The notes under the pieces were generated by a model. That model searched no databases, was not told the DNA's origin, and was given only the letters and a program-made list of their open reading frames with translations. Below are positions 1 through 64,000 of a stretch of DNA of 64,000 nt, piece by piece; positions within the stretch are counted from its first letter, which is position 1, and every line of letters starts with the position of its first letter. The position numbers and the translations under genes are program-made. Source of the stretch: a virus. The stretch lies in the IMG/VR virus record IMGVR_UViG_3300036846_000488, positions 17,257 to 81,256 of that record; one strand, given 5' to 3'.

Positions 1-1350
1 CTGGGCTGGAATCGCCCGCTTGGAGACCAGCCGGTAGCACAGCGCCATCGAGCAGATCTCGTCCGGGAGGTGGAACTCCTTCCCGCGCGCATAGAGCATG
101 TCCACCGAGGCGTACAGGTGGTTCTTGTAGAAGACCGGCACCCGCGGGGCCTTCCAGCGGTCGTTCTCGATCGAGCTCACGTACTCACTCAGCATGTTGT
201 CCCGCTGGGCCCCGGTCATCAGGAAGCCCCGAGCCCGCCGGTCGATGTAGTCCGCGACCACCGCGCCCAGCCCGGTGGCGTCGTGGATGCCCTCGGCGTT
301 GTACTCCTTCATCAGCTTGTTGAACTCCCCGATCATCACCGGGTAGGGCAGCCGGCGCATCCGAGACCAGTGCACCACCCGGCACGGGAACCGGGTCACG
401 TCAGCGACCGTGATCACCGTCCAGTCCTGCTCCTTGGCCCAGTCCGCACCGATCACGTACTCCCGGTCCTGCAGCGAGTTCTCGAACCGGTAGACCTGAC
501 GTTCCTTGCTCACGCTCTCTCGGATGCTCTCCTCGGGCAGATCGAACATCCGCTCCACCGCTGCCGAGTCGATGGCACGAGAGCCGATGCTGGGCTCACC
601 CAGGTCGTACTCCACCCGCCACATCTCGGCGGGGATCTCCCGGCGCTTCTGGTCGATGGTCTCCTGGTCCAACCAGCCGTCGATCTCGTTACTGGTGTCC
701 TTGTAGCACCAGGTGTAGATCGGCAGGTTCTCCTCCTGGAACCGCAGGTACTCGTGCGCGAAGGTCTTGTCCGGGTACTGCCAGGTCGAGCTCATCGCAG
801 TCATCGGGCGCACGATGTCGCCCTTCCAGTTCTTCTGGGGCATCGGCTGGCCCTTGGCCGCGTCGAAGATGGCCTGGTCCATCTCGTCGATCTCATCCAG
901 CAGCAGGGTCGGCGGGTGCGGGCCACGGACCGTCTTCTGGGAGGCCGTGAGCGGCATGATCGTGGCCCGGTTGGTGAGCTTGATCCGGGTCGCCGACTCC
1001 TCCTTGACCAGATAGGAGGGAGCGTTGCTGTGCTCCCAGGCGTCCCGGATGGTGTTGTGAATGTTGATCGACTGGTTCAGCGAGCCACCGACGATGTTCA
1101 CATCCGAGCCGGTGATCGCGGCCTTGGTCAGGCCCAGGATGGAGAGCAGCCGGGACTTCCCGGACAGACCACGAGAGCCGTGGATCAGGATCTGTGGCTC
1201 GCGGTTGAAGTAGGCGGTGGCGAAGGCGTCGAACGGAGCGTCGTGGTCTGAGCAGACCTTGTACCGGGGGATCGTCAAGCCCCAGAGGGCCTTGACTACC
1301 TCGTACAGCTCGTCATCCGAACGCGGCGCGCGACCCAGGATGATGCTCAC
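1..1350 (-). CDS. terL: Terminase large subunit (3' end outside window)
   Basis: Not in the ORF track; read manually from GTG at 1350: MSIILGRAPRSDDELYEVV...HGSRGLSGKS (Walker A variant)...VRGPHPPTLLLDEID (Walker B)...YVIGADWAKEQDWTV (RNase H-like nuclease)...IHDATGLG. Open to the window edge. Confidence 0.92.
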   Translation of the reverse strand, partial: MSIILGRAPRSDDELYEVVKALWGLTIPRYKVCSDHDAPFDAFATAYFNREPQILIHGSRGLSGKSRLLSILGLTKAAITGSDVNIVGGSLNQSINIHNTIRDAWEHSNAPSYLVKEESATRIKLTNRATIMPLTASQKTVRGPHPPTLLLDEIDEMDQAIFDAAKGQPMPQKNWKGDIVRPMTAMSSTWQYPDKTFAHEYLRFQEENLPIYTWCYKDTSNEIDGWLDQETIDQKRREIPAEMWRVEYDLGEPSIGSRAIDSAAVERMFDLPEESIRESVSKERQVYRFENSLQDREYVIGADWAKEQDWTVITVADVTRFPCRVVHWSRMRRLPYPVMIGEFNKLMKEYNAEGIHDATGLGAVVADYIDRRARGFLMTGAQRDNMLSEYVSSIENDRWKAPRVPVFYKNHLYASVDMLYARGKEFHLPDEICSMALCYRLVSKRAIPAQ

Positions 1351-1639
1351 CGATCAGTCCCTTCAGGGTGTAGCCCGCTGCGTTCTGCGGTACCGAGACC
1401 TCCCACCAGCCGGCAGGAGTCTCGATCATGTACCGCCACCACACCGGATCGGTGTCGGTGGGTGTGACCTGAACACTGAAGCTACCGTCCGGAGCCAGCT
1501 GCGTCTCCGGGGCCAAACAGGCCCAGGTGATGCCATCCCGCACCACCCAGAGCCTGTGTGGAGTGAACCGGACCAGGCCCTGGACCGGTCGCTCGTTGCG
1601 GTGGAGGAGTCTCCCGGTCACAGTGCAGGTCGGTATCAT
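1313..1639 (-). CDS. Hypothetical protein, beta-rich, resembling N-terminal domains of actinophage minor tail proteins
   Basis: 108 aa, TVTG...G.V.FTP...DGSFSV.V pattern; lies between holin and terL. Confidence 0.55.
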   Translation of the reverse strand: MIPTCTVTGRLLHRNERPVQGLVRFTPHRLWVVRDGITWACLAPETQLAPDGSFSVQVTPTDTDPVWWRYMIETPAGWWEVSVPQNAAGYTLKGLIGEHHPGSRAAFG

Positions 1640-1655
1640 GACTACATACTATCCG

Positions 1656-1886
1656 CTACACCTGAGGCTCAGCAGGAGGAGCAACCACGGGTGGCGTCTC
1701 GTCCGCGTTGCTCTTGGCCGTCACCACTCCGCCGGTCACGATCATCGCGACGATCGCAGTCACCCACTCGCTGGCGGTGATCGTGGCGCCACCGTCCGAG
1801 TCACTCAGCACCGCCGAGCCGATGATCACCGCACCTGGCACCAGGAACCCCAGGATGCCCTTCCAGTAGTGCTGCCAGTTCGCCAT
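1656..1886 (-). CDS. Holin
   Basis: 76 aa, two hydrophobic segments, IT..EW motif typical of actinophage holins, directly after the endolysin. Confidence 0.8.
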   Translation of the reverse strand: MANWQHYWKGILGFLVPGAVIIGSAVLSDSDGGATITASEWVTAIVAMIVTGGVVTAKSNADETPPVVAPPAEPQV

Positions 1887-1893
1887 GACTACC

Positions 1894-2439
1894 TCACTTC
1901 TGCTGGGCGAGCTTCTCTAGCTCGGCCTTCTTCGCCTGCAGCTGCTTGACGAAGGCCTTGTCACCGGCGTTGGACTTGATCGCCTTGTCGATGTCCTTGA
2001 TCGCGTTCAGGATGTTGGTCCGCGGCTTGGCCTTCTTGGCCGTCTTCTTGGCCGGCGGCTTCGGGTGCGGGATGGTCTGCTCGTTGACATCCCAGGCCCA
2101 GCCCCCGTACTTCAGGTGCCAGTTCCGCTCGATCCAGCCCAGGTCCACCGTCGCCACTCGACCTCGACCACCGGCGTCGGTGGACCGGATCTTCCCGTTC
2201 CCCAGGCTCATCGCGATGTGCCCGTAGCCGTGCGTGCCACCGGTCCAGTAGACCGGAGCACCACGAGGTGGGTTCCGGTTCCCTGGGTGCCGGTCGTTGG
2301 TGTTCCGCCAGGCGGTAGCAGCATCCCCGTACCGGGCGTTGGCCCCACACCAGAGCCGGACCTGCTGCAGGCAGTACCCGGGGTCGTTGGTCCGGTCGTT
2401 CTCTGCGTTCCGCGCGCAGGTCTCAGCGGTGTAGACCAT
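1894..2439 (-). CDS. Endolysin, CHAP/NlpC-P60-like Cys-His peptidase with a basic C-terminal tail
   Basis: GYCLQQVR...ATAW...PRGAPVYW.GG..GYGHIA.S.G.G...STD; adjacent to holin. Confidence 0.85.
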   Translation of the reverse strand: MVYTAETCARNAENDRTNDPGYCLQQVRLWCGANARYGDAATAWRNTNDRHPGNRNPPRGAPVYWTGGTHGYGHIAMSLGNGKIRSTDAGGRGRVATVDLGWIERNWHLKYGGWAWDVNEQTIPHPKPPAKKTAKKAKPRTNILNAIKDIDKAIKSNAGDKAFVKQLQAKKAELEKLAQQK

Positions 2440-2621
2440 CAGTCGTCCTCCGGGTGCTTGTCTACCTCGGGTCGCTCGGTGCCTTCGCGGTCCTGAGTCT
2501 CCCCCGCCACGTACTCGGCGGAGTCATCCGGATCGTTGTCCGGCTCGTCCACCAGCTCAGGGACTTCCTCATTGGCCTGGACGGCCTCCGTCGAGTCCCC
2601 GAGCGGTGACTCACTCACCAT
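2439..2621 (-). CDS. Small very acidic hypothetical protein (60 aa)
   Basis: MVSESPLGDSTEAVQANEE...HPEDD; TGATG overlap with the endolysin start. Confidence 0.6.
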   Translation of the reverse strand: MVSESPLGDSTEAVQANEEVPELVDEPDNDPDDSAEYVAGETQDREGTERPEVDKHPEDD

Positions 2622-2871
2622 CATCCTCGTCCTCGTCCTGGACCTCGGTAGAGCGGTCAGCCGGGTTCTGCCAGCCCACTCGGTCGCCCTCCTCGTCGTC
2701 GGGGTAGAGCGAGTCCTCCTTGCCGGCTGCCCAAGCAGCTGCACGCTCGGCGTCGACCTCACGGTCCGGGTAGATGATCTGACCCGTGATCCCGTTGACC
2801 TCATCCACCTCGTCGGCGAGAGGCTCGGTCTCTTCACTGGTGGTGTTCGGGTTCGTGCTCTTCGTTGCCAT
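2611..2871 (-). CDS. Small very acidic hypothetical protein (86 aa)
   Basis: MATKSTNPNTTSEETEP...DEDEDDGE; phage-like codon usage, fills the operon gap. Confidence 0.65.
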   Translation of the reverse strand: MATKSTNPNTTSEETEPLADEVDEVNGITGQIIYPDREVDAERAAAWAAGKEDSLYPDDEEGDRVGWQNPADRSTEVQDEDEDDGE

Positions 2872-2897
2872 GTCTTCATCCTCACTCGTTGGGCCAG

Positions 2898-4013
2898 TCA
2901 CTGCATGGTCTCTTCCCAGACCACGTGAATCTCTCCACACCTCAGGTTCGTACCCACTGCGACCACCTCGGAAAAGTCGTTGGGCGCAGCATCAGCCTTG
3001 ATCGGGTCCTTCCAGGCCAGGCCCATGCCCTTGATGTCGCTGCTCATGTTGTCGTAGAAGCTCTCGGGCAGGTCGAACCACGCACCCTGGTTCTTGGCCA
3101 GTTGGCCGATCTTGACGACCTCGTTCCGGTCCAGGTCATTCGTGACCGGGTTGGGCAGCGTGCTGGCGTTCCCGTACGCAGTCCAGAACAGGTACATGTT
3201 GCAGGTGGCCGATCCGGTGTCGTTCGTGCGCTTGATGTAGATCTGTGCGCTCTTGATGGCGGCTGGCCCCTTCTCCCCGATCGCGTCGGTGATCTGGTTG
3301 CCGTAGAAGAAGAGCCCCTGAGAGCGAGGTGACTTCTGCTGAATCAGGTCACCGCTCTGGAAGCCAGCAGTTCGCCAGGAGCCACCCGAGTTGGCCTGGA
3401 AACGGGCCTCCTTGGTGATCACGTTGGGCATGTCCACGGAGTTCTTCGGGATGTGGATGCTGGCCGGCGTGGCCGCGCTCCAGTTCCCCGAGTTGTCCAG
3501 TGACCAGCCGGTGAAGTAGTAGGTCTCGTCGCCCTTGATGATGGTGCCGGGAACAGCGTTCCGTGGCCACTGCTTGCTGATCACCAGCGAGGTGTCGTCG
3601 TGCCCGCCGTAGTCGTTGTAGCGCCACTCGCTCCAGGGCTCATTCGGGTAGCTGTCATCCGAGGCCGAGGTGTAGGTACCCCCGAACTGGGTGGTCGGAG
3701 GCTTCCCGTTGTACGTGGAGAGCACTCGGGTGAGTCGCGCGTCGGGATCGTTGGCAGTGCCTGGGATCCGCACTCCGACCTTGATGAAGCGAGTCTTCAG
3801 CGTCTTCTGACCCTTGATCGTGTCGAAGTCCTCGGAGACCTGCAGCGTGATCTCGGGCGGGTTGGGTGGAGTGACATCGGCGTCGTAGGCGTTGACCCAG
3901 GTCCCGGACCGCTTGACCCAGGCCTCCTCAGCCACCTGCCAGACACCGCCGCGCTTGACGTACGGCTTCTGACAGAGCGTCCAGACCCCATTGATGTTCT
4001 GGTACAGCGCCAC
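2898..4013 (-). CDS. Minor tail / tail fibre distal protein
   Basis: N-terminal Y.N.NGVW...YVK.GG.W...WVK.SG.W repeat; C-terminal G.FFYG...AQIYIKR...WFDLP domain seen in siphophage tail proteins. Confidence 0.75.
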   Translation of the reverse strand: MALYQNINGVWTLCQKPYVKRGGVWQVAEEAWVKRSGTWVNAYDADVTPPNPPEITLQVSEDFDTIKGQKTLKTRFIKVGVRIPGTANDPDARLTRVLSTYNGKPPTTQFGGTYTSASDDSYPNEPWSEWRYNDYGGHDDTSLVISKQWPRNAVPGTIIKGDETYYFTGWSLDNSGNWSAATPASIHIPKNSVDMPNVITKEARFQANSGGSWRTAGFQSGDLIQQKSPRSQGLFFYGNQITDAIGEKGPAAIKSAQIYIKRTNDTGSATCNMYLFWTAYGNASTLPNPVTNDLDRNEVVKIGQLAKNQGAWFDLPESFYDNMSSDIKGMGLAWKDPIKADAAPNDFSEVVAVGTNLRCGEIHVVWEETMQ

Positions 4014-4016
4014 GGC

Positions 4017-4346
4017 TTAGACCTTAAAGTAGATGTCGCCGTTGGACCCGCCAGTGGGAGCTGCTGAACCAGAGGTGATCGCCGGCACCGGAGGTGGGAA
4101 CGACACCCAGGCGGACGCGCTGCGGTACCAGAACGAATCAGTGTCGGTGGTGAAGGCGAACATCCCCTCCTGGACTCCCGCTGCAGAGGTCTTGGCATCA
4201 CGGTCAGCCGTCGAGGCGTAGACGCCCACCAGCCGCTTCTCGATGGCCTTGGCGATGGCCAGCAGGTCGAAAGCGAGGTTAGGATCCTCGTTCGCGTCCG
4301 GCACTACACCGTTGATCTGGCCGCCCGGGGTATTCACGTAACCCAT
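4017..4346 (-). CDS. Minor tail / fibre connector protein
   Basis: YASTADRDA...EGM.A.T.DT...W motif and terminal SGSAAPTGGSNGDIYFKV. Confidence 0.75.
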   Translation of the reverse strand: MGYVNTPGGQINGVVPDANEDPNLAFDLLAIAKAIEKRLVGVYASTADRDAKTSAAGVQEGMFAFTTDTDSFWYRSASAWVSFPPPVPAITSGSAAPTGGSNGDIYFKV

Positions 4347-4397
4347 GTCATTCCTCCTCTACTCAGATGGTCTCATCAACGTCACGGCTAGGTCTGC

Positions 4398-4811
4398 TCA
4401 CTGGAACGCCTGCCACGAGACGGGGATCGCCTGGGCGGTCGCCGGGTTCGAGCCGTCGCGTCGGACCGCGAAGATCACGACCGACGTGTTGGTGGGTGCC
4501 TGGGTGGAGGCGTACACGGCGGTCGGGGCCGCGTTGGCGGTGGCGACCACGGAGGGAGCGGTGGCGAACAGCCCGGTGGTGAAGGTGACGGTGACGCTCG
4601 CAGAGAACGCCGAGGTGGGGATCGTGATGGTCACCGTCCCGGTCTGCATCACCGGGCCCCCGGCTCCGGTCCCGACCACGGACTCGACGCCGCTGGAGTC
4701 CTTGACGTAGACCTTGTTGTCGCTCTTGACGTACAGCAGCGCGTACCCGGCAGCGGGGTTGGCCGGGGTGGCCTGCTGCGGCAGCTGCAGCGCAGCTCCG
4801 AGGAGGGGCAT
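4398..4811 (-). CDS. Minor tail protein with an H-type-lectin-like C-terminus (137 aa)
   Basis: True start MPLLGAA at 4811 (TGATG coupling); P.NP.AGY.LLYVKSD.K.Y.K motif; QTG.V...V.F...F...P.V. Confidence 0.7.
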   Translation of the reverse strand: MPLLGAALQLPQQATPANPAAGYALLYVKSDNKVYVKDSSGVESVVGTGAGGPVMQTGTVTITIPTSAFSASVTVTFTTGLFATAPSVVATANAAPTAVYASTQAPTNTSVVIFAVRRDGSNPATAQAIPVSWQAFQ

Positions 4812-6283
4812 CAGTTCCAGTCCTGCCCGGAGACGCTGTAGGAGAGCGCGCTCGCCGCGTAGTTGATGCCGGACCGCACCTGCACGTCGGTGTAGGCCGC
4901 ACCCCCGGTTCCCGGGGTCACGCACCGCACATCCAGGTAGATCTGTTCGAGGGTGGCGGTGACCCAGAGCGTGATGTCGGTGGGATAGGGACTGCCCTTG
5001 TAGGTCTGGATCGTCGTCCAGGCTCCCGCGGTCAGCGCCGGGACGACCCCTTGGAAGTTCGAGGGCACGGCCAGGTTGTTCCGGGCGGTCTTGGCGTCGG
5101 TGCCGTTGGTGCCGCCCTTGGCGATCGGGATCGAGGTCGCGTTCCAGGAGCCGGTGGCTATCGCGCCCAGGGTGGTGATCGAGGTCTGCCCGGCGTAGGC
5201 GGCGTCGATGTCGATGTTGTCCGCGGAGACGCTGATCCGGCTCGTGGTGCCCTGGGCGTTGATGGTGGTCCCGGTCTGCGTCAGACCGGTGCCGGCGGTG
5301 ATCGAGCCGGCCCCGGAGAACTGGGTCCAGTTGATCGCGTCGGTACCCGGGGCGGGCGGGGTGTCGTTGGTCATCACCCAGCCGGTGTCGGCCTGGACGG
5401 TGCCCTGCTCGACGAACACGAACGAGCCCGGGGACAGGTCGTTGGTGTTGTCGGCGTCGGTGGCCCGGTTCCAGGCACCAGCGGTGTTGGCGATCCAGAT
5501 GCCGTTGTTCACCGCGTTGGACTGGTTCTTGACCAGCACCCGGTCGTTGGTGACCACCGCGATCCCGTCCACGGTCTGAGCTCCGGTGGGCACGCCGCCA
5601 CTGCTCAGACTGGTCGTGGTCGCCAGCTTCACCGAGCCGTGCAGGTCCAGGCCCTGGGCCACCGTGTCCACGTAGATCTTGTTCGCCGCATCCGTCGCGG
5701 ACTGCGGATCGGCCATGGTGGTGATCCGCGACCCGTTCATGCTGAGCGGGCTGGTGGGCGGGTTCATCGCCGTGATCTTGGTATCGCCCGCGAGGGCCTG
5801 CTGAGCGCCGAAGCCCAGGGTCCGCATCGAGTAGGTGCCGACTGCACCGTCCTTGTTCGCGGTCGCGATCTTGGCATCGGTGATCGCCAGCGCCGCCACC
5901 ACCGGGTTCGGGTAGGTGGACCCGTTCAGGTCTCCGCCGGCAGCGCCGTTGGGCGCGCGCGAGTCCGAGAGCCGGGAGTCGCTGGTGATCACCGCGGCCA
6001 CCCCGTTGATGGTGAACCCGGACTGGGCCTTGACCACGGTCGGGTTCGGGTAGCTGGAGCCCAGGTCCCCGCCCGCAGCACCGGACGGTGGACCGCCCGC
6101 GCCGGCGTTGCCCAAGGTGGTCCAGGCACCCGCCAGGTAGACCTTGATCACATGGGCGGTGGTGTCGTTCCAGAACAGCCCCTCCACCGGTGACGCGGGT
6201 GGAGACGCGGTGGCCGCCTGCTCCGGGATCAGCCCCAGGATCGGGATCCGGCTGGTGTTGATCTGTGCGCCGAAGTTGGGCAT
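4811..6283 (-). CDS. Tail fibre protein
   Basis: DAANKIYVD, QTVDG....DRVLVKNQ.....NGIW...W.RA.DAD, GAAGGDL..YPNP repeats, IAKGGT.G. Confidence 0.88.
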   Translation of the reverse strand: MPNFGAQINTSRIPILGLIPEQAATASPPASPVEGLFWNDTTAHVIKVYLAGAWTTLGNAGAGGPPSGAAGGDLGSSYPNPTVVKAQSGFTINGVAAVITSDSRLSDSRAPNGAAGGDLNGSTYPNPVVAALAITDAKIATANKDGAVGTYSMRTLGFGAQQALAGDTKITAMNPPTSPLSMNGSRITTMADPQSATDAANKIYVDTVAQGLDLHGSVKLATTTSLSSGGVPTGAQTVDGIAVVTNDRVLVKNQSNAVNNGIWIANTAGAWNRATDADNTNDLSPGSFVFVEQGTVQADTGWVMTNDTPPAPGTDAINWTQFSGAGSITAGTGLTQTGTTINAQGTTSRISVSADNIDIDAAYAGQTSITTLGAIATGSWNATSIPIAKGGTNGTDAKTARNNLAVPSNFQGVVPALTAGAWTTIQTYKGSPYPTDITLWVTATLEQIYLDVRCVTPGTGGAAYTDVQVRSGINYAASALSYSVSGQDWN

Positions 6284-6292
6284 GAGCGTCTC

Positions 6293-8356
6293 CTACTTGC
6301 TGATCCGGACCAGGCCGGTCATCGGGTTGTACCAGCGGATCTCCACCAGGTTGGCGTTGACCCTGGTCACATCGCCGAACTGCTCGACGTTGCTGTTGTC
6401 CTGGGTGTAGACCAGGACCTCCTGCTTGCCCAGGTTGTGCGGGCACGACCACAGCGTGCTGGCCGTGGCGAAGCTGAAGGTGGCGCTCGCGATCAAGGGG
6501 TTCGGGTAGGAGCCGATCAGATCTCCGCCCGCAGCGCCAGTGGGTGCACCGCCCGTCCCTCCACCCCCACCGCCGGTGGAGACCGTGACCAGCGGGGCGA
6601 TCTGCAGGTCGTGGCCGGGGTTGCCCAGCAGATTGCTCGCAGCACCGTTTTGGAAGGCCCACAGTCCGATCGTGTCGTTCAGGGCCGCCTCGACCAGCGT
6701 CGAGACCGTCACCGTGGCGGGGTTGGAGGCGATGGTGGCGCTACCGACATCCTGGCGGCGTACCTCGGTTCCGTTGACGACGATCGCCGCGAGCCGGCGT
6801 CCGGCGGTGTTGGCGGCGAAGGTGACCGAGCCGGTGACCAGATAGGTGCCCGCCTTGTCGATCACGACGTTGCTCCCGCTCAGGTGCCCCCAGGTCGGAG
6901 CCGCACCCACCAGCGCCAGCCCGGTGACCTGACTGATGCCTCCGCCGTTCGCGATCGGCTGGGACGAGGACGAGTACCAGTCCGCGGCATCCGCGGTCGG
7001 ACCTGGCAGGCCCTGGGAGTCGGCCTCGATCTGGCCGGTGATGATGTCCATGAACAGCGGGTACTTGGTGATCGTCGTGGTCACCGTGACCTGGGTGAAG
7101 AAGGTGGCCGAGGCCGAGAAAGCGCTCATCGTGCCGCTGGCACCCGCGGTCTGGACCTGCCACTCGACCCGCTTGTCCTTGGCGTAGGTGTTAGCCGGGA
7201 GGCTGTACGTCTTCCCCGCTGAGTTGACCTGGGTCACAGTCACCCAGGTCGCAGCTCCCACCTCCCGGTGTCGCACGATGTAGGCGGTCTGAGCACTGGC
7301 GTCGGTGGGGTTGTAGGTCCAGCTGAGCACGATCGGCGCGGCCTCGTTGACCGTGACATCGCTGGCCGGGCTCAGGTTGGTCGGTGGGTTCGGAGTCGAG
7401 ACCGCAGCCGCGGGATCGGACTCCGTGCTGACCGCGGAGTAGTCGGAGAACAGGTTCTGGCCGGAGGTGGTCTTGGCCCGGACCCGGTACTTGTGCCGCC
7501 GGGTCGGGTCCGGAGCGACATGGGTGTAGGCAGACCCGTTCACGGCGTCCAGCGGGCCGTTGTCCCAGACCCCATCGACGGCGTGCCAGACCTGGGTCTC
7601 GAACTCGGAGTAGTCGCAGTTGTTGGTCCAGGTGATCCTCTGGTTGGCTCCGGAGGCAGTCCGGGTGCAGCCGCTGGGCGCGGCAGGCGTGGTCCAGACG
7701 ATCCCGGCCCGGTCGTAGGCCGACTCGCCCACCGAGTTGTGCGCCTGGACCCGGTAGGTGTACTTCCGGTTCCCGCCCGCACCAGCATCGGTGTAGCCGA
7801 CGATTGAGCCGCTGATGTTCCCGATCCGGGTCCAGTCCGAGTGCCCGTAGACGAAGCGCTCGATGTAGATGTTGCCGTACGGCTCGCCCACCGTGTCGTG
7901 GTTGATCCAGCCCACCCGCACCGTGTTGTCGCTGTTGCGGTCCGCCGAGGTCTGGGTCGGCGGAGCAGGCAGGCCGACCGGCCTGGCCGGAATGGCCTGG
8001 GTGTGGCTGTTCGAGGGCGTGATCCCGTTGAAGGCCCCGACCAGGGTGGCGGAGAACGTCTTGGTCCCGGGCGAGGAGCCGTACTCGTCCCAGGCGTAGT
8101 TGTAGGTGTAGGTCCGGGTGCCGCGCTTGACCACGGCCCCGTCGCCGCCGTTGTTGGGGAAGCTGATCGAGCCGCCGATCGCACCGCCCAGGTTCAGCTG
8201 CTGGGAGTCGCTCCAGGAGTGCTGGTTCTGGGTGTAGTAGTCCACCGTGAAGGTGGCCCCGGTCTCGTTGTGGCTGATCGCCTCCACCGACACGTCGATC
8301 CCGACCCGGATCCCCAGTCCGCCGGACGACTCGTATGGCCCCCAGTCGATCGCCAT
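6293..8356 (-). CDS. Minor tail protein with fibronectin type III repeats and a C1q/TNF-like domain
   Basis: Start MAIDWGP at 8356; YTYRVQA.N..G.S, YRVRA and EWQVQT FN3 signatures; AGTYLVTG.V.F; terminal HNLG domain. Confidence 0.8.
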   Translation of the reverse strand: MAIDWGPYESSGGLGIRVGIDVSVEAISHNETGATFTVDYYTQNQHSWSDSQQLNLGGAIGGSISFPNNGGDGAVVKRGTRTYTYNYAWDEYGSSPGTKTFSATLVGAFNGITPSNSHTQAIPARPVGLPAPPTQTSADRNSDNTVRVGWINHDTVGEPYGNIYIERFVYGHSDWTRIGNISGSIVGYTDAGAGGNRKYTYRVQAHNSVGESAYDRAGIVWTTPAAPSGCTRTASGANQRITWTNNCDYSEFETQVWHAVDGVWDNGPLDAVNGSAYTHVAPDPTRRHKYRVRAKTTSGQNLFSDYSAVSTESDPAAAVSTPNPPTNLSPASDVTVNEAAPIVLSWTYNPTDASAQTAYIVRHREVGAATWVTVTQVNSAGKTYSLPANTYAKDKRVEWQVQTAGASGTMSAFSASATFFTQVTVTTTITKYPLFMDIITGQIEADSQGLPGPTADAADWYSSSSQPIANGGGISQVTGLALVGAAPTWGHLSGSNVVIDKAGTYLVTGSVTFAANTAGRRLAAIVVNGTEVRRQDVGSATIASNPATVTVSTLVEAALNDTIGLWAFQNGAASNLLGNPGHDLQIAPLVTVSTGGGGGGTGGAPTGAAGGDLIGSYPNPLIASATFSFATASTLWSCPHNLGKQEVLVYTQDNSNVEQFGDVTRVNANLVEIRWYNPMTGLVRISK

Positions 8357-10266
8357 CAGGTGATCCTGACCGAGACCGTGGGATGGAACTGCAGGCTGGT
8401 GCTGGTCACGCCCACCCCGACCCGCTGCACCAGGTAGCCGATCGTGGTCGGTGGCCGACTGACCACCTGCCCGGCGTTGCCCAGCCACTGGGTACCGGGG
8501 GACAGGTTGCTCATCAGGGCGTTGTCACCGACGTGGTACACGCTCACCAGAGCCCCGCTGGACACCGTGTCCAGGACGAACCCACTGGCTCCCTGGCGCA
8601 GGCTGGCCGAGGCCTGGCGGACGGCGTAGACCCCGTTGTTGTTCCAGACGTTCACGATGTTGCCGGCGGTCAGGTTCTCGGTGGCGGTCAGGACGGTGGT
8701 CTGCCACTTGTCGGTGGCGATCGTGTTGTCCTGGATCGACACCTCGGCGTCCAGCTGTCCGATCAGCTTGGCCACGTCGATGAAGTACAGGGTGTCCTCG
8801 GTGAAGTACTTCCGGATCCAGGTCCCGTTGCGCAGCTCCCAGATCTCCTGGATCTTGTCGCCGACCAGCTGTGAGGTGGAGTTCTCCGGGTCCCCGTCCC
8901 AGGAGCCGTCGAAGGAGTCGCCGTCGAAGTACCGGCCCAGGTCCGGCTCCCGCTCGACCAGCAGCGCTCCGGTGTGCCAGACATCTCCGGCGTTGGGGTT
9001 GGTCTCGCGCACGTAGAAGGAGACCGCTCCGGGCGGGGCGGTCCCGGTCACCAACAGCCGGGGCTCCGCGATGGTGCCCAGGACGCTGGGATCGAAGGCG
9101 TTGAGCACCATCTGGTAGGGATCGCTGGTGCTAGTTCCGATCTGGGTGCCGGTGCCGTCGAACCAGTAGATCTCCAGGATCAGCCCGGCTCCGCTGCCAC
9201 TGATCAGCTCGGCGTAGACCGAGGCGGTCCAGACATCGCCCTCCGCGCAGGCGGCCTGCACGTTCTGTCCCCAGGCCGCCCAGTACGGCGCAGTGCCCGA
9301 GGCGGTCACCTTCAGGGTCCAGTCCCCGGACGGCACGTACAGGGCGGAGTCCCGGACCGCCACCACCCCGGGTGCGTAGGTCCAGTCGGCATCGTTGACC
9401 TCGAACGAGGGGTTGGTGCAGACGTTGTTGCGAGGTCGGGTCCGGGTGAACCAGATCGAGCCGTTCACCCGTGGGATCAGGGTCTCGGTGGTCTCCCCGG
9501 TGATCGGGTCGATCCGGTCCGCCAGGTAGGTCAGGTCGTCGTCGCCGGGCTCGTAGTCGCTCATCGAGACCCGACCATCGGCGGTGTCCGCGGAGTTGTT
9601 GGCGCTCTGGGCCAGGTAGGACAGCTGGCTCACCGTGACATTCATGGCGTCGAGCGCGAGCGCGTTGTTGCCGATCGCATCGGCGTTGTTGTCCGCGGTG
9701 TTCTGCGCCCTGACCACGCCCAGGTCCTGGACCAGCACCCAGCCGGTGTCCCCGATATCCGAGGAGCCCGCCACCGCGGACCGGTACATCGTGTTGGCCG
9801 GGTTGGAGGTGTCGGAGTCGGCGTCGTAGATCAACTCGGTGTTGTACCAGATGTCCCCGATCGAGCTCGAAACCGGAGGGGTGTCCTGGTGGAAGGTCTT
9901 GATCCCGCCCGCCGAGGGCTGCCAGCTCGTACCGTCCCAGACGTAGGGCTTGAAGTCGTCGTCGTCGTCGAACCAGATGTCGCCCTCGGAGAAGACCACA
10001 GCGGGTGGGTTCTCGACCGGCTCGTCCGGACCGACGTAGGTGAGCTTGCCGGCCACTCCGCCAGCCACGTCCTGCCAGGCGTCGGCCACGCCGTTGAAGA
10101 TCTGCAGGATGCCGATGTCCATCCGGAAGATCAGCTGTCCAGGCCAGGCCGCCTCCACCAGATCTGCGGTGGGTGTGCTCGGGTCTACATCGAAGATCTG
10201 GACATAGGTGGACTCGACCGGCACCCGCTGACCCATACGTGGCGACTGGGCCTGGTCGAACACCAT
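8356..10266 (-). CDS. Minor tail protein with a carbohydrate-binding-like domain
   Basis: P....GDIW repeats, short coiled coil, N...NPSFE...W CBM-like domain, YFDGD motif. Confidence 0.78.
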   Translation of the reverse strand: MVFDQAQSPRMGQRVPVESTYVQIFDVDPSTPTADLVEAAWPGQLIFRMDIGILQIFNGVADAWQDVAGGVAGKLTYVGPDEPVENPPAVVFSEGDIWFDDDDDFKPYVWDGTSWQPSAGGIKTFHQDTPPVSSSIGDIWYNTELIYDADSDTSNPANTMYRSAVAGSSDIGDTGWVLVQDLGVVRAQNTADNNADAIGNNALALDAMNVTVSQLSYLAQSANNSADTADGRVSMSDYEPGDDDLTYLADRIDPITGETTETLIPRVNGSIWFTRTRPRNNVCTNPSFEVNDADWTYAPGVVAVRDSALYVPSGDWTLKVTASGTAPYWAAWGQNVQAACAEGDVWTASVYAELISGSGAGLILEIYWFDGTGTQIGTSTSDPYQMVLNAFDPSVLGTIAEPRLLVTGTAPPGAVSFYVRETNPNAGDVWHTGALLVEREPDLGRYFDGDSFDGSWDGDPENSTSQLVGDKIQEIWELRNGTWIRKYFTEDTLYFIDVAKLIGQLDAEVSIQDNTIATDKWQTTVLTATENLTAGNIVNVWNNNGVYAVRQASASLRQGASGFVLDTVSSGALVSVYHVGDNALMSNLSPGTQWLGNAGQVVSRPPTTIGYLVQRVGVGVTSTSLQFHPTVSVRIT

Positions 10267-10275
10267 GTGCTGAGA

Positions 10276-10956
10276 CTAGTGGGGTAGCAGGTCGCCGTAC
10301 TTGGTGAAGCCGCTGTTCGCGGTCCCCGAAGGTCCGGGAGGCCCAGCCGCACCGGTAGCACCGATCGACCCCTGCGGACCGGTCAGACCGACTGGTCCGG
10401 GCGGACCGGAGCCGACCCGGGTCACGTTCAGCGCACCCAGACTGATCGCCGTGGCCGCGCCCGCGCGCACGAACACGTTGACCACCTCGCCACCGACAGC
10501 ACGGTAGGGATAGGCCAGGTCGATGTAGAAGGGCGCACCAGGCACCGACTGCCGAGTGGAGCGCACGATGGTCACTCCACCGGTGGCGAACCAGAGCTCC
10601 CGAGAGCCGGCAGCAGCATCGTCGAACCGTAGCCAGCACGACAGCAGGTAGTCACCAGCCGCGGTCAGAGTGATGTTCGATGTCGATGTGAAGCAGCTCA
10701 GATCGTCATAGGAGACAGAGCCGAAGGCCATCGTGGTGTCCGTGGTGGCCGCGATCGGGTTGTTCGTGCCCACCGTGGTCTTGCCCATCAGCTGCAGGAT
10801 CTGCCCCATCTCGCCCTGCTCACCGACCGGACCCTGAGGACCGTCGATGCCCTGGGGGCCAGCGACACCGGTCGGGCCCTGAGGTCCGATCCCCTGCAGC
10901 ACTCCGGTGCGAACCTGGATCGCACCACCGTTGACCAGCCGAACCACGTTGCTCAT
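10276..10956 (-). CDS. Collagen-repeat tail fibre protein with a central C1q-like domain
   Basis: Start MSNVVRL at 10956; two Gly-X-Y runs flanking AGDYLLS.W.RF. Confidence 0.8.
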   Translation of the reverse strand: MSNVVRLVNGGAIQVRTGVLQGIGPQGPTGVAGPQGIDGPQGPVGEQGEMGQILQLMGKTTVGTNNPIAATTDTTMAFGSVSYDDLSCFTSTSNITLTAAGDYLLSCWLRFDDAAAGSRELWFATGGVTIVRSTRQSVPGAPFYIDLAYPYRAVGGEVVNVFVRAGAATAISLGALNVTRVGSGPPGPVGLTGPQGSIGATGAAGPPGPSGTANSGFTKYGDLLPH

Positions 10957-11339
10957 AGCACTGTCACTCTCTGGTTGACCGTGCACTCGCCACGGATCAG
11001 CCGTTGGACCTGGTTGCCGGCGTACTCGTTGCCGTCGTTGACGGTGATGAACAGGTCGTACTTGTAGACCCCGGGCACCAGCGCACCGGTCACGTCGTCC
11101 TCGATGTGCAGTTGGATCAGCCCCTCCTCCGAGGACAGAGAGATCTCCGGGATCGTGCCATCGGGTACCTCGGTGTCCGGTGTCTGCAGGGAGAGCTGGG
11201 TACCACCGGTGGCGCTCTTGATGTCTAGTCGACAGGGCGCGATCACGTTGTAGGGCTGGTCCAGGTCATCGGTGTAGATGATCGTGGTGGTCCAGTCCTC
11301 GCCCTGGTCGATGTCCAGCGGAACGTACGCAGCTCCCAT
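10953..11339 (-). CDS. Ig-like fibre attachment/adaptor protein (BppU N-terminal-like)
   Basis: IDQGEDW...G.I.L.I....T..L..G.Y.YDL...RLI.G...V pattern. Confidence 0.65.
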   Translation of the reverse strand: MGAAYVPLDIDQGEDWTTTIIYTDDLDQPYNVIAPCRLDIKSATGGTQLSLQTPDTEVPDGTIPEISLSSEEGLIQLHIEDDVTGALVPGVYKYDLFITVNDGNEYAGNQVQRLIRGECTVNQRVTVL

Positions 11340-11351
11340 GCCCTCAGTCTC

Positions 11352-11837
11352 CTAGTCCTGTCCCGTCGCCGTTGCGCCAGTGGCCTTCAGGGCCGCGATG
11401 TAGTCCTCTTCCCGCTCCCCCATCACCAGCACCAGGTTCTTCTGCACGATCGGGTCGACCTGCTCCAGGCCGGCGATCTTGGCCCGGGCCGAGATGATCT
11501 TGACCGCTGAGTCCACGCTCTTCGGGTCGCCCATCATCGCCGAGGGCCAGACCGCGCTCTGCAGGGCATCGAGCCGAGTGATCTCCAGGAACAGCATCGA
11601 CTGCCGGTCCAGGCTGCTCAGGTAGCTGGCGTCGTAGGCGTAGCGCTCCATGATCATCCGGATCACTTCGTCGGAGCCGCCGATCCCCAGCTCCTTGCCG
11701 ATCTCAGTTGGCGACATCCCGCCGATCCGCAGCTGGTAGGCCTTGTTCGCTAGCTCCCACGTCTCGGCCTTGGATGGGGATCGCTTCCCGCGCCTGACCA
11801 CCGCCTTGCGGGAGTCGATAGGTGTCACCTCGTCCAT
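11352..11837 (-). CDS. HTH protein, probable terminase small subunit
   Basis: AYQLRIGGMSPTEIGKELGI HTH, RLD.L...W..A..GD..A....R.K..GL; heads the structural block; GGAGG RBS. Confidence 0.6.
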   Translation of the reverse strand: MDEVTPIDSRKAVVRRGKRSPSKAETWELANKAYQLRIGGMSPTEIGKELGIGGSDEVIRMIMERYAYDASYLSSLDRQSMLFLEITRLDALQSAVWPSAMMGDPKSVDSAVKIISARAKIAGLEQVDPIVQKNLVLVMGEREEDYIAALKATGATATGQD

Positions 11838-12291
11838 GACGGAAGTCCTCCACTACCTCTGAGACCGTGGTCTCGCCATTGTCCACCATCTTGAAGATCC
11901 GCCGTCGCACCCGCCCGCTGGTGCTGGCCCAGACCCCGTACTCCTCGCGCGTGGACAGCGCCCAGGTCAGGCACTCGATGTAGACCGGACAGACATCGCA
12001 GAGCTTCGAGGCGGCGCGCACCTGTCGGATCGACATGGTGGGCTGCTCGTCCTCATCCCCGAAGTAGTAGTTGACCCCTACCCCGGCGCAGTGTGCTTGA
12101 CGCTGCCACTCGGGATAGAGGTCGTCGATACCGTACGAAACCCAGCGCTCTGAGTCTTCATCCTTCAGGACCTGGCCGGTCGCACTCAGCCAGGCGTCCA
12201 GGCTGAAGGCCCGTTCCTCACGGCTCCAGCTGGAGGTTCCTGGCTCGCTCGGAGATCTGGCGTCCGTAGAGGGAGATGCAGCAGGCGTCAT
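11704..12291 (-). CDS. whiB: WhiB family transcriptional regulator
   Basis: W...A.C...F...C..CPV...CL..AL...E.YGVW; four Cys conserved; start chosen at the ATG with an AGGA RBS. Confidence 0.9.
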   Translation of the reverse strand: MTPAASPSTDARSPSEPGTSSWSREERAFSLDAWLSATGQVLKDEDSERWVSYGIDDLYPEWQRQAHCAGVGVNYYFGDEDEQPTMSIRQVRAASKLCDVCPVYIECLTWALSTREEYGVWASTSGRVRRRIFKMVDNGETTVSEVVEDFRHGRGDTYRLPQGGGQAREAIPIQGRDVGASEQGLPAADRRDVAN

Positions 12292-12709
12292 AGAGGTCCT
12301 GGTCATCCCCACACAGCGGAGCATACGCACCGTGAGTCACATGGATGTAGTCCCTGACCGAATCTTTGGTCGCGTTCCCGTTCCCGACGACCTCGCGCTT
12401 CCAGGTCTTGTTGTTCACCAGACGCACGTCGCTGTACAGGGCCAGCGCGGCCATCACCGCGCCACGCACCTCGGTCAGCTGCAGGGAGTACTTCTGGTTG
12501 TTGCCCACCACGGTGTCCTCGATCCACACCTGGTCGACCTTGTGCATGAGCGCCACATCGTGCACGTAGGAGCTGATCTCCAGCAGCTGCAGTGCCCTCC
12601 CTGCGACCGACTTCTCCAGATTGAGCACATGGGTAAGGCCGCGATCCTCGCCATCCAGCACGAAGACCGCGGCCTTGCGGATGCCGAGATCGACACCCAT
12701 CACGCTCAT
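12218..12709 (-). CDS. ruvC: RuvC-like Holliday junction resolvase
   Basis: MGVDLG, VWIE, WK..V.GNGNATK, D..DA. Confidence 0.9.
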   Translation of the reverse strand: MSVMGVDLGIRKAAVFVLDGEDRGLTHVLNLEKSVAGRALQLLEISSYVHDVALMHKVDQVWIEDTVVGNNQKYSLQLTEVRGAVMAALALYSDVRLVNNKTWKREVVGNGNATKDSVRDYIHVTHGAYAPLCGDDQDLYDACCISLYGRQISERARNLQLEP

Positions 12710-12718
12710 GCCATGAGC

Positions 12719-13171
12719 CTACGACAGCGGGTTCACCTGAGGCTCGTCGCTGGGCAGGTCGCCGGGCAGCGTGTTGTCCACATGCGGGTCGTTCGGGTCA
12801 GCCGGCACCTCGACCACGGGCGGGTCGACCGGCGGAGCGTCGGGGTCGACCGGTGTGCTCGGGTCAGTGCCGAGAGCGTTGAGGCGGTCCACCTCAGCCC
12901 GGATGTTGGCGACCGCGGTGTTGGCATCGGCAGCAGCTGCAGCCGCGTCCGCGTCGTCAGCCTGGGCAGCTGCGAGGGCATCCTCCAGAGCTGCGATCTC
13001 CGGGAGCAGACGCTGGGCCACCCCGTCGACTGCGCCCCGCAGCTCGTCTACTGATGCACTGAGATCCGACATCTTCTTCTCCATCGTGGTGAGTTTGGGT
13101 AGGACGACGTACAACAGCAGCTGGCGTTCGGTGAGCTCATCCAGTGGGATCGAGACCTTCTTGACTGCCAT
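12719..13171 (-). CDS. Hypothetical coiled-coil protein with a Pro/Asp-rich tail
   Basis: Ala-rich heptads then PVDP repeats; GGAG RBS. Confidence 0.7.
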   Translation of the reverse strand: MAVKKVSIPLDELTERQLLLYVVLPKLTTMEKKMSDLSASVDELRGAVDGVAQRLLPEIAALEDALAAAQADDADAAAAAADANTAVANIRAEVDRLNALGTDPSTPVDPDAPPVDPPVVEVPADPNDPHVDNTLPGDLPSDEPQVNPLS

Positions 13172-13204
13172 GACTCCATCATGCGGGTGGCGGCTAGTCG
13201 GTCC

Positions 13205-13318
13205 TCACTTCTTCCTGTTCGCTTCCTTCAGCTCGTCGGCGATCTCCTCCAGCGCCTGGATCAGATGATCGAACCGCTCCAGGAACAGGTTCACCGCCTC
13301 GCTGATGTAGTCGCTCAT
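13205..13318 (-). CDS. Small helical protein (37 aa)
   Basis: Manual: MSDYISEAVNLFLERFDHLIQALEEIADELKEANRKK; ATGA overlap. Confidence 0.6.
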   Translation of the reverse strand: MSDYISEAVNLFLERFDHLIQALEEIADELKEANRKK

Positions 13319-13395
13319 CTACGGGTCCGACTTGTCAGCACCCAGACCAGCAGGGCCACCACCAGCAGGATCACGATGATCCACAACGGGCTCAT
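13315..13395 (-). CDS. Single-pass membrane peptide (26 aa)
   Basis: Manual: MSPLWIIVILLVVALLVWVLTSRTRR; ATGA overlaps at both ends. Confidence 0.65.
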   Translation of the reverse strand: MSPLWIIVILLVVALLVWVLTSRTRR

Positions 13396-13484
13396 CTGAC
13401 GCGCCCCCGCAGGGGCAGCGCCAGCAGCAGGATGATGATCAGCAGCTCGATCACGACGATCCACTGGAACACGTCTCTACTCAT
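13392..13484 (-). CDS. Single-pass membrane peptide (30 aa)
   Basis: Manual: MSRDVFQWIVVIELLIILLLALPLRGRVR. Confidence 0.62.
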   Translation of the reverse strand: MSRDVFQWIVVIELLIIILLLALPLRGRVR

Positions 13485-13502
13485 GAGCGCACCGTACCCC
13501 GA

Positions 13503-13601
13503 TCAGGACATGGCCAGCACGATGCACACGCTCACGATGGCAGCAGTCACTGTCCCCACAACGACTGCTGCGAACAGGATCAGCCAGTCCGTCCGGTCCA
13601 C
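13503..13601 (-). CDS. Single-pass membrane peptide (32 aa)
   Basis: Manual: MDRTDWLILFAAVVVGTVTAAIVSVCIVLAMS; GTG directly after the upstream TGA. Confidence 0.6.
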   Translation of the reverse strand: MDRTDWLILFAAVVVGTVTAAIVSVCIVLAMS

Positions 13602-14567
13602 TCAGAGCACTTCCCCGCCGGCAGTGCCCGTGACCCTGGTCAGGTCGTAGAGCTCGTCGTCCATGTAGTCCCCGAACCCCCACCACTCGGGGCCACTGAA
13701 GCTGTCTCCACTGGCCTTGCCGTCGTTGTCCGTGTCGGGCTTCTCCGCAACGTCACTGAACCGGAAGGTCTCGTTGTAGGGCCGGTGATCGCTGCTCACC
13801 ACTCGGCTCATCAGGTTGGGACCATCGGTGAGCTTCACACCGCGGTACAGCGTCCCGTCGATGATCCGATCGTGGTAGCCCTTCCCCGGACTCCCAGCAG
13901 GCGCTGTGGGCCCGCCATGGAGGCTTCCTCCAGCGGTGGGCATCTTCCGCCAGGCGATGATGTACTGCTTGCCCCAGCGCTGCTTCAGCAGGTCTCGGAA
14001 CCACTGGTCCTTCAGGTTCACGTTCCAGTCCGCCACGATCAGCGTGGCATCCACATGCTGCTTGCGCTCCATGTCCGCCACATGGGTGTGCCAGTTGGTC
14101 AGTGCAGTCAGGTAGGCGTTCTTCCGGGCCGCCCAGCCCTCACCTGTGGTGCGGAACCCGCCCACGCCCTCGATGTGGGCAGGAGGGTGACTCACACTCA
14201 CCAGCAGCTTGTGGCCCGAGCTCTTGTGCACCAGCACCACCGTGGCTGCCCAGATGTAGAGGTTCTGCCGTCCGTTCAGCCGGTCGAAGGTGTTCGAGCT
14301 CAGCCTCAGCACCAGACCGTTCTTGCGCTTCCAGGTATCGGTACGCCAGCAGATCCCGGTGTTGTCTGCATCCCGACTCTTCTTGGCGTTGTAGTAGGCC
14401 CAGCCCTTCTCGGCCATCGTGGCAGCCCGGTTGTCGTTGGTGATCTCGGTCAGGGTGATCAGCGAGCTCTGATCCATCCAGTCATCGAGGTCGGCCTCCA
14501 GGGACGCTGCTGAGCGGTCGAACCGCGACGAGCAGTGGATGTGGTGGAACGTGGGCAGGTTGGCCAT
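13602..14567 (-). CDS. Endonuclease/exonuclease/phosphatase (EEP) family protein
   Basis: LITLTE, SVSH, IVADWN, RIIDG, SDHRP motifs. Confidence 0.82.
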   Translation of the reverse strand: MANLPTFHHIHCSSRFDRSAASLEADLDDWMDQSSLITLTEITNDNRAATMAEKGWAYYNAKKSRDADNTGICWRTDTWKRKNGLVLRLSSNTFDRLNGRQNLYIWAATVVLVHKSSGHKLLVSVSHPPAHIEGVGGFRTTGEGWAARKNAYLTALTNWHTHVADMERKQHVDATLIVADWNVNLKDQWFRDLLKQRWGKQYIIAWRKMPTAGGSLHGGPTAPAGSPGKGYHDRIIDGTLYRGVKLTDGPNLMSRVVSSDHRPYNETFRFSDVAEKPDTDNDGKASGDSFSGPEWWGFGDYMDDELYDLTRVTGTAGGEVL

Positions 14568-14589
14568 GAGCTCATCGTTCCACCATGCG

Positions 14590-15414
14590 CTACGCGGGCA
14601 TCACAATCGGCGATGGATCCGGCGGGATGATCGCACCAGTAGCAGGACCGGTGTCGGGTAGCCCGTACTTCGTCATCAGGTAGCCGTTGACCTGGGCCAG
14701 CTCGGGATCGGTCAGCTCACGGTCGTAGATCACCAGCTCGGCCACCTCGCCGTCCACGGTCTCGGAGGAGTTCACCGGGTCGTAGCCACTCAGCGCATAG
14801 GTGCCACCTACCCCGCCGCCATTGGCGAAGGTGCCCTTCACCACCCCGTCCACCAGCGCGGTGGTGAGAAAACCGGGAGTCGAGTGACCGGTCATCCCAT
14901 AGACCTTCCACGGCGACGGCATGGTCCAGGTCACCGAGTCCTGGAACACCCAGCCGTTGTCGTAGAACAGATCGGCGTCGGCAGACTCGTGAATGCCGAC
15001 CAGGAAGTTCGGTGGTGGGTAGATCGAGGTGAACAGCCGACCAGTGTTGGTGGTGCCGGACAGATGCCCGACGTAGAGGATCGTGTAGTCGAAGGTGAGC
15101 CCGGTGCCAGTAGCCCGAGTTCTTCCCTGGCTGACCACGTAGCGAACCACTGGATGCCCGTTCAAGACGTTCGGCACCATCACTGGGGAGGGTGCTCCAG
15201 CCGTCCAACCCACCGTCAGCCCATGGTTCCCGGCTCCCGACAGATCGTTCCACTGGACAGTCAGATCCCCTGCGTGAGCAGGATCCAGCCAGACCACCAG
15301 CCCAGGGATCTTGTCCGGGCCGAAGGGTGAGTAGATCTTGTCTCCATCCAGGTAGACAGCATCCACCGCCTGGTCGCCCAGATAGACCGCATCGGCGGTG
15401 TTCAGCAGTGGCAT
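14590..15414 (-). CDS. LamG/concanavalin-like receptor-binding tail protein (274 aa)
   Basis: Start MPLLNTADAVYLGDQAVDAVYLDGDKIY; L..WLD...W.DLSG.GNH; G.VAEL.IYDR.L...E...V..YL..KY. Confidence 0.8.
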   Translation of the reverse strand: MPLLNTADAVYLGDQAVDAVYLDGDKIYSPFGPDKIPGLVVWLDPAHAGDLTVQWNDLSGAGNHGLTVGWTAGAPSPVMVPNVLNGHPVVRYVVSQGRTRATGTGLTFDYTILYVGHLSGTTNTGRLFTSIYPPPNFLVGIHESADADLFYDNGWVFQDSVTWTMPSPWKVYGMTGHSTPGFLTTALVDGVVKGTFANGGGVGGTYALSGYDPVNSSETVDGEVAELVIYDRELTDPELAQVNGYLMTKYGLPDTGPATGAIIPPDPSPIVMPA

Positions 15415-15695
15415 CAGCCGACGACCACGTAGAGCACCGTTGGATCGGGTGGAGCGAGCGCGTCGTACTCGGCCTGAGTGAGCTGAGTCCACTGCCCCTC
15501 AGGACCAACAGGCCCTGGCGGTCCAACCGGCCCCGGTCGCCCAGGCACACCCACTGAGACCGCCGGCGGATCAGCATTCACCGTCAGCAGTGGAGCAGCG
15601 GTGTTCACCTCGATCGTGATCCCAGCATCACTGATCGAGACCGGTGGAGCCTGAGTACCCAGATCCACGGTCACCGTCTGGGCGTAGCTAGGCAT
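15414..15695 (-). CDS. Short collagen-containing fibre connector (93 aa)
   Basis: Start MPSYAQ at 15695; Gly-X-Y run then LTQAEYDAL...DP.VLYVV. Confidence 0.75.
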   Translation of the reverse strand: MPSYAQTVTVDLGTQAPPVSISDAGITIEVNTAAPLLTVNADPPAVSVGVPGRPGPVGPPGPVGPEGQWTQLTQAEYDALAPPDPTVLYVVVG

Positions 15696-16056
15696 GGGTG
15701 ATGTCCTGCTCGGCCATGAAGGTGCCCTCGATGATGGTCCAGGGATCTGCTCCCGACCCATCATCGATCTCCAGGTCCCAGACGCCCTTCTGATCCACGT
15801 TCCCAGCCAACCAGGTCTCCACGTCAGCTCCTGGCCAACGCACATCGACCTTCCCCGCGGTGGCATCGGTGATCGTGCACACCGCATCCAGAGCGGTCGT
15901 GTCCTCGGCAGTGACCCTGGCCTCGGCAGCGATCGTGTAGCCGGTCAGGTCCATCGGCTGGCCCGAGGCCCTCAGCACCAGGGAGAACAGGTTCCGATCC
16001 CCTGATCGCACTCCGGAGAGGTTGACAACGGCTGGGCCCAGATCGATATCTGCCAT
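15688..16056 (-). CDS. Ig-like fibre attachment/adaptor protein (BppU N-terminal-like)
   Basis: GD......P.DLTGYT..AE.R....ITDA..G.V....GVWDLE....T..EG. Confidence 0.7.
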   Translation of the reverse strand: MADIDLGPAVVNLSGVRSGDRNLFSLVLRASGQPMDLTGYTIAAEARVTAEDTTALDAVCTITDATAGKVDVRWPGADVETWLAGNVDQKGVWDLEIDDGSGADPWTIIEGTFMAEQDITHA

Positions 16057-16083
16057 GAACTGATCATCTCAGGTCTGGCCAGA

Positions 16084-16260
16084 CTAGGGCTGGCCACCTT
16101 TCTTCTTGATCGTGTAGGTGTTCTTCGGATCCACCACCCAGCGCGTCATGTTGGTGAACCACTCGTTGCGACTGATCCCGAGGCTGTCAGCCCGAGCGTC
16201 TACCTGCTTCAAGAGGTCCTCGGGGAGCCTGAGGTTGAACGCGGTCTTGGTATCACTCAT
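16084..16260 (-). CDS. Ribbon-helix-helix (Arc/CopG-like) DNA-binding protein (58 aa)
   Basis: Manual, below the track cutoff: MSDTKTAFNLRLPEDLLKQVDARADSLGISRNEWF...; classic F.LRLP..L...A...G.S.N. Confidence 0.85.
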   Translation of the reverse strand: MSDTKTAFNLRLPEDLLKQVDARADSLGISRNEWFTNMTRWVVDPKNTYTIKKKGGQP

Positions 16261-16287
16261 GTGGTATCAGTACCACAAGTGGTATCA
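16248..16287. promoter_or_regulatory. Putative RHH operator cluster
   Basis: TGGTATCA at 16248, 16262 and 16280, plus inverted repeat TGTGGTA-TCAG-TACCACA, over the RHH start codon. Confidence 0.7.
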
Positions 16288-17079
16288 CTTCGGAGCAGCC
16301 TTCTTGGCAGGAGCTCGCTCGGTGATCTCGTAGACCGCATCCAGCAGGTAGTGGTCGGAGTTCAGGAAGAACTCCTTGTCGTCCAGCACGTTGTAGCTCT
16401 TCGCCTTGACCCGCCCGTCGTGGTCATAGGAAGCGATCACGTCGATGTACGTGGTGGTCCCCACCGTGGCCGGCCACTTCTTCAGCTCGTCCGCGATCGT
16501 GGTCAGGGGCTTGGTGTTGAACACGTCCGAGCGCCTGTCGTTGGTGTTGGTGTCAGCGCCCAGGAACACGATGGAGTTCCCCTTGCCCTTGGCCTGCGCC
16601 CAGTTCGCGATCCCGTTGATCAAGGGCTGGTTCGAGCCTGAGACCGCCATCGAGCGCTTGGTCAGGTAGTGCGCCGAGCCGATCGTGATCCTGCCCAGGC
16701 GGTGCTCCTTGGCCGTCCCTGAGGCCCAGGCCACGCCTCGTGGAGCGTGTGCCCCACCCGCGACTCCCACTCCCGTCGTGCCCTTGATGAACGGTCCTGC
16801 ATAGCCCTTCGCGAAGCTCCCGAGGAACTTCTTGTTGAGCGCTACCCACTCCCCCAGCGTGCTGGCGTTGATGTAGAACCCATGCTCTCCCGCCTCCTTG
16901 ATCAGAGCATCACGCAGGTCATGGTTCTTCTTCCCGCCGCCCGCCTCGGTCCCCGACATCAGCCAGACATCCTTGTCCTGGGCCCGATCGAAGATCTTCT
17001 TCGCGTCCCGCTGGTGCTGCAGCACACTGTCGCTGAACTGCATCGAGGTGTGCTGGATCCGGACGTTGATCCTGGCCAT
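16285..17079 (-). CDS. Endonuclease/exonuclease/phosphatase (EEP) family protein, second paralogue
   Basis: MSGTE, GSAH, LGADTN, YIDVI, SDHY motifs. Confidence 0.8.
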   Translation of the reverse strand: MARINVRIQHTSMQFSDSVLQHQRDAKKIFDRAQDKDVWLMSGTEAGGGKKNHDLRDALIKEAGEHGFYINASTLGEWVALNKKFLGSFAKGYAGPFIKGTTGVGVAGGAHAPRGVAWASGTAKEHRLGRITIGSAHYLTKRSMAVSGSNQPLINGIANWAQAKGKGNSIVFLGADTNTNDRRSDVFNTKPLTTIADELKKWPATVGTTTYIDVIASYDHDGRVKAKSYNVLDDKEFFLNSDHYLLDAVYEITERAPAKKAAPK

Positions 17080-17361
17080 CTAGCTCGCCTCGGGAATGGT
17101 ATGGATCAGTTGGTGCACGCCATCAACCATCGAGAGGTCGTGCACCAGCCAGGGGTGACGCTTCCAGTACAGGCGTACCGCAGCCTCACTCACCCCTAGC
17201 GCTCGGGCGATCTGGGAGTTGTTCCAGCCCTCTGCCCGCGCCTTCATCAGCGCTGCCTCGTACCGGGCCTTGGCCACTGCCCGAGCCTGGTTGGCCGAGT
17301 GCAGGTCGTCTCTGACCTCTGCCCGAGACTCCTCAGCCCGCTCCAGTATCTGTGCGGTCAT
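17080..17361 (-). CDS. Helix-turn-helix DNA-binding protein
   Basis: AR.EGWNNSQIARALGVSEAAVR. Confidence 0.8.
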   Translation of the reverse strand: MTAQILERAEESRAEVRDDLHSANQARAVAKARYEAALMKARAEGWNNSQIARALGVSEAAVRLYWKRHPWLVHDLSMVDGVHQLIHTIPEAS

Positions 17362-17365
17362 CTCC

Positions 17366-17830
17366 TCACCTTCCCATCAGCTCGTGGTAGTCGAACCTGT
17401 TCTTCAGGGCATCCACGATCGAGACCGGCTCCCCGTGCAGGCGCAGGGTCCGGTTGTTGTACACCCGTGCGTACTTCGGTACCCGAATCTGGTTCAGCAC
17501 GAACCTCGCCCCGAGTGGGGTGATCCTCCAGTTCCCCTTGTCTCCACCGTCATCACGCTTCTCTCCGCTCTTCTCGATCAGTCCCCAGTGCCGCAGTCGA
17601 GCGTGGTCGTGTGAGCGCCACCGATGCTCGATGTCGACCATATGGAACCAGCCCTGGCTGGCGTGCTTGTACATCTCGATCAGAGCATGCGCCTGACTGG
17701 CGTTGATCGTGTACTTGTAGACCTTCACGAACTGTTGGCAGCAAGGGCACGTTGTCCCCTTCTCCGCCTCATCCCGAGTCTTCTGCCTGGCCACGCCGAG
17801 TAGCTCGCTGTCCGGAAGTTCCTCCATCAC
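17366..17830 (-). CDS. Hypothetical protein with CPCC motif and a winged-helix-like region
   Basis: CPCCQQ; L..WGLIE...G.WRIT..G..F. Confidence 0.7.
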   Translation of the reverse strand: MMEELPDSELLGVARQKTRDEAEKGTTCPCCQQFVKVYKYTINASQAHALIEMYKHASQGWFHMVDIEHRWRSHDHARLRHWGLIEKSGEKRDDGGDKGNWRITPLGARFVLNQIRVPKYARVYNNRTLRLHGEPVSIVDALKNRFDYHELMGR

Positions 17831-18267
17831 CCATCACCATTCCCGGCGTCGTAGCGCTGGTCGTTCAGCAGTCGTTCCTGGGTCAGTCTCCTGCTCCCGA
17901 GATCCGCCATCATCTTGGCCATCTCCATGAAGCTCCTCAGCTGTCCGGTCCGGAACTTGTAGTACACGCTGCCTCTGATCACTCGTCGGTTCTGCTCCTC
18001 CCAGTGGATCAGCATGTCGATCTCCTTGGCCCGCGCGTAGTAGACCGCGGCAACCTCCATCAGATCGAGATAGAAACCATCAAGCTGCAGTGGAGGGTCA
18101 GCCCTGCCCAGTATCACATTCGCGTAGCCCAGGAGCTCGTCGTGCAGCTCGTCCACGCTCGGCAGTCCCTCCAGCGTCACCACATCGGTCAGCCGGTGCC
18201 CGAAACGCACCGCGTCACCGGTCTGCATCGGGGCTCTGACCTCTCGCGCCGTTGGAATCACTCTCAC
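17827..18267 (-). CDS. Hypothetical helical protein
   Basis: 146 aa, GTGA/ATGA coupled. Confidence 0.7.
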   Translation of the reverse strand: MRVIPTAREVRAPMQTGDAVRFGHRLTDVVTLEGLPSVDELHDELLGYANVILGRADPPLQLDGFYLDLMEVAAVYYARAKEIDMLIHWEEQNRRVIRGSVYYKFRTGQLRSFMEMAKMMADLGSRRLTQERLLNDQRYDAGNGDG

Positions 18268-18656
18268 CGGCTCTCTCCCGCCTTCACCCGGGTATCGGCG
18301 TAGTCACCCACGAACCAGGTCCGGTACGGGTCCTCACCGTTGCCGTGGTGCGGGGCGAACACTCGCAGCCCCTCCACCTTGAAGAACTCGCCGGCCTCGT
18401 GGGACTCCACATCCCGGATCCGGTCGAACAGCCAGGCCAGCCAGGTGACCTCGTTGTAGGTGGCCATCGGCACCAGGAACGAGTGGTTCACCCGCACCAC
18501 CCGACTCGGGTCGTAGGCGTCCTGGGTCTCGCTCACGATGTGCAGGGTGAGCCAGCGATCCTCCTCGTTGTCGGTGCCCAGGTAGATCATCCAGCGCGGC
18601 TTGTAGCTCAGCCGCTTGACCAGCTCCCGCAGCCCCGGTGGCTCCCAGTCGCTCAT
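18264..18656 (-). CDS. Conserved actinophage-type hypothetical protein (HE..E motif)
   Basis: Start MSDWEPP; WL.D.I..VE.HE..EF....G.R.FAPHH. Confidence 0.72.
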   Translation of the reverse strand: MSDWEPPGLRELVKRLSYKPRWMIYLGTDNEEDRWLTLHIVSETQDAYDPSRVVRVNHSFLVPMATYNEVTWLAWLFDRIRDVESHEAGEFFKVEGLRVFAPHHGNGEDPYRTWFVGDYADTRVKAGESR

Positions 18657-18805
18657 CTCTCCGTCTCCTCCCACCTGGCACTGAACACCTGAGCACTGGG
18701 GGAGTACTCATCGAAGGCTGTTAGCAGCATGTGAGCCACCGTCTCCGGAGGATCCTTCAAGAGGTAGTCATCCACGACCAGCTCCAAGATCAGCCGCTTA
18801 CTCAT
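18653..18805 (-). CDS. Hypothetical protein (50 aa)
   Basis: MSKRLILELVVDD...; ATGA coupled at both ends. Confidence 0.55.
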   Translation of the reverse strand: MSKRLILELVVDDYLLKDPPETVAHMLLTAFDEYSPSAQVFSARWEETER

Positions 18806-19557
18806 CTCCCCGCCTCCGCCCAGTCGTAGACGAACAGGCAGCGGTCCCGGAACGGGCAGGAGGCGTACTTCCAGCCCTTCTTGTCCATGCAGTCGTTGAG
18901 GGGTTCTGACAGCACCTGGCGCTGCGTGCTCTCCCACATCTTCTCCGCCTTGATCAGTGCCTCGGTCATCGGCAGATCCTCGGGATCCACCACGATCTCG
19001 GTGTATTCCTGGGTGTCCTTGTTCTCGTAGAGGAACACCCCCTTCTCTCTGCCCGAGCACAACATATAGGTGGCCATCTGATACAGGTGCGGAATCAGTG
19101 GGCCGAAGGTGCTGACCCGACTGAATCCGTTGGCGTTGATGCTCTTCAGCTCCAGGATGGAGCCGTCGTAGTTGATCCCATCCATCGTACCTATCAGATG
19201 GTATGCATCGCTGTGTACCGCTACCTCGGCGAGTCGCAGCCAGCCCTCGGTCAGGCCCTCCATCTGCCAGCGCAGGTGCATGAACATCCCGTTCTGCATC
19301 TTGGCCGCGTTCTTCGCGTCCGGTGCCAGCTTCGGCATTCCGATGTACACGAACTGCTGGTACCGCTCGCACTCACCCAGACTGGATGCGCTCAGCGTGC
19401 CCTGGCGTTTCCTGTCCACCTTGCCCAGCTGTGACTGAGCCAGGTCAATCGCACGCTGTGAGTAGACCGGGTGGTCGTTCTCCACCATCCACGCCTCATG
19501 CCGGCGGCTGATCACCAGGTCGTCGGCTACATGCTTGATCGTCTCGGAGAAGCGCAT
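18802..19557 (-). CDS. Cas4/RecB-like PD-(D/E)xK exonuclease
   Basis: SASSLGECER, G...H, G.MDG...ELKS, Q...Y, C...CPF...C. Confidence 0.88.
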   Translation of the reverse strand: MRFSETIKHVADDLVISRRHEAWMVENDHPVYSQRAIDLAQSQLGKVDRKRQGTLSASSLGECERYQQFVYIGMPKLAPDAKNAAKMQNGMFMHLRWQMEGLTEGWLRLAEVAVHSDAYHLIGTMDGINYDGSILELKSINANGFSRVSTFGPLIPHLYQMATYMLCSGREKGVFLYENKDTQEYTEIVVDPEDLPMTEALIKAEKMWESTQRQVLSEPLNDCMDKKGWKYASCPFRDRCLFVYDWAEAGR

Positions 19558-19567
19558 GGTCACTCCC

Positions 19568-19768
19568 TCATCCCGGGTACACCCGCACGTTCGCGTCGTA
19601 CGCCTCGTCAAGGATCTCTATCTCCATGTACCGGCCCTGCTTGGCGAACCTCAGTGCCACCACACCATGCTTGGCCTTCTGCACCTTCCTGATCGCGCGC
19701 TGGATCTCGGCGTCCTTGATCTTCATCCCGCGCGCCATCCGCAGCGCCTGGTCGTAGTCCAGACTCAT
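19568..19768 (-). CDS. Hypothetical protein
   Basis: 66 aa, coupled to neighbours. Confidence 0.6.
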   Translation of the reverse strand: MSLDYDQALRMARGMKIKDAEIQRAIRKVQKAKHGVVALRFAKQGRYMEIEILDEAYDANVRVYPG

Positions 19769-19938
19769 TCCGGCATCACCCCGGCCAGTTGGGCGTGCAC
19801 GCCGGCGGCAGCCACCATGATGGACGCGAGCCCGAGCCCCTGCTTGGTGATGCCGTTCTCTTCGATCAACACGACCAGCTGCTCGACCGCTGCGAGCAGC
19901 TCCTCAGACCGCTTGATGTGCTCGTACGAACTGCTCAT
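19765..19938 (-). CDS. Hypothetical protein (57 aa)
   Basis: Start MSSSYEH; EELL...AA..HAQLA pattern. Confidence 0.6.
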   Translation of the reverse strand: MSSSYEHIKRSEELLAAVEQLVVLIEENGITKQGLGLASIMVAAAGVHAQLAGVMPE

Positions 19939-20270
19939 CACGCCTCCGCCCGCTCGCGCCCGTAGCGCTCCAGCAAGTACTCGTCGGGGCCGGTGTACAG
20001 CGGCCTCGCGTCCGGTCCGGTGATCACCGAGCCGGCGATCAGCAGCCCACGCGCGAAGGCGTTGCCCTCGTCGTGCGCCATGTTGTGGTGCTCGCGGCAC
20101 AGATAGATCTGGTGGTAGGTCTCGCCGGCGATGTCTAGCAGGACCCCACCACGCGCCCTGGTCAGCTTGTGGTGCAGCTCGGCGTTCTCTGCACCACACG
20201 GCACGAACATCACCTGGTAGTACTTCCTGCCCATCTTCTGCTGAGACACCATCGCCTCACACCTATGCAC
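19938..20270 (-). CDS. HNH-like nuclease
   Basis: RCE...C...ELHH...R..GG...LC..HH...H. Confidence 0.78.
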   Translation of the reverse strand: MHRCEAMVSQQKMGRKYYQVMFVPCGAENAELHHKLTRARGGVLLDIAGETYHQIYLCREHHNMAHDEGNAFARGLLIAGSVITGPDARPLYTGPDEYLLERYGRERAEA

Positions 20271-23016
20271 GGATCCTCCTGATGTTGGTCAGACTGCTCA
20301 GGGCTCCGGAGATCCAGAGCTTCCCCAGGACACCAGTGAGTGACTCGCCGGTGCCGTCGTACTCCTTGTGTCCAGAAACGCTCGCGGTGGCGGCACGCTG
20401 CACAAGATCGTCCAAGGACTCGAAGGGTTGGAGGGTTTCGAGCTTGGCCGCACTGATGGATCCCACTCCATCGATGGACTGGAGTCCCTTGCGAATGGCT
20501 CCTCGACGCTTGTCGATGGTGTAGGTAGCCCCTGAGACGTTGATGTCTGGAGCCAGTACCCGAACCGCTCGGCGTCGAGTGACCTGGAGGTATCGGTTCT
20601 CCTTCTTGGAGTCCCCCTGGCTGGCGACGCCCAGGAGCGCCGTGTGGTACTCCAGTGAGTGACGAGCTGCCAGATAGCTCGCGCGGTACGCCGTGATGCC
20701 GTAGACAGTCGCGTGAGCGCGGTTGAAGCCATACTCAGCGAAGCCATGAATCGCCTCAGTGAGGTAGTCGATGTCACCCTGGCTCATCCCTCTCTCGGCG
20801 CACTCTTCGATGATCCAGGTGGTGTAGGAGTCGATCACGTCGCCGGCGCTGCCGATGTCCTTGTTCGAGGCCTTCACCGCCTTCAGGAACGCGGTCAGGT
20901 TGTCGGCATCCATCCCCAGCCCGCGCAGCAGGTCGATCACCTGCTCCTGGTAGAGCATGATCCCGTTGGTGTCCTTGGTGACCCGCATGATCAGCTCATG
21001 CCGCATCGGCAACGCCTGCTCGTTGTGCTTGCGAGCGATGAACGCGCGGGTGGCACCGGTGTTCATGGTCGCCGGACGGAACAGCGCCATCGCCGCGATC
21101 ACGTCCTTGATCGAGGTCGGCTTCAGGTCCCGCAGTCCCCACTGGGTGCTCCGGCCCTCCAGCTGGAACAGTCCATCGGTGTTCCCACTCCTGATCAGCT
21201 GGTAGGTGGGTGCGTCCGTGTACTCGATGTCACCGAGCCGGGAGATCGGCAGTCCCAGCAGCCGCATGGTGCGATCCAGCACCGTGAGCGTCTTGCTCCC
21301 CAGCGCGTCCAGCTTCACCAATCCCAGTGCCTCGATCTGGTCCTTGGAGTACTGGGTGACGTACCCGCCCTTGTTGTTGCTGCGCTTCATCCAGGCCATC
21401 GGCACCAGTCGCTGGAACTCTTCCAAGGTCGAGGTGAGCACCACGCCCGCGGCGTTCGTACCCATGCCCTTGTACAGGTGGCGATCGCTCAGAGACTGCA
21501 GCATCGCTCGGTCGGCTTCTGGCACCTCGGCCCAGGAGGTGGCACCGTCGTCCTTCTTCCCGGACACGGCGTAGTACTTCACCCGCAGGGACCCACGCTG
21601 GTTCTCCTCCTCCATGTCCAAGCTCTCGTTGAGGGAGTAGGTGGCCCACGACCCGATCTGGTGCGCGGTGAACCGCGTGTTCAGCATCGCGATCAGGTCA
21701 TCGCGCCGATCGTGGGCCACGTCCAGGTCGATGTCCGGGGGCTTGGTCCGGTCCTTGCTCAGGAACCGCTCGAAGCGCAGGTTCCACTTGATCGGGTCCA
21801 CGTTCGAGATCCCCAGCGTCCAGCACACCAGAGAGCCAGCCGCGCTGCCCCTGGTCTGGAACATCACGTCGTTCAACCTGAGCCAGTCGGTCACCTGAGA
21901 GACCAACATCATGTACCCGGCCATCCCGGAGGCCTCGATCACGCTGAACTCTTCGAGGAGCTGCTGGGCGTACCTGGGGGGCACGCTCTTCGGAGCGAAC
22001 ATCCCCTCCAGGCTGGCCACGCATCTGGCCTGCATGGCCTTCTGCGGGCTCTCGACTACTTCGGGGACCGAGTACGAGTAAGAGTCAAGGACAGGGATCG
22101 TGAGTGTGTGACGACCGAGGAGATCTCCCAGTCCTTCCACTCCTCGCGCAAGACGACGTTCGCTGTGACGATCTGCAATCCAGGTCGTGTCCGCAAGGTG
22201 GAAGCCATCGCCGGGGAAAACAGCGTCATCGGGGTCGTCTCCCCAGGAGACGAGTCGCTTGAGCCCTTCATGATCTGCTCGATCTTCGGGTTCGAGGTAG
22301 TGGCTGTCCTGAGTGATGACCACGGGGAGGCCAACTCGGTCAGCCAGTACCACCAACCCGTCCGCCAGTTCGTCGTCATTCGTTCCCTCGTCGTGTTCGA
22401 TGTTGTGGTTCTGAATCTCGACGTACACCGAGTCTGGGAACCAGGAGGCCAGGGTATGCAGGAACTGAGTGGCCCGGTCCTCGCCCTCGTGCAGCAGGGT
22501 CTGGGCCAGATACCCGTAGTAGCAGCCGGTGTTGATCGCCAGACCAGCTGTCTTCCCATCCTCGGCCAACTGGGCCAGCATCTGGTAGTCCACCAGCGGC
22601 TTGTGGAAGAAGTTGTGGTAGGACAGCGTGCTCAGGTTCACCAGGTGCTCGTAGCCCTCGGTCGTGTAGGCCGACACACCCAGGTGGAAGTTCTGCGCCT
22701 TCTCGCGCCCCTCACGCTTGCTGTTGCGCAACGCGCGGTAGGCAGCGGTCTCAGGCACGAAGTACAGCTCGGAGCCCGGGAACGGTGCGATCCCGGCCTT
22801 CATGCAGGCCTGGTACAACTCCACGCTGCCCGCCATGTTGCCGTGGTCCTGCAGACCCACTGCCCTCTGGCCCATCGCGGCTACCTTCGCCACGATCGCC
22901 TGCACCGTAGGCATCGCGTCGTTCACCGAGTACCGGGAGTGGGTGTGCAGGGACCACCACGCAGGTGGCGGACTGGGAACGATCCGCCACCTACGAGGCG
23001 TAGGGATGACCCTCAT
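20263..23016 (-). CDS. dnaE: DNA polymerase III alpha subunit (family C)
   Basis: PHP LHTHS.YS..D, DHG, DSH; RGSAAGSLV; FERFL..DR...PDIDLD; GLVKLD.LG; YQEQ; YGFNRAH. Confidence 0.97.
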   Translation of the reverse strand: MRVIPTPRRWRIVPSPPPAWWSLHTHSRYSVNDAMPTVQAIVAKVAAMGQRAVGLQDHGNMAGSVELYQACMKAGIAPFPGSELYFVPETAAYRALRNSKREGREKAQNFHLGVSAYTTEGYEHLVNLSTLSYHNFFHKPLVDYQMLAQLAEDGKTAGLAINTGCYYGYLAQTLLHEGEDRATQFLHTLASWFPDSVYVEIQNHNIEHDEGTNDDELADGLVVLADRVGLPVVITQDSHYLEPEDRADHEGLKRLVSWGDDPDDAVFPGDGFHLADTTWIADRHSERRLARGVEGLGDLLGRHTLTIPVLDSYSYSVPEVVESPQKAMQARCVASLEGMFAPKSVPPRYAQQLLEEFSVIEASGMAGYMMLVSQVTDWLRLNDVMFQTRGSAAGSLVCWTLGISNVDPIKWNLRFERFLSKDRTKPPDIDLDVAHDRRDDLIAMLNTRFTAHQIGSWATYSLNESLDMEEENQRGSLRVKYYAVSGKKDDGATSWAEVPEADRAMLQSLSDRHLYKGMGTNAAGVVLTSTLEEFQRLVPMAWMKRSNNKGGYVTQYSKDQIEALGLVKLDALGSKTLTVLDRTMRLLGLPISRLGDIEYTDAPTYQLIRSGNTDGLFQLEGRSTQWGLRDLKPTSIKDVIAAMALFRPATMNTGATRAFIARKHNEQALPMRHELIMRVTKDTNGIMLYQEQVIDLLRGLGMDADNLTAFLKAVKASNKDIGSAGDVIDSYTTWIIEECAERGMSQGDIDYLTEAIHGFAEYGFNRAHATVYGITAYRASYLAARHSLEYHTALLGVASQGDSKKENRYLQVTRRRAVRVLAPDINVSGATYTIDKRRGAIRKGLQSIDGVGSISAAKLETLQPFESLDDLVQRAATASVSGHKEYDGTGESLTGVLGKLWISGALSSLTNIRRIRA

Positions 23017-23817
23017 CTAGGACTGCAGCTCCATCAACCAGTCGACGATCGCGTCAGAGGTCCGCAGAGTGCTCGGCGCGACCATCTTCATGTCGGTCTG
23101 GATCAGGTTGACCAGGGTGTCGCGGTCCATCGCTCTCAGGTCAGACTCCTGGTAGGTCTGCTCAAAAGGGGGCTCCTCCTGCTTCGGGGCCGGCGCGATG
23201 GTCGGGCGCTTCGGAGAGGAGTTCACCTCCTGGGTGGTTGCGACCGGCTGGTTGGACGCCCGCAGGTTGGCCTGGGCCTGGCTCGGGTCGCCCCAGGCGT
23301 CGTCGTAGGACTGCGCGAGCAGCGCCTCGATGTCCTTCCACTCCTCCTTGCGCAGGTCCACCGGCGTGGGCGTGTCGCCCTCAACGTCGAAGTCCCAACG
23401 GTCCTGGCTGGTCTTGTACTTGGTGATCGTGTAGTTCCGATCGGTGAGCGTGCCGAGGCGCTTGAACCTGTTCTCCAGCTTCTCCCCGACCATCGGCCCG
23501 ATCTTGAACCCGTTCACGTACTCGGTGCCGTTGAACGAGGTGAGCACGTTGAACGCGATCTTGCGCGAGACCTTGCTCATCTTCTCGTTGTCGCTGGAGC
23601 ACCCGGGGCAATCGTCCTTCGGGTCGTCCACGCCCCGTGGGCACGGGAACGAGAACCCACCCGGAGAGAAGTGCTCCCAGTAGTAGAGCCACTCCTCGGG
23701 CTCCTGCAGGATGCGCAGCGTGGTGCTGCCCTCCTTCAGGTAGCGGATGAAGTCGCCACTCCCACCGCTGCGTGACGGCTCCTGCGCCGCCTCCTGTGCA
23801 CTGCGTCCGAACTTCAT
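23017..23817 (-). CDS. Single-stranded DNA-binding protein (T4 gp32-like)
   Basis: F..LK.G...LRIL.....EH....C.....CP.C; between replication genes; flexible tail. Confidence 0.7.
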   Translation of the reverse strand: MKFGRSAQEAAQEPSRSGGSGDFIRYLKEGSTTLRILQEPEEWLYYWEHFSPGGFSFPCPRGVDDPKDDCPGCSSDNEKMSKVSRKIAFNVLTSFNGTEYVNGFKIGPMVGEKLENRFKRLGTLTDRNYTITKYKTSQDRWDFDVEGDTPTPVDLRKEEWKDIEALLAQSYDDAWGDPSQAQANLRASNQPVATTQEVNSSPKRPTIAPAPKQEEPPFEQTYQESDLRAMDRDTLVNLIQTDMKMVAPSTLRTSDAIVDWLMELQS

Positions 23818-24062
23818 GCGGTGAACCTCCGTACAGTCTCGACTGTCTGTGCTACTGCTCTCATGGAGCTCTCATTGACGTGGCCGATGGCCCTGGTCCT
23901 GGCTCCTGCTGCTGTCTCACCGGGGCGGACCTTGGTGACCGCCTCGTACTTCACCCACGACTTGTCGTAGCCGACCTTGATCTCGTGGGTCATCCCCACC
24001 GTGATCTGGTCGCCCTCATACAGCTCGTAGGACTCCGTTCCCTGCTTGACCGGTTCGTTCAT
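23814..24062 (-). CDS. Hypothetical protein
   Basis: 82 aa, ATGA coupled. Confidence 0.65.
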   Translation of the reverse strand: MNEPVKQGTESYELYEGDQITVGMTHEIKVGYDKSWVKYEAVTKVRPGETAAGARTRAIGHVNESSMRAVAQTVETVRRFTA

Positions 24063-24364
24063 ACCTTCCCTCTCCCCTTCGGGATCTTCTTCCCGAAGTA
24101 CGCCGCGAGCTCCTCCACGTCCTCTGGGGTGTACACCCAGATGATCAGCTCACCCTGCTTCGCCGCCTTGGACGGAGCCTTGAACTTCGGCTCGCCATCG
24201 GCATTCTTCGCACGCGCCAGCCGGCGGATGGTCTCGATGTTCACGTCGAACTTCGCCGCGAGAGTGCGCGCGGTGTACATCCCCTCCGGGATCTTCTCGA
24301 TCATCCGGGTGGCCGGGGCCTTCTTCGGGTACTGCTTGATCTCAGCAGCGTCCACGATCTCCAT
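24059..24364 (-). CDS. MerR/excisionase-like HTH DNA-binding protein
   Basis: YT...LA..F.V..ETIRRL....YT.EDV..L. Confidence 0.72.
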   Translation of the reverse strand: MEIVDAAEIKQYPKKAPATRMIEKIPEGMYTARTLAAKFDVNIETIRRLARAKNADGEPKFKAPSKAAKQGELIIWVYTPEDVEELAAYFGKKIPKGRGKV

Positions 24365-24618
24365 CAGTCCTTCTCCTCGTTCTCGGTGATGACACACGGC
24401 CAGTGCCAGGTCCCGGGGCGCTGCGCCTCGTCGTGCCGAACCTGTCGGTCGAAGAAGATCCCGGTCGGGTTGATCGCAGCCAGACCTATCTCCTCGGGGT
24501 CCTCGCGCTGGTCGCTGACCTCGGTCACGATCGCAGCCCGGCAGGTCTTCGGGTACTTCCCGCCGGCGGAGCCGTACGAGGTGTAGTGCACCACTCGCCC
24601 AACAGTCGGCGCGGTCAC
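24364..24618 (-). CDS. Conserved phage hypothetical protein
   Basis: PTVGRVVHY...AAIVT.V...GTWHWP. Confidence 0.75.
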   Translation of the reverse strand: MTAPTVGRVVHYTSYGSAGGKYPKTCRAAIVTEVSDQREDPEEIGLAAINPTGIFFDRQVRHDEAQRPGTWHWPCVITENEEKD

Positions 24619-24797
24619 AGCGTCATCACCTTGTCCCACTTGATCGCGGTCTCGGGCACCTCGATCACCACCTGCTGGACGTTGCTCGCGATCTTGGCCT
24701 CATCCGGGAAGTCCAGGAAGTCGGCCAGTGCCACCAGTCGACGCAGACTCTCCAGATCCATGGACCCGCCGACCATCCCGACGGTCAGTGCTGCCAT
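24615..24797 (-). CDS. Hypothetical protein
   Basis: 60 aa, coupled; AGGAG RBS. Confidence 0.6.
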   Translation of the reverse strand: MAALTVGMVGGSMDLESLRRLVALADFLDFPDEAKIASNVQQVVIEVPETAIKWDKVMTL

Positions 24798-25195
24798 TAC
24801 TCCTGGACCTCCTTCTCGGCCACGGCCAGGTGCGGCTTGTTGGGCTTCAGGGTGACGAAGCGGGAGACCGTCACCGGGTCGATGAGACCAGCGTCCATCG
24901 CGGCCTCCATCGCCTTCCGGTCCAGCACCTTCTTCGTGTACCTGTCGAAGGTCGGAGCCCGCAGTGCGCGACGCAGGCCCTTCTCGTCGATCACGGTGGT
25001 GTGGGCCTGCACGTAGGTGACCGCGAACGCGCGACCGTCGTGCTGCCAGCGGTAGCTCTTCCTCTGGTCTGCCTCCATCTGCTTCATCAACCGGTCGGCG
25101 AACTCGTCGAGCAGTGCCTGAGCGCGGTCGCGCTCGTGTCTAGCCTGCAGGTAGCAGGACACCAGTTCATCGGGTGCATTATCCATGGCGCTCAT
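24797..25195 (-). CDS. Hypothetical protein
   Basis: Coiled N-terminus, IDE..L....KK.LD...ME.A...G.I. Confidence 0.7.
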   Translation of the reverse strand: MSAMDNAPDELVSCYLQARHERDRAQALLDEFADRLMKQMEADQRKSYRWQHDGRAFAVTYVQAHTTVIDEKGLRRALRAPTFDRYTKKVLDRKAMEAAMDAGLIDPVTVSRFVTLKPNKPHLAVAEKEVQE

Positions 25196-25200
25196 CCTAT

Positions 25201-26016
25201 TCACACGGCGTGTGTGGATACAAGCCCATCGACTACTTTTCTGCGACGAATCTCATCGATCTCGTCGATGTCCTTGCCCCAGGCCTTGGGCCAGGTCAGT
25301 CGTGTCACCAGCCGGTGCTTGAACAGCCGCTCGGTCGTCCGATAGGCCTCCCAGCCGGCGTCGTCCGTGTCGTAGCAGGTGTAGACGTACTCGGGATCGA
25401 TCTTGTCGATCAGTCTGACCTGATCCACCGACAGTCGAGAGCCGTAGATCGCGAACGCATCGACTCCCACGTTCCACAATGCGATCGCATCCAACGCGCC
25501 CTCGACCAGAGCGACAGCCTCTCGATGATCTGTGGTGTAGTTGAAGAGCAGCCGACCCACGTCTACCCCATGTGGGTACTTGTACTTGGGCCCCTCCCCC
25601 AGGGTCCTACGCACCACTCCAAGTACCCGACTAGCTGGGTCGCGCAGCGGGTAGGTGCAGGCAGCGGTCTCCGGATCGAACCCGAGTCTGAACCGGCGGG
25701 CCGCGGCCTCGCCTACTCGGTCCGACCAGTACGGATGGACCGGGCCGGCGTCGTACCGGTTGAGCCAGGTCTCCGGGTAGACCGTACCTTCGGCCAGCTT
25801 GTTGTCCAGCCAGAGCCGCATCTGCTGGTAGTCCGGCTCGACCAGCAACGCCTCTCCGCTCAGGTCGCCGTGCGCGTGGCAGGTGTAGCAGTACCACTTC
25901 CGCTTGATGATGTTCACAGAGGCGCTGGGACGGCTGTCACCGTGCTCGGGGCAGAGGAACGACCTTTCCACCCCCCGACCCCAACGCAGGGCCTCAGCGA
26001 GGGTCAGCGGGCGCAT
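25201..26016 (-). CDS. dnaG: DNA primase (CHC2 zinc finger + TOPRIM)
   Basis: CP.H.D..PS...W.CY.C; PKY; LVEG.LD; D.DDAG; KD..E. Confidence 0.93.
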   Translation of the reverse strand: MRPLTLAEALRWGRGVERSFLCPEHGDSRPSASVNIIKRKWYCYTCHAHGDLSGEALLVEPDYQQMRLWLDNKLAEGTVYPETWLNRYDAGPVHPYWSDRVGEAAARRFRLGFDPETAACTYPLRDPASRVLGVVRRTLGEGPKYKYPHGVDVGRLLFNYTTDHREAVALVEGALDAIALWNVGVDAFAIYGSRLSVDQVRLIDKIDPEYVYTCYDTDDAGWEAYRTTERLFKHRLVTRLTWPKAWGKDIDEIDEIRRRKVVDGLVSTHAV

Positions 26017-26138
26017 GAGACATAGACATGGTGCGAGCCATCGCAGTACGGGTGGACGCAGACCCAGGTGCTCCTCCCCCAGCTGATCTTGTGCGTGATC
26101 GGGCGCGTCTCTGACTTGATCGCAACAGCAGTACTCAT
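26004..26138 (-). CDS. Small Cys/His protein (44 aa)
   Basis: Manual: MSTAVAIKSETRPITHKISWGRSTWVCVHPYCDGSHHVYVSCAR; ATGA overlap with helicase stop. Confidence 0.4.
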   Translation of the reverse strand: MSTAVAIKSETRPITHKISWGRSTWVCVHPYCDGSHHVYVSCAR

Positions 26139-27430
26139 AGCTCGTCCTTGGTCTTGATGACCCGCAGCTTCGGCGGGGTCGGGTTGTCGGCCAGAGCCTC
26201 GGCGTTGATCACCAGGTCCTCCGCGTGGTCGGCGGAGATCTCGGTGAACACCCCGGCGTTCGGGTCGAAGGTGGTGTAGAAGCGGACCCCGGAGGATCCA
26301 TGACGGTTCTTCTCCAGCGAGAAGTCCGTGGCCACGTCGTGCGGCTTGCTGCGCATCGTGAGCACCACATCCCCGTCCTGCCCGAGCGCGTCGGACTGGG
26401 CCAGGTTCTTCACCTTCGGTGGTGCACTGCCGGTCTCACCGTCCCGGTTGATCTGGGCAGCGCAGACCAGGGCTGTCTTCTGGGCCAGAGCGATCGTCTT
26501 CAACGAGTTGCTGATCGAGGCCATCACCCGCCAGTCGTCGATCGCGTGCCCACCTCCGTCCTGGGACATCAGCCCCACGTAGTCGATGTTGGTCATCTGG
26601 TACTCACCGCATCGCGCGGCCACGACTGAGGGAGACACCGGTCCGTCTGCCGGGGTGTGCACATCCAGCGCTCCACCAGCGTCGGCGAGCCGGTCCCTGA
26701 GCTCACCGACGAACCTCTTGTACGTCTCCCGGTCCACGTTCCGGTCCCGCAGGTTGGTCAGGGTGATCGCGGGGTAGCCCATCGAGGTGGCCAGACATGC
26801 GTGGAACCGGGCCACTACCTCCTCCTCGCTCATCTCCAGCGAGTAGAAGAGGACCCGGTTCCCGGCCAGCATCGCGTGCGCGCTCATCTTGACCTGGTGT
26901 GCGGACTTCCCCTGGCCTGGGCGTCCGGCTACGTACCAGAGGTTCCCCGACCTGATCCCGCCGGTGAACCGCTGCAGGGTGGGGTAGGGCACCTCCACGT
27001 AGTACGGCTTCTCGCCCCAGGCGCTGATCCGAGCGGTGTCGGTGATCAGGGCCCGCGGCGGCAGCAGCGCGTGCTTGGGCTTGGCATCGGTGAGGATCTC
27101 GTACGCCGCACCGGCATCACCCAGGTGCAGCTGGTCCGAGGCCTCGGTCATCGCGGTCATGATCCGCCGGCGGTTCGCGGACTGGTGCACCATCTCCGCC
27201 GCCGAGCGCACCTCACGGTGCTCGGAGATGACGAAGTTCGGGAACTTGTGGCGGAAGATGTCCCGGGTCGGCTGGCAGTCGTAGGTCTCGACGTAGTTGT
27301 GGAGCCAGTTGAACTCGTCGCGGTAGCCATCGAAGTCCGCACCCGTGATCCCGAACGGCACCTCGCTCCCGACGCTCTCGGTGTTCAGCAGCGCTGAGAT
27401 CAGCAACGCCTCGGCGGATGGTGTGGGCAT
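26135..27430 (-). CDS. dnaB: DnaB-like replicative helicase
   Basis: AGRPGQGKS, FYSLEM, IDYVGLM, AQINR, SD...QD.D, KNRHG. Confidence 0.95.
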   Translation of the reverse strand: MPTPSAEALLISALLNTESVGSEVPFGITGADFDGYRDEFNWLHNYVETYDCQPTRDIFRHKFPNFVISEHREVRSAAEMVHQSANRRRIMTAMTEASDQLHLGDAGAAYEILTDAKPKHALLPPRALITDTARISAWGEKPYYVEVPYPTLQRFTGGIRSGNLWYVAGRPGQGKSAHQVKMSAHAMLAGNRVLFYSLEMSEEEVVARFHACLATSMGYPAITLTNLRDRNVDRETYKRFVGELRDRLADAGGALDVHTPADGPVSPSVVAARCGEYQMTNIDYVGLMSQDGGGHAIDDWRVMASISNSLKTIALAQKTALVCAAQINRDGETGSAPPKVKNLAQSDALGQDGDVVLTMRSKPHDVATDFSLEKNRHGSSGVRFYTTFDPNAGVFTEISADHAEDLVINAEALADNPTPPKLRVIKTKDEL

Positions 27431-27441
27431 GCGGTAGCTCC

Positions 27442-27487
27442 TGTCGTGTATGCGCTACACCATATGTAGTGCATGGGTGTAGTGCAA
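27442..27487 (-). promoter_or_regulatory. Sigma-A promoter for the replication operon with four operator-like repeats
   Basis: TTGCAC-N17-TATGGT on minus; TGTAGTGC x2 (27465, 27478), TGTCGTGT (27442), inverted TGTAGCGC (27452-27459). Confidence 0.75.
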
Positions 27488-27494
27488 GAGAGGA

Positions 27495-27836
27495 TCAGCT
27501 GTATTCGCGGTAGTACGGCATCTGGTTGCAGTCCGGCCAGACCCAGCGCCGCTGCCAGAAGGAAGTGGTGACCAGCACCGCGCCGTTGTGCTCACAGGGG
27601 TGGCGTGAGTCGCACACAGGGCAGTAGGTGTGGAGCACCTCGGTCCGAGGGGCGTCCGGGTAGCAGATCTGACAGGGCCGGACATAGACCTCACTCAGGT
27701 CCACCGCGAAGAGCTCGTGGCCAGGTCCCCGAGCGGGTCCCTTGGTCAGCTGGTAGCAGGTCGGAGTCCGGTGGAAGCGGGTCCTGTACCTCGGGTCCCC
27801 CCGCAACCAGACAGTCGGCATCTGAGCAACGTACAC
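27495..27836 (-). CDS. Cys/His-rich hypothetical protein
   Basis: FH...C, PC..C, CPVC....C.H. Confidence 0.6.
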   Translation of the reverse strand: MYVAQMPTVWLRGDPRYRTRFHRTPTCYQLTKGPARGPGHELFAVDLSEVYVRPCQICYPDAPRTEVLHTYCPVCDSRHPCEHNGAVLVTTSFWQRRWVWPDCNQMPYYREYS

Positions 27837-27846
27837 CTGTTCGGGG

Positions 27847-27948
27847 TCAGGTCAACAGGCGTGCGACCAGCTCGGTGAACCCGTACACCGCACCCAGGAT
27901 CACGGCCAGTGAGAGCAGCCCCAGCAGGATGTCCCGAGCCAGCCTCAT
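27847..27948 (-). CDS. Single-pass membrane peptide (33 aa)
   Basis: Manual: MRLARDILLGLLSLAVILGAVYGFTELVARLLT; AGGAGG RBS. Confidence 0.65.
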   Translation of the reverse strand: MRLARDILLGLLSLAVILGAVYGFTELVARLLT

Positions 27949-27957
27949 CGTCCCTCC

Positions 27958-28003
27958 TGGACATGGAGAAGCCCCCGGCATGCACCTCCGGGGGCCTCTC
28001 ATG
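27958..28003 (-). terminator. Intrinsic terminator-like hairpin
   Basis: GAGAGGCCCCCGG/CCGGGGGCTTCTC then CATGTCC on minus. Confidence 0.65.
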
Positions 28004-28337
28004 CTTGACCGGGGTCGTGGGCCAGGTCTAGCGTGCCATCTGACTAGAACAGCGAGGTCATCGTAGCCCGATCCCTCGCGAGAATGCGAGGTTGATCATG
28101 GACGACACCGGCTAGCTCTTCGAGTGGGCGGCGTAGGCCCCGCGCCCGTAGATACAAGTTGGAGCCACCGGTTGACCAGAATGACGGAGGTAGCACTGGC
28201 CCCGGAGAGCGAGTTTCACGCGCGCGAGGTGGTCTGTGCTGGTTGGGTGGGATGTGGCCAACAGGACAGCGCGTAGCTCGGAGGCTCCGGAGGAGCCATT
28301 CACCTTGGGTCCTCTAGATCATTCCGCGTGGTGAACC
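28004..28337 (-). ncRNA. Candidate structured non-coding RNA
   Basis: About 330 nt with no credible ORF, at least six hairpins, upstream of the minus-strand terminator. Confidence 0.4.
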
Positions 28338-28961
28338 CTACTGACCCACCCCTACACAGACCGAGACCACCAGGTTCCGATCGACTGGCACACGCTCATG
28401 GAGACTGACCGTGGTCAGTACGAACCCCGCTGGACACAGTGGTCCAGGAGGGCCCGTAGGGCCTACCTCCCCAGGAACACCAGGGATACCCGGTGGACCT
28501 TGCTCACCACGTTGTCCTTGGACTCCGGGTACACCGGGTTCACCCTTGGCTCCTTGCTCACCTCTCAGGCCAGTAGCACCTGGTAGTCCTCTGGGGCCTA
28601 CTGCACCTGGTGAACCCGGTGTACCCGAGGTCCCTCTTAGACCGGGTGTGCCTACTCCGTCCGTACCATCGGCACCATTCAGTCCAGGAAGACCTTGGGG
28701 ACCGACAGGTCCTACTGGACCTCTGGCTCCTGTGGGTCCCACAGGTCCTTGGGGTCCAAGAGGCCCTGGGACGGTAGTAGCAGGGCCTGATGTAGTAGGA
28801 GCGTGGGTGGGACTCGGTAGAGGACTCGGTGGAGGACTCTTCGAGTCGGCATGGACGAAGTGCGTCAGCTCAGTGGGTGTGGCCAGAGCTATGCCCACTC
28901 CCACCACGCTCAAGGCCAGAGCAGTTCCGTAGCCCGCTGCTTCGATCAGGATCGTCTTCAC
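28338..28961 (-). CDS. Membrane-anchored collagen-like protein
   Basis: N-terminal TM, long Gly-X-Y run, C-terminal CP.G...C. Confidence 0.82.
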   Translation of the reverse strand: MKTILIEAAGYGTALALSVVGVGIALATPTELTHFVHADSKSPPPSPLPSPTHAPTTSGPATTVPGPLGPQGPVGPTGARGPVGPVGPQGLPGLNGADGTDGVGTPGLRGTSGTPGSPGAVGPRGLPGATGLRGEQGAKGEPGVPGVQGQRGEQGPPGIPGVPGEVGPTGPPGPLCPAGFVLTTVSLHERVPVDRNLVVSVCVGVGQ

Positions 28962-29215
28962 TCCTCTTGGTCTTCTCTCTCCCCCGTCTTCTTGGTCTTC
29001 GCGATGGTTACATCGGTTCTGCCGGCTAGAAACCCAGCCAGCAGACCGATCATGGTGTTGATCACATCGGCGATATTCCTGGCTGCTGCACTGACATCTC
29101 GGTCGGTGAAGAAGGCCAGCAACACCACCAAGATCCCAGTGCCGAGCACGTAGGTACAGACGGTGAAGGTGATGGCCATCACCAGGATCTCGCCGGTACT
29201 GCGTCCCTTGAACAT
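28958..29215 (-). CDS. Two-TM membrane protein (holin-like)
   Basis: Two hydrophobic helices, charged C-terminus, AAGGAGG RBS. Confidence 0.72.
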   Translation of the reverse strand: MFKGRSTGEILVMAITFTVCTYVLGTGILVVLLAFFTDRDVSAAARNIADVINTMIGLLAGFLAGRTDVTIAKTKKTGEREDQEE

Positions 29216-29270
29216 CCCCCGGCCTCCTTACTCACACGGTAAGTCCACTGTCTCCTGGCACAGCTATGTC

Positions 29271-29299
29271 TTGTGCGCATGTGGTGTATGGGCTATACT
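29271..29299 (+). promoter_or_regulatory. Sigma-A promoter P1
   Basis: TTGTGC-N17-TATACT. Confidence 0.8.
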
Positions 29300-29305
29300 G
29301 GAGTC

Positions 29306-29400
29306 ATCCAGTTAACTGGATCGGAGTCACCTGGTTAAGTCTCCTGCTGAGGAGCACCAGCACTCCCGAACAGGCCGGACCCTCTGGGGTCTGGCCCTTG
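29306..29400 (+). ncRNA. Candidate small RNA 1 (two hairpins + terminator)
   Basis: ATCCAG-TTAA-CTGGAT; GGAGT/ACTCC + CTGGT/ACCAG + CTCCT/AGGAG; GGCCGGACCC/GGGTCTGGCC. Confidence 0.6.
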
Positions 29401-29426
29401 TGCGTTTGTAGTGTTTTTGATATACT
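29398..29426 (+). promoter_or_regulatory. Sigma-A promoter P2
   Basis: TTGTGC-N17-TATACT, hexamers identical to P1. Confidence 0.82.
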
Positions 29427-29431
29427 GGACA

Positions 29432-29548
29432 CAGTGCTTCAGAGCCCCACGCCCTGAGCACGACCCGATCCTTCGGCCCCATGCGGGGGGATCGGGGGTA
29501 GGCCCGGTGTCGGTGAGTATTCGTACTCTTCGACACTGGGCCTTTTTT
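29432..29548 (+). ncRNA. Candidate small RNA 2 (twin CCCAY-loop hairpins + terminator)
   Basis: Hairpins 29434-29461 and 29464-29496, long terminator stem 29500-29543 with T6; G-U pairs favour the plus strand. Confidence 0.68.
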
Positions 29549-29578
29549 CATGTCCGGATACCCATGAAAGGACAACAG

Positions 29579-29803
29579 ATGACCCAACAGATCACCTGCG
29601 TGAAGTGTGGCTCAGACAGATTCCGTGCAGGAGAGATCGAGCTCAGTGAAGACGGCGGGTTCATCGTCGTCATGCCATGTACCGAGTGCGGTACCCCCAA
29701 CAAGCTCATCCAGAGCGACGACACGGAGTTCGCCCAGCTGCTGCTGGAGTTCTTCCAGATCGCAGGCCCGGGGAAGTTCGAGCACAAGCTGGGGCCGTCG
29801 TGA
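29579..29803 (+). CDS. Zinc-ribbon protein (74 aa)
   Basis: CVKCG...CTECG; GAAAGGA RBS. Confidence 0.72.
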   Translation: MTQQITCVKCGSDRFRAGEIELSEDGGFIVVMPCTECGTPNKLIQSDDTEFAQLLLEFFQIAGPGKFEHKLGPS

Positions 29804-30144
29804 GGACCTGGGTGTTGTGGACCCACTACGACTGTGAGGTCAGCGTCTGGCTCTTCGCCACTCAGGACGAGTGCTACCAGCAGCTGAAGAACAACTGGCT
29901 CGACGACTGCGACGAGGAATGCGGTCACAACCCGGATGAGGAGATGTCGAACTCGGAGATCTCCGAGGCGGTGGGGTGGCACTACGACGAGCTGAGCTGG
30001 GACATCTGTCCGACCGAGGTGCCGGAGGAGGAGTTCACGGTGCCAGCTCCGGTCGCAGAGGCTCCGCCAGCTCCGGTCAGCATCACCGCCGCCCAGGCCG
30101 GAGATCTGCTCAGTCGTCTGCAGAGCTTCCAGGAGCGGTCATGA
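29800..30144 (+). CDS. Acidic hypothetical protein
   Basis: GTGA-coupled start MRTWVLW. Confidence 0.68.
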   Translation: MRTWVLWTHYDCEVSVWLFATQDECYQQLKNNWLDDCDEECGHNPDEEMSNSEISEAVGWHYDELSWDICPTEVPEEEFTVPAPVAEAPPAPVSITAAQAGDLLSRLQSFQERS

Positions 30145-30461
30145 AGGAACCACCTTGGCTCACGGCCAAGGTCGATCAACGTCTGGCCGAGATCAGAGCC
30201 GGCGGGGCGTTAGAGCTCGCTCGTGATCAGCACCCGTTGATCATGACCTTCCTGGACGAGGGTGATCCCGAGATGTCCGAGGAAGAACGAGAGAAGTGGG
30301 AGCGGACCTGCGATAGCTGTGGTCGGTACTGCTCACCCGATGGAGACCTGGCCTTTTACACCGGTCATGCCCAACGAATTATCGATGGCCATCAGGTCAT
30401 CTTGGCCTATGGAGTCTGCAATGACTGCAGGCTCGCTGATTCGGAAAGAGGAACCGAGTAA
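30141..30461 (+). CDS. Hypothetical protein with two CxxC
   Basis: Start MKEPPW; CDSC...CNDC. Confidence 0.68.
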   Translation: MKEPPWLTAKVDQRLAEIRAGGALELARDQHPLIMTFLDEGDPEMSEEEREKWERTCDSCGRYCSPDGDLAFYTGHAQRIIDGHQVILAYGVCNDCRLADSERGTE

Positions 30462-30922
30462 TGAGAGGGAACACGATGAAGTACGACATCCACGAGATGA
30501 CCCCCGATGAGATCGCAGCATCCTGCGAGGACGCTGCCGACCTGCTCGAAGGTCACTGGACCTCGGGCAGCTGGTTCAGGTACGACGAGGACGACGAGGG
30601 CAGGGAGACTGGCATCTCCTACTGCATCGAGGGCGGTCTGGCCGCTGCGCTCGGTCTGGACAAGATCGAAGACGGTGATGACATCGCCCGCTTGACGCTG
30701 CTCAGCTGCCCGGTCTACGACGCGGTGCTGGAGACCCTGAACCACCAGGTCTTCGCTCAGCAGGTCGATGCCGGTCTCCGTCAACCGGATGCGGAGTACA
30801 CCCCGTCCTTCGGCGAGGGTGACCTGCCGAACTGGAACGACTCCGGTGGGCGCACTGAGCAGGAGGTGGTCGATCTGCTCCGGAAGACCGCGAAGCGGGT
30901 CCTCACGGAGGAGACGGCATGA
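30461..30922 (+). CDS. DUF6197-like protein, paralogue 1
   Basis: W..G...YC..GGL...WND..GRT..EV..L...A. Confidence 0.7.
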   Translation: MRGNTMKYDIHEMTPDEIAASCEDAADLLEGHWTSGSWFRYDEDDEGRETGISYCIEGGLAAALGLDKIEDGDDIARLTLLSCPVYDAVLETLNHQVFAQQVDAGLRQPDAEYTPSFGEGDLPNWNDSGGRTEQEVVDLLRKTAKRVLTEETA

Positions 30923-31269
30923 GTGAGGAGACAGCAGATGTCCTGGCCGCCGGTCGGGAGTACATCGAGCAGAACGGCTGGTGGCGTGGGCACCTGATCG
31001 GTCCCAACGGACAGCAGGCCTGCGCAGTCGGTGGGCTGATGAGAGGTCTGCATCTGGCGGCTACGAGCGTGGAGAAGGACCCCAGGGTGCTGAACGCTTG
31101 CTTCGCGTTGGCCAACGTGCTCGGTGCAGAGCGGGCCTACCCGCTCCAGACCAACATCGGCTACGTGGAGTACTGGAACGACCACTACGCCAAGGACAAG
31201 CAGGCGGTCCTGGACGCCTTCGCGAAGGCCGAGAAGATCGAGCGTGCTGGGTTCGATCCCGATGCCTGA
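30919..31269 (+). CDS. DUF6197-like protein, paralogue 2
   Basis: GW..G...C..GGL...WND....K..VL.AF.KA. Confidence 0.7.
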   Translation: MSEETADVLAAGREYIEQNGWWRGHLIGPNGQQACAVGGLMRGLHLAATSVEKDPRVLNACFALANVLGAERAYPLQTNIGYVEYWNDHYAKDKQAVLDAFAKAEKIERAGFDPDA

Positions 31270-31474
31270 GCCGGAGCGGTTCATCACCGCGGACGAGGCC
31301 TTGTTCGAGACCGAGCGAGCTGTCGCTGGTCTCGGTGGTGAGGGCGGGATGCTCGGAAAAATGGAGCAGCCCGAGGCCCTGAAGCTAGCCGAGGCGCTGT
31401 TCGGCGAGGACATGCCCGATGACATCCGGCAGTTCTTCACTCAACCACCATCATCAGAGAGGGATGTCGACTGA
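31262..31474 (+). CDS. Hypothetical protein (70 aa)
   Basis: Start MPEPERF, coupled. Confidence 0.6.
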   Translation: MPEPERFITADEALFETERAVAGLGGEGGMLGKMEQPEALKLAEALFGEDMPDDIRQFFTQPPSSERDVD

Positions 31475-31788
31475 TGGAGTCCTACTTCGGAGAGCCCTGG
31501 CCCTCTGGCGTCTGCGACAACGGCATCCAGGTCCCGACTCCGGTGGGGGTGAACTGCATCCTCTGCCAGACCCCGGTCCAGGAGGGAGACCAGGGAAGCT
31601 TCATGCACGGCTCCGACGAGGAAGGTGTAATCCCTGCCCACAAGGAGTGCTCACTGCGCTCGGTGCTGGGTGGGATGGGGCACCACGAGGACCACCAGCT
31701 CTGGTGCATGGAGCGCGGTGACCCAGACGGTGGTCGCACCTACCGACAGTCGGCTCTGGAGGTCTGGAAGGTGGTGATCCAGAAGTGA
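31474..31788 (+). CDS. Cys/His-rich hypothetical protein
   Basis: CILC...H.EC.LR.V.G...H. Confidence 0.7.
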   Translation: MESYFGEPWPSGVCDNGIQVPTPVGVNCILCQTPVQEGDQGSFMHGSDEEGVIPAHKECSLRSVLGGMGHHEDHQLWCMERGDPDGGRTYRQSALEVWKVVIQK

Positions 31789-31970
31789 CCTGGACCCAGC
31801 CGGTCTGCCTGAACAAGTGGAGGGAGCTGTACGGCAACCAGATGCCGCACATGCTGAAGCTCCCGAAGTCCGAGTGGGACCCCTGCTGCTACTGCCGGGA
31901 GCCCACCAACATCTACGTGCGGCTCGATCCCGCGACCGTGCCGTACCCGAGGAAGGAGCAGGAGGAGTGA
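31785..31970 (+). CDS. Small Cys-containing protein
   Basis: C..KW...CCYC. Confidence 0.62.
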   Translation: MTWTQPVCLNKWRELYGNQMPHMLKLPKSEWDPCCYCREPTNIYVRLDPATVPYPRKEQEE

Positions 31971-32206
31971 GGGCGATCAAGCACATCGACCAGATGTACG
32001 CCTTCGTCCAGACCGACCCCAAGGATCAGACCGAGGGAGTGATCGGCTTCCACACCGGCCAGGGCTGGATGCCGATGGTCGGTGCCGACATGGACCGGGT
32101 GGAGTACCTGAGGCCGATGGCTCAGAAAATCGCTGACGCCACCGATACCGAGATCCGACTGATCAGGTTCACCCTCCGTGAGGAGATCGAGGTGATCAAG
32201 CCATGA
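31967..32206 (+). CDS. Hypothetical protein (79 aa)
   Basis: GTG start MRAIKHID with GGAG RBS. Confidence 0.68.
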   Translation: MRAIKHIDQMYAFVQTDPKDQTEGVIGFHTGQGWMPMVGADMDRVEYLRPMAQKIADATDTEIRLIRFTLREEIEVIKP

Positions 32207-32427
32207 ATGATGTGTCCAAGACCCACATCATCGAGCTCGATCAGATGTCTCTGATGATGCTCCGGCATCTGCGGGAGCACGGCGCTGAGGAGCCAGCGGT
32301 ACCCGAGGACGGACGCTACGAGCACGAGGAGATGTCCGCTCTGCACTACGAGTGGTCGCGTACTCACCAGGCGATCCGACTGCTCCTCGGAGTACAGCTG
32401 GTCAATCAGGCTCTCGAACAGCTATGA
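32203..32427 (+). CDS. Hypothetical protein
   Basis: 74 aa, ATGA coupled. Confidence 0.6.
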   Translation: MNDVSKTHIIELDQMSLMMLRHLREHGAEEPAVPEDGRYEHEEMSALHYEWSRTHQAIRLLLGVQLVNQALEQL

Positions 32428-32573
32428 GATGCCGCCACACCATGGAATCCCTGGCGATTCCAACGCATACCCACACCTGCTCTGGCAACCACGACGCCGG
32501 CTACCACTGGTGTCCTGGGTGTCAGCAGTGGTGGTGGAAGAAGGAAGAAACCAACCCGAAAGGAACCAAGTGA
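32424..32573 (+). CDS. Small Cys/His protein (49 aa)
   Basis: MRC...H.C...H...H.C..C; coupled at both ends. Confidence 0.55.
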   Translation: MRCRHTMESLAIPTHTHTCSGNHDAGYHWCPGCQQWWWKKEETNPKGTK

Positions 32574-32986
32574 GCACACTCACCGCACTCAAGCCGTTGA
32601 AGAGCTTGGGCGAGAAGATCCGCATCCTGCCAAGCCCGGACGTGCCGCCGATCGACACGCCGACCCATTCCGACACCGCCAGCGTGAAGGTGCTGGTCAA
32701 GGCCCGCCAGATCGTAGCCAGGGGCTGGATCCAGGGCGCGGCCCAGAACGACCGCGGCACCAAGTTCTGCGCTCAGCAGGCCATCAACGAGGCCACTCAC
32801 GAGCTGAGGTACGCGGAGAAATTCGGGTACCGCTGCCAGTCGATGATGATGCGTACGATCAGCGTCGAGACCGGCACGTCCTGGGGCACCATCCCGAACT
32901 GGAACGACGCACCGGGTCGGACCCAGCAGCAGGTTCTGACCATGTTCGACAAGACCATCGAGACCGCTCGGAAGGTAGGCGCATGA
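32570..32986 (+). CDS. DUF6197-like protein, paralogue 3
   Basis: GTG start with GAAAGGA RBS; GW.QG...FC...A...WND..GRT..QVL..FDK.I. Confidence 0.72.
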   Translation: MSTLTALKPLKSLGEKIRILPSPDVPPIDTPTHSDTASVKVLVKARQIVARGWIQGAAQNDRGTKFCAQQAINEATHELRYAEKFGYRCQSMMMRTISVETGTSWGTIPNWNDAPGRTQQQVLTMFDKTIETARKVGA

Positions 32987-33417
32987 GCACTCCCAACATC
33001 CCGCTGTTGCGGAAGGCCGTGGAGTGGGTCGAGTGGCAGGACACGATGCCCGAGATCGACCGGGAGTGGGACCAGGCCGAGTTCCGGAACGCGACCAACG
33101 AGCACGCCTACCGACTGGCCTACTTCGCGCTGCTGGCCGCTGGGGTTCGTAGCACGAACCGTCGAGCGCAGACCATTGGGCTCAGCCAGTACCTGGAGCC
33201 GTACTGCGGCACCTCGTTCTGCGTGGCCGGCTACATCGGACAGCTGCTCAACCGCGAGTACGCCACCCAGGACAAGGTGAACGGGGTGTTCGTCGCGGAG
33301 TACGCGACCAAGCAGCTCGGGCTGACTCTGGACCAGGCCGAGGAACTGTTCGACGGCTGCAACACCGCCGCCGACATCCGCCGGATCTGCGAGCGGATCG
33401 CGGGAGAGAAGCTGTAG
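32983..33417 (+). CDS. Conserved actinophage-type hypothetical protein
   Basis: W.Q...CGT..C.AG...A...LGL...QA..LF. Confidence 0.72.
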   Translation: MSTPNIPLLRKAVEWVEWQDTMPEIDREWDQAEFRNATNEHAYRLAYFALLAAGVRSTNRRAQTIGLSQYLEPYCGTSFCVAGYIGQLLNREYATQDKVNGVFVAEYATKQLGLTLDQAEELFDGCNTAADIRRICERIAGEKL

Positions 33418-33420
33418 CTC

Positions 33421-33849
33421 GTGATCGAGTACTACGACCGCGATGGCCGACCTCTCGATCGGGAGTCAGCGTGGGCTCTGCTGGTGGACTATGACTACAA
33501 ACGGGTCGATCTCACCGAGGTCGGCCCGTACGTAGTCTCCACGGTCTGGTTGGGGTTGGACCATCGCTACATGGGCGAGGGTCCACCCCTGATCTTCGAG
33601 ACCATGGTCTTCACCAACTCGGCCTGGAATGCCGATCGGGCGGACGAGAACCGGGAACTGCTCCTGGAACTGGACTGCCAGCGGTACAGCACCCTCCAGC
33701 AGGCCCAGGAGGGCCATCGGGCGATGGTTCTGCTGGTAGAGGCCACATTGGACGAGGAGGTGCCGACCGAGGCCTCAGAGGGCGTTTTAGGCCCTCAGGA
33801 GCTGAAAAGTAGTGTTTTGAGTTGTATGTGGTGCCTAAATACCCTATAA
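33421..33849 (+). CDS. Conserved phage hypothetical protein
   Basis: VSTVWLGLDH...P..FETMVF...RY.T...A..GH. Confidence 0.75.
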   Translation: MIEYYDRDGRPLDRESAWALLVDYDYKRVDLTEVGPYVVSTVWLGLDHRYMGEGPPLIFETMVFTNSAWNADRADENRELLLELDCQRYSTLQQAQEGHRAMVLLVEATLDEEVPTEASEGVLGPQELKSSVLSCMWCLNTL

Positions 33850-33850
33850 T
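33822..33850 (+). promoter_or_regulatory. Sigma-A promoter P3
   Basis: TTGTAT-N17-TATAAT in an AT-rich patch. Confidence 0.82.
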
Positions 33851-33855
33851 TAAGG

Positions 33856-33940
33856 GGTCAGGGCGACTGCATACCCTGATATCGGTCCTCCCAGACCGAC
33901 ACGGAGAACCCCCGTCAGATACCTCTGGCGGGGGTTTTCG
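33856..33940 (+). ncRNA. Candidate small RNA 3 / attenuated leader
   Basis: TCAGGG/CCCTGA; TCGGTC-CTCCCA-GACCGA; terminator AACCCCCGTCAGA/TCTGGCGGGGGTT-TT. Confidence 0.6.
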
Positions 33941-33980
33941 TGTGTTTGAACCTCAACCAGAACGCCCGAAAGGGGTAGCT

Positions 33981-34481
33981 ATGAAGACCAACATCACGGA
34001 GATCTACCGGATCGAGACCATGAACTCGACCTACGAGATCAAAGTCGTGGAGAAGGACGGAAAGATCGCCTCGCTCTGCAAGAAGATGGGCCTGGACCAG
34101 GAGAAGCACCAGGTCAAGGCGAACGGCACCGAGTACCTAGACCGGCTCTTCATCGGAGCCTCGTTCAAGGTGCCCGGCGTGGTCACCACCTCTGTGGTGA
34201 CCGACTACAGCCACTTCGTCCTCTCCACGAAGCCGAAGGCCAGGGTCACCGGTCCCGATGAGCACCTGCTCACCCCGGTGGTCGAGGCCATCAAGGAGCA
34301 GCTCAACCCGACCGCTGTGATGCTCGACGACCGAGCGGCGGTCGAGATCTGCGGGATCGACGGCTGTCAGGTCGAGCGTGTCCCCGGTCTCCCTCGGCAC
34401 GAGGGGTTTCCGGGGTGCAAGTCCGGCAGCATCGCCTCCGGTGGGGCTCGTTCCCACTGCTCCTGCGACTACTGCTACTGA
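33981..34481 (+). CDS. Hypothetical protein with a C-terminal Cys/His domain
   Basis: Start MKTNITE; C...C...H...C.SG...HCSCDYCY. Confidence 0.75.
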   Translation: MKTNITEIYRIETMNSTYEIKVVEKDGKIASLCKKMGLDQEKHQVKANGTEYLDRLFIGASFKVPGVVTTSVVTDYSHFVLSTKPKARVTGPDEHLLTPVVEAIKEQLNPTAVMLDDRAAVEICGIDGCQVERVPGLPRHEGFPGCKSGSIASGGARSHCSCDYCY

Positions 34482-34588
34482 GGCATCAGCGTGATCACCA
34501 CCACGGGGGTGGTGATCTGCGCCGGTTCCTCAGAACCGGCCTCCAGTCCAGATGGCTGGAGGCAGCATCCAGAAGGGAAGTGAAAGAG

Positions 34589-34738
34589 ATGGTTCTCGCC
34601 ATCGTTTCTTGGATCACCGGTCTCACCGAGGTCGCCATCGCGGCGCTCCTCGGTCTCAAGGAGATCGCCATCGCCGCACTAGGTCTTGCCGTCGTCATGC
34701 AGCAGCTGGCGGCGCTGTGGGACGGTGAACTGGCGTAA
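34589..34738 (+). CDS. Hydrophobic peptide (49 aa) with an internal repeat
   Basis: MVLAIVSWITGLTEVAIAALLGLKEIAIAALGLAVVMQQLAALWDGELA; purine-rich RBS region. Confidence 0.6.
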   Translation: MVLAIVSWITGLTEVAIAALLGLKEIAIAALGLAVVMQQLAALWDGELA

Positions 34739-34761
34739 CGAACGCTTGACCAGCACCACCC

Positions 34762-34798
34762 GGCCCCACAGCAACCGTGCTGTGGGGCTTTCGTGTTT
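34762..34798 (+). terminator. Intrinsic terminator
   Basis: GGCCCCACAGCA/TGCTGTGGGGCT-TT. Confidence 0.75.
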
Positions 34799-34819
34799 CA
34801 CCACAGAAAAGGAACCATC

Positions 34820-35317
34820 ATGTCCCACCTCAACACCCTCGACCAGCTCGACTTCACCCCGGAGCCGGTCGTCGTCAAGCCCACACACCGCAAGGCGCTG
34901 ATCGCAGTGGTCATCGCCTCGGTGCTGGTGCTGCTCGGCTGCGCCGGCTACGCCGTCCACGAGCACCAGAGCCTGGGTACCTCCCGGGCGCACGCTGCCT
35001 CGCTCAGCCACCAGCTGAAGGGCACCCAGGCCGACCTCAAGGACTCCAAGTCCGCGGTCAGCAGCCTCCGCACCGAGAACGGCACGCTCAAGGCCACCGC
35101 CGAGAAGTGCTCGGTGTACGTGCCGATCGGCAACCACATGGTGAACGCCCTGCGCTACGAGCTGAAGGCCGTCCAGGGCGGCACCTTCGGGGCCATCATC
35201 TGGCTGCCCAAGGCCAGCACCGAAATGCACGCGGTCAGCCGTCTGCTCGACTCTCACCAGTCCTACGACGGTGAGCTGAACGACGTGTGTGGCCCGTCCA
35301 GCACCACCAACTCCTGA
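34820..35317 (+). CDS. Membrane-anchored coiled-coil protein
   Basis: TM ALIAVVIASVLVLLGCAGYAV followed by heptads. Confidence 0.75.
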   Translation: MSHLNTLDQLDFTPEPVVVKPTHRKALIAVVIASVLVLLGCAGYAVHEHQSLGTSRAHAASLSHQLKGTQADLKDSKSAVSSLRTENGTLKATAEKCSVYVPIGNHMVNALRYELKAVQGGTFGAIIWLPKASTEMHAVSRLLDSHQSYDGELNDVCGPSSTTNS

Positions 35318-35343
35318 ACCATCCAGACCCTGAAGGGGGAGCA

Positions 35344-35463
35344 ATGAGCAAGAAGCACAAGAAGATCAAGCGCAAGGCCAAGAAGGCGGCGCGCTGGACC
35401 TGGAAGAACGGTGGCAAGGAGGCGACCATCATCGCCATCCGGAAGACACTGGTGCGCGCATGA
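35344..35463 (+). CDS. Highly basic peptide (39 aa)
   Basis: Manual: MSKKHKKIKRKAKKAARWTWKNGGKEATIIAIRKTLVRA; GGGGAG RBS, ATGA overlap. Confidence 0.65.
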   Translation: MSKKHKKIKRKAKKAARWTWKNGGKEATIIAIRKTLVRA

Positions 35464-35885
35464 ACAACGTCACCACCCTGTTCCCGGATCTCGTCTTCGA
35501 GATCCTCCGCTACGACGCGGACCAGCGGGTCCCGCACGACACCTACCGGTTCTTCTACCTGGAGCCGCACGCGGTGGACACCACCCGGTCCAACTACAAG
35601 CCCTTCGCGAAGGGGAAGCACCCGTTCGTCGAGGGCTACGAGCCCGGTCCGAACTACTGCGAGTCCGAGCGGCACCAGGTCTCTGAGGCGTACGCGCGGC
35701 TGATGCGCTACGGCCTGGAGAAGGACGGCTACGTGCCGATGTCGTACGAGTCGGTGCCGACAGAGCTGGCCCACTTCGCGGCACACAGCCAGGCCCCGAT
35801 CGAGTTCCACAAGGGTCTGGACTCCTACAACCCCAAGGTCACTCGACGGGTCGTGGTCTGGGTCCGTGGGGAGCTGCCGGCATGA
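35460..35885 (+). CDS. Hypothetical protein
   Basis: 141 aa, coupled, phage codon usage. Confidence 0.7.
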   Translation: MNNVTTLFPDLVFEILRYDADQRVPHDTYRFFYLEPHAVDTTRSNYKPFAKGKHPFVEGYEPGPNYCESERHQVSEAYARLMRYGLEKDGYVPMSYESVPTELAHFAAHSQAPIEFHKGLDSYNPKVTRRVVVWVRGELPA

Positions 35886-36109
35886 AGAAGTGGCTGCTTC
35901 TGGGCATCGGGTTCTACGCAGTGATGATCCCGCTGGCCGGCTTGCTCTGGCCCCGGACACTGGTCCAGCTGGTTCGGGGTGAGGAGTTCGACCAGGATGC
36001 TCTCGACTTCTGGGAGTCCATCGAGCCTCGTCCGGACCTGGACGAGCCCACCAGGCGGGCTCGCTTCCTGAAGCGCGTCCGGTCACTGAGGAAAGAGGAG
36101 TCGGCATGA
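35882..36109 (+). CDS. Membrane protein
   Basis: N-terminal TM. Confidence 0.65.
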   Translation: MKKWLLLGIGFYAVMIPLAGLLWPRTLVQLVRGEEFDQDALDFWESIEPRPDLDEPTRRARFLKRVRSLRKEESA

Positions 36110-36369
36110 CCACCTCGTTGGACGAGCCGAGGCACCTGGAACGTCCGAGACCCGGCTGGACCCAGCTCGGGATCATGCTCGGCGTAGTGCTGATCGGGAT
36201 CATCGCAGTGGTGACTCTGGTGAGCATGATGGTCGAGGTCCACAACGACCAGTACGACCCGAGCACGGCCCCGAAGTCTGGTACCTGTGACTGGACGATC
36301 CACTCGTACCGAACCGGGGACGCGGAGATCAAGCAGAGACTGGAGCAGCAGTACCAGGACTGCCGGTAG
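36106..36369 (+). CDS. Membrane protein
   Basis: One TM, two Cys in the C-terminal part. Confidence 0.68.
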   Translation: MTTSLDEPRHLERPRPGWTQLGIMLGVVLIGIIAVVTLVSMMVEVHNDQYDPSTAPKSGTCDWTIHSYRTGDAEIKQRLEQQYQDCR

Positions 36370-36374
36370 ACCAG

Positions 36375-36515
36375 TGAGCGGTGGGCGGCCCCACTCCCCC
36401 TAGGGCCGCATGGGCCCACCGTTCACGTTCGTTATGACAGGGGGTCATAGCCCGTCGTTCACGACACCTCCGGGGGGTGGAGTCGTGGGCGGTGGAGGGT
36501 GACCCCACTTCACCC
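36375..36515 (+). ncRNA. Structured intergenic element (four hairpins)
   Basis: GTGAGCGGTGGGC/GCCCACCGTTCAC, TATGAC/GTCATA, CACGAC/GTCGTG, GGTGGAG/CTTCACC. Confidence 0.45.
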
Positions 36516-36536
36516 CCAACCAGGGAAAGAGGAACC

Positions 36537-36797
36537 ATGATCGACAGCTACAAGGTCTTCACCGTGTTCTGCGACGGCCAGTCCCAGGATCACGATCACG
36601 ACGAGGTAGGCGCGGCGGCCAAGGAGTACGCCCTCAAGGTGGCCGAAGCCGTCGCTCCGGAGACGGGAGAGTCCGGGCACCCCGACGTACGCCACGTCAG
36701 GCGCGTGGAGTTCCTGGCGTTCGACGAGAAGGGCGAGCGGGTGCAGTACACCAGCCAGGGACCGTTCCCGTGCGCGGACACCACGGGGAACGCATGA
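36537..36797 (+). CDS. Hypothetical protein
   Basis: Start MIDSYK with GAGGA RBS. Confidence 0.68.
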   Translation: MIDSYKVFTVFCDGQSQDHDHDEVGAAAKEYALKVAEAVAPETGESGHPDVRHVRRVEFLAFDEKGERVQYTSQGPFPCADTTGNA

Positions 36798-37045
36798 CCA
36801 AGGTCTACATACAGCCGCTCCCGGAACTGCCCGAGCCACCGATGTCCGTCTCGCATCTGGAGCTTCTGGCAGAGCTGCCTCAGGCGACCCTGCTCCGGAT
36901 CACCCGCGGCGGGTCCGGGCTCCTCCTGGAGATATCCGGGCAGCAACTCATCTGCCTAGCCGACGACGAGTCGGCGCTGTGGATCATCAAGACCCTGAAC
37001 TATCTCGGGATACCGGTCGCAGCCTCGCTGAACACTGCGTCCTAG
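36794..37045 (+). CDS. Hypothetical protein
   Basis: Start MTKVYIQP, ATGA coupled. Confidence 0.6.
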   Translation: MTKVYIQPLPELPEPPMSVSHLELLAELPQATLLRITRGGSGLLLEISGQQLICLADDESALWIIKTLNYLGIPVAASLNTAS

Positions 37046-37127
37046 CGTCAGACACAGAACAGGACCCCTGGGGGAACGGAAGAAAGCCCAAGGGTCCTGC
37101 TCAACCAATCGAAAGGAACACCTCAGT

Positions 37128-37235
37128 ATGGCAGATTCACTGCTCCGGCTGCTGGCCGGAGTCATCAGGCTCCTGGAACTGGTTCACAACGTGATCACCA
37201 CCAGGCGACAGGAGGACCTGCTGTTCGCTGCCTGA
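37128..37235 (+). CDS. Amphipathic peptide (35 aa) flanked by hairpins
   Basis: Manual: MADSLLRLLAGVIRLLELVHNVITTRRQEDLLFAA; GAAAGGA RBS. Confidence 0.6.
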   Translation: MADSLLRLLAGVIRLLELVHNVITTRRQEDLLFAA

Positions 37236-37305
37236 ACGCAGTGGCAGCCCCTCCTGACCACTGCGCTGGAGGGGCTGCCTCAGGCAGCCCGGTCCAACCA
37301 CAAAC

Positions 37306-37346
37306 AGGGGGAGCACCTTCATCGGGGATGGGGTGCTCCTCCTTTC
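37306..37346 (+). terminator. Intrinsic terminator
   Basis: AGGGGGAGCACCTTCATC/GATGGGGTGCTCCTCCT-TT. Confidence 0.7.
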
Positions 37347-37365
37347 TGGCCCAGAAAGGAAGTAG

Positions 37366-37638
37366 ATGGGCTTCGAGAACGAGATCATCGACGGGAACGA
37401 GTTCCTGCTGAAGACGACCCAACCGCCCAAACGAGCGGAGCCGATATCGCATCAGTGCGTCTGTCTGCTGGTGCGTCCGACCGAGGTCGAAGGAGTGATG
37501 ATCAGGGACAAGTGCTCCCAGGAGGTCAGCAGTCCAGACCAGGCGTTCTGCGACGACTGCGAGAGCAACGAGCACCACCTCCTGCCCACCCAGCAGGGCG
37601 AGGCTCGACACATCCACCGCAACAACAAGGAGTTCTGA
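37366..37638 (+). CDS. Cys-containing hypothetical protein
   Basis: C.C...C...FC..CE..H; GAAAGGA RBS. Confidence 0.68.
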   Translation: MGFENEIIDGNEFLLKTTQPPKRAEPISHQCVCLLVRPTEVEGVMIRDKCSQEVSSPDQAFCDDCESNEHHLLPTQQGEARHIHRNNKEF

Positions 37639-37913
37639 TGAGCGAACCGATCATCACCAAGTTCTGGATCGAGGAGACCGAGTTCTCCGATGTAGACAAC
37701 GGCTGGGCCAAGTACAGCGATGGCACCGAGCAGTTCGAAATCGACGTGATGAAGGACCCCGAAGTGATCAACGAGGTCCAGCGGCTGTTCCTGAACGCCA
37801 AGCTCTCCGAGCTGACGATCGGTCTGACCAGCGAGCAGCTGCGCTTCCTCTACATCGGTCTGTTCGACGAGATCATCGGCACCAACTGGGTAGAGCTGGA
37901 GACGGGAGCATGA
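37638..37913 (+). CDS. Acidic hypothetical protein
   Basis: Start MSEPII, AAGGAG RBS. Confidence 0.68.
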   Translation: MSEPIITKFWIEETEFSDVDNGWAKYSDGTEQFEIDVMKDPEVINEVQRLFLNAKLSELTIGLTSEQLRFLYIGLFDEIIGTNWVELETGA

Positions 37914-38101
37914 GCACCCTCAGCTGGATGGAGATCCTGCTCTTCGTCTCCGTCATTGTCGGTACCGGCTTCTACTATCTTGGCCATGCCATGGGTAGAG
38001 AGCAGCAGAAGCACGATCACGAGGCCCGTCTGGCCTCGATGCGCAACCACCCGTCCTACGCCCTGCGCATCCAGCAGTGGCAACAGGACAAGAGCGACTG
38101 A
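37910..38101 (+). CDS. Membrane protein
   Basis: N-terminal TM. Confidence 0.65.
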   Translation: MSTLSWMEILLFVSVIVGTGFYYLGHAMGREQQKHDHEARLASMRNHPSYALRIQQWQQDKSD

Positions 38102-38138
38102 GCAGACGCTCAGTTGCACCGCCAAGAAAGGTTCGACT

Positions 38139-38387
38139 ATGCCAACCACCCGCGACAAGCGAGTACAGGACACCGCCAGCCTCCACGAGAGCGCCGTTCA
38201 GGCGATCGCGAAGGGCGAGGTGGGACCTATCCCCAAGAAGGTCCGGAAGAAGGCTGAGAGACGCAACCAGGCCGTCCACACACACGTTGTGGTCGACCCG
38301 CAGGTGATGCAGGCGGCCAAGGAGCTGCTGCTCGGCTCCTACACCCGGATCGAGATCATCGACGCTGACACAGTGATCGTGCGATGA
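38139..38387 (+). CDS. Basic hypothetical protein
   Basis: Start MPTTRD with AGAAAGG RBS. Confidence 0.65.
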   Translation: MPTTRDKRVQDTASLHESAVQAIAKGEVGPIPKKVRKKAERRNQAVHTHVVVDPQVMQAAKELLLGSYTRIEIIDADTVIVR

Positions 38388-39631
38388 GTCAGACACCAGA
38401 CGACGAGGAGGAGAAGGACATAGGTGCCGTGACTCGCAAGGCTTGGTTCGCCGGCCATCTCGATGCCGCTGACTCCGAAGGCGGCTTTGGTTCTGGGTTC
38501 CGCGGCGTACCTGGTGTACGTCATGGCGGATCCAAGACCGTCACTCGCGACCAGATCAGCGGGTCCATGGATCTGTGCTGGTGTGGTCAGCCGTTCGATC
38601 ACGACTGGGCCGGCAAGTCCGACGGTCGTTCACATCCCCGTGTCGAAGACCCATACAAGGGAGCTGAAGTGTCCCCAACAACGCAACCCGCACCGACCGA
38701 AGAGCAGCCCCGCATCGAGAGACGCGCCTTGCGCGCCTACAACGCGGATCTGGCCGACATGGTTCTGACAGCGGTCAACGAGTACCACGTCAAGTACCGG
38801 ATCACCGCACACAGCGTGATCCTGTTCCCGCCTGACGGAACCCAGCCGTACGCCGTCAACGCCCGCAACGGTGACCGTCAGGTCAAGGCAGCGCGGGCTT
38901 GGTTCGTCCGGCACTGCATCCCCGAGGACCTGTCTATCAAGCAGGCCGCGAAGCCAGCCCCCTCTACCAAGCCCGTCGACACCGACGCGATCAGGGAGCT
39001 GGCCGAGACGATCGACTCCGAGGAGCACCTGCCCAAGCTGGAGGAGCCAGCGAAGGCGGAGAAGCCAGAGAAACCGGTGAAGCCAGCAATGGCAGCGGAG
39101 AAGGCAGCACCGGCTCCCGCGCAACCGGAGCCGGCGACCCCTCAGCCGGATTCAAAGGGATGGGTGCCGTACCTGCTGGACCAGGGCAAGCCGCACCAGA
39201 AGACGCACCCGTTCTACCTGTTCAACACCAAGACCGGTCAGGTCAAGTGCACCATCGACGGTGAGATCCTGGCCGGGACGCGGAGCACCGGTGGGCACAC
39301 CCGGACCCATCACACCGACACCACCACGCTGTGGGGCGCGAAGGCCAAGGAGAAGGGCATCCAGACCTACTTCACCAACAAGGCCCGTGGCCAGGTGGAG
39401 GAGGCGATCGGTCTGCTCCACACTGCGATGGGTATCCAGCCCAAAGGTGATGACGCCGAGCTGATCGCGGAGCGCGACAAGCTCGCCTCGGAGAAGACCG
39501 TTCTCCAGACCGAGAGCAAGCAACTGAAGGATGCGAACAAGCAGCTCACCGACGAGCTCGCTGCGCTGAAGACCAAGTTCGCAGACATGGAGGCCAAGGT
39601 CGCTCTAGCCAGAGAGGCGTTCGGTCTCTAG
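38384..39631 (+). CDS. Multidomain hypothetical protein (zinc-finger-like motif, C-terminal coiled coil); start uncertain, internal GTG at 38670
   Basis: CWCG...H...HP, P/A/K linker, C..D...H...HH, long heptad tail. Confidence 0.72.
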   Translation: MSQTPDDEEEKDIGAVTRKAWFAGHLDAADSEGGFGSGFRGVPGVRHGGSKTVTRDQISGSMDLCWCGQPFDHDWAGKSDGRSHPRVEDPYKGAEVSPTTQPAPTEEQPRIERRALRAYNADLADMVLTAVNEYHVKYRITAHSVILFPPDGTQPYAVNARNGDRQVKAARAWFVRHCIPEDLSIKQAAKPAPSTKPVDTDAIRELAETIDSEEHLPKLEEPAKAEKPEKPVKPAMAAEKAAPAPAQPEPATPQPDSKGWVPYLLDQGKPHQKTHPFYLFNTKTGQVKCTIDGEILAGTRSTGGHTRTHHTDTTTLWGAKAKEKGIQTYFTNKARGQVEEAIGLLHTAMGIQPKGDDAELIAERDKLASEKTVLQTESKQLKDANKQLTDELAALKTKFADMEAKVALAREAFGL

Positions 39632-39639
39632 ACCATCAA

Positions 39640-39673
39640 GGGAGGCCCCACATCATCAGGTGTGGGGCCTTTC
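39640..39673 (+). terminator. Intrinsic terminator
   Basis: AGGCCCCACATC/GGTGTGGGGCCT-TT. Confidence 0.75.
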
Positions 39674-39698
39674 GCATATCCACATGAAGGGAAGACGC

Positions 39699-39965
39699 AT
39701 GAACGAGTTCGAGGAGAATGAAGGAAACGAGGAGGAGTACGGGCTCATCACCGAGTTCAACGACTCCGACTTCCCGGAAGGAACACCGGACCACTACCAC
39801 GGTTGCGACTTCTGCGCCGGAGCCACCTGGGGTGAGTTCGTCCTGCACACCGACGACTGCCCGGGAGTCCAGACCCACATTGAGATCGACGCCATGGTGA
39901 AGGGCATCGACCCCTCCGAGGTCATGACTGACAAGGACCCAGATTGGAAGGACACCGATGTCTGA
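39699..39965 (+). CDS. Acidic Cys/His protein
   Basis: CDFC...H..DC. Confidence 0.68.
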   Translation: MNEFEENEGNEEEYGLITEFNDSDFPEGTPDHYHGCDFCAGATWGEFVLHTDDCPGVQTHIEIDAMVKGIDPSEVMTDKDPDWKDTDV

Positions 39966-40242
39966 GAACCCGCACACCCAGCCCTGGAAGATCGACTGTC
40001 CGTTCTGCTACGCCAAGGCCGGCTACAAGTGCCGGTCCGGCGTCGGTAAGACCGGGTGGGGCATCGCGAACCGCGATGTGAGCTACTACCACAGGGGTCG
40101 AATCACTGCTCAGTGGTCTGCGCAGCTGGCCTGGGACGCCGGCTATGCCGCCGGCTACCTGGAGGGCACCAACGACCTCGGTGCGCTGGTCGTGAAGACC
40201 GTCACCGAGGTCACCACACCTCCGCTGCAGGAAGTGAGCTGA
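39958..40242 (+). CDS. Zinc-finger protein
   Basis: CP.C.A..G..C...H..R. Confidence 0.7.
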   Translation: MSENPHTQPWKIDCPFCYAKAGYKCRSGVGKTGWGIANRDVSYYHRGRITAQWSAQLAWDAGYAAGYLEGTNDLGALVVKTVTEVTTPPLQEVS

Positions 40243-40538
40243 TGGGGATCACGATCATCGAGCAGCAGACCATGCACGCCATCCAGCAGATTCCGCAGCA
40301 GCTGAAGCGAATCGCAGACGCGCTGGAGAAGCAGAAGCCACAGGTCGATCCCAACTCGCTGGGCGCGTACGCGATCTGGAAGGACGAGGTAGCCCGGAGT
40401 GGCTGTCTGGTCGGGTTCGCCGACTGGCAGGCCTGGCACGACCAGCCCACCCCAGAGCAGGTGGGGGAGGCGATCCAGGCGGTCAAGCGTGGCTTCGACG
40501 AGATCGAAGAGCAGGTGAGAGGGGATGCTGCAGAGTAA
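40242..40538 (+). CDS. Hypothetical protein
   Basis: Start MGITII; LKRIADALE. Confidence 0.66.
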   Translation: MGITIIEQQTMHAIQQIPQQLKRIADALEKQKPQVDPNSLGAYAIWKDEVARSGCLVGFADWQAWHDQPTPEQVGEAIQAVKRGFDEIEEQVRGDAAE

Positions 40539-40776
40539 CGGTGCTCCCCACCTGACCTTCATCGACGAGTCGTCCCAGCTCAGCTTCGTCTGGGATGGCA
40601 AGTCCCCGGTGATCGAGGTCACCGGCGGTGCAGAGCCCGACACCATCCCGATCCACGGTCGGGTCGGCATCAACAACGCGACGATCCAGCGCTGGATGGA
40701 CTGGTTCGAGCTGGTCTGTCGCAACTACATCCGGATCAAGATCGGAGAGAACGGAGATAAGAATGACCTGGAGTGA
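40525..40776 (+). CDS. Hypothetical protein
   Basis: 83 aa, GAGGGG RBS. Confidence 0.62.
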   Translation: MLQSNGAPHLTFIDESSQLSFVWDGKSPVIEVTGGAEPDTIPIHGRVGINNATIQRWMDWFELVCRNYIRIKIGENGDKNDLE

Positions 40777-41122
40777 CTTCCTGAAGTACAGCAAGTACGT
40801 CGCCGTGTTCTACGCGGCGGCGTTTCTCGTCGGGATCGTCGGGATCTGGGCGCAGCCCCACTCACAGTGGATCTGGACCGCAGTGATGTTCTTCGGTGCG
40901 GCCATGGCCGGGAACGTGGCGCTGGCTTGCTACCACTACAACCACAAGGGCTCGATGCTGCTGGCCAAGAACGACTATCTGGCCGCGCAGGACGAAGCCC
41001 AGGTGATCACCGGGACGACCAGCAAGAGCATGGAGCTCCGGCAGGCCGGTCTGCGCGCGGACATGGAGGAGTTCATGACCGACAAGATCAAGGAAGAGAT
41101 GCGGAATCGGGGCTACCGGTGA
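40763..41122 (+). CDS. Two-TM membrane protein
   Basis: Start MTWSDF; two hydrophobic helices. Confidence 0.68.
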   Translation: MTWSDFLKYSKYVAVFYAAAFLVGIVGIWAQPHSQWIWTAVMFFGAAMAGNVALACYHYNHKGSMLLAKNDYLAAQDEAQVITGTTSKSMELRQAGLRADMEEFMTDKIKEEMRNRGYR

Positions 41123-41442
41123 AGCGGCTCCTGTACCTGTCCATCGGGTTGACCGTGATCTCCTGGATCGCGTTCATGGTCAGCTTCTGGCTGCCCCATC
41201 CCGTAGGCGCAGCCCTGCAGGCCACCGCGCTCAGCCTGGGGATCCCGGGCGTGGCCGCGGTGTGTTTCCTCGGTGTCTGCTGGGACGAGATCGAGACCTA
41301 CCTGCACCGGTCCAAGACCCGCACCCTGCGCTGCACCGACTGTGGGTCGAAGATCCTCAACCCCGCCGGCACCACCATCGGTGACCAACTGGAGGGCGAA
41401 CTGATGTTGGAGAACCCGCGCGACAAGGGGAGATGGCCATGA
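41119..41442 (+). CDS. Two-TM membrane protein with CxxC
   Basis: GTG start MKRLLYL; CTDC. Confidence 0.66.
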   Translation: MKRLLYLSIGLTVISWIAFMVSFWLPHPVGAALQATALSLGIPGVAAVCFLGVCWDEIETYLHRSKTRTLRCTDCGSKILNPAGTTIGDQLEGELMLENPRDKGRWP

Positions 41443-42170
41443 TCGGTGATCCCGATGTCGTCCCGCTCACCCTGCGTCGGAAGGAGTACATCCTGAAGAT
41501 GCTGGCCTGGGAACGGAATAACGGTGAGAACTGGATCCGGATCTCAGAGCAGGAGCTCACCGACTTCGGCGGTCGGGCCTTCTTCAGTGGCTGCGAGGTG
41601 CTCTACATCAACGAGAACATCTTCACCACCTCGCACAGGCGGGGCTGGGACCGAGAGGGCGAGAAGGTCCGGCTCCAGTACCGGATCCTGGTTCCCGGCG
41701 GCGAGCCCTGGACCCCAGCCGGCTCTCAGTACTACCTGTCCACCAACACCACCACCGCAACCAACACCACCATCACGCTCAACACCACCTATGAAGGGAA
41801 GACACCCGTGGAGCACCACATCGACCGCGAGAAGCTGATCGAGGTCGTCACCGATAACAAGGAGGCCTACGAGCTCATCCGAGACGAGGCCCACATCCTC
41901 TACCGCACCCAGATGGAGCGCCTGACCGAGCGTCACCTGGCCGGCGAGATCTCCACCGCCTCCCTGGTCGTCAAGGACAAGGACGGCAACCGGATCGACC
42001 TGGCCGCCGACCAGAGCGAGCTGCACGACCGCAAGCTCCGGGCCCTGGAGCTGGACTCCCGAGAGGTGGTCATCCTCGACCACGGCGAGTACCTGGTCTG
42101 GGTCGAGGACGCCGACACCAACCTCCAGGCCAGCGCCACCATCCTGAAGCGGCTGGAGGAGCTGTCATGA
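41433..42170 (+). CDS. Two-domain hypothetical protein; internal RBS+GTG at 41808
   Basis: Thr-rich linker; C-half is paralogous to 42690-43046. Confidence 0.68.
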   Translation: MAMIGDPDVVPLTLRRKEYILKMLAWERNNGENWIRISEQELTDFGGRAFFSGCEVLYINENIFTTSHRRGWDREGEKVRLQYRILVPGGEPWTPAGSQYYLSTNTTTATNTTITLNTTYEGKTPVEHHIDREKLIEVVTDNKEAYELIRDEAHILYRTQMERLTERHLAGEISTASLVVKDKDGNRIDLAADQSELHDRKLRALELDSREVVILDHGEYLVWVEDADTNLQASATILKRLEELS

Positions 42171-42697
42171 CCAAGCTCGCGCACATCACCAGCCGACCGC
42201 AGTACGAGCTCGGTGACCGAGTTCTCGGGCTCTGCGGCAAGGAGTTCAAGGTCAAGGTCCTCTGGAAGGACCTGCCCATCGACAAGCCGATCTGCCGGTT
42301 CTGCGTGGACGCTGCCATGAAGGCGCTCACCGAGGCCGACGTGGTGATCGGGGAGATGCGTCGGTCGGCGCGTCGGCTCTCGGTCCTCTCCATGGTCCTC
42401 TCGGAGATCGCGGATAAGGAGATCGACCTCGACACGATCGCGAAGCAGGACGCCTACTTCAAGAAGGAGCAGGAGGAGCTGCTGGTCCTGAAGGCTGCTG
42501 AGGATCGTCTGAAGACCATGTGCACCTGCACCTGGACCTCTCCGGAGATGTTCACCGAGGACCCGGACTGCCCGATCCACGGCGGGGAGGACCAGCCGAT
42601 CCGGGAAATCGAGGATGTTCCGCTGCCCACGGCGTCTGACTTCTCCGGAGTCCAGGGCGTGCAGGAATCCGACATCCAGGAGCCCACCGATGGATGA
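42167..42697 (+). CDS. Hypothetical protein with Cys motifs
   Basis: H...LCG...P.C..C; CTC...CP.HG. Confidence 0.7.
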   Translation: MTKLAHITSRPQYELGDRVLGLCGKEFKVKVLWKDLPIDKPICRFCVDAAMKALTEADVVIGEMRRSARRLSVLSMVLSEIADKEIDLDTIAKQDAYFKKEQEELLVLKAAEDRLKTMCTCTWTSPEMFTEDPDCPIHGGEDQPIREIEDVPLPTASDFSGVQGVQESDIQEPTDG

Positions 42698-43046
42698 CAT
42701 CGAGGTCGACAAGGAGAAGCTGATCAAGACCCTGAAGAAGAACCGGAAGGCGCATCGGGCGATCTTCCTGAAGGGTCAGGAGGTCTACCGCCAGCAGATG
42801 ATCAAGGAGATCGAGCAAGCGCTGGCAGATGCTCGCAACGGCGGCAAGATCACCCGGGGCTTCTCACTCCCGGTGCCCGAGGACCACACCGAGGACTTCG
42901 ACACCGTGATCGGGATGCTCCAGTGGCACCAGGGCGAGAAGATCATGCTCAGCTACCGCGAGTACCAGACCTACATCGAGAACAAGTGGGGCTGGCAGCA
43001 GTCCTTCGGGGCCACCACCATGGCCTACGCCGGGATGGCCCCGTGA
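42690..43046 (+). CDS. Conserved phage hypothetical protein
   Basis: V.KEKL...L..N...H...Y...P.DH..D.D..I.ML...W.W. Confidence 0.72.
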   Translation: MDDIEVDKEKLIKTLKKNRKAHRAIFLKGQEVYRQQMIKEIEQALADARNGGKITRGFSLPVPEDHTEDFDTVIGMLQWHQGEKIMLSYREYQTYIENKWGWQQSFGATTMAYAGMAP

Positions 43047-43249
43047 GCATCCCGATCCCCAAGATCGACACGGTGATGCACTTCACCGACGAGATCGGGG
43101 TGGTCGAGATCTCCACCTGCCGAGACGAGCTCACCCTCGTCATCGGCGCGCCGTACACCAACGTTCTGACCACCCACCACGAGGGTCAGACGATCATCAG
43201 GATCGGAAAGGATCCGACACACATGAACAGACTGAGGGACCGACGATGA
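43043..43249 (+). CDS. Hypothetical protein
   Basis: GTGA coupled, MSIPIPK. Confidence 0.58.
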   Translation: MSIPIPKIDTVMHFTDEIGVVEISTCRDELTLVIGAPYTNVLTTHHEGQTIIRIGKDPTHMNRLRDRR

Positions 43250-43473
43250 CTGAGGGAATGCAGGCCGTCGAGCCCGACGCCTGTCCGGAGTGCGCCTATG
43301 TGGCGTACCTCGGCTACGAGGTACAGGGCGTCTACGACGGCGTTCTGTACTGGGTGTGCCCAGCCTGTGGGCACGCCTGGCCGCGCTGGGTCGGTGACTC
43401 CAGCCAGCGGATGGCTCAGCTCTCCCAGCAGTACGCCGACGAACACAACGAGAAGCAGAAGGAGAGGACATGA
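43246..43473 (+). CDS. Zinc-ribbon protein
   Basis: CPEC...YDGV..W.CP.CG..W.R. Confidence 0.72.
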   Translation: MTEGMQAVEPDACPECAYVAYLGYEVQGVYDGVLYWVCPACGHAWPRWVGDSSQRMAQLSQQYADEHNEKQKERT

Positions 43474-43727
43474 GCGATCAAGGCGATGTGATCTTCAGAG
43501 CTCCCATGGACAACAACACCTGGTTGGTCCTGGTGACCGGGATCACCGAGTCCCAGGGAGAGCTGACCATCACCAAGATCGGCGATGGCGAGGTGATTCT
43601 CACCGAGCGGGTCGGGCTGATGTACGGCGCGATCTTCGGGCCTGACATCGACGATGTTCGGACGTGGGAGCGCATGGCAGTCGAAGCCGTTGACAGCTAC
43701 AACGCGAAGAAGGAGGAGGTCACATGA
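43470..43727 (+). CDS. Hypothetical protein
   Basis: V.L.YGA.FGPD..DV..W. Confidence 0.7.
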   Translation: MSDQGDVIFRAPMDNNTWLVLVTGITESQGELTITKIGDGEVILTERVGLMYGAIFGPDIDDVRTWERMAVEAVDSYNAKKEEVT

Positions 43728-44092
43728 CCAGCGCATTCGACGACCAGTCCAGCCCGATGATGACCAGCGCGAACAACGTGGGCGACGGCTGGCACCCCAT
43801 CCTCCGCGAGCTGGAGGAGAAGCTCAACGCGATCGACCCGGACTTCGAGCTCCAGCAGGTCAAGGAGAAGTTCGGCGCGCTGCGGTACTACGCGCGGACC
43901 ACGAAGGACGCAGACCAGTATCGGAAGTTCCACCTTGCGATCTCGGTGGCCGAAACGCAGTCCTCGAAGACCTGTGAGGTATGCGGGGAGCCGGGCCGCA
44001 CCTGTAGACCCGGGCTGCACTGGATCAAGACCCTCTGTGATGAGCACTTCGCGGAGGCCAAGAAGGAACACGAGAAGGAGTTCAACAGATGA
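43724..44092 (+). CDS. Conserved phage protein (QVKEKFG.LR.Y family)
   Basis: GW..I...QVKEKFG.LRYY...CE.CG.PG...W..TLC..H. Confidence 0.8.
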   Translation: MTSAFDDQSSPMMTSANNVGDGWHPILRELEEKLNAIDPDFELQQVKEKFGALRYYARTTKDADQYRKFHLAISVAETQSSKTCEVCGEPGRTCRPGLHWIKTLCDEHFAEAKKEHEKEFNR

Positions 44093-44217
44093 TGCACTGG
44101 ATCACCAGCATCCTGGCCGGCGGAGGTGCCGGCGTGATCACCGCCGCGTTCATGGAGGCGTACTACCAGCGCCGCGCGCAGGAAGAAGTCGGCCAGTACG
44201 ACCAGGAGACGCCATGA
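44089..44217 (+). CDS. Small membrane peptide (42 aa)
   Basis: Manual: MMHWITSILAGGGAGVITAAFMEAYYQRR...; ATGA overlaps at both ends. Confidence 0.58.
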   Translation: MMHWITSILAGGGAGVITAAFMEAYYQRRAQEEVGQYDQETP

Positions 44218-44906
44218 GTGAAGCCAACCCGTTCATGGTGATGATCCTGGAGCACAACAACTTCGTCTCCGAGGCCCAGGAGGTGGAAGCGCAGATCACA
44301 CCGCTCGACGATCAACTCAATTTCGGTGTCGGGGATGTGGCCATCCTGGCTTCGTCCAACGCTCCGCTGGAGGCGGACTTCACCGTGGTCAAGGGTCTCG
44401 ACCCGGCCAACTACGCGGAGACCTTCCCCGACTGGGAGGAGCGGATGACGTTCAACGCGCACGTCCTCTGCGAGATCTTCTCCCGTGCCGACACCGAGCT
44501 GAGCATCGGCTGGGTACACCGACTGAAGCTGCTGCCGATCAAGCAGTACCGGTACAAGGAGCTGAAGACCTGGCGGAAGAAGGGGTTCCCCGAAGACCCG
44601 CCGGAGTGGGTGATGAAGATCTTCCGGAACTACACCGACCAGCTCGCCGAGCGCGCGCCGGACAAGGTGCCGGTGGCTGTCACCTGCTCGGCCTGCGGCA
44701 AGCGCAATGTCGAACTGGTCGTCGTCCGGAGGCTGGAGTACCGGGGTCGGGCCGGCCTGATGAGACAAGGCGAGGACGAGCGTCATGTCACGCTCCATGA
44801 TCCGGAGACGACCTCAACGCACCAGGCCAAACTGGTCTGCTCGGACTGCCTGGTGGAGACCCGACTCGGCGACGACTCGTGGGTGCTGCCGAACGTCAGT
44901 AACTGA
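44214..44906 (+). CDS. Hypothetical protein with a C-terminal zinc ribbon
   Basis: Start MSEANPF; CSAC...CSDC. Confidence 0.72.
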   Translation: MSEANPFMVMILEHNNFVSEAQEVEAQITPLDDQLNFGVGDVAILASSNAPLEADFTVVKGLDPANYAETFPDWEERMTFNAHVLCEIFSRADTELSIGWVHRLKLLPIKQYRYKELKTWRKKGFPEDPPEWVMKIFRNYTDQLAERAPDKVPVAVTCSACGKRNVELVVVRRLEYRGRAGLMRQGEDERHVTLHDPETTSTHQAKLVCSDCLVETRLGDDSWVLPNVSN

Positions 44907-44915
44907 TTCCAAGTC

Positions 44916-44944
44916 TTCCTGTTGTGTCGTGTTTGTGATACAAT
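44916..44944 (+). promoter_or_regulatory. Sigma-A promoter P4 (extended -10)
   Basis: TTCCTG-N17-TACAAT with TGn extension. Confidence 0.72.
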
Positions 44945-44949
44945 AGGAG

Positions 44950-45068
44950 CGTGCCTTAGTAAGACCTGGGCACATGCAGGATCCACACCTCGACGAGGTG
45001 GGAGCGACGCTCTGCGAGATCCTGTTGAAGTACGGCCCTCACCGCTCAGATAGCGGTGGGGGCTTTTC
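44950..45068 (+). ncRNA. Candidate small RNA 4 / leader with GAC-triloop hairpins + terminator
   Basis: GTGCCT/GGGCAC; CAGGATC/GATCCTG enclosing two GAC hairpins; GGCCCTCACCGCT/AGCGGTGGGGGCT-TTT. Confidence 0.62.
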
Positions 45069-45108
45069 TCATGTCCGCACCTCGACGAGGTGGGAGCGAC
45101 GCTCTGCG
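44986..45108. repeat. Perfect 31-bp direct repeat (44986-45016, 45078-45108) bracketing a terminator
   Basis: CACCTCGACGAGGTGGGAGCGACGCTCTGCG twice. Confidence 0.95.
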
Positions 45109-45150
45109 CGACGTGTGAGATCTACAACAACCCTGAAGGGAAGTACGACA

Positions 45151-46158
45151 GTGAGTACTGTCACCGCTACACCCGCCGGCCCGTCCATCCGGACCCGCGT
45201 CGGCGAAGTCCTCAAGAACTGGGGCAAGAAGGTGCCGCCCATCGTCAAGAAGGCCGGTAACTGGTTCACGACCGCGCTCAAGAAGAGCGGCGGTTTCCTC
45301 AAGAAGGCCGGCAAGTGGGCCCTCGAAGCCAAGGCCACGCAGTGGGTCATGGACAAGGCCAAGCCCGCCTGGAACAAGGCATGGCCCATCATCAAGGGTC
45401 CGATCCTCTGGGTCGCGACGCCAGTGCTGGTCGTGCTGGCCCTGCCGAAGGTCGTGCTCATCTGCCTCGGCGCACTCCTGGTCGGGCTGATCTTCGCCAT
45501 GTGGCGTATCTCTAGGTCTCGGAAGAAGAACGCCAAGACCTACACCGATGCCGAGTGGGACGCGATCACCGATGTCATCGGTCACTCCAAGACCGCCTAC
45601 ACGTCCACGGTCAACGGCCAGTCCAAGACCGAGTTCGGCGAGATGAAGATCACCGGGAACGCCAAGGGTCGGATCAAGGTCTACTGGCGCGCTGTCCCGG
45701 ATGTGGTCACCACCACTCCGACATCTCGGTTCCGGACCACACACCACACCGAGAGCGAGGACCAGCTGCAGGAGCGGCTGAACACCGCACTCGGCGAGGC
45801 CGGAAACGTCAATGGGCTGACCCTCACCGGTGAGCCCACGGCGGGCGAGACCATCGCCTTGCGGTACAGGTTCCTCGACCAGCAGGCCAAGCTGGCCGGC
45901 CAGAACATGGACACTGACCTGCTGTCCGAGGTCATGGGCCGGATGAACTTGATCGAGGTCCGAACCGGGATGACCCAAGGGAAGATCAAAGCGGATGCCA
46001 AGGCTCAGCTGATCCATGGCGATCTCCGTCAGTGGCTCACCGAGACCTTCCCGAAGACGGACTGGAAGTGGGATCTGATGTACAAGGCGGCGGTCAACGA
46101 GAGCACTCGGCTCAAGAAGCTCGCCGAGATGCAGGAGGAGTTGGCTCCCGCCAGCTGA
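45151..46158 (+). CDS. Membrane protein (Lys/Trp amphipathic N-terminus, long hydrophobic hairpin)
   Basis: GTG start MSTVTAT with GAAGGG RBS. Confidence 0.78.
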   Translation: MSTVTATPAGPSIRTRVGEVLKNWGKKVPPIVKKAGNWFTTALKKSGGFLKKAGKWALEAKATQWVMDKAKPAWNKAWPIIKGPILWVATPVLVVLALPKVVLICLGALLVGLIFAMWRISRSRKKNAKTYTDAEWDAITDVIGHSKTAYTSTVNGQSKTEFGEMKITGNAKGRIKVYWRAVPDVVTTTPTSRFRTTHHTESEDQLQERLNTALGEAGNVNGLTLTGEPTAGETIALRYRFLDQQAKLAGQNMDTDLLSEVMGRMNLIEVRTGMTQGKIKADAKAQLIHGDLRQWLTETFPKTDWKWDLMYKAAVNESTRLKKLAEMQEELAPAS

Positions 46159-46166
46159 TCCTCACG

Positions 46167-46196
46167 AGGGGAGGGGCTCGGGCCCCTCCCCTTTTC
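46167..46196 (+). terminator. Intrinsic terminator
   Basis: AGGGGAGGGGC/GCCCCTCCCCT-TTT. Confidence 0.75.
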
Positions 46197-46222
46197 CATG
46201 TCACAACCAGAAAGGAGTCGTA

Positions 46223-46486
46223 ATGGCTCAGAGACAAGCAGCACGAGAGATGAGGTTCGTCTGGGAAGCCGAGAACGGGGGAAGTTTCAACCACCTCGAC
46301 TTCCAGATGATGGACGACATCGCGAAAGCACTCGGCAGAGTGCGGGGCGTCCACATCGCCTTCGCGTTCTTCGATGTGTCCACCGGACGACGGATCCGTT
46401 CCTACGGTCCGTTCGGCCCAGCAAGCCCGGAGCTCCAGAAGCTCATCGACGTAGAACTCGCAGAGAACGAGGACGTACCCGCATGA
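46223..46486 (+). CDS. Hypothetical protein
   Basis: AGAAAGGAG RBS. Confidence 0.68.
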   Translation: MAQRQAAREMRFVWEAENGGSFNHLDFQMMDDIAKALGRVRGVHIAFAFFDVSTGRRIRSYGPFGPASPELQKLIDVELAENEDVPA

Positions 46487-46893
46487 GGTATACCCCTGAC
46501 GATCCGGCTTTCAACACAGTGGTCAACCACGAGATCGAAGGCTCCTATCCCGACGAACGCATGATCTTCCTGGACACCGACAACCGCGTCCGCGAGGTCG
46601 TCTACGCCAGTGAGTTCGGCAGTGGCGCGATTCAGCAAGTTCGGTCTCGGCTGGAGAAGTCAGGGGTGCTCAAGGGGATCGTGCACGTCGCGGCCTCGGT
46701 TCCTCTCGGCACGCGCGATGGTCACGGGCCTCGGTACTCCTCCGTGGAGTATCTGCCCGATGGCCAGTTCTACGTACGTCAGAGCGTGATTCACCAGTCG
46801 CTCTGGGTCGAGAAGACCGATCTGATCCAGATGACGATCGAAGCTACCCGGTCCGTCTACGCGAGAGAGGAGGAGGGACCCGAAGAGAAGTGA
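46483..46893 (+). CDS. Hypothetical protein
   Basis: Start MRYTPD, ATGA coupled. Confidence 0.65.
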   Translation: MRYTPDDPAFNTVVNHEIEGSYPDERMIFLDTDNRVREVVYASEFGSGAIQQVRSRLEKSGVLKGIVHVAASVPLGTRDGHGPRYSSVEYLPDGQFYVRQSVIHQSLWVEKTDLIQMTIEATRSVYAREEEGPEEK

Positions 46894-46917
46894 CCATCTC
46901 AACCTAGAAGGGAACCA

Positions 46918-47187
46918 ATGTCAGATCTCACCATCGTGAGGATGCGGTTGACGGCTGACCTGATCGCCAGGGTCAAGAAGCCGTTACCCGCGCCTCACCT
47001 AGTCACCATCGCCAACCGCTCCCTGACGTATCTGCACGTCGGGGCGGTCGAGGGCTTCGAGGATCGTCTCGAAGTCCTCTTCGACGATCAGTACCGCAAC
47101 GTCCACATGCACCACCACGACGCACGCTTCGAGACCTGTCGTCAGTGCGCCCGTCAAGCTCAGGACAACCTCGGAATCATCGAGTAG
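46918..47187 (+). CDS. Hypothetical protein with a His/Cys cluster
   Basis: H.HHH...C..C; GAAGGG RBS. Confidence 0.62.
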   Translation: MSDLTIVRMRLTADLIARVKKPLPAPHLVTIANRSLTYLHVGAVEGFEDRLEVLFDDQYRNVHMHHHDARFETCRQCARQAQDNLGIIE

Positions 47188-47200
47188 AGAACGGAATCGT

Positions 47201-48826
47201 ATGTCTCAAGACACCATGTGGAGTGACAAGGCAGCGAAGAAGGACGTGAAGAAGGCCAACGACTTCCTCAAGGAGATCGCCGGTGGCCGGATCACAGTGG
47301 AGAGCGCGTTCGAGTACCGCGACGACGGCGGAATCCGGATCGCTCTGCCGCAGAACCCAACCAAGATGAGCCTGAAGAAGGCAGCGAACATGCTGCTCTC
47401 TCAGGCTGAGGCCGAAGAGGCCATGCACGAGTTCACCAAGCCGTTCGACTGCCGTCCGATGGACGGTGCCTTCGCCTTCAACAAGGTGCTGAAGGATGTC
47501 TACGGTATGACCGCGATCGGCAAGGAGATCAGGTCGTTCTTCGGGGGTCAGCTGCCCGAGCTCAGGACGGTCAAGATCTCTCCGACTGAGGAGGTCCAGG
47601 TGCCGTTCGGGCTCCTGGAGTTCCCGCCTCTGGGGGCTCAGTTCTACCTCCAGGAGCGTGCCGACGAGGACTATGGCATGGCGTTCCAGGTGTACGTCAT
47701 GGCGAAGAAGAAGTACGAGGTGGAGATCCGCGGCCTGCTGATGCTGGTCGAGGGCTACATCAAGGAGCACTCGATCTACCGGAACAAGGCCCTGATCGGG
47801 GTCGGGCGGATCGTGAACGGTTCCTACAAGGAGCCGGAGTTCTTCAACCCCTACACCGTCGATCGGCACCGGGTGGTCTACTCCATCGAGGTCCAGGAGG
47901 CGTTGGAGGACGAGATCTGGGGTGTGATCGAGAACGCCGAGGTGCTACGCACCACGACCACGGTCAAGCACCGGATCGTCACGGACGACCCGGAGGACCT
48001 GGAGTTCCTGAACGCGCTCCGGGACGACGGCAAGCCCTATCCTCTCCAGCACGACGAGGACGGCGCGTACGTCGAGATCACCTACCCCGGCGAGGACATC
48101 GGCAACAAGGTCCTCCTGCACGGCGAGAACGGCACCGGCAAGACGCTGGCCGCCGCGGTCTCCGCGCAGATCTGCCTGGAGCACGACTGGTCGTTCATCC
48201 AGGCTCGGTGGGACGAGGATCTGAAGCACGTCATGCGCTTCGCTGAGCTCCTCGGCACGCCGGCAGTGGTGGTGATCGAGGATGTGGAGAAGCTGATCGT
48301 CAACAACCCGGCGAAGATGGACCAGCTCCTGGAGCAGTTCGACGGGATGCGGACCAAGGGGCGCGAGGTGCTTCTGCTGATGACCAGCAACCACGTCGGT
48401 GAGCTCCCGAAGGCCCTGACTCGGGCCGGACGGATCAACCGGATGATCTACGTCAGCGACCTCGACCGTGAGGGCGTGGAGCGTCTGATCAACGTCCTGA
48501 TCCCCGCGCACCAGCGCGAGGAGCTCGACTACGAGGCCCTGCACACCGCCTACGAGGGGTTCGCTCCCTCGTGGATCGTGCAGGCGCTGAAGGGTGTCAC
48601 CAAGCGGTCGGTGATCCGGACCGGGAAGCGCGGGGAGCCTCTGGCCACCCCGGACTTCGTGCGCTGCGCGAACGCGCTCCGTGCGGCCTGGAAGCTGCAC
48701 ACCGAGTCCGAGGACCGGCCCACCAAGCCGGCGCTGGAGACTCTGCTACGCGAGCTGTTCGCGTCAGAGCTCCAGAACCACACGGTGGACATCCACGACG
48801 ATGGCGACATCCTCGTCCGGGACTGA
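47201..48826 (+). CDS. AAA+ ATPase (classic AAA clade)
   Basis: VLLHGENGTGKT, VVVIEDVE, MTSN, ALTRAGR. Confidence 0.9.
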   Translation: MSQDTMWSDKAAKKDVKKANDFLKEIAGGRITVESAFEYRDDGGIRIALPQNPTKMSLKKAANMLLSQAEAEEAMHEFTKPFDCRPMDGAFAFNKVLKDVYGMTAIGKEIRSFFGGQLPELRTVKISPTEEVQVPFGLLEFPPLGAQFYLQERADEDYGMAFQVYVMAKKKYEVEIRGLLMLVEGYIKEHSIYRNKALIGVGRIVNGSYKEPEFFNPYTVDRHRVVYSIEVQEALEDEIWGVIENAEVLRTTTTVKHRIVTDDPEDLEFLNALRDDGKPYPLQHDEDGAYVEITYPGEDIGNKVLLHGENGTGKTLAAAVSAQICLEHDWSFIQARWDEDLKHVMRFAELLGTPAVVVIEDVEKLIVNNPAKMDQLLEQFDGMRTKGREVLLLMTSNHVGELPKALTRAGRINRMIYVSDLDREGVERLINVLIPAHQREELDYEALHTAYEGFAPSWIVQALKGVTKRSVIRTGKRGEPLATPDFVRCANALRAAWKLHTESEDRPTKPALETLLRELFASELQNHTVDIHDDGDILVRD

Positions 48827-48850
48827 TCTAGTCCTCATCTAGACCGCTTC

Positions 48851-48893
48851 GGGAGGGGTGGGGTTGGCTTCCCTTCCTCCACCCCTCCCGGGG
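48851..48893 (+). terminator. GC-rich hairpin after the AAA ATPase (no U tract)
   Basis: GGGAGGGGTGG/CCACCCCTCCC. Confidence 0.45.
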
Positions 48894-48914
48894 CTCCCCC
48901 ATGAGAGGAATCAG

Positions 48915-49214
48915 ATGGATGTAGAAGACGCCTTCACCCAGGAGGCGATCACAGCGTTGGGGACCGATGTCAGTGGTGACCTGGAGGATGAGGTCCGGAC
49001 CATGGTGCAGCGAATCTTCACCACCAACGAGCTGGTCCTTCCTGAGGATCTGGCTCGCTCAGTAGAGAACGTCGCAGTGCTCTTCTTCGTCGCAGGACGA
49101 ACCTACGAGTCCGACTCCAGCAACGAGAAGGACCCGATCCAGCTTCTAGTGGACACCTACCCGGATGTAGCCAGCGCGCTCATCCGGTTCCTGGTCCAGA
49201 GGGGAGAGGTATGA
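48915..49214 (+). CDS. Acidic hypothetical protein
   Basis: Start MDVEDAF with GAGGA RBS. Confidence 0.68.
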   Translation: MDVEDAFTQEAITALGTDVSGDLEDEVRTMVQRIFTTNELVLPEDLARSVENVAVLFFVAGRTYESDSSNEKDPIQLLVDTYPDVASALIRFLVQRGEV

Positions 49215-49933
49215 CCGATCTAGTCGACGACGTGAAGAACTCGTTCGAGAAGTCGAAAGACGATGTGATCGGTGGTCATGTCGAGTTCGGGGATGGTGTC
49301 TCCCTCGTTCGTCATGATGTCGAGGAGCTTGCCCCCGGCTTCATGGCCATGCGTCAGTACTACAACGACATGCTGCTGGTGGTCGCCAGACGCGGGTACC
49401 GGCACTACGCCGGCTCCTCGATGCCGACAGATTCCGACCAGCTGCTGTCGCTCACCGCTCAGTTCCTGAGAGCACCGATGATCGCAGTCTCGCTGGAGGC
49501 GTTCGCGGATGGAGTGATGATCGGGCAACAGACGGATCACCTGATCCGGATGATGACCCACTTCAACGCTCTGGACCATGTGTTCCACGACTCGCACATG
49601 CGGGGTAAGGCGATGACGATGGCGCACGGCTTCGCCGATGACAGGGAGGTGTGTGAGTACTTCAACACCTACCTGGACGGCGCGCTGACGCACATATCCC
49701 ATGTCACCGGGTTCGCGCACAGTGAGGTGGTTCCAGCGAAGATCTGGGATGTCTGGATTCTGTGCGGCACCGCTGTGATCTCGGCCAGCTACCTGGCTGG
49801 TCAACGGATGGGCGCTTCCTGGCGGGAGCGAGACGTACTCGACGGAATCGAGATTGCTAGTGAGTCTCAAGGACAAGATGAACCACATCACCGAGCTGAT
49901 GAAGGCGACCAAGGAGGGTTGGGTAGCCAGTGA
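49211..49933 (+). CDS. Hypothetical helical protein
   Basis: 240 aa, ATGA coupled. Confidence 0.72.
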   Translation: MTDLVDDVKNSFEKSKDDVIGGHVEFGDGVSLVRHDVEELAPGFMAMRQYYNDMLLVVARRGYRHYAGSSMPTDSDQLLSLTAQFLRAPMIAVSLEAFADGVMIGQQTDHLIRMMTHFNALDHVFHDSHMRGKAMTMAHGFADDREVCEYFNTYLDGALTHISHVTGFAHSEVVPAKIWDVWILCGTAVISASYLAGQRMGASWRERDVLDGIEIASESQGQDEPHHRADEGDQGGLGSQ

Positions 49934-50639
49934 GCCGGAGAATCCCGACCTCGCGATCTACCTGCACTTCTGGCGAGGTGACGACCTGGCGGTGATGGTC
50001 CAGTGCCCACTGGATCCCGACATCGGTATGCAGGCTGGTCTGATCGGAGCCTCTGGCTTCTCCGCGACCACCATGTCGATCACCTTCGAGTCCTACTACT
50101 CCGCTCTCAAGAAGTCCCCGCTCACCGGGGAGCCTTGGCTGGCTAGGGAGAAGCAGTACGTGTGCGAGGCGGTGCCAGAGAACCGCACCGAGCACTGGGT
50201 CACCGAGTGTCTGACCACCTCCGCGCATGAACGGGATGGCGAGTTCGCGCTCTCCTTCCTGCCGTACGCGATGGAGAACCATCAGATGATCTGGAGCGAC
50301 AACACCTTGTCTATCTCCAGTGCGGAGGTGGACATCACTGGAAGCGGAGAGATGTTCGGGTACCTCCAGGAGGTGATGTCGAAGCCCACCGTCGAGGAGC
50401 TGATGACCATGGAAGGTGAGAGCAACAAGCTCTACGCTCTCGTGAACACCTTCATCGAGGATCCGGAAGAACGTCTGTTCCAACTCGATATGGCCACCTT
50501 CCGTGCGCTCGAAGAGCGCCAGCTGATGACCACCGCCATGTTCGCTGCCGAGAAAGGCAGCAGGCGAGCGGAGTGGATCAAGGAAAGTTTCGGGGCCCAG
50601 ATTCTTCGGGTCTCGGACATCAAGCCCCCTTCTGGTTGA
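49878..50639 (+). CDS. Hypothetical protein
   Basis: Start MNHITE with AAGGA RBS; 56 nt overlap with the upstream gene. Confidence 0.72.
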   Translation: MNHITELMKATKEGWVASEPENPDLAIYLHFWRGDDLAVMVQCPLDPDIGMQAGLIGASGFSATTMSITFESYYSALKKSPLTGEPWLAREKQYVCEAVPENRTEHWVTECLTTSAHERDGEFALSFLPYAMENHQMIWSDNTLSISSAEVDITGSGEMFGYLQEVMSKPTVEELMTMEGESNKLYALVNTFIEDPEERLFQLDMATFRALEERQLMTTAMFAAEKGSRRAEWIKESFGAQILRVSDIKPPSG

Positions 50640-50651
50640 GGGGTTCAAGGA

Positions 50652-50838
50652 AGGCCCCCGCCTCTCCGTGCCGCGGGAGGCGGGGGTCTCTGACTGACCA
50701 CCCCACGACCGCCTGACTGGTGCATCCACTCGGGGCGGGGTGAGGGAAAAGGGATAGCTGATGCACAGCGAGTCTCATGGCCAAGAGGGGCCCTGTCTCC
50801 GCCTACGGGTGGGGGCAGGGCCCCAAAGGGCCCTTTTT
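50652..50838 (+). terminator. Structured trailer and terminator at the convergence of early and tail transcription
   Basis: Hairpins 50652-50689 and 50783-50838 ending TTTTT; many G-U pairs in plus orientation. Confidence 0.6.
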
Positions 50839-50853
50839 GCGTTTCTGGACCTT

Positions 50854-51231
50854 TTACCCGAAGGACACCGCGAGCTGTCCGGCGTGCAGGACGTAGCCCC
50901 TCCCGTTCAGCACCATCACCGGGTCCGGCAGATCGCCGTACGCCCTCAGGAAGCCCGCCTTGTCCCCCGGGCTCCTCCGGTTCCAGACTCCGAAGTAGAC
51001 CAGCTTGGTCTGGGTCAGCCCGGTGAACCTGGCATCGACCATCGACCAGATCGCCCGGTTGTTGGGCTGGGAGAAGCTCATCTTGAACCGGTTGTAGCCA
51101 CCACCGGAGATCTCGGCTCGGTCCGATCCACCCAGCGCCGGGCTGTCGTAGTGCAGGCTGATCCAACCCGCGTCCGCGATCTCTTGCAGCCAGGCGTGGG
51201 CCTGCTCGTCGGTGACGCTGCCATCGGTCAT
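50854..51231 (-). CDS. Minor tail protein
   Basis: ISLH...P.....EISGGGY.R...F; paralogous to 54456-54899. Confidence 0.75.
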   Translation of the reverse strand: MTDGSVTDEQAHAWLQEIADAGWISLHYDSPALGGSDRAEISGGGYNRFKMSFSQPNNRAIWSMVDARFTGLTQTKLVYFGVWNRRSPGDKAGFLRAYGDLPDPVMVLNGRGYVLHAGQLAVSFG

Positions 51232-53462
51232 GACTGACCAGGCTCCTGCCTGATGAAACGCCCTTGGAAGTACACAGGCTGATCTCCTTGGTCATCGCAG
51301 TAGATCATCACGAACAGCATCCCAGCCCAGGCCTGGTCCTGGTTGGGGTCGGTCAAGGAGACACTGACGTTGGTCAGGTCCCAGCTCCAGGCGGCGTCAT
51401 CGGAGAGCAGACCGGTCCGGCTCGCGCCCTTGGAGAACCGACCAGGTGAGTACCCAGCCGGCTCGTAGTAGTTCCCCCAACCCACCTTCGGGTCCACCTT
51501 CGGCATCTGGCTGTCGTCGCCCCAGGGGAACTGAGTGCCGTCCGGCTGGATCTTCTCCCAGCCACCTCGGAAGAAGGGATGGGTCTGAGCATGCCCGTTC
51601 GCGTTCTCGTAGGTGGTCGGGATCACCGTGCCGCTCACCCGGCGGGCCGGCAGGTAGGGCGGGAAGTCACTCATCGTCCGAGGCCCGGGGAACCGGGGCA
51701 TCGAGTCGATCGCAGTGGAGTTGTTGTCATAGACCGACAGGTGGAACTTCACCGGCATCACGTTCCCGCTCTTGTCGTACGCCGCCAGCTGGGAGATCCG
51801 GATGGTGCCAGCCTGGGACATCCGGATCGGCACCGCGTACACCGGCTTGCCCTTGCCGCGCTGTTGAACTGCCGACCAGTTGTTGTTGGAGTCGTCCGGG
51901 TCGGTCGGACCGATCTTGATGTACCAGTTCGGGTGTGCACTCGGCGGGTACTTCTTGGTCCAGGACTCGAACGGGAACTCCGCGTGCGGGTCGGTGATCT
52001 TCTCGTTGTAGAACTCCTTGGCCGGGGTCGGGATGATCCCGGAGCCCGACTTGTAGGACCAGGGCAGCACCAGGTCCTGGATGGTGTTGGAGTACTTACC
52101 GGTCTGCAGCGCTCGCAGCGGGGTCAGTGCGTCCCTGGTCCGCTCCTTCACCTCCTGCACGGTCAGCGCGTCACGGTACTTGGTGTCGAAGGTCAGCGAG
52201 GTCTCCAGCGAGGTGAAGTCGGCGGTGCACTCGGTGACATGAGCCATCACTCCCTCTCGAACCCCGAACAGCCCATGCATCCGGATCGTCTGTCCACCCC
52301 GGATCATCAGCCGTGGGCACAGCGCGCCGCTGGAGTACCTCGGGTCCGAGGTCAGGGTGACCGAGCCGGTGATCCCGGGCTCGGCGAACCGCTGGTACTG
52401 AGCCTGCGCGATGGTCATCGCGCTCACCTCGTCCACCCCGGTCAGGAACTGCAGCATCGTCTCCTTGGGCTTCACCCTCGGGTCGTAGCTGGGGTTGCTC
52501 TTCCTCGGGTACATCCGCGGGTTGTAGGCGAACGGCTCGAAGTAGGTGCTCCGGCCATCGGGAGAGACCTGGATGTTGGAGAAGGCGATCCCGGCCTCGT
52601 CCGTGCCCGAGCCGTAGATCACTCCAGCACGCTGGGTGTAGTCCTTGGTCCCGTTCATGCTGACCCCGGGCGCACCCAGGTAGATCTCGATGATCTGATC
52701 GTCCTGAGCATCCGGGATCTTCCGGAGGAACAGCTCGGGTCGCCGGTGGCCGCGGTTCCGGATCGTCCACTGGGTCCCGCCCTGGTCGTACATCACCGAC
52801 AGCATGGTCTGCACGTAGCTGGTCAGCAGCACCTCCCAGGAGCCAGTGGACCGAGAGGTGAGACCAGTCCAGCGCTGCCCGGTGGCCACTCCCCAGGGCT
52901 TCAGCGCGCTCAGGTACTTCGGGTCGGTGAACGCCGGCACCCTGGTGTCCCAGTCCTCCGGAAACACCACCCGGAACTTGCCCAGGTGCGAAGGATGCTC
53001 GGTCTGGTCGAAGGCCTGCGCGATCAGGATCTCGTACGGAATCGGCTGCTTCGGGAAGGACGGGATCGCCAGGTAGTCGTCCAGCCCGTAGAGAGCTCCC
53101 TTCAGGTCCGTGGTGAAACTGCTGTCCGAGCCGTTCAGGGAGAAGCTGTAGGAGGCGATGTAGCCCTCCCAGCGCCAGTCGAAGTCGTAGCCACCCACGT
53201 TCTGGAACACGATGTCGATGTCGCAGTTCGGGACCAGCCAGTCCAGGTCCCCGGCTCCCGGGGTGTCGAAGACCGTGATCTGCGGGAAGTTCAGCTGAGC
53301 CGTCACCTCGGTGAACGGGTCCTGGGTGGACACCGAGCCGATCTTGACCGGAGCGCCCCGGAACAGCGTCACTTCGCGCTGGAACCCACCAGGCGGAGTG
53401 GCGAAGATCCGGAAGAACCCCAGCGGCTCCTGCTCACTGGCGTACGCCGTCAGTGACTTCAT
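51228..53462 (-). CDS. Large minor tail (tail tip/hub) protein
   Basis: Likely start MKSLTAY; position downstream of the tape measure gene. Confidence 0.72.
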   Translation of the reverse strand: MKSLTAYASEQEPLGFFRIFATPPGGFQREVTLFRGAPVKIGSVSTQDPFTEVTAQLNFPQITVFDTPGAGDLDWLVPNCDIDIVFQNVGGYDFDWRWEGYIASYSFSLNGSDSSFTTDLKGALYGLDDYLAIPSFPKQPIPYEILIAQAFDQTEHPSHLGKFRVVFPEDWDTRVPAFTDPKYLSALKPWGVATGQRWTGLTSRSTGSWEVLLTSYVQTMLSVMYDQGGTQWTIRNRGHRRPELFLRKIPDAQDDQIIEIYLGAPGVSMNGTKDYTQRAGVIYGSGTDEAGIAFSNIQVSPDGRSTYFEPFAYNPRMYPRKSNPSYDPRVKPKETMLQFLTGVDEVSAMTIAQAQYQRFAEPGITGSVTLTSDPRYSSGALCPRLMIRGGQTIRMHGLFGVREGVMAHVTECTADFTSLETSLTFDTKYRDALTVQEVKERTRDALTPLRALQTGKYSNTIQDLVLPWSYKSGSGIIPTPAKEFYNEKITDPHAEFPFESWTKKYPPSAHPNWYIKIGPTDPDDSNNNWSAVQQRGKGKPVYAVPIRMSQAGTIRISQLAAYDKSGNVMPVKFHLSVYDNNSTAIDSMPRFPGPRTMSDFPPYLPARRVSGTVIPTTYENANGHAQTHPFFRGGWEKIQPDGTQFPWGDDSQMPKVDPKVGWGNYYEPAGYSPGRFSKGASRTGLLSDDAAWSWDLTNVSVSLTDPNQDQAWAGMLFVMIYCDDQGDQPVYFQGRFIRQEPGQS

Positions 53463-53478
53463 GACGAGCTCTGCGAGT

Positions 53479-54456
53479 TCACTGATCGTCGCCTCCGTAG
53501 ACCTTGGCCAGCGTAGTGATCTCATTGACGACATCGGCGCGGCTCAGCGCGTCTCCGTAGATGCTGAGATCGAGCAGCGCCATGTCCATGGTGGAGGCAC
53601 CCACAGAAGGGCTGTTCCCGAGCCAGAATGAGGTGTTCAGCGGCACCGGAACTGCTCCTGCAGCCAGAGCCCGGTGCAGCACCTTGGAGGGCCCAGAGGC
53701 GGCATACAGCGTCGTCTGCGGCCTGCTCACCACCATCGCCAGGTAGGTAGGCGCGGTGCTGGAGAGCGCATTGGTGATCGGCACCCCCTGCTGAGCCGGC
53801 TTGGACTCGGTGGTCATCCAGATCGACTGGCTCCGTACCGTGAGACTGACCCAGTTCCCGGTGAGGTCTGCAGGACACCACAGCGCGTTCTCCACCACGT
53901 CGGCGTTCCCGTAGACCGAGCTCGGACTGAGCACCATCAGCACCGTGTAGCCGCTGGTCCCGCCCATGAACAGGCCCAGGTCGTTCCACATGTAGTCGGC
54001 GGTGTCGGAGTCGAAGTTCAGCGCGGTCATCCCCACGAACCGCTCGTCACCGAACCGGTACTCGAAGTCGGTGATCAAGGTGGGTAGATGATCCGGAGTG
54101 GACACCCAGGGCGAGACGTGACCCTGGATCGGCGTCCACTCGCAGGTCACCTGATCGAAGTAGCTGTCATCGGCCACCCAGCGCATCCCCGCCTCGGTGG
54201 TCAGCGCGGTGGGGGCGTCCCGGTTTCCCAGCACATCTCCCTCGGCTGAGACCAGCACCTCGATCTGGATGTCGCAGTCCGGGACCGGGATCGGCCAGCC
54301 GGACATGATCCGGTACTCGTCGACCTCGAACGCCGCGCTCTTCAGCGGGTACAGCCCACCGGGGACATCCAGCAGCTGGGGTGGGATCTTGTTCGCGCGT
54401 CCGCGCGCGGTCACCTGGACCTCGGTCTTGCCGGGGACGACCGGAACCTGAGCCAT
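53479..54456 (-). CDS. Minor tail protein with a LamG-like C-terminus
   Basis: M.LLDL.IY..AL...V.....L...YG. Confidence 0.72.
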   Translation of the reverse strand: MAQVPVVPGKTEVQVTARGRANKIPPQLLDVPGGLYPLKSAAFEVDEYRIMSGWPIPVPDCDIQIEVLVSAEGDVLGNRDAPTALTTEAGMRWVADDSYFDQVTCEWTPIQGHVSPWVSTPDHLPTLITDFEYRFGDERFVGMTALNFDSDTADYMWNDLGLFMGGTSGYTVLMVLSPSSVYGNADVVENALWCPADLTGNWVSLTVRSQSIWMTTESKPAQQGVPITNALSSTAPTYLAMVVSRPQTTLYAASGPSKVLHRALAAGAVPVPLNTSFWLGNSPSVGASTMDMALLDLSIYGDALSRADVVNEITTLAKVYGGDDQ

Positions 54457-54899
54457 CAGCTGTCCTCCTCCTGCAGGAAGAACGGACCCAGCGACACACT
54501 CAGGTCACCCTCGGAGATCACCGCCTGATCGCCTGTCGTGATCTGGATCGGATCCTCCAGGTCCCCGACGATGAGGTTGAAGCCGTCCACCGGGGCGTTG
54601 CACAGCGCCCAGTAGTTGATCTGACCCCAGTCCGAGGTGGCCGTGACGTACTGCGCCGGCAGCACGTTGTAGATCTCCTGAGGCTGGGAGTCGTTCACCC
54701 AGTTCAACTGGTCGTTGGGGATCTCGATCCGGGCGTAGTCGTCGTTGTCCGGCTCGTCCAGCTCGGTGCCGTCCAGGTACGGAGTGGGTGGATTGATCCG
54801 GATCAGAGCCAGCCAGAAGGAGGGTGGAGGCACCGCAGTGCCACCGAAGTAGGTGGTCAGTAGCTCTCCCGCGCCCCAGACAGTCAGGCGTCCTGACAT
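54456..54899 (-). CDS. Minor tail protein
   Basis: W.AL....P....G.E....YAR...AT.DWG.I..W. Confidence 0.78.
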   Translation of the reverse strand: MSGRLTVWGAGELLTTYFGGTAVPPPSFWLALIRINPPTPYLDGTELDEPDNDDYARIEIPNDQLNWVNDSQPQEIYNVLPAQYVTATSDWGQINYWALCNAPVDGFNLIVGDLEDPIQITTGDQAVISEGDLSVSLGPFFLQEEDS

Positions 54900-55351
54900 C
54901 AGATGTGCTCCCTGACTACATCGGGGTACCGAGGTACTGCGAACTCCGCCTTGGCCATCATCGAGTGGGTCCAGACCTGACCCCGGCTCACGGTGGCGTC
55001 GGCCAGCTGACAGCGCCAGGTCTCCCGGTACTCATCGAAGGTCCACCGGATCCGGAAGTCGTACTGCTCGAACAGCTCGGTCAGCGTGAACAGGTTGTCG
55101 CTCAGATCGGTCTGAGACTGACCATAGACCCAGACCGCGATCTGCTCGCCCACCATCTCCGGGACCGCATGGATCAGGTAGTTGCCGCCCAGGATCGGGG
55201 AGTCCGCGACCACCTTTCGCCAGGTCTTCTGAGTGGAGTCGCGGGTGGAGTCACCAGAGATCTTGTAGATGTCGCCGTCGTTCAGATTCACCCAGCGCGA
55301 GCCCCAGGAGACCTCCACCGCCATGTAGTCCAGGCCGGTCTTGGTGGTCAT
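54899..55351 (-). CDS. Minor tail protein (distal tail protein position)
   Basis: 150 aa, directly after the tape measure gene. Confidence 0.65.
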   Translation of the reverse strand: MTTKTGLDYMAVEVSWGSRWVNLNDGDIYKISGDSTRDSTQKTWRKVVADSPILGGNYLIHAVPEMVGEQIAVWVYGQSQTDLSDNLFTLTELFEQYDFRIRWTFDEYRETWRCQLADATVSRGQVWTHSMMAKAEFAVPRYPDVVREHI

Positions 55352-58300
55352 GCCGCTGATCCTGTCAGGGCCGGCCTGCTCAGAGCCATCACCCGCTGCC
55401 GGGCCTGCAGCTTGGCCAGCAGCTCACCCGGGTCGTTGGCCTGGACCGTGATCGGGCCGGTGAAGTTCGTGGACTTGTCGATCCGGGTGTTGTAGACGCT
55501 GATCCCACCCCGCATCGGGCTGGACCCCATCCCGACTCCCCGGGCCTCGACGCCCAGCATCGCCTTGGTCAGGAACTCCCCACCCCGGTCGTTCAGCGGG
55601 ATCACCGCCTCCGGCCCCCGCTCCCCCACCCCGATCGTGGTGGCCTTGTTGAACACTGCCCCGTCTCCGTACCAGTTGTGGTCCTGCCAGAAGTTCCAGG
55701 CTCCGTGCGGGTCCTTGTACCGGTCCTTGATGTACTGCAGCCCGTACTGGGTCTGCTTCCAGGGGTCGGAGGTCTTGCGCCCGCCGTAGTTGCCCCAGGT
55801 GCCATCCAGGAACTGGAACATGCCGTACGCCGTGCTGGTCGGGTTCTGGGCGGTGTTGTTGAACCCGGACTCGTGCATCACGATCTGCCGCAGGTCGCCC
55901 CACTGGTCGCCCCAGCCCATCCGGTTCGCGCCGACGTGCACGATCCCCTCGTTGGACAGGTTCGCGCTCGGCTCGTTCCCGAGACTGCCCGGACCAGGGT
56001 CGGCCCCGGTCGCACGCCGACGCAGCCGACGCATCACATCCCGACCCATCCGGTTGATCACCTTGGAGATGTCTCCGGGGTTCAGGGGGTGCGCTCCCTC
56101 CATCGCCCACGCCGCCCTCTCGGCTGCAGGGTAGCGGTCCTTGAAGATCTTCTTCAGCATCCCCGGAGTCACTCCGGTACCAGCCTCGGTGGCAGCTCCG
56201 TAGCCGGTGTGCCCGGCTCCGTGCAGGAAGCTCAGGATCTCCTGGCTGGTGCCGCCGGGGAAGCCGATGTGCAGGTGCGGGCCGGTGGAGTGCCCGGTCG
56301 AGCCCACGTTGCCGATGTACTGCCCTGCCGAGACCATCTGGCCGGCGTGCACGGCCACCTTGGAGCCGTGTCCGTAGACCAGCGTCCCGTACGGCCCGGA
56401 CTCGAAGATCGCGTCGCCGTAGCCGTGGTTCCAGCCGGTGTAGCTGATCCTGCCGGGGACAGCGGCATAGAAGGGCTTGCCCAGGTCGTTCGGGGAGTTC
56501 AGGTCGATGCCGTCGTGACCGGGGTAGGTCGACCAGGTGGAGTTGGGCAGCGGCCAGACCACGCCGCCCTTGGCGAACCCACCGTGCCGAGCCTGGTGGT
56601 TCATCTGGTCGATGGTCTCCCGGCCCACTGCCCGCGCCCACTCCGGACGCATGATCGCCTCGCCACCGCCGACGTGGATGGTCTGGGTGTCCCGATCCGG
56701 GGTGTAGCCCGGCACCATGCCACCAGTGTGGTAGCCCGGCTGGGTCCCGGAGTGCCGGCCAGGGATGTCGCTGGGGCTGTTCATGGTCGGCACCGAGGCC
56801 ACCGTGTTCACGCCCTTGGGCGCGGTGTACTTGAACCCGAAGATCCCAGCCAGCTCGGTCATCATCTCGACCGCCACCGGGCTGGTGGAGTTCTTCAGGT
56901 GCCGGTAGCTCCTCAGCACTGCCTCGGCCTGCTTCTGCGCGTGCCCGGTCAGGTGGTTCACGCTCTGGGTCAGGATGTCCTCGAAGTCCCCGGTGATCTC
57001 CTTGCCCACATTGGCCAGGTCGTCGGCGGAGCGCTGCATCTGAGTGATGTAGGCCGTGTGCTGACGCTCAGCAGCGGTGTCGAAGTCCACCGACTGCCGA
57101 TCCATCATCTTGTTGAACTCCTTGCGCTGCCGCTCCATGGTGCGCGCGAAGTCATCGGCCCCCTGCCGCATCGACAGGTCATGGGCCTTCTGGGACCGGC
57201 TCTCGCTCAGTGCGAAGCTCCGCCTGGTCTCCGAGGCCCCCAGGTCCGACTCGTCCTGGCCCAGTGCCTTGGCCGCCTTGACCCGGGCGTCTCCCATCTG
57301 GTTGTACTGCCGGATCAGCCGCGGGTTGAGATCGTTGACCAGGCTCTGCACCTGCTGCGCGTTGTTCGGGTCGGTCAGCTTCAGCTGCTGGATCGCGTTG
57401 GTGCTGAGCCCTTCCCGGCGCAGCTTGTTGAGGTTCGACTCCTGCTCCTGCATCCGCACGATCTGGTCCTGGGCGTTGGACAGGATCCACTCCGCGGAGG
57501 AGGTGCGCTGCACGTCCACCCGCTTGTAGATGTCCATCACGCTCATGGCCATCTGCTTGGAGGAGACCTCGATCTGGTGGTTGAAGTCGGCCTCGGCCTG
57601 TCGGCGCTGCAGGTTGTACTGGTAGTTGGCCCGGCGAACGCTGCGGTTGTAGTCCTCGGTGGCGTACTGCCGCTGCTGCTGGAAGTCGGTCTCGGCCCGG
57701 CTCCGCTGCAGGTTGAAGTCGTGCTCCTGGTACCCGCGCTGCAGGTTGTAGTCGTCTTGGGCCCGGGTCCGGCTGATCTCGTACTGGTTCTGCATCAGCA
57801 GCATCTGCTGGAAGTAGCTGTACTGGGCCTGGACCTGCTGCTGGTAGAGGCTCTTCTCCTGGTTCCGCTGATCCGGGGTCAGCGGCCCCATCGCGCCAGT
57901 CATCATCCCCTGGAAGACCTGGCTCTGCTGACCGAACTGCTGGCCCCGACCCATGTAGGTCTGCGCCTGCTGCGCGTTCTGGAGGATGATTCCCATCCCC
58001 TGCTGAGCGATGTCCGAGCCCATCGCCGGGTCACCGGCGGACAGGTTGGAGACCCGGTTCAGGTACTTGACCTGCTGTCCGATCCCCATCCCCGAGGTGG
58101 AGATCTGGTTGGCGACATCGTTGATCGCTCGGTACTGAGCTACCGGGTCGCCCTCGGTGGACAGTGCCTTCTTCACCGAAGCGAGGTTCAGGATGCCGCC
58201 GGCTCCGAACAGCTCCTTGGTGGCGTCCTTGATCTGGGAGGCCGCGTCCTTGGCGTCCCCGGGCTCTCCAGCCGGAGCCTGGTAGATCTTCCGGTACACC

Positions 58301-61293
58301 GCCGCGGCTGCCTGGTCCCCGGTCAGGTCGGTGTTCCTGATCCCGTAGTGGGACAGCGCGTCCCGCCGCCGGTCCTCGTCAGTACCCAGGTACCCGCCCT
58401 TCCCGAACGCTCCCTGCAGGTACTCCTTCAGTCCGCCGCCCTTGGTCAGGAAGGTCGACTCCGCCGAGGTCTGGTCGAGGTCCAGCCCGAACATCGCCTT
58501 GGCGGTGGCCTGCTGGAAGTTTCCGGTGACGCTGGTACCGGCCTGATCCGGGCTGGCCATGGAGAAGCCCCGGATCAGTCGGTTGTACTGGTTGCCCCGG
58601 AACCGAGCGGCCTGAGCCGGGCTCTGCGTGGACAGGTAGTCGTACTGATCGCTGAGCGAGCCGTAGGCCCGGTTCATCAGATCCGAGGTCCGCCCCGCGT
58701 CCTGGATGCCGTACGCCCGGTTGATCGGGGTCAGCACCCCGCCCCAGCCACCGTGGTACCCGGGTCGAGCCGCAGACGGGACCAGCGACAGCGGAGAGGT
58801 CAGTGAGGTGCCTCCCTGGTCCAGGGCATTGAGCATCTTCTGGGCCTTGTCCCGACCGAACTTGTTGGTCAGGTCCATGGCCACGTCATTGACCGCGGAT
58901 GGCGTCTTGGAGAGGTAGGACCACTGCCCACTGAGCATGGTCATCGCCTGATCCTCATTGCTGGGGATCGCGGAGTTGACCGGCTTGTAGCCACCTCCCT
59001 GAGCGATCTGCGCCTCGCGAACCGAGATGTTCCGAGCACCGGCAGCCGTGATCGTGCGTCGGTTCGCCGGACTGGTCGCCTGGGAGGCCGCAGTCGGTAC
59101 CGCGGAGACTCCGGCTGCCTGGTAGTACGGGTTCAGCGCGTTCTGGTAGTCGGTGTACTGGAACTTGGTCTTCGACTCCTGACCCTGCAGGTAGGAGACC
59201 AGCGAGAACAGCCCGATCCCGGCAGCCCCGACTCCCATCATTCCGCTGCCGGCGATCGCTCCGGCACCACGAGCCAGCAGCCCGCCACCCTCCTTGGCCG
59301 CGGTGCCGGCAGTCAGCGTCATCGAGCCCAGCAGTGAGCCCATCCCACGACCGAAGGCCCCCATTCCCTTGGAGGCCGACATCGTGGACTTCTCCAGCTC
59401 GGCCATCGCCCGGGCGTTCTTGGTGTACTGCATCGCCTGGGCCTCGGCGGTCTTCATCTTCTCCGCATCCGAGGTGAGCCCGGAGAGCCGGCCAGACCTG
59501 AGCTGGTCGTAGTTCTGGTTGATCCTCGCGGCCTCCGCGTACGCCATCGGTGCGCCGCCGCGAGTCGTGAACGCCGGGTCGCCGGAGGCTCCGCTCATGA
59601 ACCGGGTGTAGCCAGACCTCACGTTGGACCCGAACGGACCCATGAAGGCCATGGACCCGCGTGCTGTGGACGAGGAGAACATCTGCGGACGCCGGGTCCA
59701 GTCCGAGGAGACACCTCCGCCGTAGAGCACATCACCACCGAACCGAGCGCTGGTGCCCAGTCCGGTCAGACCCCAGCCCACCGCCCGGGACAGCGCGCCA
59801 GACCCTTCGCGCTCAACGGCTCCGTATCCCACCGCCCGAGACAGCCGGGCACCGCTGGAGAACAACCCGCGCGAGGCCCAGCCGGCTCGACCCAGCTCCG
59901 CCTCGGTCATCACCGCATTGCCCAGACCGGCAGTGGCTCCGGTCACCGCTCCCTGCCGGCGGAAGCCGGTGACGAACCCGGAGTTCACTACCTGGTTGAT
60001 GGCCGCGAACGCCGCCAGCGCCTTGGCCAGCAGCAGCACAGTCCCGGCCAGCGCAGCGATCGGGATGGCCGTAGCGGTCGCCCAGGCTGCCAGCTTCCCG
60101 GCTGGGGAGTTCATGAAGGAGTTGGCCGCAGCCGCGCCCATCGTCAGCAGCTTGATGAACAAGCCCGCTGCCGGCGCGAAGTTCTTCCCGAAGGCCTCGG
60201 CAGTCTGGTTCAGCTCGGCTCGGAGCTTCCCCAGATTCTCGGTCAGCCCGTCCATCGCGGTCTCCGAGCCGCGATCGATGGCTCCTTGATCAGCCCCACG
60301 CGCCGCCTGCAGCTCGCCGGCGATACCACCGGGCTGCTGAGCCATCGCCGAGACGGCTCGAACGGTGCGCATCCCGTCCAGACCCATCCGGTTCAGGGTG
60401 GTGATCGCGCGCGGGCCCTGCTGGTTGATCGACTCGAAGACCCGCAGGATCTGGTCGCTGGCCCCCAGCGACTTGAACTGACCCACGGTCATCCCGACCA
60501 GGTTCGCGTACTTGGCCAGCTCCGGTGACCCGGACTGGGTGGCGTAGGCGATGTTCTGGACCATGGTGCCGAAGGCGTTCCCGGCCTGCATCCCGTCCTG
60601 GCCGGCCTTGATGAAGGCGTTCGACCAACCCATGATGTCGGTCTGGGACATGTTCACCAGTCGACCCAGCGGAGCGATCGAGTTCGCGAACGACAGGATC
60701 GAGGTGGCACTCGCATCCGAGCGAGCCTGGAGGACAGCCAGCTCGTTGGAGTACTTCTCGGTGTCCCGCTGGCTGGTGCCCATGGTCCGCTGGAGCTGGA
60801 GCATCCCCTGAGCCAGCGCCTGAGGACTGTCCTGAGTGGTCTTCCCCAGCTTCTCGAAGGTGGTGGCCAGCTTGTCCACCGTGGTGGTGTTGTCCTGCAG
60901 CTTGGAGAGCGTCTGCACCAGCGCAGCGGCACCGGCAGTGGTCTCTCCGAAGGAGGACCGAACGCTGTTGACCGAGGTGGCGTAGGAGTTGAAGGTGCTC
61001 TTCTGCATCTCCATGTTCTTGTTGAGCACCGCGGACTGAGTGTTCAGCCCCTCCATCTGGTGCTCCCACGCGCCGTACGCCGCGGTGGCTGCGGTGATCG
61101 TGGCCACATCCGCGACCGAGACCCCGATCAGCTTCCGGCCTGCGGACTTGGCCAGGTTGTTGAGCTTCATGCCCAACGAGTCGACCGACTTGCCCAGGTT
61201 GTCGGTGGCCATCGCCGAAGCGCCCATGGCCTGGTCGTACTGAGTGTTGTCAGTAGTCAGTACGACGTTGGCTTCAACCGGCTGGGCCGTCAT
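55348..61293 (-). CDS. Tape measure protein with M23 peptidase and lytic transglycosylase domains
   Basis: 1981 aa Ala/Gly/Gln-rich; H.GID...HSTGPHLH; HESG...AYGMFQFL...YI..RY; GE.GPEAVIPL. Confidence 0.95.
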   Translation of the reverse strand: MTAQPVEANVVLTTDNTQYDQAMGASAMATDNLGKSVDSLGMKLNNLAKSAGRKLIGVSVADVATITAATAAYGAWEHQMEGLNTQSAVLNKNMEMQKSTFNSYATSVNSVRSSFGETTAGAAALVQTLSKLQDNTTTVDKLATTFEKLGKTTQDSPQALAQGMLQLQRTMGTSQRDTEKYSNELAVLQARSDASATSILSFANSIAPLGRLVNMSQTDIMGWSNAFIKAGQDGMQAGNAFGTMVQNIAYATQSGSPELAKYANLVGMTVGQFKSLGASDQILRVFESINQQGPRAITTLNRMGLDGMRTVRAVSAMAQQPGGIAGELQAARGADQGAIDRGSETAMDGLTENLGKLRAELNQTAEAFGKNFAPAAGLFIKLLTMGAAAANSFMNSPAGKLAAWATATAIPIAALAGTVLLLAKALAAFAAINQVVNSGFVTGFRRQGAVTGATAGLGNAVMTEAELGRAGWASRGLFSSGARLSRAVGYGAVEREGSGALSRAVGWGLTGLGTSARFGGDVLYGGGVSSDWTRRPQMFSSSTARGSMAFMGPFGSNVRSGYTRFMSGASGDPAFTTRGGAPMAYAEAARINQNYDQLRSGRLSGLTSDAEKMKTAEAQAMQYTKNARAMAELEKSTMSASKGMGAFGRGMGSLLGSMTLTAGTAAKEGGGLLARGAGAIAGSGMMGVGAAGIGLFSLVSYLQGQESKTKFQYTDYQNALNPYYQAAGVSAVPTAASQATSPANRRTITAAGARNISVREAQIAQGGGYKPVNSAIPSNEDQAMTMLSGQWSYLSKTPSAVNDVAMDLTNKFGRDKAQKMLNALDQGGTSLTSPLSLVPSAARPGYHGGWGGVLTPINRAYGIQDAGRTSDLMNRAYGSLSDQYDYLSTQSPAQAARFRGNQYNRLIRGFSMASPDQAGTSVTGNFQQATAKAMFGLDLDQTSAESTFLTKGGGLKEYLQGAFGKGGYLGTDEDRRRDALSHYGIRNTDLTGDQAAAAVYRKIYQAPAGEPGDAKDAASQIKDATKELFGAGGILNLASVKKALSTEGDPVAQYRAINDVANQISTSGMGIGQQVKYLNRVSNLSAGDPAMGSDIAQQGMGIILQNAQQAQTYMGRGQQFGQQSQVFQGMMTGAMGPLTPDQRNQEKSLYQQQVQAQYSYFQQMLLMQNQYEISRTRAQDDYNLQRGYQEHDFNLQRSRAETDFQQQRQYATEDYNRSVRRANYQYNLQRRQAEADFNHQIEVSSKQMAMSVMDIYKRVDVQRTSSAEWILSNAQDQIVRMQEQESNLNKLRREGLSTNAIQQLKLTDPNNAQQVQSLVNDLNPRLIRQYNQMGDARVKAAKALGQDESDLGASETRRSFALSESRSQKAHDLSMRQGADDFARTMERQRKEFNKMMDRQSVDFDTAAERQHTAYITQMQRSADDLANVGKEITGDFEDILTQSVNHLTGHAQKQAEAVLRSYRHLKNSTSPVAVEMMTELAGIFGFKYTAPKGVNTVASVPTMNSPSDIPGRHSGTQPGYHTGGMVPGYTPDRDTQTIHVGGGEAIMRPEWARAVGRETIDQMNHQARHGGFAKGGVVWPLPNSTWSTYPGHDGIDLNSPNDLGKPFYAAVPGRISYTGWNHGYGDAIFESGPYGTLVYGHGSKVAVHAGQMVSAGQYIGNVGSTGHSTGPHLHIGFPGGTSQEILSFLHGAGHTGYGAATEAGTGVTPGMLKKIFKDRYPAAERAAWAMEGAHPLNPGDISKVINRMGRDVMRRLRRRATGADPGPGSLGNEPSANLSNEGIVHVGANRMGWGDQWGDLRQIVMHESGFNNTAQNPTSTAYGMFQFLDGTWGNYGGRKTSDPWKQTQYGLQYIKDRYKDPHGAWNFWQDHNWYGDGAVFNKATTIGVGERGPEAVIPLNDRGGEFLTKAMLGVEARGVGMGSSPMRGGISVYNTRIDKSTNFTGPITVQANDPGELLAKLQARQRVMALSRPALTGSAA

Positions 61294-61299
61294 CTCGTC

Positions 61300-61626
61300 C
61301 TAGTCCATCTTCAGCGAGCGGCGTTTCCGAGCCTTCATCGCCATCTGCGCGGTCAGTTGTAGAGTCGTGGGGATCAGTTTGACATTGGTCCCGGGCAGTG
61401 ACGAGCCCTCTGTATCTCCGAAGATCGACTTCTGGTAGCAGCCCTGGCAGAACTCATCGACCGCAGTGAATGCGAACTTGTTCTCCTCCCACTCCCAGCT
61501 GGCTGTCCCACACATCTGACAGCGCAGCGTCTGCTCCATCGCGAAGGCCAGAGTCTTGGCTCGGTCCTCGGGATCCCACTTCAGGAACTTCGAGTGCGGG
61601 ATGGCGTGCTCGAAGCAGTAGGACAT
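61300..61626 (-). CDS. Tail assembly chaperone, post-frameshift part
   Basis: In frame with the -1 shift at CCCTTTC of the upstream gene. Confidence 0.82.
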   Translation of the reverse strand: MSYCFEHAIPHSKFLKWDPEDRAKTLAFAMEQTLRCQMCGTASWEWEENKFAFTAVDEFCQGCYQKSIFGDTEGSSLPGTNVKLIPTTLQLTAQMAMKARKRRSLKMD

Positions 61627-61652
61627 CTCTAGGTAGAAGTTGCGGTCCTTCC

Positions 61653-62087
61653 TCAGCCGTTCTCGCTGAAAGGGATGTCCAGCCCCCGGTTGTTGAGCTC
61701 GACGGCGTTCCGGAACAGCACCATCACGTCACCGCGAGACCAGTCGTCTGAGTCCCAGATCGCCTTGGCTTGGACAGGAGACATCTCCGGGTCCACCGAG
61801 CAGGCCGCGATCAGCGCCGGCGCGAAGGAGTCGATGTCGAAGCTGGATCCCTCGGCTCGCTGCTCCGGCTTCGGCGGGTGCTTGGCCACCAGGCGGTCGT
61901 AGGCACGCATCCCGATCGCCTGGTACTTCAGAGTCACCTCGGTGCTCCCGCCGTCCTCATCGGAGAGGAACAGCGAGAACTCCGTGGTGGATCTGGGCTT
62001 GTTGACCAGCTGGTCCAGGGTGGCCCGCTTGGACTCCTGAGCCTGCTTCTGACGTGCCTCGACGGTCTTCGCGGTGGAGTTCGGCAT
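61653..62087 (-). CDS. Tail assembly chaperone
   Basis: L.A.HPP...F.PALIAAC...W..G....LF; between the major tail and tape measure genes. Confidence 0.87.
   Translation of the reverse strand: MPNSTAKTVEARQKQAQESKRATLDQLVNKPRSTTEFSLFLSDEDGGSTEVTLKYQAIGMRAYDRLVAKHPPKPEQRAEGSSFDIDSFAPALIAACSVDPEMSPVQAKAIWDSDDWSRGDVMVLFRNAVELNNRGLDIPFSENG
61668..61674 (-). other. Programmed -1 frameshift heptamer C CCT TTC
   Basis: X XXY YYZ in the zero frame; -1 frame reads FQRERLRKDRNFYLEM into the downstream ORF. Confidence 0.85.
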
Positions 62088-62133
62088 CGGTCGCTTCCTG
62101 TGGTGGGGTGTAGTCGATCCGATGCTAGACCCC

Positions 62134-62607
62134 TCAGGCGACGGTGTACGCCTCGTCCGGCTCGACGTTGACCGAGCAGGAGGCGGTGAACGTGAGCACT
62201 GTGTTGGAGCTCATGTTCGCCATCGTCCGCGACGTGATCATCACGGTCCAGACCTCGACCTCATCGCCGGCCACCGGCAGGTTGTCGGTACCGCTGCCAC
62301 CGAACCGGGCGATGACGAACGTTCCTCGGGTGCCTCGCGGCAGGGTCTCCCAGGCGATGTCGTCCACGTCGTCGCGGTAGAAGTCAGCGTCGAAGGTCGC
62401 CGCCGAGGTACCAGCGGTGCTGGTCTCGAACAGCGAGTCGAAGCTGGGGGTCGGCACCGTGTTGCCACGAGACGATGCGTTGAGACTGATGCAGTAACCA
62501 GTCAGATCGATGCACGCCGCGATCTGCGCAACGGTGGGGGCTTGGTCGGTGATCGCGGCAGGAGTGAACCCGATCCATGTGTTCTCATTCGGGATGATGC
62601 GTGGCAT
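62134..62607 (-). CDS. Major tail protein
   Basis: APT......DLT...G..V..RF.......GDEVEVW pattern; position. Confidence 0.85.
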   Translation of the reverse strand: MPRIIPNENTWIGFTPAAITDQAPTVAQIAACIDLTGYCISLNASSRGNTVPTPSFDSLFETSTAGTSAATFDADFYRDDVDDIAWETLPRGTRGTFVIARFGGSGTDNLPVAGDEVEVWTVMITSRTMANMSSNTVLTFTASCSVNVEPDEAYTVA

Positions 62608-62610
62608 CGG

Positions 62611-62808
62611 TCAGGCCTTCCTCGTGGTCGTCTTCTTCGCAGGAGCGGCTTGAGTCTCGATCGGATTCTCGGTGACCGCAGCCTCTTCCTCGCTACTTCC
62701 ATCATCTGCAACCGTCCAGCCGCGACGCTCGTACGCCTTGACCGACTCCTTCAGACAGAAGCCCTCGATGCCGTCCTTCTCGATCTTGATCTGCTCTGCT
62801 CGTGGCAT
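62611..62808 (-). CDS. Small hypothetical virion-operon protein
   Basis: ESV..Y...GW motif, PAKK tail. Confidence 0.65.
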   Translation of the reverse strand: MPRAEQIKIEKDGIEGFCLKESVKAYERRGWTVADDGSSEEEAAVTENPIETQAAPAKKTTTRKA

Positions 62809-62811
62809 GTC

Positions 62812-63279
62812 CTATCCCTTCGTGACCCAGACCTCGAACGAGTCTGCTTGAGTGAAGTAGTCCGGATAGGCGGAGCCGATCCGGCTGGTGTTCCCGATGG
62901 AGGTGCAGGTGGTCTTCTGGATCCGCCAGTCACCAGTCGGAGTAGTGATGGACTCCCTGGCGATGTTCGTCAGGTTCATCCTCATCCGGTCCGCCAACGC
63001 CTCCGTCTGCTTCCTGGAGATGCCGGCATAGACCACCGAGTAGGCCAACCGCCACTCGGACTGACTGTCGCCCAACGCTCCACCAGGAGCCTGGAGCGTG
63101 GCTGCACCAGGCGACAGAGAGAGCCACGGGGTGAAGGTGGTCCCGGGCTCGTTCGGCTCCCCCTGCCACCCGTAGGGCGCGACCGGCTGGGCGTTGTCGC
63201 CCACCGGGAACCCTTCGATCGCCAGCTCGTCCAGGAGACGGCTGGTGATCGGACCTCGGGAGATGGAGCTAGGGGCCAT
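62812..63279 (-). CDS. Tail terminator
   Basis: VGD..P...W.G; Y.V...G..R.Q.E..AD; position. Confidence 0.72.
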   Translation of the reverse strand: MAPSSISRGPITSRLLDELAIEGFPVGDNAQPVAPYGWQGEPNEPGTTFTPWLSLSPGAATLQAPGGALGDSQSEWRLAYSVVYAGISRKQTEALADRMRMNLTNIARESITTPTGDWRIQKTTCTSIGNTSRIGSAYPDYFTQADSFEVWVTKG

Positions 63280-63730
63280 TTTCTTGGATCACCTTCACGT
63301 TGGCTTCTGCTGCCATCGTCCCAAGGGAGTCCACCCATGCCTCAAACGCAGGGCGGACGTAGGGCTGCGGTTTGGTCCCTGGGTGGTGCACCTTCTTGGC
63401 GTAGACCGTCATCCCGTTCATCTTGAAGACCAGTACTCCACCCGGGTTCTTGGGCTCGATGATGTGTGGTCCGGTCCCGAACTCCACGTACCCGGCGTAC
63501 GGAGCGACGGCCTCGTTGGGGCCGATGGTCACCTTGTTGGTGTCCACCCGGATCGCCAGAGATCCGCGCAGCTTCCCGGACTTCACCGGGACCCGGACCT
63601 CCATCTCCGCCAGGATCTGGTTGGCCGCCTGGACCAGCACCTGGTGGGTGGTCACCTGGGACTGCTGAGCGGTCTGCCGGAGCGCATCCGCCAGCTTGGA
63701 GATGTCTGCCTGTCCGACGACTGGCATCAC
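63269..63730 (-). CDS. HK97 gp10-like neck protein
   Basis: PV.SG.LR.S...YA.YVEFGT...HPGT.PQPY.RPA. Confidence 0.88.
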   Translation of the reverse strand: MMPVVGQADISKLADALRQTAQQSQVTTHQVLVQAANQILAEMEVRVPVKSGKLRGSLAIRVDTNKVTIGPNEAVAPYAGYVEFGTGPHIIEPKNPGGVLVFKMNGMTVYAKKVHHPGTKPQPYVRPAFEAWVDSLGTMAAEANVKVIQENGP

Positions 63731-64000
63731 ATCAACCCGGTGACCTCGAACCTGCGCGTAGCGCGCAGCTCGCCGGCCTTGGCGATGGTCTGGATCTCGT
63801 ACCGCTTCCCCAGCATCTGGTCGTCGGTGGGCGCGGTCAGGATGGTCACCTGGTCGTAGCGCTTGATCTCGACCGCGGTGTCCCAGGGGATCGAGAGGTT
63901 GGTGTTCATCTGGTAGATATCGGCGTCCCCGACCACCACGGACTGAGCCGAGGTGACCTCCCAGATCCGGCAGCGGCCCTCGTAGAGGACGGTGGCCACT
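63727..64000 (-). CDS. Head-tail adaptor/stopper (5' end outside window)
   Basis: YEG.CRI...L.IP......D.V.I....D..L.G..Y.I. Confidence 0.7.
   Translation of the reverse strand, partial: VATVLYEGRCRIWEVTSAQSVVVGDADIYQMNTNLSIPWDTAVEIKRYDQVTILTAPTDDQMLGKRYEIQTIAKAGELRATRRFEVTGLM

Follow-up and report, generated by a model that had tools for sequence, protein, structure and literature searches.

How are the genes of a phage early block expressed if the predicted promoters of that block lead into terminators and not into genes? The question is raised by the window analysed here, a 64,000-nucleotide stretch that forms part of the 81-kb genome of an uncultured soil actinobacteriophage. Its early block, 21.6 kb (29579-50639) on the plus strand, consists of small genes without assigned function and adjoins the replication genes, the region being a divergent control region. 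On either strand of the 81-kb genome, the -10 consensus TAYAMT occurs at four sites in total, and all four belong to the predicted promoters P1-P4 (Table 1). Each promoter opens a unit made of a 5' hairpin, one or more further hairpins and an intrinsic terminator, all ahead of the first ribosome-binding site. The reading that we favour, and consider fairly probable from the sequence evidence, is that these units serve in cis as leader cassettes, in which transcription ends prematurely, of an early block that depends on host RNA polymerase and whose genes would be reached by read-through.

Table 1. Coordinates of the predicted elements (window numbering)
Feature	Position	Strand	Description
P1	29271..29299	+	-35 TTGTGC, 17-nt spacer with 8-mer TGTGGTGT, -10 TATACT; predicted start ~29306
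Unit 1 RNA	29306..29404	+	~100 nt: small 5' hairpin, three-tier core hairpin 29321-29370, T1
T1 hairpin	29373..29396	+	GGCCGGACCC / GGGTCTGGCC; G/U-rich tail CTTGTGCGTTTGT doubles as P2 -35
P2	29398..29426	+	-35 TTGTGC, 8-mer TGTAGTGT, extended -10 TGATATACT; predicted start ~29433
Unit 2 leader	29434..29548	+	HP1 29434-29461, HP2 29464-29498 (apex CCCCAUGCGGGG), T2 29501-29542 plus U6 tract
CATGTCC box	29549..29555	+	directly 3' of T2 U-tract, 24 nt ahead of ATG 29579; CATG(T/C)(T/C)C invariant in 12 phages
First early gene	29579..29803	+	74 aa, Zn-ribbon-like; reached only via T2; different first gene among relatives
P3	33822..33850	+	TTGTAT-17-TATAAT; -10 overlaps stop codon of upstream gene
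Unit 3 leader	33857..33946	+	HP1 33857-33880, second hairpin, T3 33904-33939 with tail UUUUCGUGUGUUU; next ATG 33981
T5	34762..34789	+	terminator without promoter, 30 nt ahead of gene at 34820
T6	39643..39681	+	hairpin -28.6 kcal/mol, UUUCG tail, box variant CATATCC; ahead of gene 39699
P4	44916..44944	+	weak -35 TTCCTG, 8-mer TGTCGTGT, extended -10 TGATACAAT; predicted start ~44951
Unit 4 leader	44951..45076	+	HP1 44951-44973, insert ~44976-45025, T4 45034-45064, box CATGTCC 45070-45076; gene GTG 45151
T7	46168..46203	+	hairpin -26.6 kcal/mol, UUUUC tail, box variant CATGTCA; ahead of next gene
Minus-strand hairpin	27959..27996	-	-31 kcal/mol, tail CUUCUC plus CATGTCC box; RBS and ATG at 27948 directly next
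Helicase-gene promoter region	27442..27490		minus-strand TTGCAC-17-TATGGT; three copies of 8-mer, plus orientation

A generic sigma-70 scan called none of P1-P4, because their -35 hexamers match TTGACA at only three of six positions; we infer promoters at these sites from the -10 hexamers, the spacing and the conservation. P1 is conserved in 10 of 11 relatives, and P2, whose hexamers are those of P1, is near-invariant across 12 phages. P3 is kept in L015 and L013, while the -10 region of P4 is invariant in L002-L005 and L007. The 8-mer TGTNGTGT occupies the same spacer position in P1, P2 and P4 in all phages, and the composite motif TGTNGTGT-N4-SN-TAYAMT has three exact matches against 0.03 expected. 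Probably, a single phage regulator uses the 8-mer as its operator. Promoter strength, like termination efficiency and RNA stability, is a prediction.

No coding sequence lies between promoter and terminator in the units, and comparison across the units revealed no conserved ORF. The leaders fold far better than their shuffles, with z values of -3.5, -7.1, -6.9 and -5.0 for units 1 to 4, and in all four, folding of the plus strand is favoured over that of the minus strand by 4-10 kcal/mol. Related phage contigs from metagenomes, at least 11 of them, keep the cassettes, and the order P1-U1-T1-P2-U2-T2-box-RBS is conserved in 12 phages; the first gene downstream varies. The T1 tail, CTTGTGC, is the P2 -35 in the window and in 11 of 11 relatives. 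Thus, the first-pass annotation was right to describe four promoters that each run into folded RNA and a terminator in place of a gene, the first two in tandem with identical hexamers and a shared tail, and to see in the G-U pairs a preference for folding of the plus-strand RNA. It had also tied its proposal to structural conservation and covariation in related phages, and both are found.

The covariation is seen in unit 1 and its terminator. In the unit-1 core, 10 of 13 pairs show compensatory changes. The share of paired cells is 95% there and 27-61% in a slid control, and the internal loops of the core are conserved as well. In T1, 8 of 15 pairs show compensatory changes and 95.6% of cells are paired, one pair being G-U in 5 of 12 phages; both elements were checked with shuffle and slide controls. 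A covariance model of unit 1 gives one match per phage, and a comparison with the RNA families described in Rfam gave no match. The 5' half of the unit is very variable in length and content (109 to about 250 nt). Judged by these patterns, unit 1 stands apart from the other units as a structured RNA that is present in one copy, opens the block and acts as RNA. The U-tract of T1 is poor, and termination there may be weak. This poor tract, together with the weak -35 matches and the failure of the generic scan to find the promoters, counts against the cassette reading.

At T2, a hairpin of -27 to -41 kcal/mol followed by a T-run is present in 12 of 12 phages; its lower stem is conserved in sequence, and in its upper stem pairing is kept by compensatory changes. 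The box behind it also stands 3' of hairpins without a promoter and of one minus-strand hairpin. T3 was picked up by terminator calling, and in HP1 of unit 3 a G-C pair is replaced by C-G in L013, a compensatory change. Homologues of units 3 and 4 in relatives have a matching promoter, 5' hairpin, terminator and box. The middle parts are variable. Four of 12 relatives lack that of unit 2 and keep only the 5' hairpin and the terminator, and in three others it is unrelated. In unit 4, the insert of about 55 nt with two GAC-triloop hairpins is window-specific and missing in relatives; a second copy of these hairpins is found in the downstream 5'UTR, with a 38-nt direct repeat (44982-45019 and 45074-45111, 95% identity). 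The reduction of unit 2 to its two ends speaks more for a role in cis than for a conserved seed acting in trans, and the variable middle of units 2-4 likewise argues against such a seed there.

Every gene of the block sits behind at least one terminator, and no promoter was found in the early block between any terminator and its gene. The 10-kb stretch 34820-44906 has no -10 consensus site of its own. Most intergenic gaps of the block contain hairpins, and under strict criteria the 21.6-kb block has seven intergenic terminators in sense orientation, versus none inside the 60-kb minus block; relatives show a similar excess of sense-strand terminators. Three of the terminators, T5, T6 and T7, are best read as gates of later gene blocks having no promoter of their own. 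These promoter-less terminators and the unit-4 insert go beyond the first-pass annotation. Since the promoter stands upstream, not downstream, of the terminator at block borders, each terminator would gate all polymerase entering the next block. The dependence of early genes on read-through, which had been proposed at first pass, would follow from this layout.

We therefore propose the following course of events. A sigma-A-type promoter, its spacer carrying the common and probably operator-like 8-mer, would fire, and a hairpin that begins only a few nucleotides into the RNA would probably act as a 5' stabiliser. An optional, variable middle part would be followed by a constitutive intrinsic terminator, then by the invariant CATGTCC box and a ribosome-binding site. 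The majority of transcripts would be expected to end at the terminator, giving short, stable RNAs bounded by hairpins on both sides (about 100-120 nt here, 65-200 nt in relatives), and only the read-through fraction would transcribe the genes. Whether this fraction is a passive leak or the product of an active antitermination mechanism appears about equally probable.

It is possible, if on the unlikely side, that the units are chiefly genes of trans-acting small RNAs and that read-through is incidental. Such RNAs might be decoys or sponges, binders of Shine-Dalgarno sequences through C-rich loops like 6C and B11, or carriers of a variable RNA cargo, for example the tRNA-like element (48 bits) that occupies the middle-part slot of unit 2 in one relative. 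Stable small RNAs are typically built in this way, with a strong promoter and hairpins at both ends of the transcript, the unit-1 core is conserved and covaries without a gene of its own, the HP2 apex CCCCAUGCGGGG is conserved in five phages, and unit 4 of the window holds a copy of the hairpins of the downstream 5'UTR. Moreover, the Pleft RNA of L5 is both abundant and toxic to the host (PMC5712189). This explanation is weakened by the missing or unrelated unit-2 middles, and an Rfam search of the units, which also covered the 6C and CRISPR repeat families, returned no family up to an E value of 10. The distance from T2 to the first gene is always about 25-40 nt, with no promoter in between, so the units are certainly also leaders. 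On the other hand, an exclusively cis-acting role leaves unexplained the sequence-level invariance of CATGTCC, the conserved HP2 apex, the tRNA-like element and the structural conservation of unit 1.

Two forms of active antitermination can be considered, both of them doubtful. In the first, unit 1 is itself a cis-acting processive antiterminator RNA similar to HK022 put, so that polymerase started at P1 reads the whole block and polymerase started at P2-P4 stops. Unit 1 is single-copy, heads the block upstream of all terminators and has a conserved structure with conserved internal loops; such a role would make sense of tandem promoters with differing leaders, and serial terminators without intervening promoters need some read-through device. 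However, a comparison of the unit-1 model with HK022 gave no match (at low power), the 5' half of the unit is strongly variable, nothing found here supports contact between unit 1 and polymerase, and P3 and P4 would be left without a productive role. In the second, the terminators are overcome with the help of a phage or host protein, acting N-like on the RNA of the 5' hairpin and box or Q-like through the spacer 8-mer, with the short RNAs as by-products like lambda 6S RNA. The fixed place of the 8-mer, the common 5' hairpin and invariant box flanking the terminators, and a layout equal to PR'-6S-tR' are in its favour. Yet Pfam antiterminator families were absent among about 60 proteins scanned, and no N, Q or put homologue came from that scan or the low-power HK022 comparison. 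The block's own genes are all terminator-gated, so the factor would have to be encoded on the minus strand, brought in with the virion or supplied by the host. In addition, the three opposite-sense 8-mers at the helicase promoter look like a plain operator, and the initial transcribed region has no conserved -10-like pause element.

RNase III sites lie between the early genes of T7. That the hairpins here are mainly RNA processing or stability elements of this kind, with cleavage at or near the CAUGUCC box, and not terminators, seems quite unlikely to us. The invariant box immediately 3' of hairpins, promoter-less and minus-strand ones included, and the presence of hairpins in most intergenic gaps would fit it, but the runs of 4-6 T after GC-rich stems (12 of 12 T2 copies, T4, T7 and the U3/U4 homologues) are the signature of intrinsic terminators, and processing and termination are in any case compatible roles. 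Finally, a role at the DNA level only (operators, an origin or recombination linkers between gene modules, with incidental folds) would suit the location of the cassettes at mosaic borders where downstream genes differ, the sequence-conserved lower stem of T2 and a divergent control region beside replication genes, but it is highly improbable given the compensatory changes that preserve pairing in T1, the unit-1 core and the upper T2 stem, and the G-U pairs (5 of 12 at one T1 pair) and fold energies that favour plus-strand RNA.

Leader cassettes with premature termination, our preferred reading, have counterparts in known systems. Late control in lambda comprises the promoter PR', the 194-nt 6S RNA, the terminator tR' and the antiterminator Q. 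The predicted arrangement here shares with it a constitutive host-type promoter, a conserved DNA element within that promoter and a short terminated non-coding RNA directly before a gene block; it differs in having four units and three promoter-less terminators, in serving an early and not a late block, and in its actinobacterial host, and neither a Q homologue nor a conserved sigma-dependent pause element was found in it. In HK022, the nascent put RNA mediates processive antitermination. Unit 1 resembles put as a stacked stem-loop RNA just past an early promoter and upstream of terminators, but similarity was undetected in a low-power comparison, and unit 1 is directly trailed by its own terminator. 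The early region of the Streptomyces phage phiC31, studied in the laboratory of M. C. M. Smith in the 1990s, reportedly has repeated conserved promoters and terminators without classical U-tails, and in this repetition it is like the present block; its early promoters are said not to be sigma-A-like, and we know of no report of the promoter-before-terminator order in phiC31.

Another parallel is offered by the Cluster A mycobacteriophages L5, D29 and StarStuff, in which the early Pleft leader yields very abundant, stable small ncRNAs and more than 90% of the transcript level is lost ahead of the first early gene (PMC5712189). As predicted here, an actinophage early sigma-A promoter leads into a non-coding leader. 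The first-pass annotation knew of no named system with this layout in actinophages, a statement that Pleft qualifies. The Pleft leader is about 500 nt long with no evident stem-loop terminator (PMC5712189), in contrast to about 100 nt with canonical terminators here. Stoperators, present in cluster A phages, are absent here, and no sequence similarity of the units to the L5, D29 or StarStuff Pleft leader was found. In Pseudomonas phages, ONT-cappable-seq revealed 5'UTR terminators and 5'UTR-derived ncRNA candidates, with either a predominant short RNA of less than 250 nt or a long mRNA arising from a shared 5' end (PMC10914365). There, too, the terminator lies immediately 3' of the promoter and the elements are conserved among related phages, but they are transcript-mapped whereas ours are predicted, and the units described here belong together as one family: a promoter 8-mer, a hairpin at the 5' end and a box behind the terminator are common to them, and two members stand in tandem. 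Both studies (PMC10914365, PMC5712189) provide experimental precedent for the behaviour proposed here. Overall, the layout is already known in other phages; what is new is a well-conserved variant of it and a structured RNA outside the described families.

On the plus strand, four predicted promoters (P1-P4) lead into structured leader RNAs (units 1-4) that end at terminators (T1-T4) rather than directly into genes, much as the first-pass annotation had claimed. Folded from its predicted start, the RNA of each of the four units forms a 5' hairpin, then at least one middle hairpin and then the terminator, with fold z-scores of -3.5, -7.1, -6.9 and -5.0 for units 1-4. The next start codons after the leaders lie at 29579, 33981 and 45151. 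Other parts of the earlier description stood up equally well: the plus-strand RNA is 4-10 kcal/mol more stable than the minus-strand RNA in all four units, units 1 and 2 are arranged in tandem with identical -35 and -10 hexamers, the tail of T1 doubles as the -35 element of P2, and unit 1 leads solely into P2.

The promoters conform to sigma-A/sigma-70 patterns (a -10 TANNNT, consensus TATAAT, with a -35 TTGNNN at 16-18 nt, or a TGN-extended -10): P1-P3 have the form TTGNNN-17-TAYAMT, and the -10 elements of P2 and P4 are TGN-extended. Across the whole genome, TANNNT is about six-fold rarer on both strands than base composition predicts, and TAYAMT occurs on either strand of the 81 kb at four sites only, which are exactly P1-P4. 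A longer motif, TGTNGTGT-N4-SN-TAYAMT, is common to P1, P2 and P4 (three exact matches against 0.03 expected). A generic sigma-70 scan did not call P1-P4, because their -35 hexamers match TTGACA at only three of six positions. Back to back with P1, the minus strand at 29225-29270 holds a possible divergent promoter for the minus block, with a candidate -10 TACCGT (kept as TACCGTGAGA in two relatives) and a -35-like CTGTGC 16 nt upstream.

Features of the control regions and the first early operon (window coordinates)
Feature	Position	Strand or block	Description
P1	29271-29299	+	predicted promoter, TTGTGC/TATACT, 17-nt spacing
P2	29398-29426	+	predicted promoter, TTGTGC/TATACT, 17-nt spacing, TGN-extended -10
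P3	33822-33850	+	predicted promoter, TTGTAT-17-TATAAT
P4	44936-44944 (extended -10)	+	predicted promoter, TGATACAAT; weak -35
8-mer copies	29280-29287, 29407-29414, 44925-44932		in P1, P2 and P4
8-mer, three further copies	27442-27485		helicase-gene promoter; opposite sense relative to transcription
T5	34762-34789	+	terminator without promoter
T6	39643-39670	+	terminator without promoter; box variant CATATCC at 39675-39681
T7	46168-46191	+	terminator without promoter; box variant CATGTCA at 46197-46203
Weaker hairpin	~37339	plus block	without promoter
CATGTCC boxes	29549-29555, 45070-45076	+
CATGTCC box	27959-27965	-
Three paralogous DUF6197 genes	30476-30922, 30919-31269, 32570-32986	plus block	first early operon

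The source contig (81,256 bp, the window being bases 17257-81256) is complete according to CheckV and has a GC content of about 63%. Gene calling by codon usage divides it into a single long minus-strand block, which ends at 29215 and wraps around the record, and a plus-strand block of about 55 small genes (29579-50639). The former encodes the helicase (26135-27430), a primase-like Toprim protein, a polymerase and the head and tail genes; family matches in the latter are limited to the three DUF6197 copies, one ATPase and one zinc-finger protein. The closest cultured relatives are Gordonia and Brevibacterium phages, only ~35% identical in the DnaE-type polymerase, and DNA searches of 50,697 phage records, in near and in distant mode, gave no match. 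We take the source to be an uncultured actinophage from soil. The sequencing runs listed as containing 28900-35400 comprise one DNA run, probably the source sample, and no RNA runs. ARAGORN calls a 95-nt tRNA-Ser(GCU) at 13757-13851 (plus strand), within an ORF of the minus strand (13602-14567); no part of the window matches the Rfam tRNA model at gathering score, and the call is probably false. A consensus -10 is missing altogether from the 60-kb block of replication and virion genes, which therefore probably depends on an activator or a modified polymerase. Pfam and PHROG gave no match to a phage RNA polymerase or sigma factor.

T2, T3, T4, T5 and T7 are predicted intrinsic terminators in the strict sense: on the transcribed strand, a GC-rich hairpin runs directly into a U-rich tract. 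T1 has a tail that is G/U-rich only. By the same strict definition, which replaced a loose scan that proved too noisy, the sense strand of the 21.6-kb plus block has seven intergenic terminators versus none inside the 60-kb minus block, whose end is marked by a terminator at 50653. Relatives tend the same way. Block borders read, in order, stop codon, promoter, leader, terminator, box and RBS, so that the promoter stands upstream of a terminator which closes the preceding operon as well. Within the 10-kb stretch 34820-44906 there is no -10 consensus; on the predicted layout, this stretch would be reachable only through T3 and T5, its distal half also through T6.

Relatives were collected in two ways. 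ATPase and helicase protein anchors led to related viral contigs at 69-86% protein identity, and pattern scans of the P2 region added further contigs from IMG/VR and JGI soil metagenomes; anchoring on three proteins just downstream of the cassettes yielded no related loci. Once AT-rich chance matches (L019, L020, L022), near-identical copies of L025 (L029, L030) and a second record of the L012 contig (L021) had been left out, 12 distinct phages shared the head-of-block order P1-unit 1-T1-P2-unit 2-T2-CATGTCC-RBS-first gene. The first gene is not the same among them, so conservation is higher in the non-coding control region than in the genes that follow it. Homologues of unit 3 in two relatives and of unit 4 in five have the same promoter, 5' hairpin, terminator and box. 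Structural conservation in related contigs, which the first-pass annotation had named as a check, is thus borne out by these 12 phages and by the compensatory changes in T1 and in the core of unit 1.

That core (U1 core, 29321-29370), the 3' half of unit 1, is a three-tier hairpin: an outer helix GGAGU/ACUCC, a 3-nt internal loop, a middle helix CCGG/CCGG and, beyond it, an AUAAG-type loop and a variable apical hairpin. Compensatory changes occur at 10 of its 13 pairs; 95% of cells are paired versus 27-61% when slid, and its covariation score of 0.47, versus 0.06-0.14, was reached by none of 500 shuffles. The covariance model of the core finds one match per phage and none elsewhere in 385 kb. 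T1 behaves similarly, with compensatory changes at 8 of 15 pairs, 95.6% of cells paired versus 29-52% with partners slid, and a score of 0.49 versus 0.05-0.14. In the window the 5' half of unit 1 is almost absent, whereas in relatives it can hold up to ~150 nt of additional hairpins. Unit 1 stands apart as a single-copy structured RNA. A search of Rfam 15 (including 6C RNA, CRISPR direct repeats, tRNA and riboswitches), which the annotation had also proposed, returned no family for the leader RNAs: no match reached the gathering score in the whole window, matches to 29200-29600 at E up to 10 were at chance level, and six relatives gave nothing. Near the transcription start most relatives have an ATG, opening ORFs of 3-130 aa; since these share no common sequence and a start codon is missing at this place in the window, unit 1 is excluded as the source of a leader peptide or leaderless ORF.

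Units 2-4 are one family. What they have in common is the spacer 8-mer, a hairpin starting ~0-7 nt from the predicted 5' end, the terminator and a box directly after its U-tract. T2 combines a hairpin of -27 to -41 kcal/mol with a T-run in 12 of 12 phages, as judged from single folds because length variation makes the MAFFT alignment of whole unit 2 and T2 poor; sequence conservation is confined to the lower stem, while the upper stem changes in sequence but stays paired. The box, CATG(T/C)(T/C)C, lies upstream of the RBS and, unlike the covarying stems, is invariant across the 12 phages. It may serve for processing, for binding of a factor or as downstream-DNA context for termination; a mini-ORF beginning in it is not kept in relatives. 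A hairpin with the box also stands upstream of a small minus-strand gene at 27948. Between that hairpin-plus-box (27996-27959) and a collagen-like gene (28338-28961), some 340 nt of the minus strand (27997-28337) have no convincing ORF and may be a further non-coding transcript.

The segment between 5' hairpin and terminator is variable across units 2-4. In the middle of unit 2, five phages have a hairpin, HP2, with apex CCCCAUGCGGGG, three have unrelated hairpins, and four have none, which leaves a unit of only 65-90 nt. HP2 may bear a likeness to a CRISPR repeat, but the idea that it mimics one was dropped: no CRISPR-DR family matched, and the stem is not kept in the window. In one relative (L017:3024-3089, minus strand; same contig as L013) the unit 2 leader contains a 66-nt tRNA-like element that scores 48.1 bits on the Rfam tRNA model (gathering 29) and has acceptor, D and T arms, with a 3-nt loop where the anticodon loop would be. 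The element, which ARAGORN misses, might act as a decoy or as a handle for RNase P processing. Unit 4 of the window carries a 55-nt insert missing from relatives, which duplicates two GAC-triloop hairpins of the downstream 5'UTR: a 38-nt direct repeat of 95% identity (44982-45019 and 45074-45111), each copy made of these two hairpins, brackets T4, and relatives have only the downstream copy or its analogue.

The 8-mer TGT(A/C/G)GTG(T/C) is placed 6 nt upstream of the -10 in P1, P2 and P4 and looks like a candidate operator of one regulator. The opposite-sense copies at the helicase promoter are less easily explained as a polymerase contact than as an operator for a DNA-binding regulator. The gene at 16084-16260 encodes a ribbon-helix-helix protein.

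By their layout, the units are certainly leaders, because the genes have no other route. With a predicted strong promoter and a hairpin at both ends they appear built to yield stable short RNAs, which is why we read them as premature-termination cassettes; we infer that the short RNA would be the main product and that the genes would be transcribed by the read-through fraction. How polymerase might pass the terminators is evenly balanced between two possibilities. Terminators in series without promoters favour an active read-through device, whereas actinobacterial terminators are expected to be of modest efficiency, which would allow passive leak. An active device could be the unit 1 RNA, acting like put and rendering the actinobacterial RNA polymerase that started at P1 terminator-resistant, or an N- or Q-like protein that would use the 8-mer, the box or the 5' hairpin. 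Of the features typical of such devices, we looked for similarity to put, for an antiterminator protein (among ~60 proteins) and for a Q-type pause element, and found none of these. The fullest version of the cassette reading, a terminator-gated regulon with a dedicated actinophage antitermination device (a put-like unit 1, or a factor on the 5' hairpin and CATGTCC box) whose cassettes would also serve to express variable decoy RNAs, among them the tRNA-like element without anticodon loop, strikes us as unlikely. Among the rival explanations, the leading one is that the short RNAs act in trans, which is most plausible for unit 1, HP2 and the tRNA-like cargo. A riboswitch or an attenuator with alternative pairing was rejected, as no conserved segment is complementary to the variable terminator arms; the terminators look constitutive. 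Action of the elements at the DNA level only is contradicted by the compensatory changes and the strand asymmetry.

To our knowledge, what is known of transcription control in actinobacteriophages comes from a few cultured phages. Here a group of uncultured soil phages has a common, compact and repeated control unit, whose parts could be resolved by sequence comparison alone. The U1 core is a defined new structured RNA for RNA-family catalogues, and the cassettes are a natural source of promoters, 5' hairpins and terminators for use in high-GC Gram-positive hosts, although immediate use is limited, the phage being uncultured. They also provide a test case for whether promoter-proximal phage terminators throttle transcription passively, give rise to functional small RNAs or are acted on by antitermination, a question that remains after the transcriptome studies of L5/D29 and of Pseudomonas phages.

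Several known systems bear comparison. In the lambda N/nut system the leader carries boxA and a boxB hairpin, and the gene for N, which is rich in arginine, precedes the first terminator; no plus-strand gene lies upstream of the first terminators here. Just behind T5, a 39-aa protein with 38% Lys/Arg and no family match (35344-35463) is a conceivable RNA-binding peptide. The put RNA of HK022 needs no protein factors: it works in cis on RNA polymerase and requires the beta' zinc-binding domain. Run against the HK022 genome, the covariance model of the U1 core gave nothing at E up to 1, a low-power test. The likeness to lambda Q and PR'-tR' lies in a predicted short terminated RNA between promoter and gene block. 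Among ~60 proteins scanned (small ORFs in part), Pfam revealed no Q-family or other antiterminator, and the first 15 transcribed nt of 16 promoters contain no conserved TANNNT that could act as a Q-type, -10-like sigma-dependent pause. In Cluster A mycobacteriophages, the Pleft leader of L5, D29 and StarStuff is a stable, toxic non-coding RNA more than ten-fold above the downstream mRNA (PMC5712189); the near and distant phage-record searches revealed no DNA homology to the L5/D29 right-end leader with its stoperators. In six Pseudomonas phages, measurements showed short RNA to be the main product, with genes expressed by read-through, at 34 of 42 terminators located in 5'UTRs; there, a 5'UTR ncRNA is defined by a start and a 3' end mapped within one 5'UTR and the short and long transcripts share their 5' end (PMC10914365). 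The sequence prerequisites of such ncRNAs are present here, but those were mapped as transcripts, whereas ours are predicted from sequence. The cassettes are thus of an already known kind, together with lambda PR'-6S-tR', the Pleft RNA and the 5'UTR terminators of phages. What is new is their family character (a common 8-mer, 5' hairpin and CATGTCC box), the tandem head with an RNA that covaries and occurs in single copy, the placing of the promoter ahead of the terminator at every block border, and the variable cargo slot.

Follow-up and report, generated by a model that had tools for sequence, protein, structure and literature searches.

A promoter followed by a short terminated transcript and then a long operon is an arrangement known from the pR'-6S RNA-tR'/Q and N/nut boxB systems of phage lambda and from the put system of phage HK022. 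Transcription control and small RNAs are poorly known in actinophages, and to our knowledge no function has been assigned to the abundant early noncoding RNAs of the well-studied mycobacteriophages. In the cluster A mycobacteriophages, the Pleft promoter gives rise to an abundant and stable noncoding RNA, with a drop of more than 90% in transcript level ahead of the first genes (PMC5712189). Another class of phage RNA element, the RNA anti-CRISPRs (Racr), has been described as solitary repeat units that sit close behind strong phage promoters (PMC10651486).

Here we describe an intergenic cassette of an uncultivated 81-kb soil actinophage, in which a predicted transcript of about 115 nt, RNA2, lies between a promoter and the first of a long series of rightward genes. 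On balance we favor the view that RNA2 is a promoter-proximal attenuator or terminated leader of the rightward early genes that would yield an abundant short early RNA, and it would then be a previously unannotated example of the promoter-proximal terminated leader RNAs of phages. The likeness to lambda and HK022 lies in a promoter followed by a short terminated RNA ahead of an operon, in hairpins placed between promoter and terminator and, for lambda Q, in a TGTRGTGT word within the promoter spacer, which is where Q-binding elements sit. Unlike in those systems, no Q or N homologue and no boxA or boxB was found in the window phage, the hairpins of the cassette are not common to the cassettes within the genome and are missing in relatives, and dependence of read-through on a factor is only a possibility. 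With the Pleft RNA of cluster A phages (L5, D29 and StarStuff; PMC5712189), RNA2 has in common an actinophage early promoter and a promoter-proximal noncoding RNA ahead of the first protein genes. The Pleft RNA, however, is about 500 nt long and has no evident stem-loop terminator, whereas RNA2 is about 115 nt long and has a canonical one; the two RNAs share no sequence similarity, and the window phage has tandem copies of the cassette.

Results

The phage genome and its relatives

The window (the whole stretch of DNA that was analyzed, 64 kb) covers most of an 81,256-bp IMG/VR record that is rated complete, with a GC content of about 63%, and among public sequencing runs the DNA of this phage was found in one soil metagenome run, probably that of the source sample, and in no RNA run listed. 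Three related contigs (L464, L465 and L467) span the junction of the record's two ends, running without interruption from its last bases (G000; window positions 63987-64000) into its first. The nominally linear record is therefore a complete genome that is circularly permuted or was opened at an arbitrary point. Among cultured phages, its DnaB-like helicase has the nearest relatives in Gordonia and Brevibacterium phages, at only 28-29% identity.

RNA2 lies in a divergent intergenic region (29216-29578). To its left are leftward genes, namely an 85-aa ORF and those for a collagen-like protein, DnaB and a primase, and to its right about 21 kb are taken up by small rightward genes, nearly all without known families in Pfam and PHROGs. 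By blastn the region had no match among 50,697 cultured phage records, and a search against Rfam returned no family up to E = 10, with matches at chance level only. The same kind of Rfam search with the region of one relative, L307, returned a tRNA-like insert, described below, and otherwise chance-level matches only.

Homologous regions were gathered from viral and metagenome contigs by means of the helicase as an anchor and of conserved DNA words. This gave ten distinct relatives (L307, L310, L300, L303, L241, L302, L203, L309, L308 and L304), with the window as the eleventh sequence; a search for related loci with the first rightward ORF as query found no relatives. Degenerate patterns (two copies of GCCCCAYGC, the promoter P2 and the stretch following the terminator T2) matched metagenomes mostly by chance, and filtering by blastn and nhmmer added L241, L203 and partial copies. 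A combined pattern of hairpin hp2 and T2 retrieved the known relatives, one chance match in a coding region (L343) and nothing else.

Layout of the cassette and its promoters

All eleven phages share one layout, which runs from promoter P1 through RNA1, hairpin T1, promoter P2, a 5' hairpin, optional modules and terminator T2 to a small upstream ORF (uORF) with a Shine-Dalgarno site and the first ORF. In the window, a motif scan places P1 at 29271-29299 (+ strand), with TTGTGC, a 17-nt spacer containing TGTGGTGTAT, and TATACT; its counterpart in the relatives reads TTGAC(A/C)-N17-TAnnnT with TGT(A/G/C)GTGTAT in the spacer. Behind P1 lies RNA1 (29305-29403, +), which consists of three stacked helices and the hairpin T1 (at about 29370-29402). 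RNA1 is the best-conserved RNA of the region, better conserved than RNA2: RNAalifold and pair counts on the eleven sequences give a paired fraction of 95% of cells and changes on both sides in 17 of 26 pairs, and none of 500 shuffles was as good. A covariance model of RNA1 (R1) finds exactly one copy per relative and no RNA1-like copies elsewhere, and RNA1 has no match in Rfam. It could act in cis and control read-through at T1 and T2, or it could be a small RNA in its own right. A pairing in which the RNA1 segment GGGGCACCGG would serve as antiterminator partner of the 5' arm of T2 was rejected because the two do not covary, and L302 and L304 change RNA1 and not T2.

P2 (29398-29426, +) has a -35 element TTGTGC at 29398-29403, a 17-nt spacer and an extended -10 element, TG-a-TATACT, at 29418-29426. 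Its -35 element, which is also the 3' flank of T1 (CTTGTGC), is invariant in all eleven homologues, and its -10 element conforms to TAnnnT in every one, at a spacing of 17-18 nt. Given this position, the 5' end of the transcript is predicted at the base of the first hairpin, hp1. A motif scan of the window found promoters of the P1/P2 class at 29271, 29398, 33822 and 44916 only, and the two distal ones head further cassettes of the same design (33817-33981 and 44916-45150, both on the + strand), each with a promoter, a 5' hairpin, more hairpins, a terminator, a ribosome-binding site and an ORF. That the same succession of promoter, hairpin, terminator, ribosome-binding site and ORF recurs at 33822-33981 and 44916-45150 argues for the leader reading. 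The 394-aa ORF listed from 44974 probably has its true start later, at a GTG near 45151 that follows GAAGGGAAG.

The promoters also have short words in common. TGT(A/G/C)GTG(T) occurs in the spacers of all four early promoters (29280-29287, 29407-29414, 33827-33833 and 44925-44932, +) and within the P1 and P2 spacers of the relatives, and in the cassettes at 33817-33981 and 44916-45150 the spacer word takes the form GT(G/C)GTG. A related word, (C)GTAGTG/GTGCYTYAG, lies 3' of the -10 element at P2 and at the 44916 promoter. These promoter-associated words could be an operator or an element bound by a factor.

Fold, terminator and coding status of RNA2

From P2 and T2, RNA2 is predicted to extend from about 29433 to the U-tract at 29543-29548 (+). 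The minimum free energy and centroid folds of 29432-29548 both show hp1, hp2 and a terminator hairpin, and the fold energy of -69.4 kcal/mol compares with -43.6 +/- 4.0 kcal/mol for 200 dinucleotide shuffles (z = -6.5), none of which folds as well as the native sequence. The apex of the 5'-terminal hairpin hp1 (29434-29461, +) is the loop CCCAC closed by a G-C and a C-G pair, under which lies an A*C 1x1 mismatch. In the accessory hairpin hp2 (29464-29496, +) the same two pairs close the loop CCCAU, the mismatch below is G*G, and the 3' arm reads GCGGGG. The folds thus agree exactly with the initial annotation, which had drawn two hairpins at these positions with the same GC-CCCAY-GC apex over a 1x1 mismatch. 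The 9-mer GCCCCAYGC has three copies on the two strands of the 64-kb window, against 2.6 expected; two of the three are the apices of hp1 and hp2, 32 nt apart, and we estimate at about 0.002 the chance that another copy would lie on the same strand no more than 40 nt away.

T2 (29500-29548, +) has the form of an intrinsic terminator, with a GC-rich hairpin of 44 nt (29500-29543) at about -31 kcal/mol and a U6 tract at 29543-29548. A strong terminator with a U-tract is found in all eleven homologues, and in eight of them the lower stem of T2, CCCGGTGTCGG/CCGACACCGGG, is conserved in sequence. The leaders themselves vary irregularly in length (112-224 nt), and none of their reading frames is open in all eleven phages. 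For the same reason, frames that are not conserved across homologues, we rejected as genes both a 130-aa ORF at 29411-29803 and a minus-strand ORF at 29327-29587; attenuation by a leader peptide starting at the AUG in the hp2 loop was also rejected, as inspection by eye showed a different ORF length and frame in each relative. With a promoter, a terminator and hairpin folds conserved in eleven phages and no conserved frame, the earlier proposal of a discrete small RNA is supported.

A conserved translation start follows the terminator

One base past the U-tract of T2 begins a uORF (29550-29567, +) with the codons AUG UCC GGA UAC CCA UGA, encoding the peptide MSGYP. The stop codon, UGA, shares bases with the AUG that follows (as AUGA) and with the Shine-Dalgarno sequence GAAAGGA (29566-29572). 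The stretch after T2, consisting of the U-tract, a C, AUG UCC RGA... and GRAAGG, is conserved in all eleven phages, the uORF always starting with AUG-UCC/CCC, and in six relatives the stop of the uORF overlaps the Shine-Dalgarno site or the AUG. Within the window, a U-tract followed within 1-3 nt by C-AUG-UC(C/A) is found after three terminators (29543-29581, 45064-45115 and 46192-46200, +). At T2 and at 45064 the C-AUG-UC opens a tiny uORF, and at 46192 a 231-aa ORF that has no Shine-Dalgarno site begins with it. This module may be a translation start that depends on the U-tract, or a coupling device.

The first rightward ORF (29579-29803, +) encodes a protein of 74 aa with a CxxC...CxxC motif and no match in Pfam or PHROGs. 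A CxxC protein of 66-74 aa is also encoded by the first ORF of L241, L203 and L303, so that four phages including the window have it in this position. The remaining seven have a 123-aa protein (two phages) or one of five other unrelated proteins, which makes at least six unrelated protein families in the first position across the eleven phages. Because the cassette stays constant while the first gene varies, we read it as a portable expression leader that would serve whichever gene follows.

The gap between T2 and the first ORF is about 30 nt and holds no promoter-like site that we could recognize in its sequence, and a consensus promoter scan of the next 4 kb past T2 found none. Since there is neither room nor signal for a promoter after T2, T2 must be read through for the first gene to be expressed. 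RNA2 is thus tied to a conserved uORF and Shine-Dalgarno site and to the gene that follows, which makes it at least a cis-acting leader.

Variation of the hairpins among relatives

A 5' hairpin lies within a few nucleotides of the predicted start in all eleven homologues, and its loop varies. CCCAC is confined to the window and its closest relative, L241, and the other loops include ACCUGUG, CCUGU, CAUGU and CCGCA. As to the second position, hp2 is present in six phages (the window, L241, L307, L300, L203 and L310), L303 and L304 have second hairpins unrelated to it, and L302, L309 and L308 have no second hairpin at all. Among its carriers hp2 is well conserved, with 91% of cells paired in the alignment of the six (41-55% in slid controls, and none of 500 shuffles as good) and with 7 of 14 pairs changed on both sides in one count and 10 pairs in another. 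The stem below the apex thus covaries, and the sequence CCCCAUG is the same in all six carriers. The apex reads AC-CCCAU-GU in L310 as against GC-CCCAU-GC elsewhere; a purine-purine mismatch under the apex and an extended lower stem are found in the window, L241, L307 and L310, and the stems of L300 and L203 are uninterrupted.

By the terms of the initial annotation, loops that differ among homologues would have refuted its interpretation. The hp2 loop is conserved wherever hp2 exists and the hp1 loop is not, and a bivalent design with two identical heads is not conserved, given the variable hp1 loops and a second hairpin that is absent in three relatives and unrelated in two. Paired identical heads are thus no family trait and belong to the window and its closest relative. 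Hp2 itself is a conserved, dispensable and clade-specific module outside the conserved core. What remains of the suggestion of a protein decoy is hp2 alone, as a candidate for mimicry of a CRISPR-repeat hairpin (see below), with no support for the two-headed version. Most likely, then, these sequences represent a transcription-control leader in which an RNA module is optional, and not a decoy built for two heads.

In L307 the slot of the leader that holds hp2 also houses an insert. Between hp1 and hp2 lies a tRNA-like element of 66 nt (L307:3118-3183, - strand) that scores 48 bits with the Rfam tRNA model. Its acceptor, D and T arms are intact, but of the anticodon arm there is only a stem of 4 bp and a loop of 3 nt, and the element is not called by ARAGORN.

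An invariant loop on a covarying stem is what one might see at the binding site of a protein, and the CCCAY pentaloops of hp1 and hp2 could be the site of an RNA-binding regulator, either an antiterminator of the boxB/N type or a translational repressor, that acts at T2 or the start region. Like nut sites, both hairpins are placed after a promoter and before a terminator, and in the window, L300 and L302 the word CCCAUG appears again at the uORF stop and Shine-Dalgarno site. Against this, none of the other cassettes (29271, 33822 and 44916) has the GCCCCAYGC apex, so that one factor could not serve all of them, and a candidate protein was not identified. Moreover, five relatives keep P2, T2 and the uORF and lack hp2, which is therefore not needed for the core function of the cassette. 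A nut site shared by all cassettes can be rejected on these two grounds, the apex being found only here and hp2 being absent in five of eleven phages, and we give the regulator-site explanation in general little weight.

The same loops had also been taken as seeds of a base-pairing RNA directed against ribosome-binding sites. A small RNA acting in trans, with C-rich loops that pair with the G-rich ribosome-binding sites of host or phage mRNAs, would be expected to be stable, and RNA2 has the promoter, the terminator and, as predicted, the protected ends of such an RNA; its C-rich loops are predicted to be unpaired, and that of hp2 is conserved in six phages. It resembles 6C RNA, RNAIII and the CsrB sponges in being a small structured RNA with a repeated loop motif. 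It differs from 6C RNA and CsrB in having just two CCCAY loops, one of them conserved, which are neither the CCCC runs of the 6C fold nor GGA, and Rfam returned no match to 6C or any other small RNA family. The one conserved loop is itself missing from five of the eleven phages, and CCCAU would pair with AUGGG rather than with the Shine-Dalgarno sites of the phage (GAAAGGA and AAGGAGG). Finally, duplex energies of hp1 and hp2 with the initiation region of their own phage are no better than those of shuffled sequences in all eleven genomes. The anti-ribosome-binding-site seed accordingly found no backing in pairing with the phage's own start region, and we consider a trans-acting base-pairing RNA of this kind very improbable. 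An antisense action of the P4 CI type on the start region was likewise rejected, since duplex energies of RNA1 or of hp1/hp2 are no better than for shuffled RNA.

Two further C-rich loops had been pointed out in the window, and both are present. The one near 33877 is the loop of CGGTC-CTCCCA-GACCG, inside another cassette of promoter, hairpin and terminator, and the one near 36392 lies in a terminator-like hairpin, at 36390-36400; neither has the GC-CCCAY-GC apex.

Resemblance of hp2 to CRISPR repeats

Among the matches listed, type I-E and I-C CRISPR repeats contain the core of hp2, CCCCATGCGGGGG, without a change. We scanned 185,579 prokaryote genomes (one per species) for CCCATGCGGGGG repeated at a period of 50-68 nt and obtained at least 120 loci, of which nearly all of those listed are true arrays. 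Among these listed matches, the I-C-like repeat GTCGCCCCCCATGCGGGGGCGTGGATTGAAAC is widespread, and I-E-like repeats with a 61-nt period, from Actinomycetota, have the form ..TTCCCCGC-CCAT-GCGGGG-GTG..., as in Streptomyces oceani (GTGCTCCCCGCCCATGCGGGGGTGTTCCG), Glycomyces harbinensis (GAATTCCCCGCCCATGCGGGGGTGGACCG) and Acidimicrobiales MAGs (GTGTTCCCCGCCCATGCGGGGGTGAGCC). Two-copy matches in L416 and L406 were rejected as CRISPR arrays, being G/C-rich tandem repeats; that of L416, a MAG of Actinomycetota (L416:6860-7000, - strand), is a repeat of GGGGGGATGGGGGG...CCCCCCATGCGGGGGGTCACCGGGGG with a period of 63 and a sequence resembling hp2.

This likeness raises the possibility that hp2 is a Racr-like decoy that mimics the repeat hairpin of a host type I-E (or I-C) system, a role that could coexist with that of a leader and that we regard as rather unlikely. 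RNA2 would then be made early and in excess from P2, be freed by T2, and bind Cas6e or other Cascade subunits, diverting them from the real crRNAs. Hp2 has the GC closing pairs of the repeat, its CC(C)AU loop and its entire 3' arm, GCGGGG-G, and the repeat-like portion is exactly the portion of hp2 that is invariant. The identical core amounts to 13 nt in the window; in L300 it is 16 nt long, and the hp2 of that phage (TCCCCGCCCCCATGCGGGGGATGAG) matches at 22 of 25 positions with a score of 32, compared with a maximum of 26 in shuffled sequence. L300 is, however, the only phage to outscore shuffled genomes; the window's own alignment score of 26 is no better than theirs, and a site within a coding region scores higher. 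In the window the 5' arm is degenerate (UUCGGC as against CCCCGC), the loop is one nucleotide longer than that of the repeat, and pairing of the flanks lengthens the stem. In addition, the repeat was found with the sequence of hp2 itself as query, and GC-rich hairpins are then subject to a look-elsewhere effect.

The setting of hp2 is that of the published solitary repeat units in several respects. The -10 element of P2 lies about 45 nt upstream, well inside the promoter distance of at most 250 bp, and hp2 stands alone, accompanied by neither an array nor cas genes; apart from it, GCCCCAYGC occurs nearby only at the apex of hp1. It is also accessory and clade-specific, as is typical of anti-defence cargo. 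Like the Racr elements (PMC10651486), then, it is solitary and near a strong promoter, with a loop and 3' arm that correspond to the core of I-E/I-C repeats; unlike them, it is similar over 13-22 nt and not over the full repeat, and it falls under the published cut-offs. With those of SRUFinder (at least 90% repeat coverage and 41.1 bits; PMC10651486), all six hp2 copies fall below when compared with the repeats holding CCCATGCGGGGG (at least 120 loci). No neighboring acr gene was recognized. Spacers of the listed array loci match the phage and its relatives at 25-26 of 32 positions at best, which is not significant after correction for multiple testing.

One of these spacers, from the I-E array of Glycomyces harbinensis, matches the tail-gene region of the phage at 25 of 32 positions (window about 61804-61835; L362:691-722), and the relatives L464-L467 at 25-26 of 32. 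We take this as a weak hint that related phages may infect Actinomycetes with a Glycomyces-type repeat.

A broader version of the decoy idea would make the cassette a launch pad for anti-defence RNAs, with hp2 as an I-E Racr, other decoys in the same slot, and RNA1 deciding the read-through of T1 and T2. The tRNA-like element of L307 and the unrelated second hairpins of L303 and L304 would be those other decoys. We think it unlikely that all of this holds.

Discussion

Our preferred reading of RNA2 remains that of a terminated leader. Its promoter, folds and terminator are conserved, it is noncoding, it is linked to a translation start, and its downstream cargo is variable. In the sequence of events that we envisage, host RNA polymerase would start at the second of two tandem sigma-A-type early promoters and make RNA2, and most transcripts would stop at T2, one base ahead of the uORF. 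Hp1 and the T2 hairpin would protect the two ends of the RNA, which would accumulate as a result, and the downstream genes would be expressed by regulated or leaky read-through of T2. The start and stop of RNA2 at the predicted sites, the efficiency of T2 and the regulation of its read-through are the parts of this model that we infer from sequence. Our analysis identified neither an antiterminator protein nor a recruitment site that is shared, and the rightward genes have no recognizable families.

The invariant CCCCAUG loop of hp2, and the fact that T2 has a stem and loop conserved in sequence, suggest something beyond stability or termination, and a released RNA2 that also acts in trans would be compatible with its being a leader. 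A terminator after every early promoter would make such RNAs the first products of infection, and the RNAs themselves could be the purpose of the arrangement. If hp2 is merely a hairpin of the leader, the cassette is ordinary phage regulatory anatomy. If it is truly a repeat mimic, RNA anti-CRISPRs would extend to actinophages, and hp2 would be a diverged mimic of the kind that current pipelines based on repeat similarity overlook. The region offers a compact case, with eleven homologues, two tandem conserved promoters, a structured RNA and a terminator behind each of them, and a portable translation start, and it is suited to the study of early-gene timing in actinophages.

Follow-up and report, generated by a model that had tools for sequence, protein, structure and literature searches.

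A 31-nt element stands in two identical copies, one on each side of a transcription terminator, ahead of the AAA-ATPase operon of an uncultured phage, and we read it as a leader-RNA recognition module for a phage-specific, probably dimeric factor that was recently copied to a position before the terminator, a reading whose chances of being right we put at about even. This reading is preferred because the repeat is unique, folds independently and sits in a conserved frame with an orthologous domain in one relative (L006), and also because of the matched apexes of its two hairpins, the rarity of such twins, the leader position and the short strings found in the flanks of the upstream copy. Within it, we infer function at the RNA level, the existence of the factor and any effect on termination or translation. 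The element is an uncatalogued one of a familiar kind (that is, a structured phage leader RNA module): no Rfam match reached the gathering score anywhere in the stretch of DNA analysed, and positions 44900–45200 returned chance-level E-values only.

The stretch analysed (64,000 nt; hereafter the window) comprises bases 17257–81256 of an 81,256-bp IMG/VR virus record rated complete, from a phage with a G+C content of ~63% whose products include DnaE, DnaB and a tape-measure protein of 1,981 aa. As no DNA-level match to isolated phages or plasmids was found, and even the closest isolates, phages of Gordonia and Mycobacterium, reach only ~30–35% amino-acid identity in the AAA ATPase and DnaE, the source is, judged by sequence comparison, a tailed actinophage of an unsampled, uncultured lineage from soil; no prophage relatives were found. 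The repeat locus lies within a + strand block (29–50 kb) of mostly small genes without known identity; three DUF6197 paralogues were also noted in the early + strand block (30461–30922, 30919–31269 and 32429–32986). The gene immediately upstream of the cassette (44205–44906) is without a family assignment and is kept in all relatives that have the cassette; the C-terminal part of its product contains cysteine pairs and gave weak zinc-ribbon-like structural leads only. Along the block, strong + strand promoters occur near 29271, 29398, 33822 and 44916, each followed by one or two hairpins, a terminator and a first gene (cassette extents 29271–29400, 29398–29560, 33822–33945 and 44916–45070), and units 2, 3 and 4 are represented by homologues in the L006, L007 and L005 phage genomes. 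The features of the repeat locus, in the last of these units, are collected in Table 1.

Table 1. Features of the repeat locus and of the operon that follows it (window coordinates)
Feature	Position	Strand	Basis
Extended -10 promoter element TGTGATACAAT	44934..44944 (-10 hexamer 44939-44944)	+	Unique in the window; nearly invariant in aligned relatives
Promoter-proximal hairpin h1 (GUGCC...GGCAC)	44951..44973	+	Folds; hairpin at equivalent place in every relative, sequence differs
Copy 1, predicted Y-shaped domain	44976..45025	+	Repeat search, folds, alignment gap in relatives
Intrinsic terminator, 13-bp stem, loop CAGAU, U-tract	45034..45069	+	Fold; covariation
CATGTCC box, immediately 3' of the U-tract; supplies the 5' strand of the closing helix in copy 2	45070..45076	+	CATGTC invariant in all relatives
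Copy 2, predicted Y-shaped domain, putative native leader copy	45070..45115	+	Folds; orthologous L006 domain with compensatory changes
Ribosome-binding site GAAGGGAAG and GTG start (45151)	45135..45153	+	Sequence; residue 1 aligns with the L006 homologue
First operon gene, basic repeat / membrane-like protein	45151..46158	+	ORF list, protein comparison
231-aa ORF, second in operon	start 46198, or shorter start near 46223	+	
89-aa ORF in operon	46918-47187	+	
AAA ATPase in operon	47201-48826	+	

The 31-mer occurs exactly twice, on the + strand at 44986–45016 and 45078–45108 (0 expected from 100 shuffles), with a spacing of 92 bp from start to start, and the likeness extends to 38 nt with 36/38 positions identical (44982–45019 vs 45074–45111). 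A repeat on either side of a terminator, as described in an earlier reading made from the sequence alone, is borne out by these exact copies and by the terminator-like hairpin of 13 pairs between them, which together with its T-run spans 45034–45064. A third copy is absent from the whole 81,256-bp phage record, and an exact 27-mer of the repeat has no match elsewhere in IMG/VR and none in 185,579 bacterial and archaeal genomes; with two copies in the phage and none dispersed in either collection, a host REP- or MITE-like mobile palindrome is rejected. A protein-coding explanation fares no better: an open frame that begins at the ATG at 44974 does run into the downstream gene, but we reject it because it crosses the terminator, because a spacing of 92 bp, not divisible by 3, puts the two copies into different frames and because relatives are without the block.

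Nine relatives were compared (eight phage contigs found via the AAA protein and L104 via a pattern scan from promoter to box), and a metagenome scan and two pattern scans contributed one cassette (L104) and one leader fragment (L015). All nine share the promoter, h1 (of varying sequence), the terminator and a CATGTC(C) box. The short RNA made from this promoter probably starts near 44950, and the RNA from promoter to terminator would measure ~70 nt in the relatives vs ~120 nt in the window phage. In the terminator stem, 7/13 pairs show compensatory changes across the nine relatives; the loop (45047–45051 in the window) keeps GAU in 8/9 phages, with GAA in L011, on a covarying stem, and a loop that keeps GAU is unusual for a plain intrinsic terminator. 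Homology between the relatives stops just 3′ of the box, where the downstream gene is swapped (L004, L005 and L009 vs the window and L006), and the box appears to mark a mosaic junction.

The same succession (that is, a GC-rich terminator hairpin and U-tract followed immediately by CATGTC(C/A)) recurs, always co-oriented with transcription, at 29549, 45070 and 46197 (+) and 27965 (−) of the window and at 4050 and 4974 of L004, 4102 and 5013 of L009, 2438 and 9454 of L010, and 4064 and 10741 of L011, with several further sites in G001 and G003. The next gene usually starts 10–35 nt after the box, and CATGTC is better conserved than the terminator stems. Its pairing partner is often a GGACA or GACAUG in the ribosome-binding or start-codon region, and such pairing near the start is seen in those leaders that lack twin hairpins and precede a different gene. 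The box might act as a processing site, in the control of translation, in the manner of a stoperator or as a linker for recombination.

In RNA folds, each copy of the repeat forms a hairpin A (CACCUC-GAC-GAGGUG; 6 bp, a GAC triloop and C-G closing) and, abutting it with 0 nt between, a hairpin B (GGAGC-GAC-GCUCU; 5 bp and again a GAC triloop), which occupy 44986–45000 and 45001–45013 in copy 1 and 45078–45092 and 45093–45105 in copy 2. A closing helix of 9 bp gathers the two into a Y-shaped domain, through pairing of 44976–44984 with 45016–45025 in copy 1 and of CAUGUCCGC (45070–45078) with GCG-c-GACGUG (45106–45115) in copy 2. Five CGACG palindromes had been counted from the letters; four strong hairpins do fold, but the fifth (GCGC-GAC-GTGT, taken for a third hairpin of copy 2) contains two G·T pairs and is better read as a closing-helix strand, since the minimum-energy fold makes it the 3′ strand of the 9-bp helix with the CATGTCCGC box. 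The four strong GAC hairpins are themselves two independent hairpins copied once and do not amount to four observations. A further small hairpin (AGUAC / GUACU; 45145–45162) holds the GTG start of the first operon gene in its loop, which opens with GAC.

The promoter-to-terminator RNA (123 nt) folds with z = −4.95, and the copy-1 domain alone, at z = −2.9, is the best-folding of the three domains compared; the isolated copy-2 and L006 domains (z = −0.7 and −1.7) do not fold better than shuffles. The Y domain folds independently at every length of the growing transcript. Abutting triloop hairpins are common in the phage (22 observed vs ~16 per shuffled genome), yet twins in which both members have the same closing pair and the same loop are rare (0.025 per shuffled genome). 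Other C-GAC-G hairpins number 8–15 short ones per genome, mostly coding, and one of 6 bp at 43644 lies inside a gene. The sole other identical-apex twin in four genomes is at G002:C1:14352-14383 (+), where ACTCC-TAGTG-GGAGT stands twice in direct tandem; an h1 apex GUGC-GAC-GCGC in L009 and L104 may be chance.

The downstream copy is, on comparative grounds, the native and inherited leader copy of the membrane-like-protein/AAA-ATPase operon; it is placed ~30 nt before the ribosome-binding site, downstream of both promoter and terminator. L006 is the only relative with a downstream gene homologous to 45151–46158, and at the equivalent position it carries an orthologous domain, CACCAC-GGC-GUGGUG followed after 2 nt by GGAGU-GGC-ACUCC, with a closing helix UGUCC/GGACA that uses the box. 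Compared with the window, hairpin A shows one double change (U-A to A-U) and hairpin B one double (C-G to U-A) and one single change (G·U to G-C), and both loops have changed from A to G together; the complete L006 genome contains hairpin A in one copy only. In L010, GAGGUC-GUC-GACCUC comes directly after the box and its apex GGUC-GUC-GACC repeats ~65 nt downstream (the 12-nt GGTCGTCGACCT occurs twice, in the leader hairpin at 2446–2460 and at ~2512–2524, near or inside the coding start). L015, a metagenome fragment that begins in the leader of an analogous gene, has GGCGUUG-CGA-CGACGCC and GGGUUG-CUA-CGACCC, each with a U·G wobble. The leaders of L004, L005, L009, L011 and L104 are short and without such hairpins, and that of L007 has a single unrelated hairpin.

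The sequence-only reading had taken the GAC loop for the conserved element and had looked to relatives for stem covariation around an invariant GAC. The stems are indeed kept by compensatory changes, but GGC, GUC and CNA loops occur, and with apexes of GAC/GAC in the window, GGC/GGC in L006, GUC/GUC in L010 and CGA/CUA in L015 the loop sequence itself is not what is conserved. From this comparison, the kept feature appears to be a pair of triloop hairpins; the two apexes are matched in any one phage and vary from one phage to the next. Comparable hairpins are found in only three or four relatives, none of them close, so the covariation counts are small.

The ~50-nt block between h1 and the terminator that carries copy 1 is found in the window only and is a gap in the alignment of all nine relatives, and scanning for cassettes with promoter and box as far apart as in the window yielded no true relative. 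Because 0/9 relatives have the upstream copy and the L006 genome has one copy, the two-sided arrangement is, as far as these genomes tell, a lineage-specific duplication. Relatives with a single copy and without loop conservation had been named in advance as the mark of a neutral recent duplication, and this is largely the picture obtained. A simple tandem duplication is rejected, as the copies have only 31–38 nt in common out of a 92-bp period and the terminator is present once. The flanks of the two copies do share short strings with their order kept (CATG..TCC on the left; AGATC, CCTG and AAGTACG on the right), and from these short matches copy 1 is probably an ectopic copy of box, module and leader. 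The ectopic copy would later have dropped two stretches of 9 nt, with the former 3′ strand of its closing helix among them, and would have gained a CAGGA that now pairs with GAUCCUG. The 31/31 identity of the core points to recency or gene conversion and not to selection on copy 1. GCATG-type strings on both sides of the terminator in L004, L006, L007 and L011 hint at an ancestral direct repeat, but their longest matches do not go beyond shuffles and we rejected this as an account of the arrangement.

Hairpin modules appear, from their sequences, to be exchanged or kept in concert between cassettes of this lineage. In the L006 phage, GGCGUAAGCAUGCC heads the RNAs of units 3 and 4, and the L007 phage has copies that are nearly identical; as a promoter-proximal apex it is located at ~81159 and 8279 of G001:C1 and at ~79879 and 6881 of G002:C1. 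The unit-3 loop CGACUGCAUA of the window (33862–33875) recurs in unit 3 of the L005 phage (G003:C1 ~61122), and its counterpart in the unit-4 h1 of L004 (~3990) is CGACUGCAUGU.

Under the preferred reading, the twin triloop hairpins and their closing helix would constitute a small Y-shaped RNA domain made from a conserved, strong, host-type promoter. In copy 2, this domain would belong to the 5′ leader of the membrane-like-protein/AAA-ATPase operon and would use the CATGTCC box in its closing helix, the box in relatives pairing instead with the ribosome-binding or start-codon region. Copy 1 would have arisen in the lineage of the window phage by ectopic duplication into the short promoter-proximal RNA, which it would lengthen from ~70 to ~120 nt, and would have acquired its own closing helix of different sequence. 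The module would serve as the RNA recognition site of a factor, specific to the phage and probably a dimer, by which operon expression is set, and the duplication would cause this factor to meet a site on the nascent RNA before the terminator as well, where it may load for read-through or be titrated.

A self-contained attenuator or riboswitch is not supported: when the terminator is forbidden, the Y domain is kept and the 5′ arm of the terminator is left almost unpaired (−35.7 vs −59.5 kcal/mol). The Y domain and the terminator stem are ~20 nt apart, and a duplex between the repeat core and the 3′ arm of the terminator (GGUGGG.GC) is rejected, being weak (−14.9 vs −27.2 kcal/mol) and based on a likeness that is absent in L006. 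As there is no competing fold, termination could be affected only through a factor or through direct action on the polymerase. No RNA-binding, antiterminator, N-like or Q-like protein was recognised among the neighbouring ORFs (Pfam, PHROGs and Atlas).

The strongest rival, which we regard as somewhat unlikely, is that the duplication is recent and neutral: the leader hairpins would be generic (stabilising the RNA or occupying the CATGTCC box) and the upstream copy young and irrelevant. The 0/9 count of upstream copies and the 31/31 identity are what a young copy would produce, small adjacent triloop hairpins are common in GC-rich DNA (~16 to 22 per genome), and hairpin modules common to several cassettes in relatives imply that such copying is frequent in the lineage. 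What this leaves unaccounted for is that copy 1 has its own 9-bp closing helix of different sequence in the best-folding of the three domains (z = −2.9), that the flanks have changed through several indels and substitutions and the 31-nt core shows 0 differences, and that apexes match within a phage in four lineages.

Two further rivals assign copy 1 a specific task. In the first, which had been proposed from the sequence as a built-in switch, the abundant terminated short RNA would act as a decoy that titrates a protein acting on the leader; the 31 nt are indeed present both in a promoter-proximal RNA expected to stop at a strong terminator and in the operon leader. The arrangement is nevertheless confined to one phage and is not a conserved design, the ancestral short RNA was without the sites and no binder was found among neighbouring ORFs, and we hold a decoy to be distinctly improbable. 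In the second, copy 1 would make the polymerase resist the terminator at 45034 (processive antitermination), either in a nut-like manner, by loading a factor, or in a put-like manner, by the RNA itself acting on the polymerase, and copy 2 would act on later terminators, for example that at ~46165–46196. The layout along the + strand block (promoter, hairpins, terminator, gene) calls for read-through control and suggests that this control is genome-wide; at all four sites a strong promoter precedes hairpins, terminator and genes with no other promoter noticed between, two abutting stem-loops lie between promoter and terminator, and a further terminator and box follow the first gene. Antitermination of this kind is nonetheless a doubtful account that we would not expect to hold, since the hairpins are far smaller than put RNA, the triloops are unlike boxB, the module stands only after the terminator in relatives and no N-like protein was found among the neighbouring ORFs.

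Known systems bear on these choices. The nutL and nutR sites of lambda (boxA–boxB) serve N antitermination, boxB being a single hairpin with a GNRA-like pentaloop and boxA standing before it. As in nut, the element would be a small phage-specific RNA hairpin signal, repeated within the phage, promoter-proximal and ahead of terminators; unlike nut, it consists of two GAC triloop hairpins in a three-way junction, has both copies in one transcription unit, has its presumed ancestral copy after the terminator and lacks a recognised N-like partner. A boxA-like motif is absent 5′ of the hairpins, the only resemblance (CGCUCU) lying inside the 3′ arm of hairpin B, and a position between promoter and first terminator is held by copy 1 only, with copy 2 and the L006 and L010 modules after the terminator. 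The putL and putR RNAs of HK022 are ~65–70 nt long with internal loops, act in cis on the polymerase independently of factors and each serve a different early operon. They share with the element adjacent stem-loops (at most ~1 nt apart; 0 nt in the window and 2 nt in L006) and two copies per genome downstream of a promoter, but size and structure set the element apart, at 28–31 nt (~50 nt with the closing helix) and with plain stems.

The late gate of lambda (pR′–6S RNA–tR′) combines a constitutive strong promoter, a short terminated RNA and an operon that needs read-through. A frame of promoter, short RNA, terminator and operon is kept here in all nine relatives; unlike in lambda, no Q-like protein or promoter-embedded Q-binding site was found, and the twin hairpins are outside the conserved frame. 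The RNA targets of ANTAR proteins consist of two tandem hairpins that are recognised as a pair; their hexaloops match, and the second hairpin overlaps the terminator. The element also has small hairpins in tandem whose loops match, but these are triloops, and ~20 nt lie between its domain and the terminator stem.

Placing the sites in DNA as palindromic repressor operators, or as cruciform or hairpin signals, is an alternative that the sequence-only reading had kept beside RNA-level sites. Hairpins A and B are perfect palindromes of 15 and 11 bp, the palindromes of the window, L006 and L010 keep perfect symmetry as far as the central base, the two copies lie 92 bp apart near a promoter, and symmetric changes would be expected also for a co-evolving dimeric DNA binder. 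Against this, within a phage the half-sites of A bear no relation to those of B, the sites at ~+37 and ~+129 (the native one past the terminator) are poorly placed for promoter control, the hairpins of L015 are strand-specific (U·G wobbles that become A·C mismatches on the other strand, and non-complementary loop ends), and the closing helices are non-palindromic and use the transcribed conserved box. The sites are transcribed, non-coding and located between a conserved promoter and a ribosome-binding site, so that RNA fits better than a DNA operator; we rate a function at the RNA level well above one in DNA, which we consider very improbable. Least likely of all, to the point that we would be surprised by it, is a recombination substrate, in which the 31-bp exact direct repeats bracketing the terminator would allow its deletion and yield terminator-less variants: in the one soil DNA run that contains the stretch (contigs only) k-mer depth is 13 for the repeat, 6.6 for the inter-repeat unitig and ~12.4 for the flanks, which weakly favours two copies with a local coverage dip over a mixture with a deletion form, and no terminator-less joint is reported in the contigs of that run.

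The terminator, box and ribosome-binding-site arrangement that frames copy 2 also recalls the SAS/ESAS of Cluster K mycobacteriophages, a short, conserved and oriented motif, specific to actinophages, just upstream of gene starts that often follows an inverted repeat (PMC3203893). The arms of ESAS are conserved in sequence (PMC3203893); unlike these, the hairpins here vary in sequence and end in a U-tract, and the 13-bp SAS consensus GGGATAGGAGCCC gave 2 matches with up to two mismatches (2.4 expected), none at gene starts. The promoter/terminator cassettes known as PeSLs in T4-type phages are found repeatedly at gene boundaries, where they mark module exchange (PMC2839356, PMC4122927). The box similarly recurs after terminators in all relatives and appears to lie at a mosaic junction, and by analogy the terminator and box frame may have a role in recombination, although phage group and sequence differ and PeSLs are without reported twin triloop hairpins.

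Taken at its broadest, the layout might reflect a genome-wide system in this lineage, with four promoter gates (with the CATGTCC box at two), a phage-specific RNA-binding regulator that reads matched triloop hairpin pairs and a site copied upstream of one gate, a proposal that is unlikely as a whole and that we advance tentatively. If true, the upstream copy would be a built-in decoy RNA or a new loading site that rewires read-through into the AAA-ATPase operon, and the system would count as a form of antitermination or titration not described before in phages of Actinobacteria. Transcription control in actinobacteriophages is poorly understood, and to our knowledge nothing equivalent to antitermination by N or Q of lambda or by put of HK022 has been defined in them. 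The layout in this lineage is very regular (promoter, hairpin or hairpins, terminator, conserved box and gene) and offers a natural experiment, with the module before the terminator in one phage and only after the terminator in its relatives. Should the module bind a factor, comparison of these phages would tell whether it acts on termination, translation or RNA stability; should it bind none, the locus would be a clean example of small structured leader modules copied between regulatory positions in mosaic phages.
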